Sequence record: SRR22947727_4285
DNA: 50,476 nt
Reading direction: 5' to 3' (one strand)
Part shown: piece by piece, positions 1-50,476 of the stretch
How the letters are laid out: the number at the start of each line of letters is the position of its first letter
Position numbering within the stretch: the first letter of the stretch is position 1
Made by a program: the position numbers and the translations under genes
Notes under the pieces: generated by a model
Database searches by the model: none
What the model was told of the DNA's origin: nothing
Seen by the model: only the letters and a program-made list of their open reading frames with translations

Positions 1-465
1 TCGGTGGACGTCGTCACCGAGTCCGACGTCCAAATTTGTGAGGCCGGGTACTTTAGGGACCTGGGCGGCAACCTGGCCTTTAGTGGCGAGGTGGCAACGG
101 TAAAGTGCTTCGAGAACAATCCGCTTGTTCGCAAGGCGCTGGAGGAGGATGGTCGCGGTCGAGTGCTGGTGGTAGATGGGGGGGCGTCTAAGCGGTGTGC
201 TCTGTTGGGTGACAACATTGCGGAGATGGCCCACAAGAATGGGTGGTCGGGGATCATCATCAACGGGTGCATTCGGGATTCTGCGGATATTTCAAAGATG
301 CCGTTGGGGGTGAAGGCGATCACAACCTACCCGTTGAAGTCGAGCAAGCGTGATGTGGGTTTGCGGGACGTTACAGTGACGTTTGCCGGGGCGACCTTTC
401 GGCCGGGTGACTGGGTCCACGCCGACGGGGATGGCGTGCTCGTGAGCAAAAAGGGAAAGTTGTGA
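1..465 (+). CDS. RraA-family protein / 4-hydroxy-4-methyl-2-oxoglutarate aldolase-oxaloacetate decarboxylase (5'-truncated by window edge)
   Basis: Motifs FSGEVATVKCFENN, GRVLVVDGG, ALLGDNIA, GWSGIIINGCIRD (catalytic R-D) and PGDWVHADGDGV are typical of the RraA/HMG-aldolase family. Ends ...SKKGKL*; TGTAA at 517-521. Confidence 0.92.
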   Translation, partial: SVDVVTESDVQICEAGYFRDLGGNLAFSGEVATVKCFENNPLVRKALEEDGRGRVLVVDGGASKRCALLGDNIAEMAHKNGWSGIIINGCIRDSADISKMPLGVKAITTYPLKSSKRDVGLRDVTVTFAGATFRPGDWVHADGDGVLVSKKGKL

Positions 466-529
466 GATGTGATTTGCGAGCTGTTACTTGTGAGTTGTTT
501 GGCTGGTCTCTGAACCTGTAAATTGGATG
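305..529 (+). repeat. Direct repeat copy 1 (RraA 3' CDS plus 3' UTR), duplicated at 2605-2827
   Basis: Shared blocks ggggtgaaggcgat..caacctaccc, gcgacctttcggccggg(t/c)gactgggtccacgccgacg, ttgtgagttgt..ggct, ctctgaac..tgta..tggatg. Confidence 0.9.
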
Positions 530-692
530 TGGGTGGTCATGGCGGCAGGGTTATCCACGGTCAAGTGACTCACCACGCTCACAGAGGGGGTGGTCAGGGA
601 CAGGATCAAGGGGCATCGCTCATCCCTCCCCCCCCCCCGCTCACGCTCTTTCTATACGTTCAAACTATCATCAGTCGATCTTTGCATGAATT

Positions 693-1986
693 CTACATGC
701 GCATTCCCTGAAAGTCGTTCAAGAGACTGCGGCGGCGAGGGGTCTTGCTGGTGTCCTCCGCGGAGAGCCTCCCCTCCCTCCAGTCCCCGTCGGCTCGCTC
801 TGGGTCTGGCAGATTCGTCATTTCCGAGAGGAACTGCGTGCTGTACGGAGGCCTCATCGACGAGGTTGAATTATACGGAGAAGAAGGGCCTACGGCCTGC
901 CTGGCGCGGGAATGGTCGTCGCTGAGGCTCCTCATCATCGTCGATGGTTTTCTGGGAGGGCGCACGCCACCCCTGTGGCGACCGCCGTGGCGTGGTTGGC
1001 GTTCGGCATGATAATCGGCGGAGTATTCGGCATGATATCCGACATTATACCCTATGGTATGTTCGGTATTGAGGTATTCGAGATTATACCCGTGATTGCG
1101 ATACCTGTTGTCCTCGTTCCAGCGATCGTCGAGACGCTCACGATGCAGAGAAGCTTGGCTCTCGTTGCTGTCGACACTCGACCTCCGATCCATCCTCGGG
1201 AGAAACGACTGGAACGGCGATTGATGTGGCGATTGATAAAGCGACTGGTGGGACGACTGGTACGTTGATTGATACGACTGGTGCGACAAGTGCGACAGGT
1301 GGTGATTGGGCGACTCTGTCCCCTTGCGTGTCGCAAGGCTTTGCGACAGCTGCTTCACGCACGCCGCCTTTGGCATCTTATCCTTAGGTGGAGGGGCGTA
1401 CGAAAACATGATTCCCTGGATGCTCACCTCGGGCTCCACGAACTGACCCTGGAAATCACCCTCAGTGAGGCTCTTGTACACACCAATAGCCTCTTCCATG
1501 ATGGCCACCGCGCTCTTAACCTCTGCGGTCGAACTCCCAGAGACCCTGAACACCCTATAAAGGGAGAGAAGTATGCATAGGACGAATCGTCAATATATAC
1601 CCCCAACTCGCCACCGTTCATTCTCAACTCGACACATACCTGACACCGCCACCCAACATTTTTGAGACTGACGACGTAATCGTAGCACCTGTACGGCACT
1701 GTATCGCACTGATGTTGCGCCCACCAACGCCGCACACAAAGCCGGCGCCGAGCAGAGAAACGCGTACCACCGCCTGGGACCTCCCGTGGACCGCTTGTCC
1801 AGGAGAGAGCATGACGTGGCTCACGAACTCGTTCGTATCATTATTGATGTCGACAATGGGTGGTCCTTGAATCACTCGCGAAGGTGAACGAGCCCCAGAA
1901 TGCATGGGATCGACCATGGATGAGAGAAGTGCGACCATGTTGCCCTCGGAAGAATCGCGTTGTTGCCTGGGATACATTGACTTCAT
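693..1986 (-). CDS. KH-domain RNA-binding protein (exons 1640-1986, 693-1554; ~402 aa)
   Basis: KH signature AGFVCGVGGRNISAIQCRTGATI (GxxG loop). GT-AG intron 1555-1639 joins it in frame to VFRVSGSSTAEVKSAVAIM. The C-terminal half is low-complexity (SHQS repeats, Y/H/R-rich). Confidence 0.75.
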
Positions 1987-2604
1987 GGTGGGAATTCGAG
2001 CCGGTGGGTCAGGTGGGATATCCCCATTGCTCGTTCGGGGGATAGATCTAAAAGACTCTAAGACGCCCGCACCAATTTGAATAGAATGAACTTGAAAGCT
2101 ATCGACTCGGTACTTATCGGATGATGTGATCAGGGAGAATATCTAGATTGTGATACTATGGAGAGCACCTACGACCGCAACTGGCGTATCCTCTGATCTA
2201 GGGCATGCGAGCGCGAGAACGTGGGACAAACACGCTCAATGGAATACTACAGACACGCACATGGAATTTGTGGCACAAATACACGTCGTTAAACGCTACG
2301 GGAGAGGTCGTGTCGCTGTGGGGGAGGAGGAAATCAATGCGGCGATAGTAGTTTTGTTTGGCGTAATTGCGATGATTCAAGCTCTACAGGACGATGCAAA
2401 TGCTGCGTAAGCTGCCTACTGATATTATAGACCCAACAAACACACGTGAAAGCCTAACAGCAAAAAGCGCGAACTACTTTGTAATTATGTGACCGGGGCG
2501 CGTACCCCCTTATCCACATGATTCAGTAAGATTGAATGGGGCCCGCACGCCATCATGGAGTGCCTGATGTCGACATGGGGCAATGCTTGATAGGTGGGCT
2601 TCAA

Positions 2605-2827
2605 TGGGGTGAAGGCGATTGCAACCTACCCTACGCTGAAGTCGAGTGAGGTGTGGATCTGCGGATCGTTCCGGTGTTGTTTGCCGAGGCGACCTTTCGG
2701 CCGGGCGACTGGGTCCACGCCGACGAGGATAGCGTGCCCTCGAGCAAGAGACGAAATCTGTGAGCGGTAAGTTGTGAGCTGTGAGTTGTGAGTTGTGTGG
2801 CTCATCTCTGAACGTGTATAGTGGATG
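2605..2827 (+). pseudogene. Degenerate duplicate of the RraA 3' end (direct repeat copy 2)
   Basis: Aligns to 305-529 with substitutions and indels that break the frame. The TGTAA signal is changed to TGTAT, and no 5' part of the gene is present. Confidence 0.85.
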
Positions 2828-2860
2828 GAAATAAAAGGGAAAGCAGTCAAAGTGATGAGT

Positions 2861-2896
2861 CTGACGAATTGCTGACTAATTGCTGACTAATTGCTG
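2861..2896. repeat. 11-bp tandem repeat (AATTGCTGACT, ~3 units) spanning the MDH stop codon
   Basis: ctgacg-aattgctgact-aattgctgact-aattgctg read directly. Confidence 0.8.
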
Positions 2897-4396
2897 TTGG
2901 CAAAGGTAATGCCGGCCTCAATGTTCTTGGTCAAGAGCTCGCGCATCTCCTCCATGCCGGCTTTCTCCAGGTCATTCAACTCCCCCAGGGGGAGGAACTC
3001 GGCGACGCCGTCCGGTCCGAGAACGACCCTGCTGCTAAAGAAGGGCAGTCCCTCGACGAGGTTGCTCTCCACATAGGTACATTCGACGACGTTCTTCTCG
3101 CCGCTCTTGGCGAGGAGGACGCTCTCGGCCATGCGTGCGGCGGCGTAGGCCATGGAGAGGGTGGCCGATCCCGCACCGGCCTTAGCCTCAACGACCTCCG
3201 TTCCCGCGTTCTGGATGCGGGTGGTCATGGCGGCAGGGTCCGCCACGATTACAGAGGGGGTGGTCTGGGACAGGAGCGGGAGGATGGTGGTTCCGGCGTG
3301 TCCACCGATGACCGGGACGTTGACGTCGGCCACGTTCAAACCGGAGGCCTCGGCGACAAAAGTATTGGCGCGGACAATGTCGAGGGTGGTCACGCCCATG
3401 ATCTTCCTCGAATCGTAGCATCCGGCCTTCTTCATCACCTCGGCAGCGATCGGAACAGTGGAGTTGACCGGGTTGGAGATGATGTTGACGATGGCGTTGG
3501 GGCAGTTGGCGGCGACGCCCTCGACGAGGCTCTTGACAATGCCAGCGTTGATGTTGAAGAGGTCGTCGCGGGTCATGCCGGGCTTCCGCGGGATTCCAGC
3601 CGGGATGACGACGAGGTCAGCGCCGGTGAGGGCGGCACCAAGCTGCTCAGGTCCCTTATGCGCGGAGACCTTGCACGGGGTGTTGATGTGCGACAGGTCG
3701 GCCGCGACACCCGGGGTGACATCGGCCAAATCGTACACGGCGAGGTTTTCGATCATCGGGTTCATCTTGAGCAGGAGGGCGAGCGGCCTGCAGAGGAAAG
3801 AGGGGACGATGTGAGCCGTGTGCGGGTGGGGCGACAATGGTTGCCGACATCAGCGGGTGTGCGGGTAGGCGGCACGAACATGCGATGCACGCAATATCAA
3901 AATATAACGTACTGGCCAATACCTCCAGCGGCTCCGAGCAACGCCACCTTATACCCGGCGACCGTGGCAGTCGCACAAGCGGTCCTGGATGCAGACGCGG
4001 CATTCGCCTTCCTGGAGGCAACCTTGAACCCGGCGGACTCGACGGCTACCACAGACTTGAATCCCGCATAGCGCGCGATGATTGTCGGCTTGCTGCGGCA
4101 GACGGTAAGCAGGAGAGGCGATGTGAGACGCTCACGAAGGGAAACGGCGGTCGGTCATTCTGGGGGTCGTGATCGCTAATACAAGGGCTCCTCGCCGATC
4201 GCCGCTGATCGCTATTGTTCTCCGGCTTTTGTGTGCAGTGAATATCATACGATCCTCGCGCAGACGCGGCCCACGTTACTGCCAGGACAACCGGAAAAGC
4301 GCAAAGGGCAAATTTTTCGTACCTGCAAGCCCTGTTCGCGTTGGAGGTCGTCTGCCTGCAAAGCGTGCAGGACGAGTTCATCGTGGCGGCAAACAT
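2887..4396 (-). CDS. MDH: NAD-dependent malate dehydrogenase, probably plastid type (exons 4323-4396, 3913-4092, 2887-3787; ~384 aa)
   Basis: Spliced protein has [52 protein letters not shown] and [29 protein letters not shown] (plastid-type wording). It carries a ~70-aa Ser/Ala/Arg-rich N-terminal extension. Introns 4093-4322 and 3788-3912 are GT-AG and restore the frame. Confidence 0.92.
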
Positions 4397-4427
4397 GGTG
4401 GAAATGATGTGAAATACTATCAAAAAA

Positions 4428-5861
4428 CTACTGACAGCAGGCCATGTAGGCCTGGTGGAACTTTGCCCATCTGGCCATCGTCTCGGCCACCTCGTTTTCG
4501 GGAGGTAAAATGGTCGTGCGGACGTGTAATGTGCCCGGCACCTGACCAAACCCGCTTCCAGGGACGGTGACGATGCCAGTGGCGTCCAGGAGCGCCATAC
4601 AGTACTTTGCGTCGGCCGGGGCGGCTCCCTCCGCGCTTGTCTTGCCCTCCAGTCCTACCAGGCGGGGGAACGCGTACAACGCCCCCTCCACCTCATTGCA
4701 AGCTATTCCATCCAATTTATTCAGACTCTCCACCATCATCTTGGCGCGCCTGACCAGGCTGTCCAGGATGCCACGCTTTTCCCGGTCATACAGCTCAAAG
4801 CTCTCATCACCCTCCTTAGGTGGGTTCATGACCATGGCCATGCAAATCTGCCCGTTAATATTCGGGCACAACTTGATGGATGACAGCTTGTAGAGCTGCT
4901 GCTTGACGCCCTCGGGGAAGTTGACGCACTCCATGTATCCCCCACGCCTGCCACACTCCCCGAAGAAGCCCTTGCTGATGCTGTTCATCGACAAGAGGTA
5001 CGCCTTGGAGTTCATATCTCTAACGACCTTCTTGAATGAGTGGAACTGCTTCTTTCCAGCGTAGACATTGCACTGATACACCTCGTCCGCAATCAGCACG
5101 AGCCCCTCCTCCTCGCACAGCTTCACCACGGCCTCCTGCGTCTCCCGGTCCAGCACCTGCCCGGTCGGGTTGCCCGGGTTGATCACAGTGATGGCACGGA
5201 CGCACTTACCCTCGTCCCTCGCCTTCTGCACCGTCTCTCGGAGCCTCTCAATCGTGCACTGCCATCCAGACGCCTCATCAAGGTAGTAACCAACCATGGC
5301 ACCTCCTAGCAGGCTCAACGTCGCCGAGTACAGCGGATACTGAGGAATGGGGACGAGCACCGCGTCGTTCTCATCCCTGATGAGGATCTGCAGGATGTAG
5401 TTGACAGCCCCAGATGCCCCATCCACCAGCCACAGGTCCTCCACGTCGCACGGATGCCCATCGCGAGCCTCGATCCCCTTGGCAACGTGCTCCCGGCACA
5501 CCAAAGCTCCCTTAGACTCGCTATACGCTCCCGTGCCTCCCCTGATCCGGTCCAAGTACTCTCTCGCCCTATCACGAGCATCCGCAGGAAAAAGCGCCTT
5601 GGCCTCCTCTTTCTCCAGCATATCCGGGTAGTCACACAGCGCCAACACCTCCCTGAAGAACGTGATGGGCTTTTGCTGCAAGATCTGCGGGTTGCCGATG
5701 TTGCACTGGATGACACTCTGGAACCCTAGGTCTTGGCCGAGCCTAATCTGCTCGGTGTACTCCTGGGCCTTGACGGCGATTGCTCCCCTAACGGCATACT
5801 CTGCCTTCAGCACATTCTTGTTCAGCGTCGACTCCGCGAACTCGCTCTTCCTCTCGGTCAT
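4428..5861 (-). CDS. Alanine aminotransferase / glutamate:glyoxylate aminotransferase family (class I PLP)
   Basis: EYAVRG, CNIGNPQ, GAYSESKG, PIPQYPLYSA, INPGNPTGQVL, ADEVYQ, SISKGFFGECGRRGGY (PLP Lys), VPGSGFGQ. First ATG at 5861; no obvious targeting peptide or PTS1. Confidence 0.95.
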   Translation of the reverse strand: MTERKSEFAESTLNKNVLKAEYAVRGAIAVKAQEYTEQIRLGQDLGFQSVIQCNIGNPQILQQKPITFFREVLALCDYPDMLEKEEAKALFPADARDRAREYLDRIRGGTGAYSESKGALVCREHVAKGIEARDGHPCDVEDLWLVDGASGAVNYILQILIRDENDAVLVPIPQYPLYSATLSLLGGAMVGYYLDEASGWQCTIERLRETVQKARDEGKCVRAITVINPGNPTGQVLDRETQEAVVKLCEEEGLVLIADEVYQCNVYAGKKQFHSFKKVVRDMNSKAYLLSMNSISKGFFGECGRRGGYMECVNFPEGVKQQLYKLSSIKLCPNINGQICMAMVMNPPKEGDESFELYDREKRGILDSLVRRAKMMVESLNKLDGIACNEVEGALYAFPRLVGLEGKTSAEGAAPADAKYCMALLDATGIVTVPGSGFGQVPGTLHVRTTILPPENEVAETMARWAKFHQAYMACCQ

Positions 5862-6110
5862 CACTCTTTCGCGTTCCGCGTCCGCGAGCCTCGAAAATCA
5901 AATGGGCGAATGTCTGATACTTGTCGTTGAGACGTGATGTGGGCACTCCGAACACACAAGATCGATGTATGTAACTGATACACGAACGCTGGGTGCAGTA
6001 TCTGCGACGTGAAGGACCGTAGATGGGACTTGACGAAATAGTATGTTTTGAGGGTGATCGCGGATGATCGTGGACCATCACTTTTTCTCTCATCGTTCCG
6101 TCGATTGAAT
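5862..6110. promoter_or_regulatory. Putative bidirectional promoter shared by the two glyoxylate-related aminotransferase genes
   Basis: 249 bp between head-to-head ATGs at 5861 (-) and 6111 (+); contains GACGTGA twice. Function inferred from geometry only. Confidence 0.5.
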
Positions 6111-7430
6111 ATGTTTGCCGCACAGATTGTGTCTAGGCTTGATAAAAAGGCAACTCTGGGCGCCCTGGGCCGTGTGCTCGCGGCGGTCCCGTCTTCCACA
6201 TCCGTGGCCGCGCAGTCTGCCAGCTCCACCTCGTACTCGACCAGCACGTCCATCCGCCCAGACGAGACGTCGCATCCCATCGATGACAGTAGCAAGGGGC
6301 CGACAGGCGTCATCGACATCCCGAAAAGGTACCTGATGGGGCCGGGACCGGCCAATGCGTACGAGCGCATCCTCCTGGCGCAGGCCCAACCACTCCTCGG
6401 GCACCTTCACCCGCCGATGCTGAAGATTATGGACGAGATCCAGGAGGGACTCCGTTATCTGTTCCAGACCAAGAGCAAGTACACGCTGGCGGTGAGCGGA
6501 ACGGGCCACGCCGGCATGGAGGCGGCAATCGCAAACCTCGTTGAGCCAGGCGAGACGGTCGTCGTGGGCAACAAGGGCATCTGGGGAGAGCGCGTGGCCG
6601 ATATGGCCGACCGTTTCGGCGCAAACGTCATCGAGCTCAAGGCGGGTGCTGGAAAGACGTTCGGCTATGAGGAGCTCAAGGAGGCAGTGGAGACCCACAA
6701 GCCGGCCGTGCTCTTCCTCTGCCAGGGAGAGTCCTCCACGGGTGTTCAGCAGTCTCTGGCTGGCCTTGGGGATCTCTGTGAGAAGAACGGCACCCTCCTC
6801 CTCGTCGACACGGTGTGCTCTCTGGGTGGCGTGCCCATCTTTGCCGATGACTGGAAGATTGATGCCATCTACAGTGGCGCCCAGAAGTGCCTCAGCGCGC
6901 CGCCCGGATCGGCGCCGCTCTTCCTGAGCGACCGTGCGGTCGAGAAGCTTAAGAGCAGGAAGACCAAGGTCAGGTCGTACTACCTCGACATGAACCTTGT
7001 TGGCGACTACTGGGGCTGGTTCGGAGGCCGCTCCTACCATCACACCGGTATGGTCTCCACGTGGTACGGTCTTCGAGAGGCGCTCGCCATTGTCGCGGAG
7101 GAGGGACTCGAGGCGATGTGGGAGCGACATATGGCCTGCCACAACCAGCTCTGGGAGGGACTCTCGGCCATGGGCTGCAAGCCGTTTGTGGAGGATCCCA
7201 AGGACAGGCTCGCAACGGTGAACACGATCGTCCTGCCCGAGGGTACCGATGCCATGGCCTTGATTAAGAACGCGATGGACAAGTATAACGTCGAGATCAG
7301 CGGCGGACTGGGTCCTACCTTTGGCAAGGTGATTCGCATCGGCCTCATGGGCGCCAACGCAAAGCCGGCGACCGTTGCGCTCGTGCTGGAGGCTGTCGAG
7401 GACGGCCTCAAGTTACAGGGCAAGCTCTAA
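6111..7430 (+). CDS. AGT1: Alanine/serine:glyoxylate aminotransferase (class V PLP, AGXT type)
   Basis: LMGPGPAN, SGTGHAGMEAA, GESSTGVQQ, VDTVCSLGG, YSGAQKCLSAPPG (PLP Lys), YHHT, IRIGLMG. N-terminal mitochondrial-like presequence MFAAQIVSRLDKK...; ends GKL*. Confidence 0.95.
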   Translation: MFAAQIVSRLDKKATLGALGRVLAAVPSSTSVAAQSASSTSYSTSTSIRPDETSHPIDDSSKGPTGVIDIPKRYLMGPGPANAYERILLAQAQPLLGHLHPPMLKIMDEIQEGLRYLFQTKSKYTLAVSGTGHAGMEAAIANLVEPGETVVVGNKGIWGERVADMADRFGANVIELKAGAGKTFGYEELKEAVETHKPAVLFLCQGESSTGVQQSLAGLGDLCEKNGTLLLVDTVCSLGGVPIFADDWKIDAIYSGAQKCLSAPPGSAPLFLSDRAVEKLKSRKTKVRSYYLDMNLVGDYWGWFGGRSYHHTGMVSTWYGLREALAIVAEEGLEAMWERHMACHNQLWEGLSAMGCKPFVEDPKDRLATVNTIVLPEGTDAMALIKNAMDKYNVEISGGLGPTFGKVIRIGLMGANAKPATVALVLEAVEDGLKLQGKL

Positions 7431-7573
7431 TTTATTTGTGTTACGCGGCTCGCTTTAATTCAAGCTGTTGATTGAACCAAGGCCTGATGGCCATGACCAT
7501 CTGATGGCGAGGTTGCATGAGGCGCGGGGAGGGCTTGGCAGAATCCACTCTTTTTTCGGCTAGCATTATCTCA

Positions 7574-9135
7574 ATGATGGTCACCCTGTCGTCATTGCAC
7601 CCTGGAAGGTGCCCCGTCCTGCGAACTACCGGGCATGGTTCGTTTTTCATTCGTTCATCTGCAAAGGCCATTTTCCGTGCAGCGGCTGCTTGCTTGTGCG
7701 TCCGCGCCCTCTGACTCCGCCCCTATCTCTCGTTAACAGTCTCACAGTGCGCCCACACGCGACTGATCGGCTCCACGGCCTCGAAGTTGACTCAGACCCG
7801 AATTCAGGCGCTGAACGAGAAAACCGGGGCATATGGCGTGTTCGAGCTGAACTACGACGCGGACAAGGTACGTGGCATTTGTATTAATGGGTTCTGCTGG
7901 ATGGCGGCCGTCGGCTTCCGATGGCGCCCAAGTGTGGAGCGACCTTGCGCGGCTGATCGTGATGAAGGTTTCGCAGCCGGCCGCGCGCTCCTGCCCCGTC
8001 CGGACGGCATCACAAGCTCACCCCTCATGCGCGCCGACCGAAATAATTCCCGTAGGAGGACCCACGACTCACGCAGACGTGGAAGAAGACGATGAACGTG
8101 GTCGTCACGGGGGCCGCTGGGCAGATTGCCAACCACCTTCTGTTCATGCTGGCGTCTGGCGAGGTGTTTGGCAAAGATCAGCCAATCGCGCTGCATCTGC
8201 TTGGGTCGGAGCGCTCGCGCGAGGCGGTTGAGGGTGTGGCCATGGAGCTTGAGGACTCGCTGTACCCGCTGCTGAGGCAGGTGATGATCGGCACTGACCC
8301 AATGAAGGTGTTCAAGGACGCCGACTGGGCCATCCTCATCGGCGCCAAGCCCAGGGGGCCGGGAATGGAGAGGGCGGATCTATTGGACATCAACGGGCAG
8401 ATTTTCCAGGAGCAAGGAAAGGCACTGAACGCTGTGGCCAACAAGAACTGCAAGATGATGGTGGTCGGAAACCCTTGCAACACCAACGCCCTCATCGGCA
8501 TGGAGAACGCCCCGGATATCCCGAGGAAGAACTGGCACGCGCTCACCAGGTTGGATGAGAACAGGGCCAAGTGCCAACTTGGACTCAAGGCGGGCAAGTT
8601 TTACACCTCGGTCACCAACATGTGCGTCTGGGGCAACCACTCCACAACGCAGGTTCCTGATTTTATCAACGCGAAGATTGGCGGGAAGAGGGCTCCGGCG
8701 GTCATTAGGGATACCCAGTGGCTCAAGGAGGAGTTCACGCCGACCGTCGCCACCAGGGGTGCCGCGTTGATCAAGAAGTGGGGACGCTCATCCGGAGCCT
8801 CCACGGCCGTTTCTATTGCCGATGCGCTGCGCTCGTTGTATATCCCCACGAAGGAGGGCGACTGCTTCTCCAGCGCTGTGTGCACTGATGGAAATACGTA
8901 CGGCATTGAGGAGGGCCTCGTGTTCTCCATGCCCTGCAGAAGCAACGGGGACGGGGACTATGAGATCATCGACGACTTTGTCATCGACGAGTGGCTGCAG
9001 ATGAAGCTGGATAAATCACAGGAGGAGTTGGTCGGGGAGAGGAGCTGTGTCAGTCACCTGATCCCGGAGAGTCGCAGGAGGTCTCCGCCAGCGTGCGATA
9101 TCAAGGAGGACACCATGCTGCCCGGGGAGAAATAA
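7574..9135 (+). CDS. Plastid NADP-dependent malate dehydrogenase (exons 7574-7637, 7740-7867, 8056-9135; ~423 aa)
   Basis: [73 protein letters not shown] and the C-terminal regulatory extension CVSHL...[12 protein letters not shown]. Introns 7638-7739 and 7868-8055 are GT-AG and in frame. Confidence 0.95.
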
Positions 9136-9168
9136 TTACAAGATGAAGTCTCGTAGGGCACAGTTTAC

Positions 9169-9636
9169 CTACGTCTTCTTCCCCTTCTTCTTTCTCTTAT
9201 TGGAGGTACCACCCATGAGTAATTGATCCCTCGTCATCGCGGTCTTCTGCTTCGTCCCAACCATCGCCACCCGGGATTCGCCGTCCCCTTCGCTCTCGCT
9301 CCCAGCGGCCCTTTTCTCCGCGCTCCCCAGCCTTTCACCTTCCTTCCTCTTCTTCTGGTTCAGTAATCTCTCGTCAAGTTTTCTATTCCAAGCCCCGTTG
9401 GCCTTCGACTTCGACACGAAACTCGCCTTCTTCACCCCAAAGCCGAGCCCAGGGAGCGCCTGGTGCCCCCCGGCCCTTCTCTTCTCGGCGCCCGAGCCCT
9501 CCTCGCTGCCATCCAACCCCGCAAGACCCTCCAGTGCATCATCAGCACTGACGCCCAGCCATTGCGCAGCCAAGCGAAGGGCGGTGTGCGTGGGAACGAT
9601 TTCGCCCTCGTCGGTCCTCCCTTTGGCATCGCACAT
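9169..9636 (-). CDS. Small basic hypothetical protein (plant-type conserved unknown, probably nuclear)
   Basis: ORF from ATG 9636 with IVPTHTALRLAAQWLG, PGLGFG, acidic ESR segment and NLS-like KRKKKGKK tail. TTACA (minus-strand TGTAA) at 9136-9140. Confidence 0.6.
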   Translation of the reverse strand: MCDAKGRTDEGEIVPTHTALRLAAQWLGVSADDALEGLAGLDGSEEGSGAEKRRAGGHQALPGLGFGVKKASFVSKSKANGAWNRKLDERLLNQKKRKEGERLGSAEKRAAGSESEGDGESRVAMVGTKQKTAMTRDQLLMGGTSNKRKKKGKKT

Positions 9637-9973
9637 CTCGTGTCCGCCCGTCGCCCTCAGGCACTCGCTGAACGCATTCAGCACGTTATATGTATGGATT
9701 TGGACCGTATACGAGCTCGAGGCGGTGCGTCGTACGGACGCAATGACGCGTCGAAAACGTTTGAGATTTCGTTTGAGATTTCGCGGGAATCTTGGCGCCG
9801 TCGCGATAGAACTTCAAATAGTGTCCGAATCTTGTTTGGTGTTTGTATACATATATATAGTGTTTCTGTAGCCGGGTTCACCTGACTTTTGTCCGTGTGA
9901 GCTGGTGATTTCCCATTTCGAGATTGAGTCGGCAAGGTTTAACCCAGTCGGGTCTTGTTTCCTCACGAACGAT

Positions 9974-12900
9974 ATGAAGGTGAAAACGAATCGTATCTCG
10001 ATATATAAACCGCTCGGCCTTTGCCGTTCGGTGCTTGGGTCGGGCCAGGCGGTCCGCCCGATCCACCCAGCAAAGTCGCGCCTGGCGCCGTCCGGTCGCC
10101 GAGACAGGAGGCCGAGCGTGGCGGTGGAGGCGAGCCACAGCGCCGTCCCACCCGCCCAGGGCCTCTTTAATCCTTCGAACGACAAGGATAATTGCGGTAC
10201 GCGGTCGATTTATCCGTGAACTCTCCGTTGACCCTTACCCTAACCTGGCACTCACTCGACGCGCTTCACCTCCAATGATTCGCAGGTGTCGGTTTCGTGG
10301 CCGAACTGTCGAAGCAGCCGACGCGACGCACGGTCACGGACTCGCTGGAGATTCTCGTTCGAATGACCCACCGCGGTGCCTGCGGGTGCGAGGCCAACAC
10401 GGGAGACGGTGCCGGTATCCTCGTGGGCATCCCCCACGACTTTCTGAGGAAGGAGATCGAGGATTCGGGGACGTTCTCACTGCCGAAGCAGGGAGATTAT
10501 GGGGTCGGAATGGTGTTCCTTCCGAAGGATGCCGAGCAGTACGAGATGGCCAAGTCGGCGCTGAGGAGGGTTGTGGAGTCAAGGGGGCACACGCTTCTGG
10601 GCTGGAGGACCGTGCCCACTGATAGCTCTGATCTGGGGCACGGAGCGCTACAGACGCAGCCCATCATCGAGCAATTCTTCATCACTGAGAGCACACGCTC
10701 GAATGACCTGGAGAAGACGATGGAGCAGCAGATGTACGTCCTGAGGAAGCTGATTGAACAGGGGTGGCGCGTGGCGGGCATGACCGATGATGACGCGTAC
10801 ATCTGCTCCCTATCCTCCGAGACTATCGTGTACAAGGGTCAGTTAACGCCGCAGCAGGTGGAGCAGTTCTTCTTGGACCTGCAGAGCCCGCTATTCACCT
10901 CTTACGTCGCGCTGGTGCACTCGAGGTTCTCCACCAACACCTTCCCGTCGTGGCACAGGTCTCAGCCCATGCGCGTCCTGGGGCACAACGGTGAGATTAA
11001 TACCCTACAGGGCAATGTCAACTGGATGAAGGCGAGACAGGGTGTGATGAGGTGCAACGACCTGCAGGTCACGGAGAGGACCCTGCAGAAGCTGCTACCA
11101 GTCATCCCGAAGAATCAGTCCGACTCGGGTTCGTTCGACTCGGTCCTTGAGCTGCTCATTCGCAGCGGAAGGGACTTGCCGGAGGCCATGATGATGTGCA
11201 TCCCGGAGGCCTGGCAGAACGATCAGCTCATGGACGGGCACAAGCGAGACTTCTACAAGTTCCATTCTTGCATCATGGAGCCGTGGGACGGGCCAGCGCT
11301 GGTCGCCTTCACGGATGGCAGGTATATCGGTGCTACTCTGGACAGGAACGGCCTTCGTCCGGGTAGGTATTACGTGACCAAGGACCAGAGGGTGGTCATG
11401 GCATCCGAGGTGGGTGTGGTCGACATTCCCCCAGCTGACGTAGAGAGGAAGGGAAGGCTCATGCCGGGTAACATCTTTTTGGTGGACTTTGACGCCCACT
11501 GTGTCATCGATGATGCGGCACTCAAGGAGAAATACTCCAACCTGAGGCCGTACGGCGAGTGGCTGAAGAAGGAGACCGTCACGCTGTATGATATTGTCAA
11601 GAGTTCCCCGCACCACCTCGCCCCGCCGGAGATCAACGGGGTCAACACCACGCCCAGCAATGGCAGCGGGCCCCCCAAGGGCCTTCAGAAGCTTTTGCCA
11701 CCCCTGAAGGCGTTCGGATACACGTCAGAGACTATTGACAAGCTCCTGCTGCCGATGTCGGTGTCGGGTGCCGACCCGCTGGGCTCGATGGGCAACGACT
11801 CACCGCTCGCCGTGATGAGCGAGCGTCCCAAGCTCATCTTTGAGTACTTCAAGCAGTTGTTTGCACAGGTGACTAATCCAGCCATCGACCCGATCAGGGA
11901 AAAGCTTGTCACCTCAATGCGCAGCATGATCGGGCCCGAGGGCGACATCACCGAGACCAAGAGCGAGCAGGCGCATAGGCTCGACCTTCCGCACCCCTTC
12001 TTGAAGCCGAACGAGATGGAGGCGATCAAGAGGATGCAGTTCCAAGGTTGGGCGGCCAAGACCATCGACATCACCTGGCCTGTTCATGAGGGGGAGAAAG
12101 GCATTGTTGCCGCCATCGACCGTGTCTGCGCGGAGGCTGCCCTGGCCATAGAGGACGGCTTTGACTTCATCGTACTATCTGATAGGGCGGCCGATAGCAC
12201 GCGTGTCTCCATGAGCTCCCTGATGGCCGTTGGTAGGGTCCACCATCACCTGGTCCAGCTCCAGAAGCGCTCGAGGGTGGGTCTGCTTCTCGAGGCGGCG
12301 GACGCCAGGGAAGTGCACCACTTCTGTTTGCTGCTCGGGTACGGCGTGGATGCATTTTGCCCGTATCTTGCCATGGACACTGTCCTGGCGCTGCAGGAGG
12401 AGGGCATGATCAAGCATACCGCCTCCAAGGACGAGATCCTCGAGCAGTACATCAAGGCATCCCGCGATGGTGTCGTCAAGGTTATGGCCAAAATGGGCAT
12501 CTCCACTGTGGCCTCCTACAGGGGATCTCAGATATTCGAGTCGGTCGGTCTCGGGAATGACGTTGTCAACGCCTGCTTCAAGGGGACTGCCTCGAGGATC
12601 GGCGGCCTTGGCTTCTACGACCTAGCCAGGGATCTCTTGGACCTGCATAGAGTTGCGTACGCCGATAAGTACGCTTCGAATGTGCTTCCGAATCCTGGAA
12701 ACTACCACTTCAGATCGACCTCTGAGAACGACGTGCACCTGAACTCGCCGCTTGCCATGGCCAAGCTCCAGGAGGCGTCTCGCAACGGCGACTCCAAGGC
12801 CTATAAGGAGTACTCTAGGCTTACGCAGGAGCTCAACAAGCAGGTCAACCTGCGCGGGATGCTGAGATTCAAGGCCGCCCCTGGGGGCCCAATCCCCATC

Positions 12901-15900
12901 AGCGAGGTCGAGCCCGCGTCACAAATCTGCAGGAGGTTCGTCACTGGCGCCATGTCGTACGGATCTATCTCTCTCGAGGCCCATACGACACTAGCCATTG
13001 CCATGAACACTCTTGGAGGCAAGTCCAACACCGGAGAGGGTGGTGAGAACCCGAGGAGGCTCAAGCCCAACGAGGATGGCTCCCAGAACGCGATGAGGTC
13101 GGCCATCAAGCAGATTGCTTCGGGAAGATTTGGTGTCACCGCCAACTACCTTACCAACGCTGATGAACTGCAGATTAAGATCTCCCAGGGCGCCAAGCCC
13201 GGCGAGGGAGGCGAGCTCCCCGGTGTCAAGGTGCAGGGCGACATTGCCAAGACGAGGAGGTCGACACCCGGGGTGGGCCTCATTTCTCCGCCGCCGCACC
13301 ACGATATCTACTCTATTGAGGACCTTGCGCAGCTCATTTACGACCTGAAGAGCTCCAACCCGGCCGCGCGCGTGTCCGTCAAGCTGGTGAGCGAGAATGG
13401 AGTGGGCGTCGTCGCGTCAGGGGTGGTAAAAGGCCACGCTGACCACGTGCTCATCTCTGGCCACGACGGAGGCACGGGAGCGGCCAAGTGGACGTCGATC
13501 AAGCATGCGGGACTGCCTTGGGAGCTCGGGTTGGCCGAGACACACCAGACCCTCGTGGCCAACGACCTCCGCAGCAGGACCGTCGTCCAAGCCGATGGCC
13601 AGATGAAGACGGGTCGCGATATTGCGGTCGCCGCGCTTCTGGGTGCCGAGGAGTTTGGATTTGCCACCGCTCCTCTCATCACCATGGGGTGCATCATGAT
13701 GCGCAAGTGCCACACCAACACATGCCCAGTCGGCATTGCCACTCAGGACCCAGTGCTGCGCGCCAAGTTTTCCGGCGAGCCTGAGCACGTCATCAACTTC
13801 CTGTTCATGGTTGCCGAAGAGATGAGGGAATACATGGCCGAGATGGGATTCAGGACAATCGAGGAGATGGTCGGGCGCGCCGACATGCTGGAGGTCGACC
13901 CGGACGTCCAGCGGGCCAATCACAAGCTGGCCGGCATCGACCTGTCGAAACTCTTGGTTCCTGCAGCGACCATTCGTCCAGACGCGAAGCAGACCTGCCA
14001 GATCAAACAGGATCACGGTCTGGACTCTGGCCTGGACGACACCCTCATCTCCCTGTGCAAGGACGCCCTCCCTGACGGTGAGGATGCGTTTCAGACCGTC
14101 AGCATCGAGTCTTACGTGTTTAACACGCACCGCGCCGTCGGTACCACGTTGTCGCACGAGGTGACGAAGCGCTTTGGCGAGGTGGGCCTGCCCAGGGACT
14201 CGATCCACATCAAGCTTCACGGCCATGCTGGACAGTCCCTGGGCGCATGGCTCTGCCCGGGAGTCACCATCGAGCTCGAGGGTGATGCCAACGACTACGT
14301 TGGCAAAGGGCTCTCGGGTGGTGTCCTCGCCGTGTACCCGCCGAGGAAATCCACTTTCGCTCCTCAGGAGAACGTCATCGTTGGGAACGTTTGCCTGTAC
14401 GGGGCCACAGCTGGCGAGGCCTACTTCAGCGGCGTCGCTGCCGAGAGGTTCTGCGTTAGGAACTCGGGCGCTGAGGCCGTGGTCGAGGGTGTCGGAGATC
14501 ACGGATGCGAGTACATGACGGGAGGCGTCGCGGTCATTCTCGGCAAGACGGGAAAGAACTTTGGCGCCGGTATGAGCGGCGGGCTCGCGTTCGTGTACGA
14601 CCCAGCCAAGTCGCTGGGATCCATGTGCAATGTCGATATCGCCTCCGACCTGTTCCCGGTCGCCGAGGAGGAGGACGTCGCGCTATTGAAGCGCCTTGTC
14701 GCCAGCCACCTCGAGCACACGGGCTCGCCTCTCGCGAAGGAGATCCTGGACGATTGGGACGTCTCGGTCACGCGCTTCACCAAGGTGTTTCCCCATGAAT
14801 ATAAGAAGGCATTGGAGGACCTGATCAAGCTCAATTTGGCCCAGAAAGAGGAGGCCGAGGTGCTCGCCAACGCCGAGGGCGACGCGTTTGACACGCTCCG
14901 TAAGATGGCCCTGTCCGTGGTCAACGATGGTCCGGGTATCAAGCCGTCTTCCAAGCACATTGCCTCGCCGTTCACGCCCCGGACCTCTGACGATCCCAAG
15001 GAGGAGTTCGCTAGGCTGCTCCAGGACGCTTCAAGCGGCCTCCCGGTCGCGGGCAGGGACCCCGTCTGGGACGAAAAAAGGCCGAAGCTCGTCGAACAGG
15101 GTGCCACCCAGAAACAAGGTGGCTTCATGAGGTACGAGAGGGACCCACTCTCCTACAGGCCCGTCGATGAGCGCCTCAAGGACTACGACGAGGTGCTTGC
15201 GCCCTCAGCCGGCGGGGTCACAGCCAACCTCCTCAACACCCAGAGCGCCAGGTGTATGGACTGCGGCACCCCATACTGCCTGAACAAAGACACTGGATGT
15301 CCTCTCGGAAACCTGATCCCCGAGTGGAACCAGCTCGTGTGGCAGGGCAGGTGGAAGGAGGCCTGTGACAGGCTGCTCGCCACGAACAACTTCCCGGAAT
15401 TCACTGGGCGCGTCTGCCCGGCGCCGTGTGAGGGTTCGTGCGTCCTCGGCATCAACCAGAACCCGGTGACAATCAAGACCATGGAGGTGTCCATCATCGA
15501 TAAGGCCTTTGAGGAGGGCTGGATCACGCCCCACCCGCCGACGGCGAGGACGGGCAGGCGCGTTGCCATCATCGGCAGCGGGCCCTCGGGCATGGCCGCT
15601 GCTGATCAGCTCAATAAAATGGGACATGCTGTCACCGTCTTTGAGCGCGCCGATCGCATCGGCGGGCTGATGATGTACGGAGTGCCCAACATGAAGACAG
15701 GCAAGAACGAGATCGTCCAGAGGCGAGTGGACCTGATGGCCGCCGAGGGCGTTAAATTTGTGACGAACGCCGCCGTCGGTAAGGCCGTCGACATAAATCC
15801 CCTCAAGGCCGAATCGGACGCCATTGTGCTGGCCGCGGGCGCGACCAAGCCGAGGGACCTCCCTATCGATGGCAGGGGCCTGGCCGGCGTCCACTTCGCC

Positions 15901-16701
15901 ATGGAGTATCTGACGGCCAATACCAAAAGCCTGCTGGACTCCAACCATGTCGACGGCAACTTCATCTCGGCGAAAGGTAAGCGAGTGATTGTAATCGGCG
16001 GTGGGGATACCGGGACCGACTGCATCGGCACGGCCGTCCGCCATGGGGCGAAGAGCGTCGTCAACCTCGAGCTTTTGAGCAAGCCTAGCGAGACGCGGGC
16101 CCCAGGCAACCCGTGGCCTTACTATCCGCGTGTCTTCAAGGTCGACTACGGCCACGCTGAGGCAACGGAGAAGTACGGTCAAGATCCGCGCATCTATGAC
16201 GTCCTGACCAAGCGTTTCATCGGCGACGAGGACGGTAACCTCGTCGGCTTGGAGATCGTGGACGTGGCTTGGACCTTCCCGGCGAGTGGAGGCAGGCCAA
16301 CTTTCGAGGAAGTCGAGGGCAGCGCCCGCCTGATCGAGGCTGACATCTGTCTGCTCGCCATGGGCTTCCTTGGCCCTGAGGAGACGCTCGCTGAGGCTTT
16401 GGGTGTCGAGCTCGACGAGCGCTCGAACTTCAAGGCGCAGTACGGAAGCAGCGGCCATGCGACGAATATCGACGGGGTGTTTGCTGCAGGCGATTGCCGC
16501 CGCGGCCAGAGCCTAGTCGTTTGGGCCATCGCTGAAGGCCGTCAAGTGGCGGACGTGGCACACAACTATCTCATGGAGAGGGAAGCCGTCAACCCCGACG
16601 GCACTGACGAGTTCGAGGGCGGCGTGATTGACCTGGCGCAGTTCGAGGCGGACAGATCGTCGGCCGAGGGAGCACGGGGCCAGGAGGGAGCAGCGGTTTA
16701 G
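9974..16701 (+). CDS. GLT1: NADH-dependent glutamate synthase (NADH-GOGAT), plastid; exons 9974-10196, 10286-16701; ~2212 aa
   Basis: Transit peptide then DNC|GVGFVA (N-terminal nucleophile Cys across intron 10197-10285). Also [38 protein letters not shown] (3Fe-4S), and a fused beta-subunit region [38 protein letters not shown]. Confidence 0.97.
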
Positions 16702-16799
16702 ATACAACAGTGGACTACTGTACAAAAGAACGAAGAGAATGTGCCGTTTCCGAAGTTACTAATAGTTGTTATGATAAAAGATTGTACTCCGAAGACGTC

Positions 16800-18115
16800 T
16801 CAAAGGTTCAGTTCTTTGGCGTTGACGATGCTTGGGGCGGCCTTCGGAATGGCATCGAAGTCGCCGTCAACGAAAACCAGCACGTCATTCGGCTGATCCC
16901 ACACAGGGTGGCCGCTCAAAATGGCGGCGACGTTCTTCGCGGCAAGCGTCGCCATTCCGGATCTCGTCCACAGCGACGCACTGCAAAAGAGCAAGGGCGA
17001 GAGAGATGTGAGACAGGAGCAGGCAACTGAGGGAGTCAGCGAGCGAGATCCGATGCATACCTGGCGATGTGAGGCACAATCACCGCATTCGGACATTCTT
17101 TCAAACCAGGCTTCATCAACGGTTCGTCCTCGAAGACGTCAAGCCCCACGCGGAACTCGGGGTTCGATTGAAGGTGATCCACAAGCGCCACCTCGTCGAT
17201 GACGGGCCCGCGCGCAGCGTTGATCAAAACGGCATCCGACTTCATCAGACCCAACCGCTTTTTGTTGATCAGATGCTTGGTGTTCTCGTCCAGGTTGCAG
17301 TGCAGACTCACGACATTGCTCTCCTTGAGCACGTCCTCCACCGACTCGAGACGTCTGACAGTGATGGGCGCCTCGCCGCGGCTCTCGACCAGCTTTGAGT
17401 AGTCAGCCACATAGTCCTCCAGCCATTTGTTGGGGTACGGGTCGTAGTAGACGAGGTTCATTTTGTGGCCCTCAACCATCATTCGTGCATACGCCGTACC
17501 GATCCTGCCAGCCCCGATGATACCCACGGTCTTGTTCTGGAGCAGCTGCCCCACGAAAAGGTCGGGAAGCCAACCTTCATACTTCTCCGCGCGCATGAAT
17601 CCATCGGCTTCCACCACTCGGCGTGCCGCAGCAAACGTCAGTGAAGCAGCCAGCTCGGCCGTCGTCTCCGTCAGCACCCCCGGCGTGTTCCCCACGGCGA
17701 TCGACCTCTTGGTTGCCTCCGGGACCACCACGTTGTTGTACCCAACCGCGTAGTTCGAGTACGCCTTGCCACCGGCCTCCTTCAGGGCCTCAAACAGCTC
17801 GGTGCCCCAGTCCTCGGTCAGCTGACCCACCACTCCATCGCACTTGGAACCGATCAGCGTCTTGATCGTGGCGTTGTCCAGAATGGTCTGCTCCGACTGA
17901 CAAATCTCCACCCTGCATCCTGCCGAGGTCAGAATGTCCCTCCAGCGTGTACCCGGCAAGTTCTTGGTGACCAAAACACGTTGGGTGCCCGAGGGATTCA
18001 GGATTTCGACAGGAATGCCATCCACCGTCGACGAGGACGAGTAGGTACGAATAGCCGACATAAAAGTACCCCTGCTGCACCTCGAAACGCTCCGACTGAG
18101 TAGAAAAGAAGCCAT
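16800..18115 (-). CDS. HPR1: Hydroxypyruvate reductase / glycerate dehydrogenase, HPR1 type (exons 17061-18115, 16800-16980; ~411 aa)
   Basis: GQLTEDWG, NYAVGYNNV, GNTPGVLTETTAELA, GIIGAGRIG, INAARGPVIDE, GLDVFEDEP and VPHIA|SASLWTRSGMATLAA across intron 16981-17060. Mitochondrial-like presequence; no PTS1. Confidence 0.95.
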
Positions 18116-18230
18116 GAGAAAGAGCGCGAAAAAGAAACCTGGCTAACGTGCGTGATACCAGCAGCGATGGACCCGATGCTGACGCAAGCAGCTTGCATAA
18201 ATTAAATGTGAGAGCCTAGCTAAGCGATCG

Positions 18231-19913
18231 GTGGATTTTGAGGATGGTAGACTTGGGACCTCTCTTGGGACCTCTGCCAGACGCGTCCTTTTCAAAGACC
18301 AGAGGCAGGACGTGGCGATTTCAACGGAAGAAGCAGCTTCTACCGCCATTTCCTTTTCCTCCCCTCACGGTAGGATCCACGACAACTTGATGAGCGCTCC
18401 GAGACCGCTGCTCGGAAGGGCACGCGTAAGGAAGCAGCAGAAATCGAGTAATATAGCACCTTCGAAAGGTGACGATGATCCTGCTGCACCGTCCTCTTCG
18501 GGCCCACGGGAACCTCGCGGGGTTCCTACAGACCTGGTGGCCGTTCAGGACGAACTGGACTGGCTGCTGGACGGCCTCCCATCCGGACCTTCTTTTCAAG
18601 GGCTGCTCGAGCTGCTCTTCAGTAACCAAGGCAGGCATCTTGTCATACAGGTGCCCACGACTGCGCAGTCTATCATCGACCGGTTGGCGGGACTGGACCC
18701 AAATTCTGTGTGTTACGCGGATATTTCCGCCCGCCGAGCCATCGCGTGCCTGCTGCTCATCCTGACGATGTGTGGCCGGCTCTCGTGCTTCACGAATGAG
18801 ACAACGGTGTCGCTCATCAAGCGCATCACCGACGATGCCGGGTCGAACGGCGGCAATAGTGATAAAAAGATGGACATCAATCTGGCCAGGTTTATGGGGG
18901 ACCAGCACGTTTGTCGGTTCGTCCCACGGGAGGTGTCGGCATCACCGTGGTGCGTATGCCTGGCGTGCCTGGCGTACTGCGTGGAGCCGCGGGAGAACTA
19001 CGATCCCAGTAAGATCAAAGCGAGCATTGGTCCTCTGATGGACGTGCTCGTGTCGACGGTGGTGGAGGAGAGCGGGGCACTGAGTGATGTGAACCCGACG
19101 CTCAAGACGGTGATGGCGCTGTGGAAGCTCAAGACGAGTCTGCTGGTGCTAGAGCAGGCGTGCTTCGCGTGTGCGGAGAATCAGAATGTCCTGAACGATA
19201 GAAAGGTGGAGGTAGGTTGTCCGCCACTGGAAAAAGTCGTCGGCTTCAATCAGTTTTTGGTCGGGTTGATCAGGACACTCGCGAGTCATAACCGCCGGCT
19301 CCCGTCCGAGGGCATCAAGAAGGACTGCTTTCTATTGCTGATTTCTGTGCTGATGAACACAACCGAAGGGGACGCGCGTGCATGCCGGGACATCCAGCCC
19401 GAGCACCTCGTCGCCTGCATCAGCAAGCTCTGGAACAACAGCAGGGTTCCCGATCGGGGCAAGTCGCACACGGACGAGTTATGCGCGCTCCTGGGGGTAA
19501 TGATCAACGTCGTGGATGAGATTGGGTGCGAGAGTACCTGCACCGACAGGGAGAGTCTATTGGAACTGGTCACAATACTGTGTGCTATGGTGACGTCTGA
19601 TGCGCAGGACGATGGCGGGGATGATGCAGACGAGGGCACAGTGACGCTTGAGAGTCTCGAACGTAGGGATACCATGCAGAAAAGCTCGGCCGAAGCGTAC
19701 GGCAGCATTCTTTTAGGTTTCTTGGTCGTGGGCAGCGCCGAAGCGCGGGAGCTGGCCAGGGCCCAACTCAAGGGCGGAAGCGGTAGCGGTTTGGAAGGCA
19801 TCAAGGCGAGCATTGAGCGTGTCTTGGCCTTCTATCTTAGTGTGGGTGCGCTCACCCCCAAGACGCAGGCGAGACTGTCGGGTTTGATCGATGCGCTTGG
19901 ACGGCAAACTTGA
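18231..19913 (+). CDS. WAPL: WAPL (wings apart-like) cohesin release factor; true start uncertain (first in-frame ATG 18390)
   Basis: DELDWLLDGL, ISVLMNTTE, LLGVMINVV and EAYGSILLGFL match recalled WAPL-domain motifs in a helical-repeat protein. Confidence 0.7.
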   Translation: MDFEDGRLGTSLGTSARRVLFKDQRQDVAISTEEAASTAISFSSPHGRIHDNLMSAPRPLLGRARVRKQQKSSNIAPSKGDDDPAAPSSSGPREPRGVPTDLVAVQDELDWLLDGLPSGPSFQGLLELLFSNQGRHLVIQVPTTAQSIIDRLAGLDPNSVCYADISARRAIACLLLILTMCGRLSCFTNETTVSLIKRITDDAGSNGGNSDKKMDINLARFMGDQHVCRFVPREVSASPWCVCLACLAYCVEPRENYDPSKIKASIGPLMDVLVSTVVEESGALSDVNPTLKTVMALWKLKTSLLVLEQACFACAENQNVLNDRKVEVGCPPLEKVVGFNQFLVGLIRTLASHNRRLPSEGIKKDCFLLLISVLMNTTEGDARACRDIQPEHLVACISKLWNNSRVPDRGKSHTDELCALLGVMINVVDEIGCESTCTDRESLLELVTILCAMVTSDAQDDGGDDADEGTVTLESLERRDTMQKSSAEAYGSILLGFLVVGSAEARELARAQLKGGSGSGLEGIKASIERVLAFYLSVGALTPKTQARLSGLIDALGRQT

Positions 19914-20068
19914 GATTTTCACCTTCATTTTTCAAAATTCCGCATGCATCGCTGGTCTATGCGGCAGTATACGAATCTGACATAATTTTAGACGATTTGA
20001 ACGGCGCCGCCGACCGCTTTTGCGGGTAGGATTCCCAGCAATCCTAAAATTCGAATTCCTGGTGAAAA

Positions 20069-21391
20069 ATGGCGACCAAGGCCACGCAGCAACCCGAGCA
20101 GCAGCAGCCGCGCCAGTTTCGGGCGCGGCAGCTGGACGTCAACCGTCCGATGGATATCGTGCGCGACGAGTCGCTGCTGGACTCGGTCGAGGTGGCCCGG
20201 GACGTGACCCACGGCCACCAGACGCTCGACGCCGACAACGAAAAGCCAAAGATGGTGCACGTGAGTGGCAAAAGGACCAAAGAGATTCCAACGCCTATCA
20301 CTCTCGACGTGTCGACGTACCAAGTCGACTACCTGCCGTCGTTCATGCCCCGAAACACGTATATCCGTGGTGGCTCCTCGGACAAGAGTTTCGTTGAGTA
20401 CGATCTCGACCAGGGGGATTTGGACTGGTTAAAGACGACCTTGAATTCTGACGGCCAATTGAGGCTATCTCCCGAGCGGTTCGAGCTCTGTCTCTTCAAA
20501 CTTGAGGTGTTCAACGCGTCCAAGCTGGACGCTGTGTTCCAGGGGACGAGTGAGCGGCGGAGCGCGGCAGCGTGCTCCAGCGTCGATTATCTGACTAAGG
20601 CTGACGCCATATCAATGCTGGAAGAGGTGTGCGGCGGCCGGGATACCATCAGAAAAGCGGTTTACGAGTACTGGAAGAAGAAACGGTCTGACCGGGGCAA
20701 GCCCTTGCTGCGGAGGCTGGAGGCTCCGGTGAACTACAATAATCCGAATCCGCTGTTGACGTTCAGGAACAGAGGAGAGGCGCGTGCGAGGCCACAAACG
20801 CGGCGAAGGAGGGAGAACAATCCCGACAGCCTCGACAAGCTGCAGATGATTGGCGACAACATAAAGCAGGCGATTGATCTGTTCCAGCTGATGGTGCGTA
20901 GGGAGCGGAAGAAAAGAGACCTCATATACTGCAGCGTCGAGCGGCAGCGATTGATGGTAGGGTTGCCGGGCGGCACGGTGGAGGGGAGCAAGAGGCCGCG
21001 TGGGTTCGAGGATCTGCCCGAGGCCGCACCGACCGCAACAAACAAGCTGCTCAACTTCAAAGAGGGGAAGAAACGAGGCTGGATCATTGGAGAGGATAGC
21101 ATCTTGAACGCGACGTCGTATCTTGCGGTAGAGCCTGTGATAGAGCGCGATTTCGACTTGGCCCCTCGAATGTACCAAGTTCTGGATGGGAAGGTCGAGG
21201 TGCGGGTCGGGAGGTGTGGGCGGGTGATCGTCGATCGCGCCCCAGTCATCGACGAGGACGAGGAACCGATGGAAAGTCTTTGGGAAGTGGTTGCGCACCG
21301 GGCGGTTAACTCGAGTTGGGAGCGCAGCATTGTGTCGACGTGGGGGACTAGGTTTGACCTGGCCGACTTGGCGCTTTCGAAGCTGACGTGA
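20069..21391 (+). CDS. EPL1: Enhancer of polycomb-like protein (NuA4 subunit)
   Basis: FRARQLDVNRPM, EIPTP, EYDLDQGDLDWL, VYEYWKKKR...PLLRRL, RREKKKR-like coil and RVGRCGRVIVDR. TGTAA at 21478-21482. Confidence 0.88.
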   Translation: MATKATQQPEQQQPRQFRARQLDVNRPMDIVRDESLLDSVEVARDVTHGHQTLDADNEKPKMVHVSGKRTKEIPTPITLDVSTYQVDYLPSFMPRNTYIRGGSSDKSFVEYDLDQGDLDWLKTTLNSDGQLRLSPERFELCLFKLEVFNASKLDAVFQGTSERRSAAACSSVDYLTKADAISMLEEVCGGRDTIRKAVYEYWKKKRSDRGKPLLRRLEAPVNYNNPNPLLTFRNRGEARARPQTRRRRENNPDSLDKLQMIGDNIKQAIDLFQLMVRRERKKRDLIYCSVERQRLMVGLPGGTVEGSKRPRGFEDLPEAAPTATNKLLNFKEGKKRGWIIGEDSILNATSYLAVEPVIERDFDLAPRMYQVLDGKVEVRVGRCGRVIVDRAPVIDEDEEPMESLWEVVAHRAVNSSWERSIVSTWGTRFDLADLALSKLT

Positions 21392-21532
21392 CCCGGCATT
21401 CCTCAAGGAATTCACTGTATAATGCGGCGATTGTACATAACCAGGATTGAGATCTGTCTGTTAAATTCATTCCAGTCTGTAATTGGCCGTTCCACCTCCA
21501 ACGTGAAGATGGGTCCAGAGAGGACCCCTCAT

Positions 21533-24500
21533 TCAGTGAAGTAGGGCCAGCTTTCGAACAGTGGCAATCACTGCTGCGGCCTCGCCGCTGTCGAAGCAAG
21601 AGAGTACTTCCTCGCGATCCAGGGCATTGAGCTCCAGGAAAATCTCGCAGATGTCACCATCGATCAGCGAGCCCCCGTTGGCCAAGGGTGACGTCACAGG
21701 GGTCGCGCTGGTGGGCGCACGGAAAGCTTTCACGTCGAAGCCGCCGACGCACCCCATGATATTCTCCAGCGAATTTTGAAGGCGAAGAAGGAGGTCGTAT
21801 TCTCCTTCAGTGAGGGAGGCAATCAATCCGATGGCCCCAGAGATGCAACCGAAAATGACCACATTGCTGGATGCCAGAGCGCTGAGCCGACCGGCCCTGA
21901 ACCGATTGATGAAGTTCCCGCAATAACGCTCCCCGACATTACTAAGACGTATTATATCCTCATCGGCTGCGCTTTTGCTCTGCTGGAGCTCACCGAGGTT
22001 GAAGTCGCTATCGGCAAACACGACACGGCAGTCGTCAACCAAAAGGGCAGCACTCAGCCATCGCGGCGAGAGCTCGCGGGCGATCGTCGAGATTATCTGC
22101 TTCTCAGTATCAAAACCGAGCAAGGTGACAGAGCGCATGAGGTCCGCGACAGCGATCTTTACGACGCGGCCCCCGTCGCCAGCTGCAGACACATCCAGGA
22201 CCACACTAAAACCGCCGATCTGGGTGATAAGCTCGAGACCACCCTCCTCGACCTCCTTATAGATCACGACAGATGATCCAACGCCAGCAATCAGAAGTCC
22301 GGACGACGTCGACGCCAGAGAGTAAACGGGGCCTGCGTTACAACCACGCGAGCAAGTGAGTGGGAGCGGCGGGGTTCGTCGTCGCAACGGAGAGAGTCAC
22401 GTAATCGACGACAAACTCGACTCGCCACAAAACACCCAAGAATAAAAACGCTTTGTGACGACCATGGGCGAATGATATCGTCAACATACCGTTTGTAGCG
22501 ATCGTCTGGCCCACCAGAAGCCTCGAATCCGAAACTTCGAACCGCTTTATACAGCCGGCGGTCGGCTCTCGACTCTCTCCACTGACAGCTGTGCCGACAA
22601 AGTACCCACTGGGGTCCGTCTTTGCTGCGCAAACGCTACACACGATCTGTCCCGGAAGTTCGATTTCGTCTAGATGAATATGGCCGTCTGCAGATCGAAG
22701 GACGATCGATTCTGTTTCGCGTTTCGACGTAGCCACTAGTAATGTGCTACTAAACATCGATCGTCCTGTCTCCACCTCGGCTCCCGCCAGTGCTAGACGT
22801 CGTGGAATAGAGTCGATCTTCACCCGCTCGATCTGCACACCTGACTTGTCGCCGAGCTCCCAAAACTTAATCTCGTCCTCTACCACCGCAACAATATACT
22901 CTCGCCACAACGCCGCATCGAAAACCTGAGTGTTGACGCCCGTATTGACCATGGACCAGGTGGAGCCTTTCAATACTGCGGTCGACGAGCCAATTCCGAC
23001 GGTCTTTTCCCCAAGATCGCGCAATATAACCGGTTGATACCCTATTGGGACCTGCTGTCGATCTTCCAGACGGGTTCCATCCAGTCGCCAAGAGATCGCC
23101 AGGCCCTGTCCCGTCCCGACGAGGATCGACAAATCCTTGTCTTGCTTCTTGATTCGCACAGACCTCGGCATCTGATCTTCATCCAAAGACTCGATGCAGG
23201 CTTGCCCATCATTCCAAATCATGACGGACCCATCCCAAAGTGTTGCTGAGCAGACGATCGGGCCCCCATTTTTGCGATCGTCCAAGATCGCGCAAGAACT
23301 AGGTTCTTGAGCCAGGGTTAACACCATGGAGACCTGACCACTATGACAATCGACGACCAACGCAGCTCTCGTGTTGGCCGATGTTGTCGCCAAAAGTAGC
23401 GATCGTGATCCCGCGCTGATGGCCGCGTGCAGGACCTCGACGCCCTCGTCACACGTCCAAACAGCGTCTCCGTCGCAATACATCGCGCTTCCCGTGACCT
23501 GGATGACCTTGCCGTCGCACTCAAAACACTCGACGGTCTTTTCCTCGACCTTCATAAGACCTCCCATCCCCTGGGTCACATCCGCAACCTCCCCGGCCAC
23601 CATGCCCAGCACGACGTTTTCGCCGCCTGCGAGCCCCACCACGACCCTATCTCCAACTCCCCACACCCTTCGGGCACCGGAAAGCGGCGCGGCCCCGAGC
23701 TCTGTGACCCCGACGCCGAAGCGCACGTTCCGGATCCCGCTCCCGCCACATACCACCAAACCACTTTCTATGCAGATGAAGTCGACAATCGGGCCCAGAT
23801 TCACCATTTCGTCCACGACATCGATGCCATCGCCCCCAATCCGCACCAATTGACTATCAGCCAACGCACTCCCCACGAACACCACGCCGCTGTCCAGGTA
23901 CGCCAGGGCACTGGGGACGCTGGTGCTCCCAACCCGCTGGACCCGCACGTCAGCGCCACCGTGCTCGCACACGTACAAGCCACCTGCACTATCCCCCAAC
24001 AGTACTGTGGTATCGTTGACCCGCGCCCAAGCCTTCATCATCACGGCATGACCATCCCCATATCCGTACGAGGAGGTTGTCGTGTCTGACCCAGGGGGGC
24101 AGCTCAGCTTGGTGACCACCTGCGACGCCGACGGGAACACAGAGTGAGATTATAGGAATTCAGACATAACTGAGCAACATGGCTCAAACATGGAGGGATC
24201 GGTCGCTCGTCCGACTTTTCGATCGACCTCGACTCCAAGACGACCTCACTCGTCCAAGCTCAACCCACACCTGCTTGCCCACGACCAGGCACCCATCTCC
24301 GCCGACGCCGCCGAGCCCCAAGATCATCCCCCCGTCCACATTCGCCACCTTCATACCGCCCTCTTCCAAGACGCCGCCCTTGCTGACCTTGTAGGTCTTC
24401 AAGTGCCTCGCTCCCTTTGTGTCCTCGTGCAGCACGCCAAGCGTCCCATTTCCGACAAACGCCAAGTCCATCACCTTGAGCTCGTCCAGACGGACGTTGA

Positions 24501-25103
24501 ACGCCTGCTCCGAAATGCCCCCGTCCTCATCGATGGGAATGATTTTAAAGTGCCCGTCATACATGTGGAGCCCGATCATCGTCGTATCATCGTCAACGAC
24601 GCACAGATGCCCACACTCGGCTGGCCTCCCAATAGTATCCTCCACATCGCCCTTCGCCACCGTGACCAGCTTGCCCTCTGCATTGTACTCGAGCACACAG
24701 AATTTATACCGCTCGGTCAAAAGGAAGAGCATACTCTGCGATTTGCTCTTCGGCTTGAAGAGCTTGAGGGCGCTGATCCGCCCATAGATCGGGACGTCCA
24801 GCTTGGCCTCCAGCCCAGACGGCGTGAGCGTGTGAATCTCGAGGCGCGTGGATTTCCTGCATGATGTTATGAATGGTTCATAGGTCGCACGTGAGTGGGT
24901 ATGACGAAATTCGCGCGATCAACGCAAGGGAACCGCTGGTGGTCTCCCCTCACGAATCGTGATTCATCCGACAAGTCGACATACGCGATGATCAAATCCG
25001 TAGTGGTGCGGCCCGTGAAATTTCCGACCGCACACTGACCGACTGCGGTGGGCTTGTGAGCCGTTACCACGTAGCTGTGCCTACGTGACGAAAGGTCGTC
25101 CAT
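21533..25103 (-). CDS. DDB1: DNA damage-binding protein 1 (exons 24985-25103, 24271-24856, 22490-24119, 21533-22332; ~1044 aa)
   Basis: YVVTAHKPTAV, KSTRLEIH, LFLLTERYKFCVL, AFNVRLDEL, LAYLDSGVVFVGS..DSQL, NLGPIVDF, ADLMRSV, FINRFRAG, IDGDICEIFL. Three GT-AG introns give a continuous frame. Confidence 0.92.
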
Positions 25104-25325
25104 TGCGCGATTGACGTTCAAAATCGAAAGCGCTCTTCGTGGCACGATGACTGCTTCTGCAGCGTATTGTGGCTCTCAATAGATGCTTTCGTAACCACTT
25201 AACGATGCGGGACGAGAAGAGATGCAGTTGGTTTCGATTGAACTAAACCTGGAGCCTCCAAACCCGGACGTTTTAGGAGAGATACAAACCAAAGGCAGAG
25301 TTTTTTTTACACGAAGCACGCAGCA

Positions 25326-25754
25326 ATGGAGCGGCGCGAGCACAGGAAAACCATGATGACGGGTGATCGACAGAGCACGCATAGGCGGCCCGGGAGCGGC
25401 AGGCCTTGTCAGAATGCATCCCACAAAAAGCAGAAGCACGTAAAGCGGGCCTACTCAAAGCTGAAACAACGGCTCGGCGAGGTGAAAACCTACGAACTCG
25501 ACGCGCTCGAGGATCTCAATGCCGTTGTTCCGATAGCTTCGACATCAGGGGACCATGTCGACAGGGCCGCCAGGGGTCGGCCGAGGAACGACATTCTGGG
25601 CGCCTCTCCCTCAGGCGATGTCAAACAAGGACGGGACGCATCCAAGCGGAATCGGACGAAAGAGAAAAAGGCATTCTTCAAGAAGACAAGATCGGGACAG
25701 CCCGTGATGAGCTCGAGGATAAACAAGCTGCTGGAAAACATCAAGTCGAGCTGA
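25326..25754 (+). CDS. rRNA-processing protein, Fyv7/CCDC59(TAP26)-like
   Basis: Basic small protein ending KKTRSGQPVMSSRINKLLENIK, a recalled family C-terminal motif. Confidence 0.65.
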   Translation: MERREHRKTMMTGDRQSTHRRPGSGRPCQNASHKKQKHVKRAYSKLKQRLGEVKTYELDALEDLNAVVPIASTSGDHVDRAARGRPRNDILGASPSGDVKQGRDASKRNRTKEKKAFFKKTRSGQPVMSSRINKLLENIKSS

Positions 25755-25832
25755 AATGCTGTTTGAATCATGAGGTCATCAATTTGAGAGGCGCCACGAG
25801 GCCTGTTCTTCAGCTGGCTGAACAAATACATT

Positions 25833-27587
25833 GATGACCTCTCCGAGGACGTTGAAATCTTTCTACCGACACTACCGGACTCGCTGACTCCGCTGGCCTG
25901 TCGAGGAGCACTTGACGATGATGATGGTGGCGGTCAGACGTCGGCGCCGTTGACATATCTGGAGGAGATTTTCTGGTGGGTTTTCATTTTGAGGAATAGA
26001 TTGCGAACGGGCGAGCAACCTGGTGTTGGAGCTGCTAGACCTTGTCTCAATGGTCGTCCAGATTTTGGGTGTCGTGATGTCGCTGTATTATGCGCTCGAG
26101 TTGGGTTGCCTGGTCGTGCGACCAGCACTGGGGGTCATGGTGCTCATGCTACCGTTGAACCATATGCTCATGCGAATAATAGCAAGCGCATCTCAAGCGA
26201 TGATGGTTGCTGAAGATGCTCGATCAAGCGTAGTGAACGCGATGATGGGCGTGCTGCCCATCCAGCACGCGCATGCGCTATGTGAAGGCGGCCCTCGAGC
26301 ATCTTGGGGAAAATCCGGGCCGAGCGATCGAGGGAACTCTCGGCGCTCCGGATCGTTAAGCTGGCCGACGTGGTTTGTGTGTTCACCTGGGCGTTCGTGA
26401 GCATCGAGCTGGCCGCCACGTTTGCCCCCTTTTGGAAAAAGGGTTGGCCCAGCGAAGCCGCGAGCATCTTTCCAGTCATCTCTTTCTTCAACCTGGTGTC
26501 CTGTCCGCTGAATACAATACGATAGATGATTAATGGGATATCCGAATCGATCGTGTCGCTACGTCGAATCAACACCTTTTGGGGGTCTCTCTCTTGCCGG
26601 TGCTCGGGTCAACCCTGTGCCGCAGCCAGACGACCCAGGCGTTTTCTTTGAGGCGCGAAATCTGGTGCTCCGGCTGGCCGACCTCCAAACATATATGCAA
26701 GACAATGATCTGACAATACGGCGAGGTCAGCTTGTCACGATCGATGGTTATGCTGGGGTGTCGACGATGATGTTAGTTAGTATTCTCATCACATCAGCAG
26801 CTGAGCTGGGACGGTTCCATCGCCATCTCGCACGCCACACGAGCTTATGTGAGGCGAAGTACATTTATCACGTGTATATCAGCGAGGGAGAACATTCTTT
26901 TCGGATCAGAGCACGATGCGGTCCGATACGAATCGGTTTTGCGGGCGAAGCGGCTCGATGTGATCATCGGGCGGATCTGGCTCTGGGAAGTCGACTTTGC
27001 TGGGCCTGTTGATGGGGTTGCTCTCGCCGACGTTTGGGGGAATCATGCTTGGGGACGTCCACATCGGCCAGATGTCCCGTCGCGACCTACTAACGATCGG
27101 TTATTTGCCTCGAACACCTGTGATCTTCGAGGGGAGCGTGCGTGAGAATTTGGATCCCTATCGATCCCATTCGGACCATGAGCGGATGCTCTCGCTCAGA
27201 TCCGATGGCCTGGATCACCTGAGACTTGACGATTTCATCCGACCACATGAACTGACAGCAGCATATTCGGCGTTCTTCGGCCTCGCTCGAATTTTCCTGC
27301 TGTGTCCGCAGCTGTTGCTTCTCGATGAGGTGTCGTCAGCATCGAATCGCACCGAGCTCGCGACCCTTGCTGGTATGATCGAAGAGTTCAACGTTCAGGT
27401 CCATGGACGCATCTCCATCATTCAGACTTCCTACAATCTAGACCGAGGCCTCCCAGCTGACGCTGTAGTTGTGCCACGAGAAGGCCGAGTCAACGAGGTG
27501 GGCTCCCCAAGCTCCCTCTCAGGAATACAAGAAGCCTCGTCGGAGTTTGCGTCGATGCTGAGGCTTCAGTTGCACGTTAAAGAATGA
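25833..27587 (+). pseudogene. Decayed ABCC/MRP-type ABC transporter with frameshifts and internal deletions
   Basis: Fragments in different frames: hydrophobic TM helices (26023-26525), NBD1 remnants (DLTIRRGQLVTIDGYAGVSTMM with broken Walker A; ARENILFG..RYESVLRA) and NBD2 remnants (YLPRTPVIFEGSVRENLDPY, GLARIFL..LLLLDEVSSA). No intact Walker A or LSGGQ. Confidence 0.75.
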
Positions 27588-27667
27588 AAGTAAAGAATTG
27601 ATTCGGACTGAGCTGAAACGCCCCCATCACAGTCATGCTTGGGGTAAGCCCATCTATCTACTTACGT

Positions 27668-28879
27668 CTACTCGCTTCGGCCCGCGTAGCTCGTGAACCC
27701 CTTTTCCTTCACATCGATGCCGGTCATAGCCTCTCCAAGACCTGACGAATGAGCGAGTACGGGGCGCGAGTGAGAGAGGCAAGGGGTGCGAGTGAGCAGC
27801 ATGAGAGTTGGGATACGTACCACATGACACGTCGCTAATCACCTTGGCATCGTTGTAGTGCGTGACGGCTTGCACAATCGCCCTGGCCCTCTTGGAGGGA
27901 TCTCCAGACTTGAAGATTCCAGACCCAACGAACACGCCATCGCATCCAAGCTGCATCATGAGCGCGGCATCGGCTGGCGTGGCAACACCTCCAGCGGCAA
28001 AGTTGACCACCGGGAGCCTTCCCAGGGCCTTGGTCTGGCGCACGAGCTCGATCGGGGCCCGGATCTCCTTGGCGTACACGTAAAGCTCATCGTCGTCCAT
28101 GTTCTGCAGGGATCGGATGGCGCCCTGGACGGCCCGCGTATGCCTGACCGCCTCCACAACGTTCCCAGTCCCGGCCTCCCCCTTGGTCCTGATCATGGCC
28201 GCACCCTCGGCGACACGCCTCAGGGCCTCTCCCAGGTCCCTGCATCCGCACACGAACGGTACCTTGAAATTGTGCTTGTTGATGTGGTGCAGGTCATCGG
28301 CCGGTGTCAGCACCTCCGACTCATCAATGTAGTCGATTCCCAACGCCTCAAGAATCTGCGCCTCCACAAAGTGGCCAATCCTCGCCTTAGCCATCACCGG
28401 GATGGTCACGGCCTCCTTGATCTGCTTGATCATGCTCGGGTCGCTCATGCGAGCCACACCTCCGTCCCTGCGGATGTCGGCCGGGACACGCTCAAGTGCC
28501 ATGACCGCGACGGCACCCGCCTCCTCGGCAATGCGGGCCTCCTCAGGCGTCACAACGTCCATTATCACACCACCCTTGAGCATCTGGGCCAAGCCCACCT
28601 ACATAACAGAGACAAGTCGCCGTTGAAAGTGAGCAACGCTAATTTGGGCCGCACGTGGGTGGCCGTAGGCCGTCCGACGGCCGTCACTCCCCGCCCCGCC
28701 GCGAGGACCAGTTTTAAAACACCAAACATCGACAAGCGATGCGTTGGCGATCAAAGACGCGCCGACGGGCGAGGCTATCCGTCTGGTCCTAATGCACAGG
28801 TGGCCGCAAAACGACGCGGCCGGCCGGAATAAGTCGCAGCACGTACCTTCACCCCCATGGTAGCATTTGCGTCGGTCAT
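27668..28879 (-). CDS. PDX1: Pyridoxal 5'-phosphate synthase subunit PDX1 (exons 28847-28879, 27821-28598, 27668-27741; ~294 aa)
   Basis: [76 protein letters not shown]. Introns 28599-28846 and 27742-27820. Confidence 0.96.
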
Positions 28880-29005
28880 TGCGTCTTCTGATCCACAATG
28901 TGTTCTAATTGAAAAATTTCTGAGTTGGATGGATTTCTACAATCTACTATTTAGCATGTGGCTGGCCAGCCGCATGGGGCAAGGCCATTGGATTTGCAGT
29001 GCAAC

Positions 29006-30058
29006 TCACATGCCCAGAGCGGGCTTCAAATACATCAGGCACAGCAACAACGCCTCTTCCGTTCGAATCGTTCTACTGCCTTGGTTGGGACAGACGTTCA
29101 GGTACCGATCGAAGAGGGTTGCTGGGGAGGCGTGCTGCTCGCGACACGGATCATTCTGGAGCAAATACTCCAGTCCGCTGGGTCCGCCGATCACTATCAG
29201 CGCATGCTGATAGTCAGGAAGTGACAAAGAGCAGCATTCGTTCACCTCGCCCCGCTCCGACGTGCCTATTGTCAAATCGTACCCGCCGAACGGCCCCTTG
29301 ACAAACAGCTCTGCAACTGAGCGCGCCACTCGCACGTCATAGCCCCAATATCGTCCGGTCGTTCGCTTCACGTCTAAAGGATTCACAATAGACGCCTTTA
29401 TGTATTCTTTGCCGTTCTCCACGACCGTCTGCCGCGCCTTTCCCACGAAGAGCGTGACCCGTGTGGTCGGGGGGACGCTTGAGCCGACGAGTGCCTGGGT
29501 GTCCAGACCGATATCGCAGACGCTCCGGCCCGACTCCTGGCCCGTCACGACACCCTCTCTATATTCGAACCACTCTGTTGCTCTGAGGTGATGTGGCGCG
29601 TCGAGGGGCGCCAGCATGCCGCAGTAGCGGTAGAGCTCGTGCATTGGTATGAGGGCCTTGCGCAGGTACTGCGGGGTCTCCTGGTACTGCAGAATTTTGG
29701 CCAACAACGCGGCCGCACGATTCACCTCATTTTCCGCGTGCTTGGGTCCGTCGTCGAGCACGACGACCTCGTCTATGTTGAAGATGGCCGCTGCCCGGGC
29801 CAGCTGACCGGCGAGCAAGGAGCCAAGTTCGTGGCTGATGGCGTTTTCCACGCACGACGCGCCGATAGCCACCGATACCGTCTTTCTCAATGCATTTCCC
29901 GGCGTCGGGGAGGGTCTGGACGGGCGAGTCGTAGGCGTGCGGACGTGAGAACCTTTGGGTGCATGGCTGTTCGAGCAGGCATTTCCAGTCAAACGCTGTA
30001 CGTACCTTGCGCGTCCTTCCTTTCCCTCTTTCGTCCTCTCTCTCTTCTTGGATCCCAT
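29006..30058 (-). CDS. SPOUT1: SPOUT-family methyltransferase C9orf114/SPOUT1-like
   Basis: GQLARAAAIFNIDEVVV, YQETPQYLRK, PLDAPHH, YWGYDVR, IGTSERG, PNQGSRTIRTEEA. Confidence 0.92.
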   Translation of the reverse strand: MGSKKRERTKEGKEGRARYVQRLTGNACSNSHAPKGSHVRTPTTRPSRPSPTPGNALRKTVSVAIGASCVENAISHELGSLLAGQLARAAAIFNIDEVVVLDDGPKHAENEVNRAAALLAKILQYQETPQYLRKALIPMHELYRYCGMLAPLDAPHHLRATEWFEYREGVVTGQESGRSVCDIGLDTQALVGSSVPPTTRVTLFVGKARQTVVENGKEYIKASIVNPLDVKRTTGRYWGYDVRVARSVAELFVKGPFGGYDLTIGTSERGEVNECCSLSLPDYQHALIVIGGPSGLEYLLQNDPCREQHASPATLFDRYLNVCPNQGSRTIRTEEALLLCLMYLKPALGM

Positions 30059-30114
30059 TTATGCTTACATTCAGTTACTACTGTGGCCCATGACTTGGAA
30101 GCGAATCTGAACCT

Positions 30115-32306
30115 TCAGTTGAACTGGATGAGGATGGGCCCGTATGGTTCTCTCTGACTCGCAGCCACTATGCCGGTGGTGACCCCTACCAGGACGTGAT
30201 GAAACATCTTCGCCGCTTCCTGGCGGCCCAGATGGCGGGTGACGTCGTCCAGGGACATGACATCCAGGGACCCCAGGTCGGTGCCGTTCTCATCGTTTCC
30301 GCTGAAGGCGGGATCGGCCGGAAACGGCCCCCAGCTGCGACAGCACAACATAGCCTTGGTGAGAATGTCGAGCGTGTGCGATCTGCAGATTGCAACCCCA
30401 TTCATCTTATCCTGAGGCCCCGACGGTCCCCTGGCGAGTGAGAGGCAAGCAGCTATTGTGAGGAAAAGTTTCGGCAAGGCTCATGGAGCGTGAGTCTATC
30501 AGAACATACGTCTCCTGCAGCTTGAACCTATCCAGCTGGCTCCACGTATGCAGGTCCCGCCTTGTGGATCTTCTGAACCGCCCGCGTCCAGAATCCGGAC
30601 CAGCCCCGTGCTCCTGGAGATCATACTGACTCTCAAGCAGTAGATCCGACAGATTTTCCTTTTGCACCGAGTTTGTCAGACCGCTATCCTCCCGACTCAG
30701 ATCCACCGACGACCTGATGCTTCCCGGCAGGCTGGACGTTGGATTCGAGGAGTACCCAGCCGGACCAAACCTGAAGGGGTTCTGGTTCTGGGGTGTCAGG
30801 TGCAGCGCCGTCCTCAGCTGCTCCAGCTCCACTCCCCGTTCCGTCTCATTCCCGTCGTAAAAGTCTTGCCCCATGTCTTGCTCGGCGAGGCGCGTCGCCT
30901 GTGTATCCTCATCGAAGAGACCATTGGGGCCATCGAAAACACCTGCTGGACCTGCCGCCATCTGCCGCTCCCTCCTCTTGCCCTTTTTCGCCCCACGTAC
31001 GAACAGTTCACCCAGAATGCTGCCTAGAGCATATTTAGCCTCTGCAGACTGGCCTTCTCCCCGAAGGTGCACCGCCGGGAACGATGCCAGACCGAGACGG
31101 CCCTCCCTCACCTCGGGCGTCCGAACTCCAAGCTCTCCTCGCATCAAAATATCATCCCACTCCTCCTGATGCTTCTCTTGCTGCTGCTGGGGCGCGTTCA
31201 TACTGAGCATATCCGGGTCGAGGAGCTCTTCGTCGACGCAAAGCGCCCTTCGCCTCTTACGTTGGCGAACCACGATCTGCTCCCTCATTCCGGGAGGCGG
31301 CCTGTTCGGACCCCCATTTGCATCATTCGTCTCATTAGGACAGTAGTCCTCGTATCCATAGGCATCATGTCCATCATGGCGATAGGCGTCGTGGCCGTGC
31401 CCCCCATGGCACCTGGTGCGGGATATGATGGCCTCCTCAAGATCCTGGAGGAACTCGGGCGGAGACTCCATCATGTAATCGTATCCGTCGCCACCGTCGC
31501 ATCCATACCCATAATCATTGCCACTCGACCCCTGGTGGAGCTGCACCACGAAGTAGTCCTGATCCTCTAGGCTTTGCAGCCCACCTTGGCCTGTGAGATA
31601 CTCCACATCGAAGGCGTCAAAGCCCACAGCCAGATCCGGCGCCTGCTCGCTTGGCTGCCGCTTCTCCTGCGTGATCTTGGAATTTCGCTTCATGGACTCT
31701 TTCGTCATCCCCATCTGCTCGCCGGGCTCATTGGCATTGGCCAGCCGGTGCAGTCGCTGCACAGCCCCCTCGGCGTCCTGATGTAGGTACCTGGAGAGCG
31801 ATAGAGCAGTAAAATGCGTGAGGGACTCACCAACGGAATCGCGCGACGAGAGAGTATGGCGGCAAGGGCAACCACCCAAGGGATAGCATTCGAACGCACG
31901 ACACTTTCTTCTCGTGGACCTTGACAATCCCGGTCGTCAGAATTGCCTGAAGACGAAGTGCTTGGGGCACCTGGGGGTCGAGGACAGCGTCGCTGCAGTG
32001 TGCGGTGGGCGCATAGTATCCGTCGGGAGTCGAGTGAGCCGAGCGAATGAAGATCAGACAACGTATCTCGATGCATTCGATCACGACCTTGTCGCCTATC
32101 TGGCCCATATGAACTCGAGATGCATACCACAGTTTTATATAACTAGACCATTTATGCCATAACACATGAAAATAAGGCACGCACCAGGACGAGGCGACGT
32201 TGATCGATTGCACACTTCGTCGCCGAAGATTCTTCGCGAAGGCAGCGCTCCAGAGGGCGCCGAGGGCACTCCGTCTGCTTCGAAGGATGTCAGTGGAGAA
32301 GAACAT
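30115..32306 (-). CDS. REC8: Rad21/Rec8 kleisin, REC8/SYN1-like (exons 32185-32306, 31900-31992, 30510-31790, 30115-30430; ~603 aa)
   Basis: N-terminal MFFSTDILRSRRSALGALWSAA...DPQVPQALRLQAILTTGIVKVHEKK..YL, ETGP motif after splicing, and C-terminal winged helix RQEAAKMFHHVLV...QREPYGPILI. Kleisin call is strong; REC8 versus RAD21 is inferred. Confidence 0.82.
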
Positions 32307-32412
32307 GACGACTCGTGGTCGGGTTGGCCTTGTATCGTGTCTAACGATTTAAATGTTCTGGGTCGTCGTCGTTGTCCCCACTTGAATTTCGAGAGAGGAC
32401 CCCAACCTCGCC

Positions 32413-32817
32413 ATGACATTAGACGGCGATAACAAGGCATTTATAGCCACTATAGATCTGGTAGAAGAGTATTTAATCCTGCGAAAGTCCATGGATGACG
32501 GCTTCCGGGACTTTTTTCTCGCTTTGGCTCAGGTGAAGAATTCATCCTCGAGCGTTCGCTTGTCCCTCGCAGCCTTGTCAGCGCCTCCTCTCCCTGAAAA
32601 GAACTACAAAGAGGAGCAGGGTGACGACTTGATCCAAAGCCTGGCGTCCAAGTACGGGTGTGCCGAGGAGGTGACCGGAACGTCCACCTTGAGCTTGACC
32701 TCCAGAACCAGGGGCTTACAGCCGTGCAGGGAGCGCTTGGCGGAGGTTCTTGAGCGCGCGAGGCGGGTGGCTGAAGTTGTCAGTACATTACAAGTGATGC
32801 TATGCAGGCGGCAGTGA
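32413..32817 (+). CDS. Probable V-ATPase assembly factor Vma22/CCDC115-like
   Basis: 134-aa helical ORF, LVEEYLILRKSMDDGFRDFFLALAQVK and C-terminal LQPCRERLAEVL resemble the recalled family pattern. Confidence 0.55.
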   Translation: MTLDGDNKAFIATIDLVEEYLILRKSMDDGFRDFFLALAQVKNSSSSVRLSLAALSAPPLPEKNYKEEQGDDLIQSLASKYGCAEEVTGTSTLSLTSRTRGLQPCRERLAEVLERARRVAEVVSTLQVMLCRRQ

Positions 32818-32835
32818 TCGGTGGTGGCCTGCTTG

Positions 32836-33543
32836 TCAGTAGTTGCCGTTCCTGAAGAGGCTGTTCATGATGTTTGCGGCGTCGCTGCATCCCCGATCGC
32901 GGGCGACCTTGAGCCAGGCGATCGCACCTGAATAGTCTTTGTCGAAGCCGAAGCATTCAAATTCTAGATCGTTGTCGCAGATGATTATCCCGAGGACCAG
33001 GGATGCGCTCCTGAGCAGTTCTTGGCGCTCCTCGTGCGTCATCATGAAGAGTTCCTCGTCACTGCCCACCATGAGGTATTTGCATGCGCGCTTGAGATAT
33101 AGGTATGCATCTTCCGGGTCGAAGGATTCGTACTGGTGCATTCCCCACTTGAACAGCGCCAGGGGGTGGTTCTTCTTGGCAGCCGTCTTCCAGCTGGTCA
33201 ACGCGAGCGAATTGTCGCCCCGATGCGTGTAGAACTTGGCCCGGGCCACGTGCGCTGTTGCGTTTCCGTGCAGAAGGGATTTTGAGAAAACTGCAGGGAA
33301 GGGTTCCTTTTGGTCTGTTCTGTCGTCAGGGTCGCCGGATACTGTTGACACCCGACGCAGAGTCTTGTAATTGAGGTTTTCCAACAAATAACAGTCGTTC
33401 AGGATGCTGTCTCGCCAGTCATTGCAGACCTGCGACATAACCAGTGCGAGATGGGCGTCAAATTCGAGAAAGCCCCCGAGGATTTCGACCAGGAGATCGC
33501 CGGGGCAATGGTTCCAACGCACGGATGGGCCCGCTTCGCCCAT
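32836..33543 (-). CDS. F-box protein with Sel1-like repeats
   Basis: F-box WNHCPGDLLVEIL...MSQVCNDWRDSI; Sel1-like WKTAAKKNHPLALFKWG and KDYSGAIAWLKVARDRGCSDA. ATG at 33543. Confidence 0.75.
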   Translation of the reverse strand: MGEAGPSVRWNHCPGDLLVEILGGFLEFDAHLALVMSQVCNDWRDSILNDCYLLENLNYKTLRRVSTVSGDPDDRTDQKEPFPAVFSKSLLHGNATAHVARAKFYTHRGDNSLALTSWKTAAKKNHPLALFKWGMHQYESFDPEDAYLYLKRACKYLMVGSDEELFMMTHEERQELLRSASLVLGIIICDNDLEFECFGFDKDYSGAIAWLKVARDRGCSDAANIMNSLFRNGNY

Positions 33544-33671
33544 CCCGTCGCCAAAAGGATAGATCGAAGACGACAGAGCGGGTTGCAGCGGGGGAGACGG
33601 CAGGGATTCACAGCAAACCACTACTACAGTCAGTTTTGGTCTCGTGGTTCACAAAAGGGCCGGAGAACAAA

Positions 33672-35141
33672 ATGGCGATAGGAGCGAGAATTGGAGCGAG
33701 ACGGCCAGGGCGGCGTGGTCGAGCACACTGTCTGGTAGCGTACCTGTCTCTGGTGCTCGCTGTCGCCAAAGTGTTCTTCGTCCGCTCGTCCGCTCAGGAT
33801 TTGGCGTTTGGAACGAAGCAACTGTCGGAGAAGACAACGTTCTCTTACACGAGTCACGACGAGCTATTGGACGCCACGCACCGTATAGCGTCAGGGACAT
33901 GTCAGAAATATGCCAAGGTCGAGGTGCTGGGGGAGTCGACGAAAGGTGCCGAGATCGTGGCCCTCCGACTGCGAAAGGAGTTGACTCCGGACGCACCCGC
34001 GCTCCCCAAGGTCAAGATTGTGGGGAATTTGCACGGCGATGAGCCCACGGGGAGAGTTTTCACGCTTGCTCTAGCCGAATGGCTGTGCGATAACGTCGGC
34101 AAGGACGGCCGGGCGTCGACCATCCTGTCAAAGGTGGATCTGTGGTTGATTCCGACAGTGAATCCAGACGGGTACGCGATCCATCGTCGCGAGAACGCGA
34201 ATAACGTGGATCTGAATAGGGATTTTCCGGATAGGTTTGCGGAAGGCGCGCTGTCCAACTGGATCCCGACGCGGGACGATCACCAGGTAGAGACAAGGCT
34301 GATCATGGACTTCATTCAGCGCGAGGGGCCATTCGTGTCGAGCTTGGCTATACACGAGGGAGCTTTGGTTGCGAACTACCCATGGGATGGATCGCTGGAC
34401 AGGACGACGAAGTACGACGCAAGCCCCGACGACATCACGTTTCGCGACTTGGCGAGGCGGTATGCCACCAAGCACAGGAAGATGTCGCTTCCTAGCAACG
34501 AAGAGTTTGCGCAGACAAAAGGGATCACAAATGGTGCAGCGTGGTATCCGATATACGGGTCGATGCAGGACTGGAATTATATCGTGGGAGGCTGCATGGA
34601 GCTCACGCTGGAGGTGAGCATGAGCAAGTGGCCCAAAGAGTCACTCCTGCCCGAGCTCTTCCAAGACAACCTTCCGGCGATGCTGGAATTCATCAAAAGG
34701 AGTTCAGTGGATGCATTCAATGGCATCGTCTACGGTATCCATGGCGGCGATAGGAAGACGGGGAAGCAGAACCTTCCGATTGCGGCGACTGTGGTGGTGC
34801 ATCCCAGTTTCATGAATACGACGACGGATGCGGCCACTGGCGCTTTTTATAGGCCTCTGGCATCTGGATCGTACACCGTGGAGATGTCTTCTGTCGGGTT
34901 CAAGCCCAAGACGATGCAAGTCGAGATGCCAGACGATGGCGGCCTCTTCTTGCGTGTGTATCTGAATAAACTGCCGGGGAAGCAGTTGATCATGGACCCA
35001 AATGATCAATTCCAGTCTGGTGTCATCATTGTGGTGGGAGTTGGGTTGATGGTTAGCGGGCTTTGGTGGATCCATCTGCTGCTCTTGTCGAGAAGCAGCG
35101 GCAGGTCGCTGATGTCATCTCTAAGAATTTTGCGGCGATGA
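33672..35141 (+). CDS. M14B zinc carboxypeptidase (carboxypeptidase D / SOL1-like), signal anchor and C-terminal TM helix
   Basis: GNLHGDE, NPDG, RENANNVDLNRDFPD, HEGALVANYPWD, GITNGAAWY, GSMQDWNY, ELTLEVS. TGTAA at 35155-35159. Confidence 0.92.
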   Translation: MAIGARIGARRPGRRGRAHCLVAYLSLVLAVAKVFFVRSSAQDLAFGTKQLSEKTTFSYTSHDELLDATHRIASGTCQKYAKVEVLGESTKGAEIVALRLRKELTPDAPALPKVKIVGNLHGDEPTGRVFTLALAEWLCDNVGKDGRASTILSKVDLWLIPTVNPDGYAIHRRENANNVDLNRDFPDRFAEGALSNWIPTRDDHQVETRLIMDFIQREGPFVSSLAIHEGALVANYPWDGSLDRTTKYDASPDDITFRDLARRYATKHRKMSLPSNEEFAQTKGITNGAAWYPIYGSMQDWNYIVGGCMELTLEVSMSKWPKESLLPELFQDNLPAMLEFIKRSSVDAFNGIVYGIHGGDRKTGKQNLPIAATVVVHPSFMNTTTDAATGAFYRPLASGSYTVEMSSVGFKPKTMQVEMPDDGGLFLRVYLNKLPGKQLIMDPNDQFQSGVIIVVGVGLMVSGLWWIHLLLLSRSSGRSLMSSLRILRR

Positions 35142-35170
35142 TCGTGACCGACACTGTAAAATATTTATGA

Positions 35171-36508
35171 CTAGAAGACCCCGGCGATAAACTGCAGGAT
35201 ATCCGTGATGGAAACAACCGCCTCCACCTTCATGGACTCTTCGCATACGTAAAGGTGGTGGAGACGATGATGGCATATGGTCCCAATCGCTTCACGAAGA
35301 CTTGTCGAGCGTCTGACCGCGTACACCTGAATGTCCTTAGGGTTTGGAGTCTTGGGGTGGCTTGAGACACCCTGGCTCGCAAAGTACGGATGATTCGCGT
35401 CGTAGCTTGACCGAGAGTAGCCGATGTAAGCTGTCCCGTGGACCAGCGCAAGGAACTCGGCCACCGGCAGGGCCAGGACACCAAAATGCTCAGGCCGGAG
35501 GGCCCGCCCCGCGAGGTCCGACAGGCTCAGATTCGCAATCATCGCTTCCGAATCGCCGGCGATCACTGGAGCGCTCGAGACGCCCTCTTTTTTCATCTTG
35601 GACAGTGCGTGCTGGCGAACGAGAAAAGGGCCAGTGTGAGTCACGGCTGGCAATTCAATAGAGCGAGAGTTCAACAACAACAACGACACGCACCAGCATG
35701 CTCTCGTGAGCCCCGACGGAAACGACTGGCCGCCTCGTCTGAAGAAACCCGAGCTCCTCCAAAGAACGATCCATGCTGTCAACCCCCGAAGCCCTGTCAG
35801 CCAGCCGACTGTCTATGAAGGCAAGCACGTCCAATTGACTCACGACGTCCACGATCGCCCCATATCGATCGAACAGCGCAATTCGATGACACGCGTCGGG
35901 CTCGATGAAGCACTGGCGAATGACCGTTAGAAGGGACGTGGTCGGCGCGTCCTCCACAGGAACAAGTTTTCGATCCTGAACCACGAGCGTCAAACGCCAG
36001 TGAGAGAGATTCCGTCTTGACAGGCAAGGGCACATCACTCAAGCATACCTCGATACAAGGCACGGACACCAGTCGCATGGTGGCAAACTCCCCACCCGCC
36101 TTCTCCAAGTCTGGCGAGTACGAACGAGTGTGAGCGAGCGCGAAACGCGAGTGAGAGTCAGGCGTGCCAGCTGGCGCTCGTGGTCGATTACGTACCACTC
36201 ATGAGAGAAAGCATCATCGTCGGCAGCTGATGCTCGGCGTTTTTCGACTCGACAAAGTTCAACAGCGCCGTGACAAGGTCCCGAATGTCGAGCCACCCGA
36301 TAAGCGTCGGTGCCCCGTCGACGTCCATCCCCCCGTCGTCCTCAATCTCTGGCTCGACGACGATAGGAGCTGACAGAAGCCGTTTATCGGCCAGCGTCAC
36401 CAGGGCCTCGGCGACCGTCTGGTTGTGCGACAGGGTGACGACGCCTCTCTCTCGGCCGTTTCGGATTTCGTCCAGCGAGGCTTTGTTGAGAATATCAGCG
36501 AGGCTCAT
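35171..36508 (-). CDS. CBS-domain protein, SNF1/AMPK gamma-like (exons 36196-36508, 36049-36110, 35694-35975, 35171-35611; ~365 aa)
   Basis: Four CBS-like units: LLSAPIV..GWLDIRD, CHRIAL..VVSQLDV, GVSSAPVI..IANLSLSD, RLHHLYV..VVSITDIL. Three GT-AG introns restore the frame. Confidence 0.85.
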
Positions 36509-36792
36509 GGCGTTAGATCGGCGATACAGTGGTTTGATATCTATATGTTCCATAAATTCCGGTTGCACGTAAGATCCTGCCTATCACGCACTTTCGTTGA
36601 GTGACACAGCCACGTCAGCCCTTGGGCAGCCGATACGAGATCAATCATGGAAATTGCAGCCAAATCAGCGAGGAGGTATTGACACTATGGATCGTCGTGT
36701 GAGTGCAGAGACGTCCAAAGGTTGGGGCCCTCGCCTGCCAACACGGCTTGCTGGTTGACGCACGACAACGGCCGAACTGCCAAGCCTTCCGT

Positions 36793-37776
36793 TCATCCCC
36801 CAAACCGTCGCTCTCGCAGCCCAAAGTCCGCGCACGCCTTTTCCAGCTCTTCCAAGTCCCAATCTGGCCATAGAACGTCCGAAAAGTACAGCTCGGTGTA
36901 GGCCAGCTCGAATAGCAGAAAGTTTGAGACCCGGCGCTCTCCTCCCGTCCTTATGAGCAGATCGGGCTCCCTGTTTTCAGGAGCAATGTATCCCATTGAT
37001 AGACTGTCGGATATCATCGCTGCGTCTATATCAGCCACGTCAATCGACCCATCTCGCACCCTTTGTGCGACGGCTCGGGTCGACCGCACGATGTCGTCCG
37101 TGCCAGAAAAGTTGAGGGCCACCGTCAGCGTCAGGGTGTCGTTTGCAGCCGTAAGGATCTCAGCCTCTCGAACAATCTTCATGAAATGGGGGTCCCCGAT
37201 GCCCTCCAAGTTGCCGACGAACCTGAGCCGTACCCCTTCCTTGTGCAGCTTGTCCAGACGGTCGCTGACCACGGAACGAACGAGTTGAACAAGAAACGTC
37301 ACCTCTTCTGCCGCTCTATTAATGCTATTTTCTGTGCTCAGCGCAAAGACGCTGAGAAATCTCACCCCAAGCTCCACACACCCCTCGACAGTACGCTGGA
37401 GTGCGTCGATGCCTGCTTTGTGTCCCACCGAGGCGATTGCGCCACGTTTACCGGCCCAACGTCCATTTCCATCCATAATAATGGCCACATGCTCCGGGGT
37501 AGCCGGTCTGGTGGGCTTGGAGGACGTAGTCGACGTCATCGACGAGACGGACAACGCGTTGCCCCTGTCGCCCACGTTGCCCAGGCCGGCCCCGCAGTAT
37601 ACGCCGGCAGCAGGCGAGTCCCTGGCGATTGGCCTCCATCTAACGCGCGTTCCTGTGCTGACACCGTCGCAGGGGGCACGTCGTCGCCTGGGAGGTCTAG
37701 TTCGGCAATTGAGACGCAGACAAGTCGGAAGTGGTCGAAGGTTACCCGAGGCCGCAACCGCTTCCGCTCCGCTCAT
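36793..37776 (-). CDS. cis-prenyltransferase (UppS/DHDDS family) with transit-peptide-like N-terminus
   Basis: PEHVAIIMDGNGRWA, GHKAG, FALSTEN, EPDLLIRTGGERRVSNFLL, WPD, RERRFGG. Confidence 0.93.
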   Translation of the reverse strand: MSGAEAVAASGNLRPLPTCLRLNCRTRPPRRRRAPCDGVSTGTRVRWRPIARDSPAAGVYCGAGLGNVGDRGNALSVSSMTSTTSSKPTRPATPEHVAIIMDGNGRWAGKRGAIASVGHKAGIDALQRTVEGCVELGVRFLSVFALSTENSINRAAEEVTFLVQLVRSVVSDRLDKLHKEGVRLRFVGNLEGIGDPHFMKIVREAEILTAANDTLTLTVALNFSGTDDIVRSTRAVAQRVRDGSIDVADIDAAMISDSLSMGYIAPENREPDLLIRTGGERRVSNFLLFELAYTELYFSDVLWPDWDLEELEKACADFGLRERRFGG

Positions 37777-37833
37777 CCCTAGCAATAGCTGAGAATCTAT
37801 TCTCGTCTCGAGATATTAATACGGAGTATTTTC

Positions 37834-39102
37834 TTATTCGTTCTTACTGATTTCTCTAGTCTTAATGCTGCGTCGATCCGTCTGGTCTCCCCGGTCCACT
37901 CGATCCCCGCGCTCCATCCGGTCCACTTCAGGGCGACGCGGGCGCACCTCGCTCTGTAGCGCCTGTCCCACCGACCGGCGCTGGGGAGGGGGCAGAGCGA
38001 GTGGCCGGCCCCGCTGGCTGCGTTGCCCCCGCTGCTGAGGCATGTCCCTCGGGTTCGTCGTGATGGGCTCTGGGAGCTTCTTGCCATAGTACACCTCGTA
38101 GTCTCGCGCATGGCGCTCGTACCAGGCTGCGTACGCCGGGTCAGCTCTGTACTTTTCGCTCGAGTTTCCGCCACCATTCCCACCCATTTCCTCTATGTCC
38201 ATCCCGGCTATCAGGTTGACGAACGATGTCACGTACTCGGTTATCCACCCTTCACTTTCCTTGACGGCTCGCCGATCCGCCCCGCGCCGCACGATCGTTT
38301 TGGTCGGCCCGACAGCGACAATGTCCCGCTCGTCAAGCCTTGAGCACCCCAACAGCTCCTGGGGAATAGACGGGAGGCCTAGGACGTCAAATCGTATACT
38401 CGAGATCTGTCCATTGTCAGGATTGAACAGAAAATCCCTCACCTTACCCAGCGTCAGACCGTCCTCGGTGCATACCTCAGAGCCAACCATCCGCACGAAC
38501 CCGAGGGACTCGTCCGCAGCAGGATCGAGCAGCGAGCTCTCGTCGTGCACCAGGACGACGTCTCCGATCTGCCTCAGACTGGAAAGTGACACGTGATCCC
38601 TACCAGACCCCGACGAGCCCAAGGACGTCAGCGACGACACGTTCTTCCGGAGATACAGCGACGTCACCTCCAATGACACCGGGTCCACGTACAGGTCGTC
38701 GATGTACCCAAGGCGCTTTCCAGACGTTCTCGTGATAATCTCTTTGTCCATCAATATGGATCGAGGCAGAAGGAGCGCGGCCTGCTTCTGCATATCAGAG
38801 CTACGCTGCGAGGCTGACTTTCCTCCCCTGGAGGTCATGTCGGGTCTTTGTGGTCTCGGAGGCCGCTGCGGTGGCCCACGCCCCTTCCCCGCATCCATAC
38901 CCCCACCAACACCTCTGATATTTTTTGAGCTCTTCTGCCGCGACTGCGGGCCCTCGGCAGCCCCGCTGCGAAGCGCATCCGGCCTGCCCTCGGGAAAATT
39001 GGAAGTTGCATGTGTCACGGTCCTCTGCGTAAGCCTCCCGCACCCGCTTCTCCGAGAAGAAACGAGCCTGGAGCCGGTTATACGCACAACGTGGACCCCC
39101 AT
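37834..39102 (-). CDS. Tandem PRC-barrel domain protein, probably plastid (cyanobacterial-like)
   Basis: Two PRC-like units: IITRTSGKRLGYIDDLYVD..LRQIGDVVLV and VGSEVCTEDGLTLGKVRDFLFN..G. Arg/Ser-rich N-terminus. Confidence 0.75.
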   Translation of the reverse strand: MGVHVVRITGSRLVSSRRSGCGRLTQRTVTHATSNFPEGRPDALRSGAAEGPQSRQKSSKNIRGVGGGMDAGKGRGPPQRPPRPQRPDMTSRGGKSASQRSSDMQKQAALLLPRSILMDKEIITRTSGKRLGYIDDLYVDPVSLEVTSLYLRKNVSSLTSLGSSGSGRDHVSLSSLRQIGDVVLVHDESSLLDPAADESLGFVRMVGSEVCTEDGLTLGKVRDFLFNPDNGQISSIRFDVLGLPSIPQELLGCSRLDERDIVAVGPTKTIVRRGADRRAVKESEGWITEYVTSFVNLIAGMDIEEMGGNGGGNSSEKYRADPAYAAWYERHARDYEVYYGKKLPEPITTNPRDMPQQRGQRSQRGRPLALPPPQRRSVGQALQSEVRPRRPEVDRMERGDRVDRGDQTDRRSIKTREISKNE

Positions 39103-39187
39103 TGCCGGTGCGATACGTGGTCACGACAATTATTTTTACTTCTTCTTTCTCGCACGTAGGACCAAGTGGTAGGACCAAGGCGGCCCG

Positions 39188-40171
39188 ATGGCCCAAAAGA
39201 GCAATCTCAGGTTATCTGCCACGCTTCGCGTCGACCAAGCAGAGGTCGACGCCCAGACGGGCAACAGAGGACCCTCCCCATCGGCTCGTCCGACCACTTC
39301 GGATGACCCCGTCCTCTGCGTCCGCTTCACCCGTGACGGCTCGTATCTGCTGTCCGCCACTAAAGAGCAGCGGCTCGTCCATCTGTGGAATCATCGGACC
39401 GGCACCTATATTTCTTCGTTCCGGGGCCATGGCAGGCAGGTTCGGGATGTCGACGTCGAGCGCAGCAATGGGGCCTTTGTGTCATGTGGCGGGGATCAGG
39501 ACGTGTTTAAATGGGACGTAGAGCGCGGAAGAATCGTCAGTAAGTACCGGGGTCACGAACGGGACATCAACGCCGTGCGGTACGACGAGAAGAACTGCAA
39601 TGTGTTTGCCAGTGGAGGCACCGATCAGACCATGCGCATTTGGGACGCCCGGAGCAAACATTCGTGCATCCAAGTGCTCGGGAGAGAGCACTTCAAGGAC
39701 TCTGTGATGTCGGTCGACTGGGCAGACACGCACTCGCTCGTCGGCGGATGCGTAGACGGCTGTGTCAAAGAGTTTGATGTGCGACAAGGGCGCATTGTCG
39801 TCGACGATTTGGGCGACCCCGTCACAAGTGTGGATGCCACGGAGCGATATATACTTGTGGCGTGCATGGGGAGCGATATCAAGCTGTTGGATAGGGCGGA
39901 CGGCCGTTTGCTCCAGTCGTTTAGCGGGCACTGCCACGTGCACACCAAGCTCACGGCGGTACTGACCACCGACGAACAGCGGGTCCTCAGCTGCTCAGAG
40001 GACGGTTATCTGTGCGTGTGGGAGACCCTCGGTGGCGACGGATCGCTCTATAAGGTGCAAGCGCACCGGGGCGAGGTGACCTGTGTTGCCGTTTGCCAAG
40101 ACCTGGAATCCGTTGCGAGTTGTGGCCTCGACGGGCTCGTTTTAGTCTTCTCCCTTCATGCCTCGGGGTAA
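39188..40171 (+). CDS. WDR83: WD40 protein, WDR83/MORG1-like
   Basis: VRFTRDGSY, LWN..G, GHGRQVRDV, SCGGD..WDV..G..RGH, WDARS..IQVL, GCVDG..FDVRQG, CSEDG. Confidence 0.82.
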   Translation: MAQKSNLRLSATLRVDQAEVDAQTGNRGPSPSARPTTSDDPVLCVRFTRDGSYLLSATKEQRLVHLWNHRTGTYISSFRGHGRQVRDVDVERSNGAFVSCGGDQDVFKWDVERGRIVSKYRGHERDINAVRYDEKNCNVFASGGTDQTMRIWDARSKHSCIQVLGREHFKDSVMSVDWADTHSLVGGCVDGCVKEFDVRQGRIVVDDLGDPVTSVDATERYILVACMGSDIKLLDRADGRLLQSFSGHCHVHTKLTAVLTTDEQRVLSCSEDGYLCVWETLGGDGSLYKVQAHRGEVTCVAVCQDLESVASCGLDGLVLVFSLHASG

Positions 40172-40260
40172 AATTATATTTCTATTCACAGGTCTTGATC
40201 GTCCGACGATAGAGCGCGAAGGACGAGACCGCCAGGGCTTGACAACCTCCAGCGAATTTC

Positions 40261-41868
40261 ATGAAATCGACGAGGCGACGTCAAAACGGGCAGAACGGTC
40301 ATCACGAAGAGACGAACGGACACAGCCAGGATAGCAGTCATTACAAGCACACAATGAAGGGAGGCTCGACGGCGTTCGGCGGCCGTATGCTGCCCGGCGC
40401 GTTCCCCCGGGAGAGCACGTGGATGATCTCCCCTAGACACAAGCGCTACCTGCTTGCCATCTTCCTGGTGTTTATGACGGGCACCTTTCTCATACCGAAC
40501 GGAATCTTCTTCGGTACCGGGACGAACGGAGACGTGCCGGGAGCCAAGGTCCCGGGAGCCACTGGCGACGGGATTGTCAACAGTCACAAGTACGCTGTGG
40601 TGATCGACGCGGGCTCGACGGGCTCTAGGGTCCACATATTCAAATTTTCAAAGGCCAGCGAAGGCGATCTGGAACTCGAATCGGACGACTTTGATCAGCT
40701 TAAACCCGGACTGAGTGCCTACGCTGACAAGCCGGAGAAAGGTGCCCAGTCGCTGAAGCCGCTGCTGGAGCGGGCGCTCAAGGCGGTTCCTAGTGAGATG
40801 CACGCATCGACGCCCATAATGGTGGGCGCCACGGCCGGGCTTCGGCTGCTGCCGGACGGCAAGGCGGACGTCATCCTGGATCATGTCAAGTCGTTCCTGG
40901 ACGAGTTTCCTTTCGTGTCTAGCAAGGATGCTGTGACAATTCTCAGCGGACAGAGCGAAGGGGCATTCGCATGGCTCACCCTCAACTACCTCCTGGGCAA
41001 CCTTGGCAAGCCGTTCGACGAGACTGTGGCGGCCATCGACCTTGGTGGCGGAAGTGTCCAGCAGGCGTTTGCCATGGGTCCAACGGAGATCAAGGAGGCG
41101 CCGAAGCCGGACTATATCACCAAGCTCAAGGGGGGCGGCAAGGAGTATAGCGTTTATGTTCACAGCTATCTCGGATACGGGCTAATGGCAGCTCGAGCTG
41201 CCGTGCTTGAGATCGACCCCAACGGGCCGGAGGACGACTCGCACCCCTGTATCCACGAGGGATATAAAGGTAAATATACGTACGGCGAGGACGTGTACCA
41301 GGCGGAGGGGAAGGAGTCCGTGGGGGCACAGTACGACCAGTGTATGGCAACAGTCCTGACCGCGCTGAACAGGGACCAACAGTGCGGCGCCCCGCAGCCA
41401 CAGTGCGCCTTCGGAGGTGCCTGGATGGGATCACGCATCCCGGATGTGTTCTACGTGTCGTCTTATTTCTACGACCGAGCTGCAGACGCCGGTCTGCTCA
41501 ACGAGAAGGAGGCACACGCTGTCGTCTCCCCGCGGCTCTTCAAGGACATGGCAGAGGACGTGTGCGACTTGGATCTGAAATCGGTCCAGTCCAAGTATGA
41601 CCGGGTGCAGAAAGAGCATTCTCCTTACTTCTGCCTGGATCTGACGTATGCGCATACGCTGCTGACAGGAGGATTCAACATCCCAGACGAGCAGGAAATC
41701 GTGCTCGTGAAGCAGGTCAAGTACCGGGGCGACTACGGTATGTATCGTAATGAACTCAATTGTGACATCCCATGCCCAGACCACCTCTCTCACGCACCCT
41801 CTCTCCTTCATTCCAATGCAGTCGAGGTTGCTTGGGCCTTGGGCGCCGGCATCAACATGCTCTCGTGA
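40261..41868 (+). CDS. Apyrase / nucleoside diphosphatase (GDA1/CD39), type II membrane; intron 41738-41821
   Basis: ACR motifs IDAGSTGSR, GATAGLR, SEGAFAWLTLNY, DLGGGSVQ, and WALG after splicing. N-terminal TM helix YLLAIFLVFMTGTFLI. Confidence 0.93.
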   Translation: MKSTRRRQNGQNGHHEETNGHSQDSSHYKHTMKGGSTAFGGRMLPGAFPRESTWMISPRHKRYLLAIFLVFMTGTFLIPNGIFFGTGTNGDVPGAKVPGATGDGIVNSHKYAVVIDAGSTGSRVHIFKFSKASEGDLELESDDFDQLKPGLSAYADKPEKGAQSLKPLLERALKAVPSEMHASTPIMVGATAGLRLLPDGKADVILDHVKSFLDEFPFVSSKDAVTILSGQSEGAFAWLTLNYLLGNLGKPFDETVAAIDLGGGSVQQAFAMGPTEIKEAPKPDYITKLKGGGKEYSVYVHSYLGYGLMAARAAVLEIDPNGPEDDSHPCIHEGYKGKYTYGEDVYQAEGKESVGAQYDQCMATVLTALNRDQQCGAPQPQCAFGGAWMGSRIPDVFYVSSYFYDRAADAGLLNEKEAHAVVSPRLFKDMAEDVCDLDLKSVQSKYDRVQKEHSPYFCLDLTYAHTLLTGGFNIPDEQEIVLVKQVKYRGDYGMYRNELNCDIPCPDHLSHAPSLLHSNAVEVAWALGAGINMLS

Positions 41869-41905
41869 TCGCTCTCGCTTGTGTCTATTTGCATTCTTCT
41901 TGTTA

Positions 41906-43038
41906 TCAATTTTTCAGGGGTTCCCGATCAAAGCTCGAAGCGCTGGCCTCCCGCGACATGCTGGGCAGCGTCACTCGCCCCTCTGTCTGACTCCGCAGCT
42001 TGTTAATCTTCGTCTGAGAGTACATCAAAAACCCTGCCATGGCCAGCAAGCAACCCAAGAGCATCTTGGGCGTGAATTCCTTCCCTTCATCCAATATCAG
42101 CGCCGACAAGATCAACAACCCTACAATTTTAATCTCCCCCAGGACGGTTGTCGTGACGGCACTGCTCCGCTTGATCATCAGCGAGTGCACGAGGTTGTAC
42201 GTGACTGCGTTCACACTGCTCAGAATTATGATCCCCAGAACATCGTTGAAATGCTCTGCAAAATACACCCGAAACGCGCCCAGCTCCATGTAAACCATGA
42301 ACGGGGTCAGACACGCCAGACTGATTGGTGCCGTGTAGAACGTCAGCCGGACCACATCCAGCTTCTCGCTGAGCAACTTGCCCGAGAATGTCATCATCGC
42401 CGCATTGCAAATCGTCCCCACGACACAGAATATGATTGCATGCGGCTTGCCTGCCACCGTCCCCTGCACAGTACATCAACGCCATGTACGTGAGTGAAAC
42501 CCGGTGACCGAACCAATCCACGCAGAAGAAAGCACGAGCGAGTAAATCACAATCAAAACCAAATCAAGAAGCGAACCTGCCACACAGCAATCATCACCCC
42601 AACCGTCAGCATCACCAAACTCCATCCTTCCCGCTCTCCGGGCACTTTCCCCTCCACCACGATCGCCAGCAAGCATGTCACTACAGGGATGCTACTCCGA
42701 ATCACCTGATTCAAACTAAGGCTAATGTCGATCAGACTGATGTTGTTCAGGGCTATGTTCAGAGCCAGAAAGCTCCCTATGCACACCAACCCCTTCCATT
42801 GCTTCTCCCACGTCCGCATGTGCGTCTCCATTGGGACCCGTAGCGCGAACGGAGCCAGCACAAGGAAGCTGAAACTCATGTGTGCCGACGTCAACGTCAG
42901 CGGAAATGCCATCCCATAGTGCCCCAGCGCCCACTTGTTCAACAGGTTGAGCGTTGTATTGAGAACAAGGTAAACGGCAATGAGCAGGACCATGCTCGCC
43001 GTCTTTGACGTGCTGTTTGGGAAAATGACTTCCAACAT
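41906..43038 (-). CDS. Nucleotide-sugar / triose-phosphate translocator family transporter (exons 42577-43038, 41906-42463; ~339 aa)
   Basis: About 10 TM helices with NKWAL, FPLTLTSAH, NNISL..ISLSLNQVIRS..P, YTAP, SAVTTTVLGEIK. GT-AG intron 42464-42576. Confidence 0.88.
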
Positions 43039-43470
43039 GATGTTGGAAGTCTATACCACGCCCAGTTCACACCGTGTGGCCGAAATCACAGAGACTTCGG
43101 GGGTATCACGCGCACTCAACTCCTATTGAAGATCTCGTGACCTGCCAAGCAGTCTATGCACCCAAGTTCTGTTCTTTGCCGTGGAAACAGAGTTAGAATG
43201 TATTAAAGGGGATATATATGGCGTGCATAGATACCCGCCATCGATTATAAATGAGAAAACGCGTCCGAATGACACGAGGAGGGGCGAGGCATCATCCTGT
43301 GGGAGGGCCTTCATACCGAGGGTCCTCGTACGAAGTCGGTGTGTTAATATGCTATCTACGTATCACACTGTCAATGTTCGATCCATCGCTGTGTAGATGG
43401 GCATGACGAAACGAGCAGACAGGCACCGGTCCATTTCGCAACGACTCTTTCGCGAATTTTGCCCCGCCGC

Positions 43471-46400
43471 ATGAGTCATAGCCCAACGAATGGGGCAGGG
43501 GTACGTCCCTCTGGATTATAGTACTCCACCATATCTATGGATTCACCTCTCTCTGCATGCCGCGCGCGTATTCCCTCCACAGTACAGCTCACCTCCACCC
43601 CGTTGCCGAAACACACAGGACTCTGCCTCGTCCCGTGCCAATGCGTTTTACGCGCAGGTAGTTGACAGCTTGCGTCCATTGCAGGTGCGTGCGTCAAACA
43701 TCCAGGCGGCGGAGGCGAGGGATCAGGCGACGCGCGTCGCAGAGTGGGAGCAGATTGAGCGCCCGGTCTTGTGGGAGCATGCGATTGGAATGAAGCGGGC
43801 GATGCAGGTGCTGGCGAAGGAGGAGGGGGCTTTGCAGGCGCGAATATCGAATTTGGAGACAAGCACCGTGCGCAATTGTCCCAGTACTCGGACCGGGTTC
43901 AATGTGATTCGGTCGCGGGTAGATGGATGTGGTCGGCCGTTGGAGACAGAGGCGTTGCGGCGGGAGCGGGATCGTTTAGCTGGGGCGCTGTGCAAGTTTG
44001 ATGCCGAGATAGCGAGTGCCAAGGCGGAGATCGGGGTGCTGTTGGGGAGTGCGCGTGGGAACAAGGCGGAGGAGGTGGAGATTTGGGAGACGAAGCTGGT
44101 GGCGATGCAGGATACGAAACGCGTGTATAAGGAGGAGATAAATTTGATTGAAGTGGAGTTGCTGGGTCGGGAGCATTACGAGCGGATGGAGCGGGATCGG
44201 GTGCGGGCTGAGGAGACTGGTCTGGCGCAGTTGAAGCGGCTCCAAGAGCAGGAGCTACAAACTCGTATCAAGTACAACAAGGCCAAGCACCAGTACTATT
44301 TCCCGAAGGAGAAGGGATGGAATATTACGTTCGGGGGCGGCGGGATATTCGGGGCGTGCAAGGATATTTGCATCTCGGAGATCCATGGGAACCTGAAGAT
44401 TGTGGCCGAGCCGGGCGAGTTCGGGTCTAAGGGGCCGATCACGCCAGCGAGGGTGATTGTGACATTTCAGGCGGCGACGAATTCCAAGCGGAGCAAAGAT
44501 CAAGGGCGTAGAAAGAGCAGCGGTGTACGCCGGAGTGAGACAAATGTCAGCGAGCGGACGAGCAAGGCCGGGCAAGACAAGGGGAATGTGCCGACGCCAA
44601 CGTCGCAGGCATCACCAATGAGGTCTAAGACGTTTCAGCCACAGGCATCGGGGAACGCGTCTTCATCGGCTAGGCCCCCAGAGGATGCAGGCGATGAGAC
44701 TGCCTGTGGATTCGGTACCGACACTGAGGCCACTGCAACGGCGTCGGCTACCAATGACAAGCCGCCAAAAGGATTTGCGAAGAGGTTTCTGCGCCGACTT
44801 GGGAGGAAAAAGGAAAAATATCAATCGGGCAAGGATCCGTCCGAGCTCGGTCCGGTTCCGGAGGACACCCAGATGCTCAGCCCGCCGTCGAGGTCTCTCG
44901 CAAAGAAGCTTCTCGGCCAGTCGAAGAAAGGGGGTAAGGGATCGAAGAAACATACAAGTGACGACCTGGATAGACTGTCTTTCCGCGGCAATCGGCTGGA
45001 GACGTCGTCCATCGGGGGTAAGTCGGCCATCGACGAGCTGGAGTCCTTCGACGATCACGACGATGATCGAGACTACGACGGCCTGTCAGCGGAAGATGCG
45101 GGCGCGCAAGAGGAAATAGGTGCCGGGGAAGCCTTTTATCCTCAGGAAGGGGATGCATCGCTGACCAAGGAGTTTCTCGATAAGATTGATATCGGCAACC
45201 TCCCCCCTGAGGAGACGGAGACGCCCGTCGGGGCTCGTTCTCCATCCAGGACGTTCAAATTTGCCAAGACGATGAGCAAAGGTAGCTGGTTGATCGACTC
45301 GGTCGGGTCCGAGTCCCAAGACTTGTTTGACGACGAGGCAACGACAGCGCTTGATGTGGACGACCCCGACATCGACGAGACCAACGAGCACATATCGGAG
45401 GGCGAGCGGGCGATAGGCGGCATGGAGGGTGTCTACTGCAACGGAAGACTGTCTGGATTCGAGCTGGTCGGTGAAAAAGGATCCAAGGTGCCAAACCTGA
45501 CGATTGGAAACGCGGACGTGAGCGCGACCGTCTTTGTCAAGTTTGTCTTCGAGTACGACAAAGACCACGGTTGGAGACCAGGGCAACAGCCCCAGGATAA
45601 ACCCAAGTTCCACGTCGAGAAGCTCAGGTACAGCATCGAGGGCAATAATGTCCCGATGCCGCCCACGCTCATCAAGCACATCCTGCGTGTTGCCATCCCC
45701 GGGCTCATCCAGCGCCGCCTCCTGCTTCTTCTCCCCAAGGAATTGGGAGAGTATGTGCAAACAGCACGAAGAGGGTTCGAGTTTGACGCGGACGTTGGCC
45801 TCGTCGGCCCCGCGCTCGCCGTTCTTGACGCTGACATTGGCTTTGAGGTCGAGGGCCCGCAACGGTCGACCAAAGAGGCGAGCAAACAGAAAGCCATGTA
45901 CGACGCCGCCAAAGAAGCCAGAAATATGTTGGGTCTGACCCTCCCACAGGCCCAGATCCTGAGCGAGCTTTTTGGGGGCAGGTATGCGATGATGAGCCCG
46001 CCGAGGGCGGCTTCTATCTCGAATCTGATCGCCTTCAAGGCTAGGTACGACGCGCACCCAAAACTGTTCGATGAAATCTGCACAGTCATCAACGCAGCCT
46101 ACCATATTTTTGCCAAGAAGCTGTCCCAGTCGGACGTGTCGGACTTTTCGTTCAAGGACTTCATGGAGGTGACAGTCGCCCGCGTCCGGAAAAAGCCTGC
46201 GAAGGCCCGCGTCGTCGTCCAAAATATCGACATCTCTGTGAATGCAGACGCTGTCGTGACTGCCATTCACGACTTCACGCAGCGGGCCATCGAGGAGCTC
46301 GTCATAAAGGGCCCCCTGTCGGATTCGTCTGCAACGCTCGAGTCCATGCGGGACACCATCGCCGACGACCTTGAAGTCCTGCACGCCTGGCATGTATTTG

Positions 46401-47524
46401 CGCTACGAGAGCTAGATCACTTCAAGTCCAAATTCAAGACAGCGGGAGGCACCGTCCTCCTGGCAGCGGACAAGAACGGAGTCGTTGCTGGCATCGATAA
46501 CAGCCATTATGAGGGCCCGCTCAGACTGCGCATGCCGATGTCATTGCCAACTGACCAAGACGGGGCCATAAGCTTCGAGATCCCGCTCCCGTCTCCTGCC
46601 GGCAGCCTGGGCGTCTTCATGGACCACTTCAAGGGCTTGACGGTACCCTGCCACCTTCGCCCTCCTGTCCAGGCCGTCAATTGGGTCGAGCTCAGCCCCG
46701 ACACGGCCATCAATGAAACCATGAGCAGAAGGGTCTCGGAAGCCATCGGCGTCATCCAAGATGTGCTCCAAGCGCTCGATTCCATCATCAAGGAGAACGG
46801 AATGTATGAGGACGATAATGACCCCCGAAAAGCCCTCACCCAGCCCCGAACGATGGTCGGCGACAGGCTTGGCAGGATGATCATCAACAGACTCAAGGTC
46901 AAAGTTCGCCTCGACGAGCGGCGCATTTGCGAAATCATGTCGGGGCTTGACAGCAAGACCCTGGGCTCAAACGAGGCTTTTATCACGACGGCCGGCCGGA
47001 TCATCAGTCACCTCGGCGACGTGATGAACTTTGGCATGGTCCCATCGTCAAATACAGGCCTGATGCTGCCGGCAAATACACCTTCGAGTGATGCACCGTA
47101 CCTGATGCACCTGGAATCGACGGATATCAGCAGGCTGCGTGCCGAGGTCCAGAGCCTCGGCTTCCAGAGCGCCATCACGCCCGGTGGCGCGGTCAGGCTC
47201 GTCCACGCCCTGATTCGTGCCGCCGGAATCGCTTTCATGGGGAAAACAAACGAGGAGCTTGTCGAATTCAGGCACACTATGGAGGGATGGTACAGCCTCC
47301 TGACCCGCGATCACCTCAACCTATCGATGTGCATCGACACGGCGGGCGAGGTGCTGGACGGTGTCTTCATCGCCCACTTCAAGGGAAGAGCCGAAGACGG
47401 GGCCGTGAGAGCTACGAGCCCCCTGATCGTGACCAATGAACTCGATCTTGTGCCCCTCGGTAAGCTGATGCGCGGCGATCCGCCAGAGACCACCGATGAT
47501 CGAGGTGATCCGACGGATGGATGA
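43471..47524 (+). CDS. Large protein of unknown function (~1.3 kaa); likely short first exon 43471-43500
   Basis: 4-kb stop-free ORF with coding-like codon usage. It has an N-terminal coiled coil, a disordered basic/acidic region and beta-rich segments. GTACGT donor at 43501 with in-frame acceptors at 43582 or 43618. Confidence 0.8.
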
Positions 47525-47590
47525 GCCTCACCGCCCAGTCAGCGATGGCCAACGCAGATGTAAGTTCACCAATATCAATTACCTTCGACA

Positions 47591-48610
47591 ATGACAATGC
47601 TTATCGGGATTGCCCCGCGAGGTGTCCTGGCCGCTCGCCAGACCCACAAGGCTTCCGCGAAGAAACGTAGTCTGTTCGCGTCGCTGTCTGGGCGGCCGTC
47701 GACTCTGAGGTACGTATGCCCGTTTTAAAAGCGGTATCCTTGTGATTCTCGCGCGAGATGCCGACCGGAGGCCGGATGACGGCGCGGGGACGGAGTCTTT
47801 GCTCGGGTCGTTTTGCTCATGTTTGCTCTCATTTGCCCCAACCTCTGTATTTGCAGGTTGCACTCCTCGATGGAGAGCGAGTTCGGCGACGAGGACCTCG
47901 AAGCACAGATGGAGGCGTTCATGCAGAGACAGGCGGAGATCGAGGCGGGGGAGTCGAAGCGGAAGGCCGATCCGGGAATGATCTTAGGCGAGGCCGAGGT
48001 GAGCGAGGAGGACGCAAAGGCATACTGCCGCGATATTGTGCAGGTGATGAAGTCACTCAGACAGGGCAGGGATATGACGGTGAACGAAATCAAGCTGACA
48101 ATCTCCATTGAGGACCCGCGGGCGCGCGAGCAGCGGATGATGGGCATCGAGGACTCGCGTGGTGTGTCCAGGGACGAGATGGCCGATGCGCTGTCGGAAG
48201 TGTCCGAGGGACGGGTGCCTCGGGATCGCATCGCGCTACGTGAGTTGCGGAACGAGATGGTGAACTGGCCGTTCCTTGAGCTCGAGGGGGGCGAACCACA
48301 GGGAGTGGAGAGGTTGGCACCGGCGACGACCCCGGCGGAGGACGATGCGAGGGCGGACTGGCGGCAAAAAGGCGACATTAGACCGCCGGTCGGGCGGGGA
48401 CCCGACGAGAAGGACGGCAATGTATTTACAGACTTGCTGGGATATGGGACGCTGTGCGTATTGATTTCGTCTTCTTCTGTTCTCTCCCTAGTCGTTCCTC
48501 ACTCCCTTTTCCCCTCATTCACCCGTCATCACAGGTATGGCATCAGCGTGGCCCCGGCAATCATCGCAGGAACCGTCGTCCTCGTCCTTTTCCTGAGTTC
48601 ATTGAAGTGA
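47591..48610 (+). CDS. Y3IP1: Ycf3-interacting protein 1 (Y3IP1/CEST), PSI assembly factor (exons 47591-47709, 47857-48453, 48535-48610; ~263 aa)
   Basis: RDMTVNEIKLTISIEDPRARE..GIED..SRDEMADAL.EV.EGRVP.DR.AL..L..EM..WP.LE, a transit peptide and a C-terminal TM helix. Confidence 0.88.
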
Positions 48611-48637
48611 GTGGTGTATTCCAGCAAAAAAATCCGA

Positions 48638-49875
<1,238 letters not shown>

Positions 49876-50004
49876 ATTGAAAAATTTTCTCGTCTCTTCT
49901 GGAGTGGCTGTCGAGATATCAGTCGATCGCGCGCTTGCTAGGATCATCTTGGTGAGTAGCAGGGCCAATAATAGGCACGAGTGTCGCGTGGCGTGCGGGC
50001 AGGA

Positions 50005-50476
50005 ATGACATCCCCAAAGGTCGCCGCGCGAGCATGCGACCACCAGATGTTCACGCTGGTCCAGTCGTATGCAGCCTATCCGATCGAATTGGTTGCTAGT
50101 GATGCTCGAAATAGTCTGTTTACCGAGCTCACAGATGGCGATGGGACGTTGTTGCGCGGTCCGAACGCCGTTCTCCGCTGGATCGCCTCGCAGTCTCCTC
50201 GCGCCGACCAACTGCTGGGGAAGACCCGGGAGGAGGGCTGCAAGATCTCTGAGATTCTGAGCCTATGCAGGGGGATGGCGAGCGAGCTGTTGGATACGCA
50301 GGTCGAGGCGCTCAATGCGTGGCTAGAGCGCAGGACCTTTGTTGCCACGCCCCATTTGAGTCTGGCAGATATCGTGTTGTTTGCGTCGTTGAGCAAGGTG
50401 GTGGCGGCGTTTCCGGTGGCTCAGCATGGGCATTTTTGCAACGTGTTGAGATGGTACGAGAACGTGTATTATTTGG
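50005..50476 (+). CDS. GST-C-like domain protein (Arc1p/AIMP/aminoacyl-tRNA synthetase N-terminal type), 3'-truncated by window edge
   Basis: Open frame from ATG 50005 to the window end, absent from the ORF track because it has no stop. GPNAVLRWIA, LLGKT.EE, LNAWLERRTFV..HLSLADIVLF, NVLRWY. Confidence 0.75.
   Translation, partial: MTSPKVAARACDHQMFTLVQSYAAYPIELVASDARNSLFTELTDGDGTLLRGPNAVLRWIASQSPRADQLLGKTREEGCKISEILSLCRGMASELLDTQVEALNAWLERRTFVATPHLSLADIVLFASLSKVVAAFPVAQHGHFCNVLRWYENVYYL

What the first reader, a model, noticed from the sequence alone, without database searches (positions are those of the whole stretch)
1..18115. Eukaryotic metabolic gene cluster for photorespiration, malate valve and ammonium re-assimilation
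Seen: seven of the nine genes in this 18 kb are RraA/HMG-aldolase, NAD-MDH, AlaAT/GGAT-family, AGT/SGAT, NADP-MDH, NADH-GOGAT and HPR1. Known: GGAT and SGAT transaminate glyoxylate, HPR reduces the hydroxypyruvate made by SGAT, MDHs shuttle the reductant, and GOGAT regenerates glutamate from 2-oxoglutarate and photorespiratory NH4+. The two aminotransferases belong to different classes and the two MDHs to different subfamilies, so this is not a tandem array. Inference: a selected, co-regulated cluster of primary metabolism. Such clusters are rare in eukaryotes (nitrate-assimilation clusters are the familiar algal case), and I do not know of a described photorespiratory one. It may extend beyond the left edge of the window.
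Basis: partly seen in the sequence, partly recalled or inferred. Interest (0 to 1): 0.9.

Follow-up and report, generated by a model that had tools for sequence, protein, structure and literature searches.

The report
Compact photorespiration-linked gene cluster in alga
An uncultured marine green alga keeps seven enzymes of glyoxylate and hydroxypyruvate handling, malate shuttling and glutamate regeneration side by side in 18 kb; this looks like a tighter, enlarged version of a gene neighbourhood already reported in related algae.

Summary
Window 1-18115 carries RraA-like, NAD-MDH, AlaAT-family, class-V AGT, NADP-MDH, fused NADH-GOGAT and HPR1, plus two unrelated or unknown ORFs. RNA contigs give canonical splice joints for four of these genes, and an independent DNA run confirms the gene order.

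One correction: the class-V enzyme is AGXT-type (alanine:glyoxylate / serine:pyruvate), not plant SGAT-type.

Random gene placement is rejected for any reasonable category. Linkage is partly conserved:
- AGT and HPR1 lie 5-16 locus tags apart in 4 of 11 named green-algal genomes, and in Chlamydomonas.
- AlaAT|AGT and NADP-MDH-GOGAT adjacency recur in close relatives, with rearrangements.
- GOGAT is unlinked in more distant genomes.

A "photorespiration" cluster in Picochlorum, and its conservation, are already in print. I could not see which genes that cluster contains.

Co-regulation is untested. In Picochlorum celeri, glutamate synthase did not follow the photorespiratory enzymes.

Verdict: a real, non-random cluster; a new, enlarged variant of a known kind; moderate interest.

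The parts
1..465 (+). RraA-like protein (RraA / HMG-aldolase / oxaloacetate-decarboxylase family), 5' end cut by the window edge
   Evidence: PF03737 152 bits. NF006875 200 bits (cut-off 136) and TIGR01935 191 bits. Orthologues lie 4.5-4.9 kb upstream of NADP-MDH in L001 and L003.
693..1499 (-). Low-complexity ORF of unknown function; doubtful gene
   Evidence: No Pfam or NCBIfam family. Next to no RNA contig cover. No tblastn match in 51 loci.
2887..4396 (-). NAD-malate dehydrogenase (mitochondrial/glyoxysomal/plastid type). Three exons: 2887-3786, 3912-4092, 4323-4396. About 70-residue N-terminal extension.
   Evidence: TIGR01772 370.8 bits. PDB hits: glyoxysomal 1smk 358 bits, chloroplastic 8j5d 353 bits, mitochondrial 4wle 315 bits. 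Spliced RNA contig with CT..AC joints at 3786/3912 and 4092/4323. ATG at 4396.
4428..5861 (-). Alanine aminotransferase family protein (the AlaAT/GGAT subfamilies cannot be told apart here)
   Evidence: PF00155. Barley AlaAT2 3tcm 546 bits. Its stop codon lies 31 nt upstream of the NAD-MDH ATG on the same strand.
5862..6110 (.). 249-bp divergent intergenic region between AlaAT (-) and AGT (+); putative bidirectional promoter
   Evidence: Coordinates. The same head-to-head AlaAT|AGT pair is seen in L001. No convincing shared motif was found.
6111..7430 (+). Alanine:glyoxylate / serine:pyruvate aminotransferase, AGXT type, with about 70-residue N-terminal presequence
   Evidence: PF00266. 2huf 426 bits, 1vjo 387 bits, human AGXT 359 bits, plant SGAT 6pk1 117 bits. 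Green-algal orthologues are named alanine--glyoxylate transaminase.
7517..9135 (+). Chloroplast-type NADP-malate dehydrogenase. Exons: to 7636, 7739-7865, 8054-9135. ATG at 7517 or 7574.
   Evidence: TIGR01757 659.4 bits, above the 598.3 cut-off. GT..AG joints at 7636/7739 and 7865/8054 in RNA contigs of two studies. C-terminal Cys pair present, N-terminal Cys pair absent.
9169..9636 (-). Small lysine-rich ORF, unrelated to metabolism (weakly DUF3245/NOP19-like), divergent from GOGAT
   Evidence: No Pfam or NCBIfam family. 47% identical ORF sits next to GOGAT in L011. Atlas scores 0.94-0.95 with low recognition, so this is a lead only.
9974..16701 (+). NADH-glutamate synthase, fused large and small subunits. 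Exons 9974-10195 and 10285-16701. N-terminal presequence before the catalytic Cys.
   Evidence: Domain set. NF008730 1583 bits and TIGR01317 695 bits. GT..AG joint 10195/10285. Best named hits are 'glutamate synthase (NADH)'. ATG at 9974.
16800..18115 (-). Hydroxypyruvate reductase 1 (NADH-type HPR1). Exons 16800-16980 and 17061-18061/18115. Convergent with GOGAT, with 98 nt between the stop codons.
   Evidence: PF02826/PF00389. 100% match to the 393-aa P0001; 71% to Chlamydomonas HPR1. CT..AC joint 16980/17061 in three RNA runs. Coordinates.

Best explanation
This is a genuine, non-random neighbourhood of primary-metabolism genes in an intron-poor marine green alga. Its nearest named relatives are Picochlorum and Nannochloris.

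Its core is an old AGT1-HPR1 linkage that is shared with other core chlorophytes and is already published as a 'photorespiration' cluster or neighbourhood. In this lineage the neighbourhood has become tighter and larger. AlaAT sits head-to-head with AGT. An MDH follows each aminotransferase on the same strand. NADH-GOGAT lies between NADP-MDH and HPR1.

Inferred working:
- AGT aminates glyoxylate with alanine, and can make hydroxypyruvate from serine.
- AlaAT regenerates alanine from glutamate.
- GOGAT regenerates glutamate from 2-oxoglutarate.
- HPR1 reduces hydroxypyruvate with NADH.
- NADP-MDH (chloroplast) and NAD-MDH move the reductant as malate.

Co-location would favour joint regulation through shared or overlapping control regions. 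These are the 249-bp divergent AlaAT|AGT region and the 31-nt and 86/143-nt spacers before the two MDH genes.

Shown: gene identities, gene order, splice joints, excess over chance, partial conservation of linkage.
Inferred: pathway coupling, organelle targeting, co-regulation, selection.
For: - Gene identities.
- Chance is rejected. Three of a published 17-gene Chlamydomonas photorespiration list (AAT, AGT1, HPR1; PMC8320531 Table 2) falling within 9 genes has P <= 0.003-0.009 (simulation 0.0016). Six of a 30-gene set falling within 9 genes has P of about 1e-9.
- The physical order is real. Contigs of DNA run X9 cover 199-3585, 3556-4708, 4690-7766, 7932-12321 and 12336-15692. The stretch is held at a share of 0.89 or more in 13 DNA runs of 6 studies.
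- The genes are transcribed and spliced: canonical joints for NAD-MDH, NADP-MDH, GOGAT and HPR1.
- Conservation among close relatives. L001 carries AlaAT(-), AGT(+), RraA, NADP-MDH and GOGAT within 13.8 kb. L011, L010 and L012 have NADP-MDH next to GOGAT. L003 has RraA about 4.9 kb from NADP-MDH.
- AGT and HPR1 locus tags lie 8 apart in Nannochloris desiccata, 5 in Micractinium sp. CCAP 211/92, 14 in Parachlorella kessleri and 16 in C. incerta. They are 16 ID steps apart in C. reinhardtii.
- A Chlorella sp. A99 gene model fuses AGT with an NAD-MDH that is 68% identical to the window's.
- Literature: a photorespiration cluster in Picochlorum and its conservation.
Against: - Co-expression was not tested. 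The laid data were contigs, which cannot rank genes.
- In Picochlorum celeri, photorespiratory enzymes rose in air but glutamate synthase was unchanged, and transcript and protein responses were largely uncoupled.
- AGT and HPR1 are on different contigs or scaffolds in 6 of the 11 named genomes present in both lists: Scenedesmus PABB004, Monoraphidium minutum MAG, Astrephomene, Elliptochloris, Pedinophyceae YPF-701 and Botryococcus.
- GOGAT is adjacent to the other genes in none of 7 named genomes. It is on different contigs or chromosomes in 4 of them.
- L006/L007 (NADP-MDH 69% identical) have none of the partner genes within 10 kb.
- In L001 unrelated genes (ETF, a DEAH helicase, a mitochondrial carrier) are interspersed.
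- In plants the photorespiratory GOGAT is the ferredoxin enzyme, not the NADH enzyme (established knowledge, recalled).
- The category 'photorespiration + malate valve + N re-assimilation' was drawn after seeing the genes.
- No shared promoter motif or conserved non-coding block was found.
- Locus-tag distance and equal contig length are proxies for gene order, not direct evidence.
Confidence: 0.6

Rival explanations
1. Linkage by descent plus neutral accretion. An ancient AGT-HPR1 proximity persisted by inertia. In a very compact genome a few rearrangements happened to bring other abundant metabolic genes next to it. There is no shared regulation and no selection on the arrangement.
For: - Gene order differs between close relatives: window versus L001 versus L011.
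- Housekeeping neighbours WAPL-EPL1-CPSF_A and PDX1 are also syntenic between the window and L011/L003, so background synteny is still high at this distance.
- GOGAT and NADP-MDH linkage is not seen in more distant genomes.
- Glutamate synthase was not co-regulated with photorespiratory enzymes in P. celeri.
- No shared promoter motif was found.
Against: - The random-placement bounds are very small.
- AGT-HPR1 proximity survives across two classes, in 4 of 11 named genomes plus C. reinhardtii.
- Rearrangements between the window, L001 and L011 shuffle the genes but keep them within about 15-20 kb.
- An AGT-NAD-MDH adjacency recurs in Chlorella sp. A99.
Confidence: 0.25
2. The module is real but is not specifically photorespiratory. 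It would be a general amino-group and reductant shuttle (alanine/pyruvate, glutamate/2-oxoglutarate, malate/oxaloacetate) serving C/N balance, or a C4-like organic-acid cycle.
For: - NADP-MDH, NAD-MDH and AlaAT are also C4-cycle enzymes. A paper argues for C4 potential in Picochlorum SENEW3 (PMC11092101, passages).
- The GOGAT is the NADH type.
- In L006 the NADP-MDH lies 3.6 kb from pyruvate carboxylase.
- RraA-family proteins include oxaloacetate decarboxylases (family names).
Against: - AGT1 and HPR1 are listed photorespiration genes in Chlamydomonas, and they form the conserved core of the linkage.
- No PEPC, PPDK or malic enzyme is present among the ORFs scanned in the window.
Confidence: 0.1
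3. Artefact: a chimeric metagenome assembly, or a remnant of a transferred bacterial operon (for example a serine-cycle-like sga-hpr-mdh set).
For: - The window appears to come from environmental data, since it is held by marine metagenome runs.
- Methylotroph serine-cycle operons also combine a glyoxylate aminotransferase, HPR and MDH (recalled).
Against: - Independent runs from several studies hold the stretch, and their contigs bridge the gene junctions.
- Relatives share the adjacencies.
- The genes have spliceosomal introns and N-terminal presequences.
- Their best hits are green-algal or plant orthologues.
Confidence: 0.03

Closest known systems
'Photorespiration' functional gene cluster of Picochlorum SENEW3 (Foflonker et al. 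2016, Algal Res) and the conserved green-algal neighbourhood reported by Foflonker & Blaby-Haas 2020 (PMC7826186)
   Same: Co-located photorespiratory genes in a compact trebouxiophyte genome. The neighbourhood is conserved across at least two classes, seen here for AGT1-HPR1. The papers state that the cluster exists and is conserved (passages).
   Different: I could not see the published gene membership. The 2016 and 2018 papers are not held, the rows of Table 1 of PMC7826186 are not held as text, and supplements are closed. Here the set also includes NADH-GOGAT, two MDHs, AlaAT and RraA. The GOGAT and NADP-MDH linkage appears only in close relatives.
Nitrate-assimilation gene clusters of green algae (NIA/NII/NRT2/NAR2, sometimes with MOT1/CNX2)
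   Same: A primary-metabolism cluster of non-homologous genes in small algal genomes. It is documented as co-regulated in Picochlorum SENEW3 (PMC12198440, passages).
   Different: Those genes form one linear uptake-and-reduction pathway, and co-regulation has been shown. Here the products probably act in several organelles, and co-regulation is untested.
Serine-cycle gene clusters of methylotrophic bacteria (serine-glyoxylate aminotransferase, hydroxypyruvate reductase, malate dehydrogenase and partners); recalled, not tested here
   Same: The same reaction types sit side by side: glyoxylate amination, hydroxypyruvate reduction and malate/oxaloacetate interconversion.
   Different: Those are true operons in bacteria. 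Here the genes are nuclear, with introns and presequences, and are of green-lineage ancestry.
Bicistronic/polycistronic nuclear loci of green algae (PMC7896298, search listing only; PMC11291117, passages)
   Same: Very short same-strand spacers: 31 nt for AlaAT to NAD-MDH and 86 or 143 nt for AGT to NADP-MDH. The median inter-ORF spacer of bicistronic loci in Auxenochlorella is 40 nt.
   Different: Known loci have a short ORF 1 (median 291 nt in Auxenochlorella) with few upstream AUGs. Here ORF 1 is 1434 nt with 27 further ATG triplets (AlaAT), or 1320 nt with 19 (AGT). No single transcript was shown.

Membership tests
Green-algal photorespiration gene neighbourhood (Foflonker 2016; Foflonker & Blaby-Haas 2020) | Two or more photorespiratory genes within a few genes of each other | tested here: met
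   AlaAT, AGT and HPR1 lie within 13.7 kb and 6 genes. All three are on the Chlamydomonas photorespiration gene list (PMC8320531 Table 2).
Green-algal photorespiration gene neighbourhood (Foflonker 2016; Foflonker & Blaby-Haas 2020) | Proximity of the orthologous pair conserved in at least two classes of green algae | tested here: met
   AGT and HPR1 locus tags are 5-14 apart in 3 trebouxiophytes, 16 apart in C. incerta, and 16 ID steps apart in C. reinhardtii. They are not on one contig in 6 of 11 named genomes. Tag distance is a proxy for gene order.
Green-algal photorespiration gene neighbourhood (Foflonker 2016; Foflonker & Blaby-Haas 2020) | Same gene membership as the published cluster | not testable with these tools
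Eukaryotic metabolic gene cluster (three or more non-homologous enzyme genes of one pathway, adjacent, co-regulated) | Three or more non-homologous enzyme genes, physically adjacent | tested here: met
   Seven enzymes from six different Pfam architectures among 9 ORFs. The two MDHs belong to different NCBIfam equivalogs.
Eukaryotic metabolic gene cluster (three or more non-homologous enzyme genes of one pathway, adjacent, co-regulated) | Products act in one pathway | tested here: inconclusive
   The coupling is inferred from family-level functions only. The GOGAT is the NADH type, the RraA role is unknown, and targeting was not predicted.
Eukaryotic metabolic gene cluster (three or more non-homologous enzyme genes of one pathway, adjacent, co-regulated) | Co-regulated expression | not testable with these tools
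   Only contigs of metatranscriptomes could be laid, and they cannot rank genes. A relative's proteome argues against GOGAT being co-regulated.
Plant-type serine:glyoxylate aminotransferase (SGAT / AtAGT1) | Closest sequence similarity to SGAT rather than to AGXT-type enzymes | tested here: not met
   SGAT 6pk1 scores 117 bits against 359-426 bits for animal and cyanobacterial AGXT-type chains.
Chloroplast NADP-malate dehydrogenase (TIGR01757) | Score above the curated cut-off; C-terminal regulatory Cys pair; N-terminal regulatory Cys pair | tested here: met
   659.4 bits against a 598.3 cut-off. The C-terminal Cys pair is present. The N-terminal pair is absent, as I recall for the Chlamydomonas enzyme; that comparison comes from memory, not from a call.
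Peroxisomal plant HPR1 | C-terminal PTS1 tripeptide | tested here: not met
   The protein ends ...AKELNL and has an Arg/Ser-rich N-terminus. It is orthologous to Chlamydomonas HPR1 at 71% identity.
Green-algal bicistronic locus | Short inter-ORF spacer, short AUG-poor ORF 1, one mature transcript | tested here: inconclusive
   The spacer is 31 nt (met). ORF 1 is 1434 nt with 27 further ATG triplets (not met). A single transcript could not be tested.

The most novel reading that the evidence does not exclude
The cluster is an operon-like regulatory unit assembled recently by stepwise recruitment onto the old AGT1-HPR1 neighbourhood. One 249-bp divergent control region would drive two mirror-image 'aminotransferase then malate dehydrogenase' pairs. 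The downstream genes have no room for promoters of their own (spacers of 31 nt and 86/143 nt). They would therefore be co-transcribed with, or initiated inside, the upstream gene. GOGAT and HPR1 would share the same chromatin domain. This arrangement would hard-wire the stoichiometry of amino-donor recycling and reductant supply for glyoxylate and hydroxypyruvate metabolism.
Probability: 0.15. Interest if true: 0.75.

Novelty: new variant of a known kind. Interest (0 to 1): 0.45.

Why it matters
Clusters of primary-metabolism genes are uncommon in eukaryotes. They are useful in two ways: they point to functional partners, and they offer compact, transferable modules.

Suppose the enlarged set is co-regulated. 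That would argue that, in these picoalgae, glyoxylate amination runs through an AlaAT+AGT couple. It would also argue that NADH-GOGAT and two MDHs are functionally tied to the photorespiratory carbon and nitrogen cycle. It would nominate the RraA-like protein and, in a relative, a carnitine/ornithine-type mitochondrial carrier as candidate pathway members.

The set of relatives with shuffled but still linked genes gives a natural series for testing whether selection maintains such clusters.

If the cluster is not co-regulated, it is a cautionary example. Striking functional neighbourhoods can then arise in very compact genomes without any regulatory meaning.

Tried and rejected
- Whole-genome search. 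No genome is held for this window. The records behind the metagenome loci are not held either. So I could not run a true permutation test, look left of the window, or extend L001 and L011.
- Earlier findings of the scan: nothing by place, sequence or words.
- Shared promoter motifs. Only two 7-mers occur in 3 of 5 cluster promoters, against 1 of 10 control intergenic regions. This is too weak to use.
- Phylogenetic footprinting of the unk2|GOGAT region against L011. Nothing is conserved outside coding sequence.
- Rfam, tRNA and tandem-repeat scans of 1-20000. No RNA genes were found, only small repeats near 2758-2896 and 9758-9783.
- RNA depth across genes. The laid runs are contigs, so depth cannot rank genes. 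Parts without RNA cover (1335-2668) prove nothing.
- The joints at 5183/5685-5686 (side 20, non-canonical ends) and 14415/14506 (side 20) were set aside. They are probably from other organisms or repeats.
- Published membership of the Picochlorum cluster. Four look-ups failed. A phrase search for 'photorespiration/photorespiratory gene cluster' found one unrelated wheat paper. Further searches gave no description of the genes.
- HGT or chimera readings were rejected (see rival explanations).
- The bicistronic reading of AlaAT-NAD-MDH was considered and judged unlikely under the leaky-scanning model. It is not excluded.

Full report
**What is there**

The window is GC about 0.57 and intron-poor. 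No genome is held for it. In 1-18115 the long ORFs and their family matches are:
- RraA-like, 1-465+
- an unknown low-complexity ORF, 693-1499-
- NAD-MDH, 2887-3765- (plus upstream exons)
- an AlaAT-family aminotransferase, 4428-5861-
- a class-V aminotransferase, 6111-7430+
- NADP-MDH, 8092-9135+ (plus upstream exons)
- a small unknown ORF, 9169-9636-
- a 2134-residue fused glutamate synthase, 10297-16701+
- a D-2-hydroxyacid dehydrogenase, 17036-18115-

At subfamily level:
- The two MDHs fall in different NCBIfam equivalogs, both above cut-off: TIGR01772 at 370.8 bits and TIGR01757 NADP-dependent at 659.4 bits (cut-off 598.3).
- The dehydrogenase is the orthologue of Chlamydomonas HPR1 (71% identity) and of a Picochlorum protein named 'hydroxypyruvate reductase' (78%).
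- The glutamate synthase has the large-plus-small-subunit architecture, and its best named hits are NADH-GOGAT.
- The class-I/II aminotransferase is closest to barley AlaAT2 (546 bits).
- The class-V enzyme is AGXT-type: 426 bits to mosquito AGT, 387 to a Nostoc enzyme, 359 to human AGXT, and only 117 bits to plant SGAT. Enzymes of this type also carry out serine:pyruvate transamination (molecule names).

The remaining 32 kb of the window holds no gene of these pathways among the 26 ORFs scanned. It carries WAPL-like, EPL1, CPSF_A/RSE1-type, PDX1, an RNA methyltransferase, Rad21, an M14 carboxypeptidase, cis-prenyltransferase, WD40, an apyrase, a TPT fragment and a zinc-ADH.

**Gene models and physical reality**

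The stretch 4401-14400 is held at a word share of 0.89 or more by 13 DNA runs of 6 studies, and partly by RNA runs.

I laid three RNA runs and one DNA run on 1-20000. This gave canonical splice joints for:
- NAD-MDH: introns 3787-3911 and 4093-4322
- NADP-MDH: introns 7637-7738 and 7866-8053
- GOGAT: intron 10196-10284
- HPR1: intron 16981-17060, seen in three runs

DNA contigs of run X9 cover RraA to NAD-MDH, AlaAT to AGT, and NADP-MDH into GOGAT.

Translating across these joints gives:
- an NAD-MDH with an N-terminal extension of about 70 residues, ATG at 4396
- an NADP-MDH that has the C-terminal regulatory cysteine pair but not the N-terminal pair
- a GOGAT with a presequence before the catalytic Cys, ATG at 9974
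- an HPR1 identical to the 393-residue P0001, which ends without a PTS1 tripeptide

The layout is compact:
- AlaAT and AGT are head-to-head across 249 bp.
- The NAD-MDH ATG lies 31 nt after the AlaAT stop, on the same strand.
- The NADP-MDH ATG lies 86 or 143 nt after the AGT stop.
- GOGAT and HPR1 converge, with 98 nt between their stop codons.

**More than chance?**

Without the genome I could only bound the probability under random gene placement, for 6,000-10,000 genes:
- Three genes of a published 17-gene Chlamydomonas photorespiration list (PMC8320531 Table 2) within 9 consecutive genes: at most 0.003-0.009 (simulation 0.0016).
- Six of a 30-gene set (that list plus MDHs, GOGATs and GS): about 1e-9.
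- Seven of nine drawn from 400 'central metabolism' genes: 5e-5 to 1e-3.
- Only for 800 'any enzyme' genes does the bound reach 0.006-0.12.

The category was drawn after seeing the genes, so the smaller figures overstate the case. Chance still remains a poor explanation.

**Conservation**

A scan of metagenome contigs with NADP-MDH returned 51 loci. A tblastn of 13 window proteins against them, with Pfam on the intervening ORFs, shows:
- L001 (NADP-MDH 91% identical): AlaAT(-), AGT(+), a mitochondrial carrier, RraA, ETF, a DEAH helicase, NADP-MDH, then GOGAT running off the contig end.
- L003/L002 (79%): RraA, ETF, helicase, NADP-MDH, with no GOGAT.
- L011, L010, L012 (97% in the first exon; GOGAT 91%): WAPL-EPL1-CPSF_A next to NADP-MDH, which is tail-to-tail with GOGAT, then the small unknown ORF.
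- L006/L007 (69%): none of the partner genes within 10 kb.

So the genes are shuffled between close relatives but stay near one another. General synteny (WAPL, EPL1, CPSF_A, PDX1) is also still visible at this distance.

The protein searches add wider evidence through locus tags and contig lengths.
- Eleven named genomes appear in both the HPR1 and the AGT lists.
- In 4 of them the tags are 5-16 apart: Nannochloris desiccata 8, Micractinium sp. CCAP 211/92 5, Parachlorella kessleri 14, Chlamydomonas incerta 16.
- In 1 ([Myrmecia] bisecta) both genes are on one 4.94-Mb contig.
- In 6 they are on different contigs or scaffolds.
- In C. reinhardtii the gene IDs are 16 steps apart on chromosome 6, with SHMT2 a further 14 steps away.
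- Unnamed contigs of 18,549 and 72,935 bases, and one of 323,881, each appear to carry HPR1, AGT and GOGAT relatives.
- GOGAT is adjacent to the others in none of 7 named genomes.
- A Chlorella sp. A99 gene model fuses AGT with an NAD-MDH that is 68% identical to the window's. This points to the same-strand adjacency of these two genes in that species.

**What is known**

PMC12198440 (passages) lists 'photorespiration' among the functional gene clusters of Picochlorum SENEW3 and says some are co-expressed under salinity stress. It cites Foflonker 2015, 2016 and 2018. PMC7826186 (passages) reports that a screen of ten green-lineage genomes 'captured conservation' of that photorespiration cluster.

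The published gene membership is therefore unknown to me.

**How it most likely works**

Shown: the identities of the genes, their order, and partial conservation of linkage.

Inferred from established enzyme functions:
- AGT aminates glyoxylate with alanine.
- AlaAT restores alanine from glutamate. A link between AlaAT and mitochondrial glycolate oxidation is the subject of PMC3346230 (search listing only).
- NADH-GOGAT restores glutamate from 2-oxoglutarate.
- HPR1 reduces hydroxypyruvate with NADH.
- The two MDHs carry reductant as malate.

Co-location around a divergent promoter, with very short spacers, would favour joint control.

Against this reading:
- Expression could not be compared.
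- Glutamate synthase did not follow the photorespiratory enzymes in Picochlorum celeri.
- No shared motif or conserved non-coding block was found.
- The photorespiratory GOGAT of plants is the ferredoxin enzyme (recalled).

**Verdict**

The cluster is best seen as an enlarged, compacted variant of a known green-algal photorespiration neighbourhood. Selection and co-regulation remain to be shown. Interest is moderate.

Noticed in passing
window 4396-4430 and 7430-7574: Same-strand gene pairs have almost no intergenic space. The AlaAT stop lies 31 nt before the NAD-MDH ATG, and the AGT stop lies 86 or 143 nt before the NADP-MDH ATG. Either the MDH transcripts start inside the upstream genes, or the pairs are co-transcribed.
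   Followed up: partly
L001 3209-4120 (-): In a close relative, a mitochondrial carrier of the ornithine / carnitine-acylcarnitine subfamily sits between AGT and RraA. I recall that the plant carrier BOU, of this subfamily, is linked to photorespiration. The carrier is absent from the 50-kb window.
   Followed up: partly
P0132 (EukProt, Chlorella sp. A99, scaffold11.g3976): A 767-residue gene model fuses AGT with an NAD-MDH that has its own transit-like linker. It is probably two adjacent genes merged by the gene predictor, but a real fusion is not excluded.
   Followed up: partly
L006 8061-11789 and L007 5608-9336: In a more distant alga (NADP-MDH 69% identical), NADP-MDH lies about 3.6 kb from a pyruvate carboxylase, which is another oxaloacetate-handling enzyme.
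   Followed up: no
L002 1-13062: The contig is a near-perfect palindrome. RraA and NADP-MDH each appear twice, in mirror image. This is probably an assembly artefact.
   Followed up: no
window 10196-10284 vs L011; L011 10639-11008: Intron positions differ between close relatives. The window's GOGAT intron is absent in L011. L011's NADP-MDH match is broken at two places where the window's gene is continuous.
   Followed up: no
window 43490-47524 (+): A 1344-residue ORF has no Pfam family. It lies in the stretch with the highest AT skew of the window.
   Followed up: no
window 2758-2896 and 3852: Small tandem repeats lie just 3' of NAD-MDH. In DNA run X9 the population differs by a 33-nt repeat step at 2861-2893 and by an 8-nt insertion in the NAD-MDH intron at 3852.
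   Followed up: no
window 9169-9636 (-): A small lysine-rich ORF lies between NADP-MDH and GOGAT and is conserved next to GOGAT in L011 (47% identity). It is weakly DUF3245/NOP19-like by protein-language-model features.
   Followed up: partly
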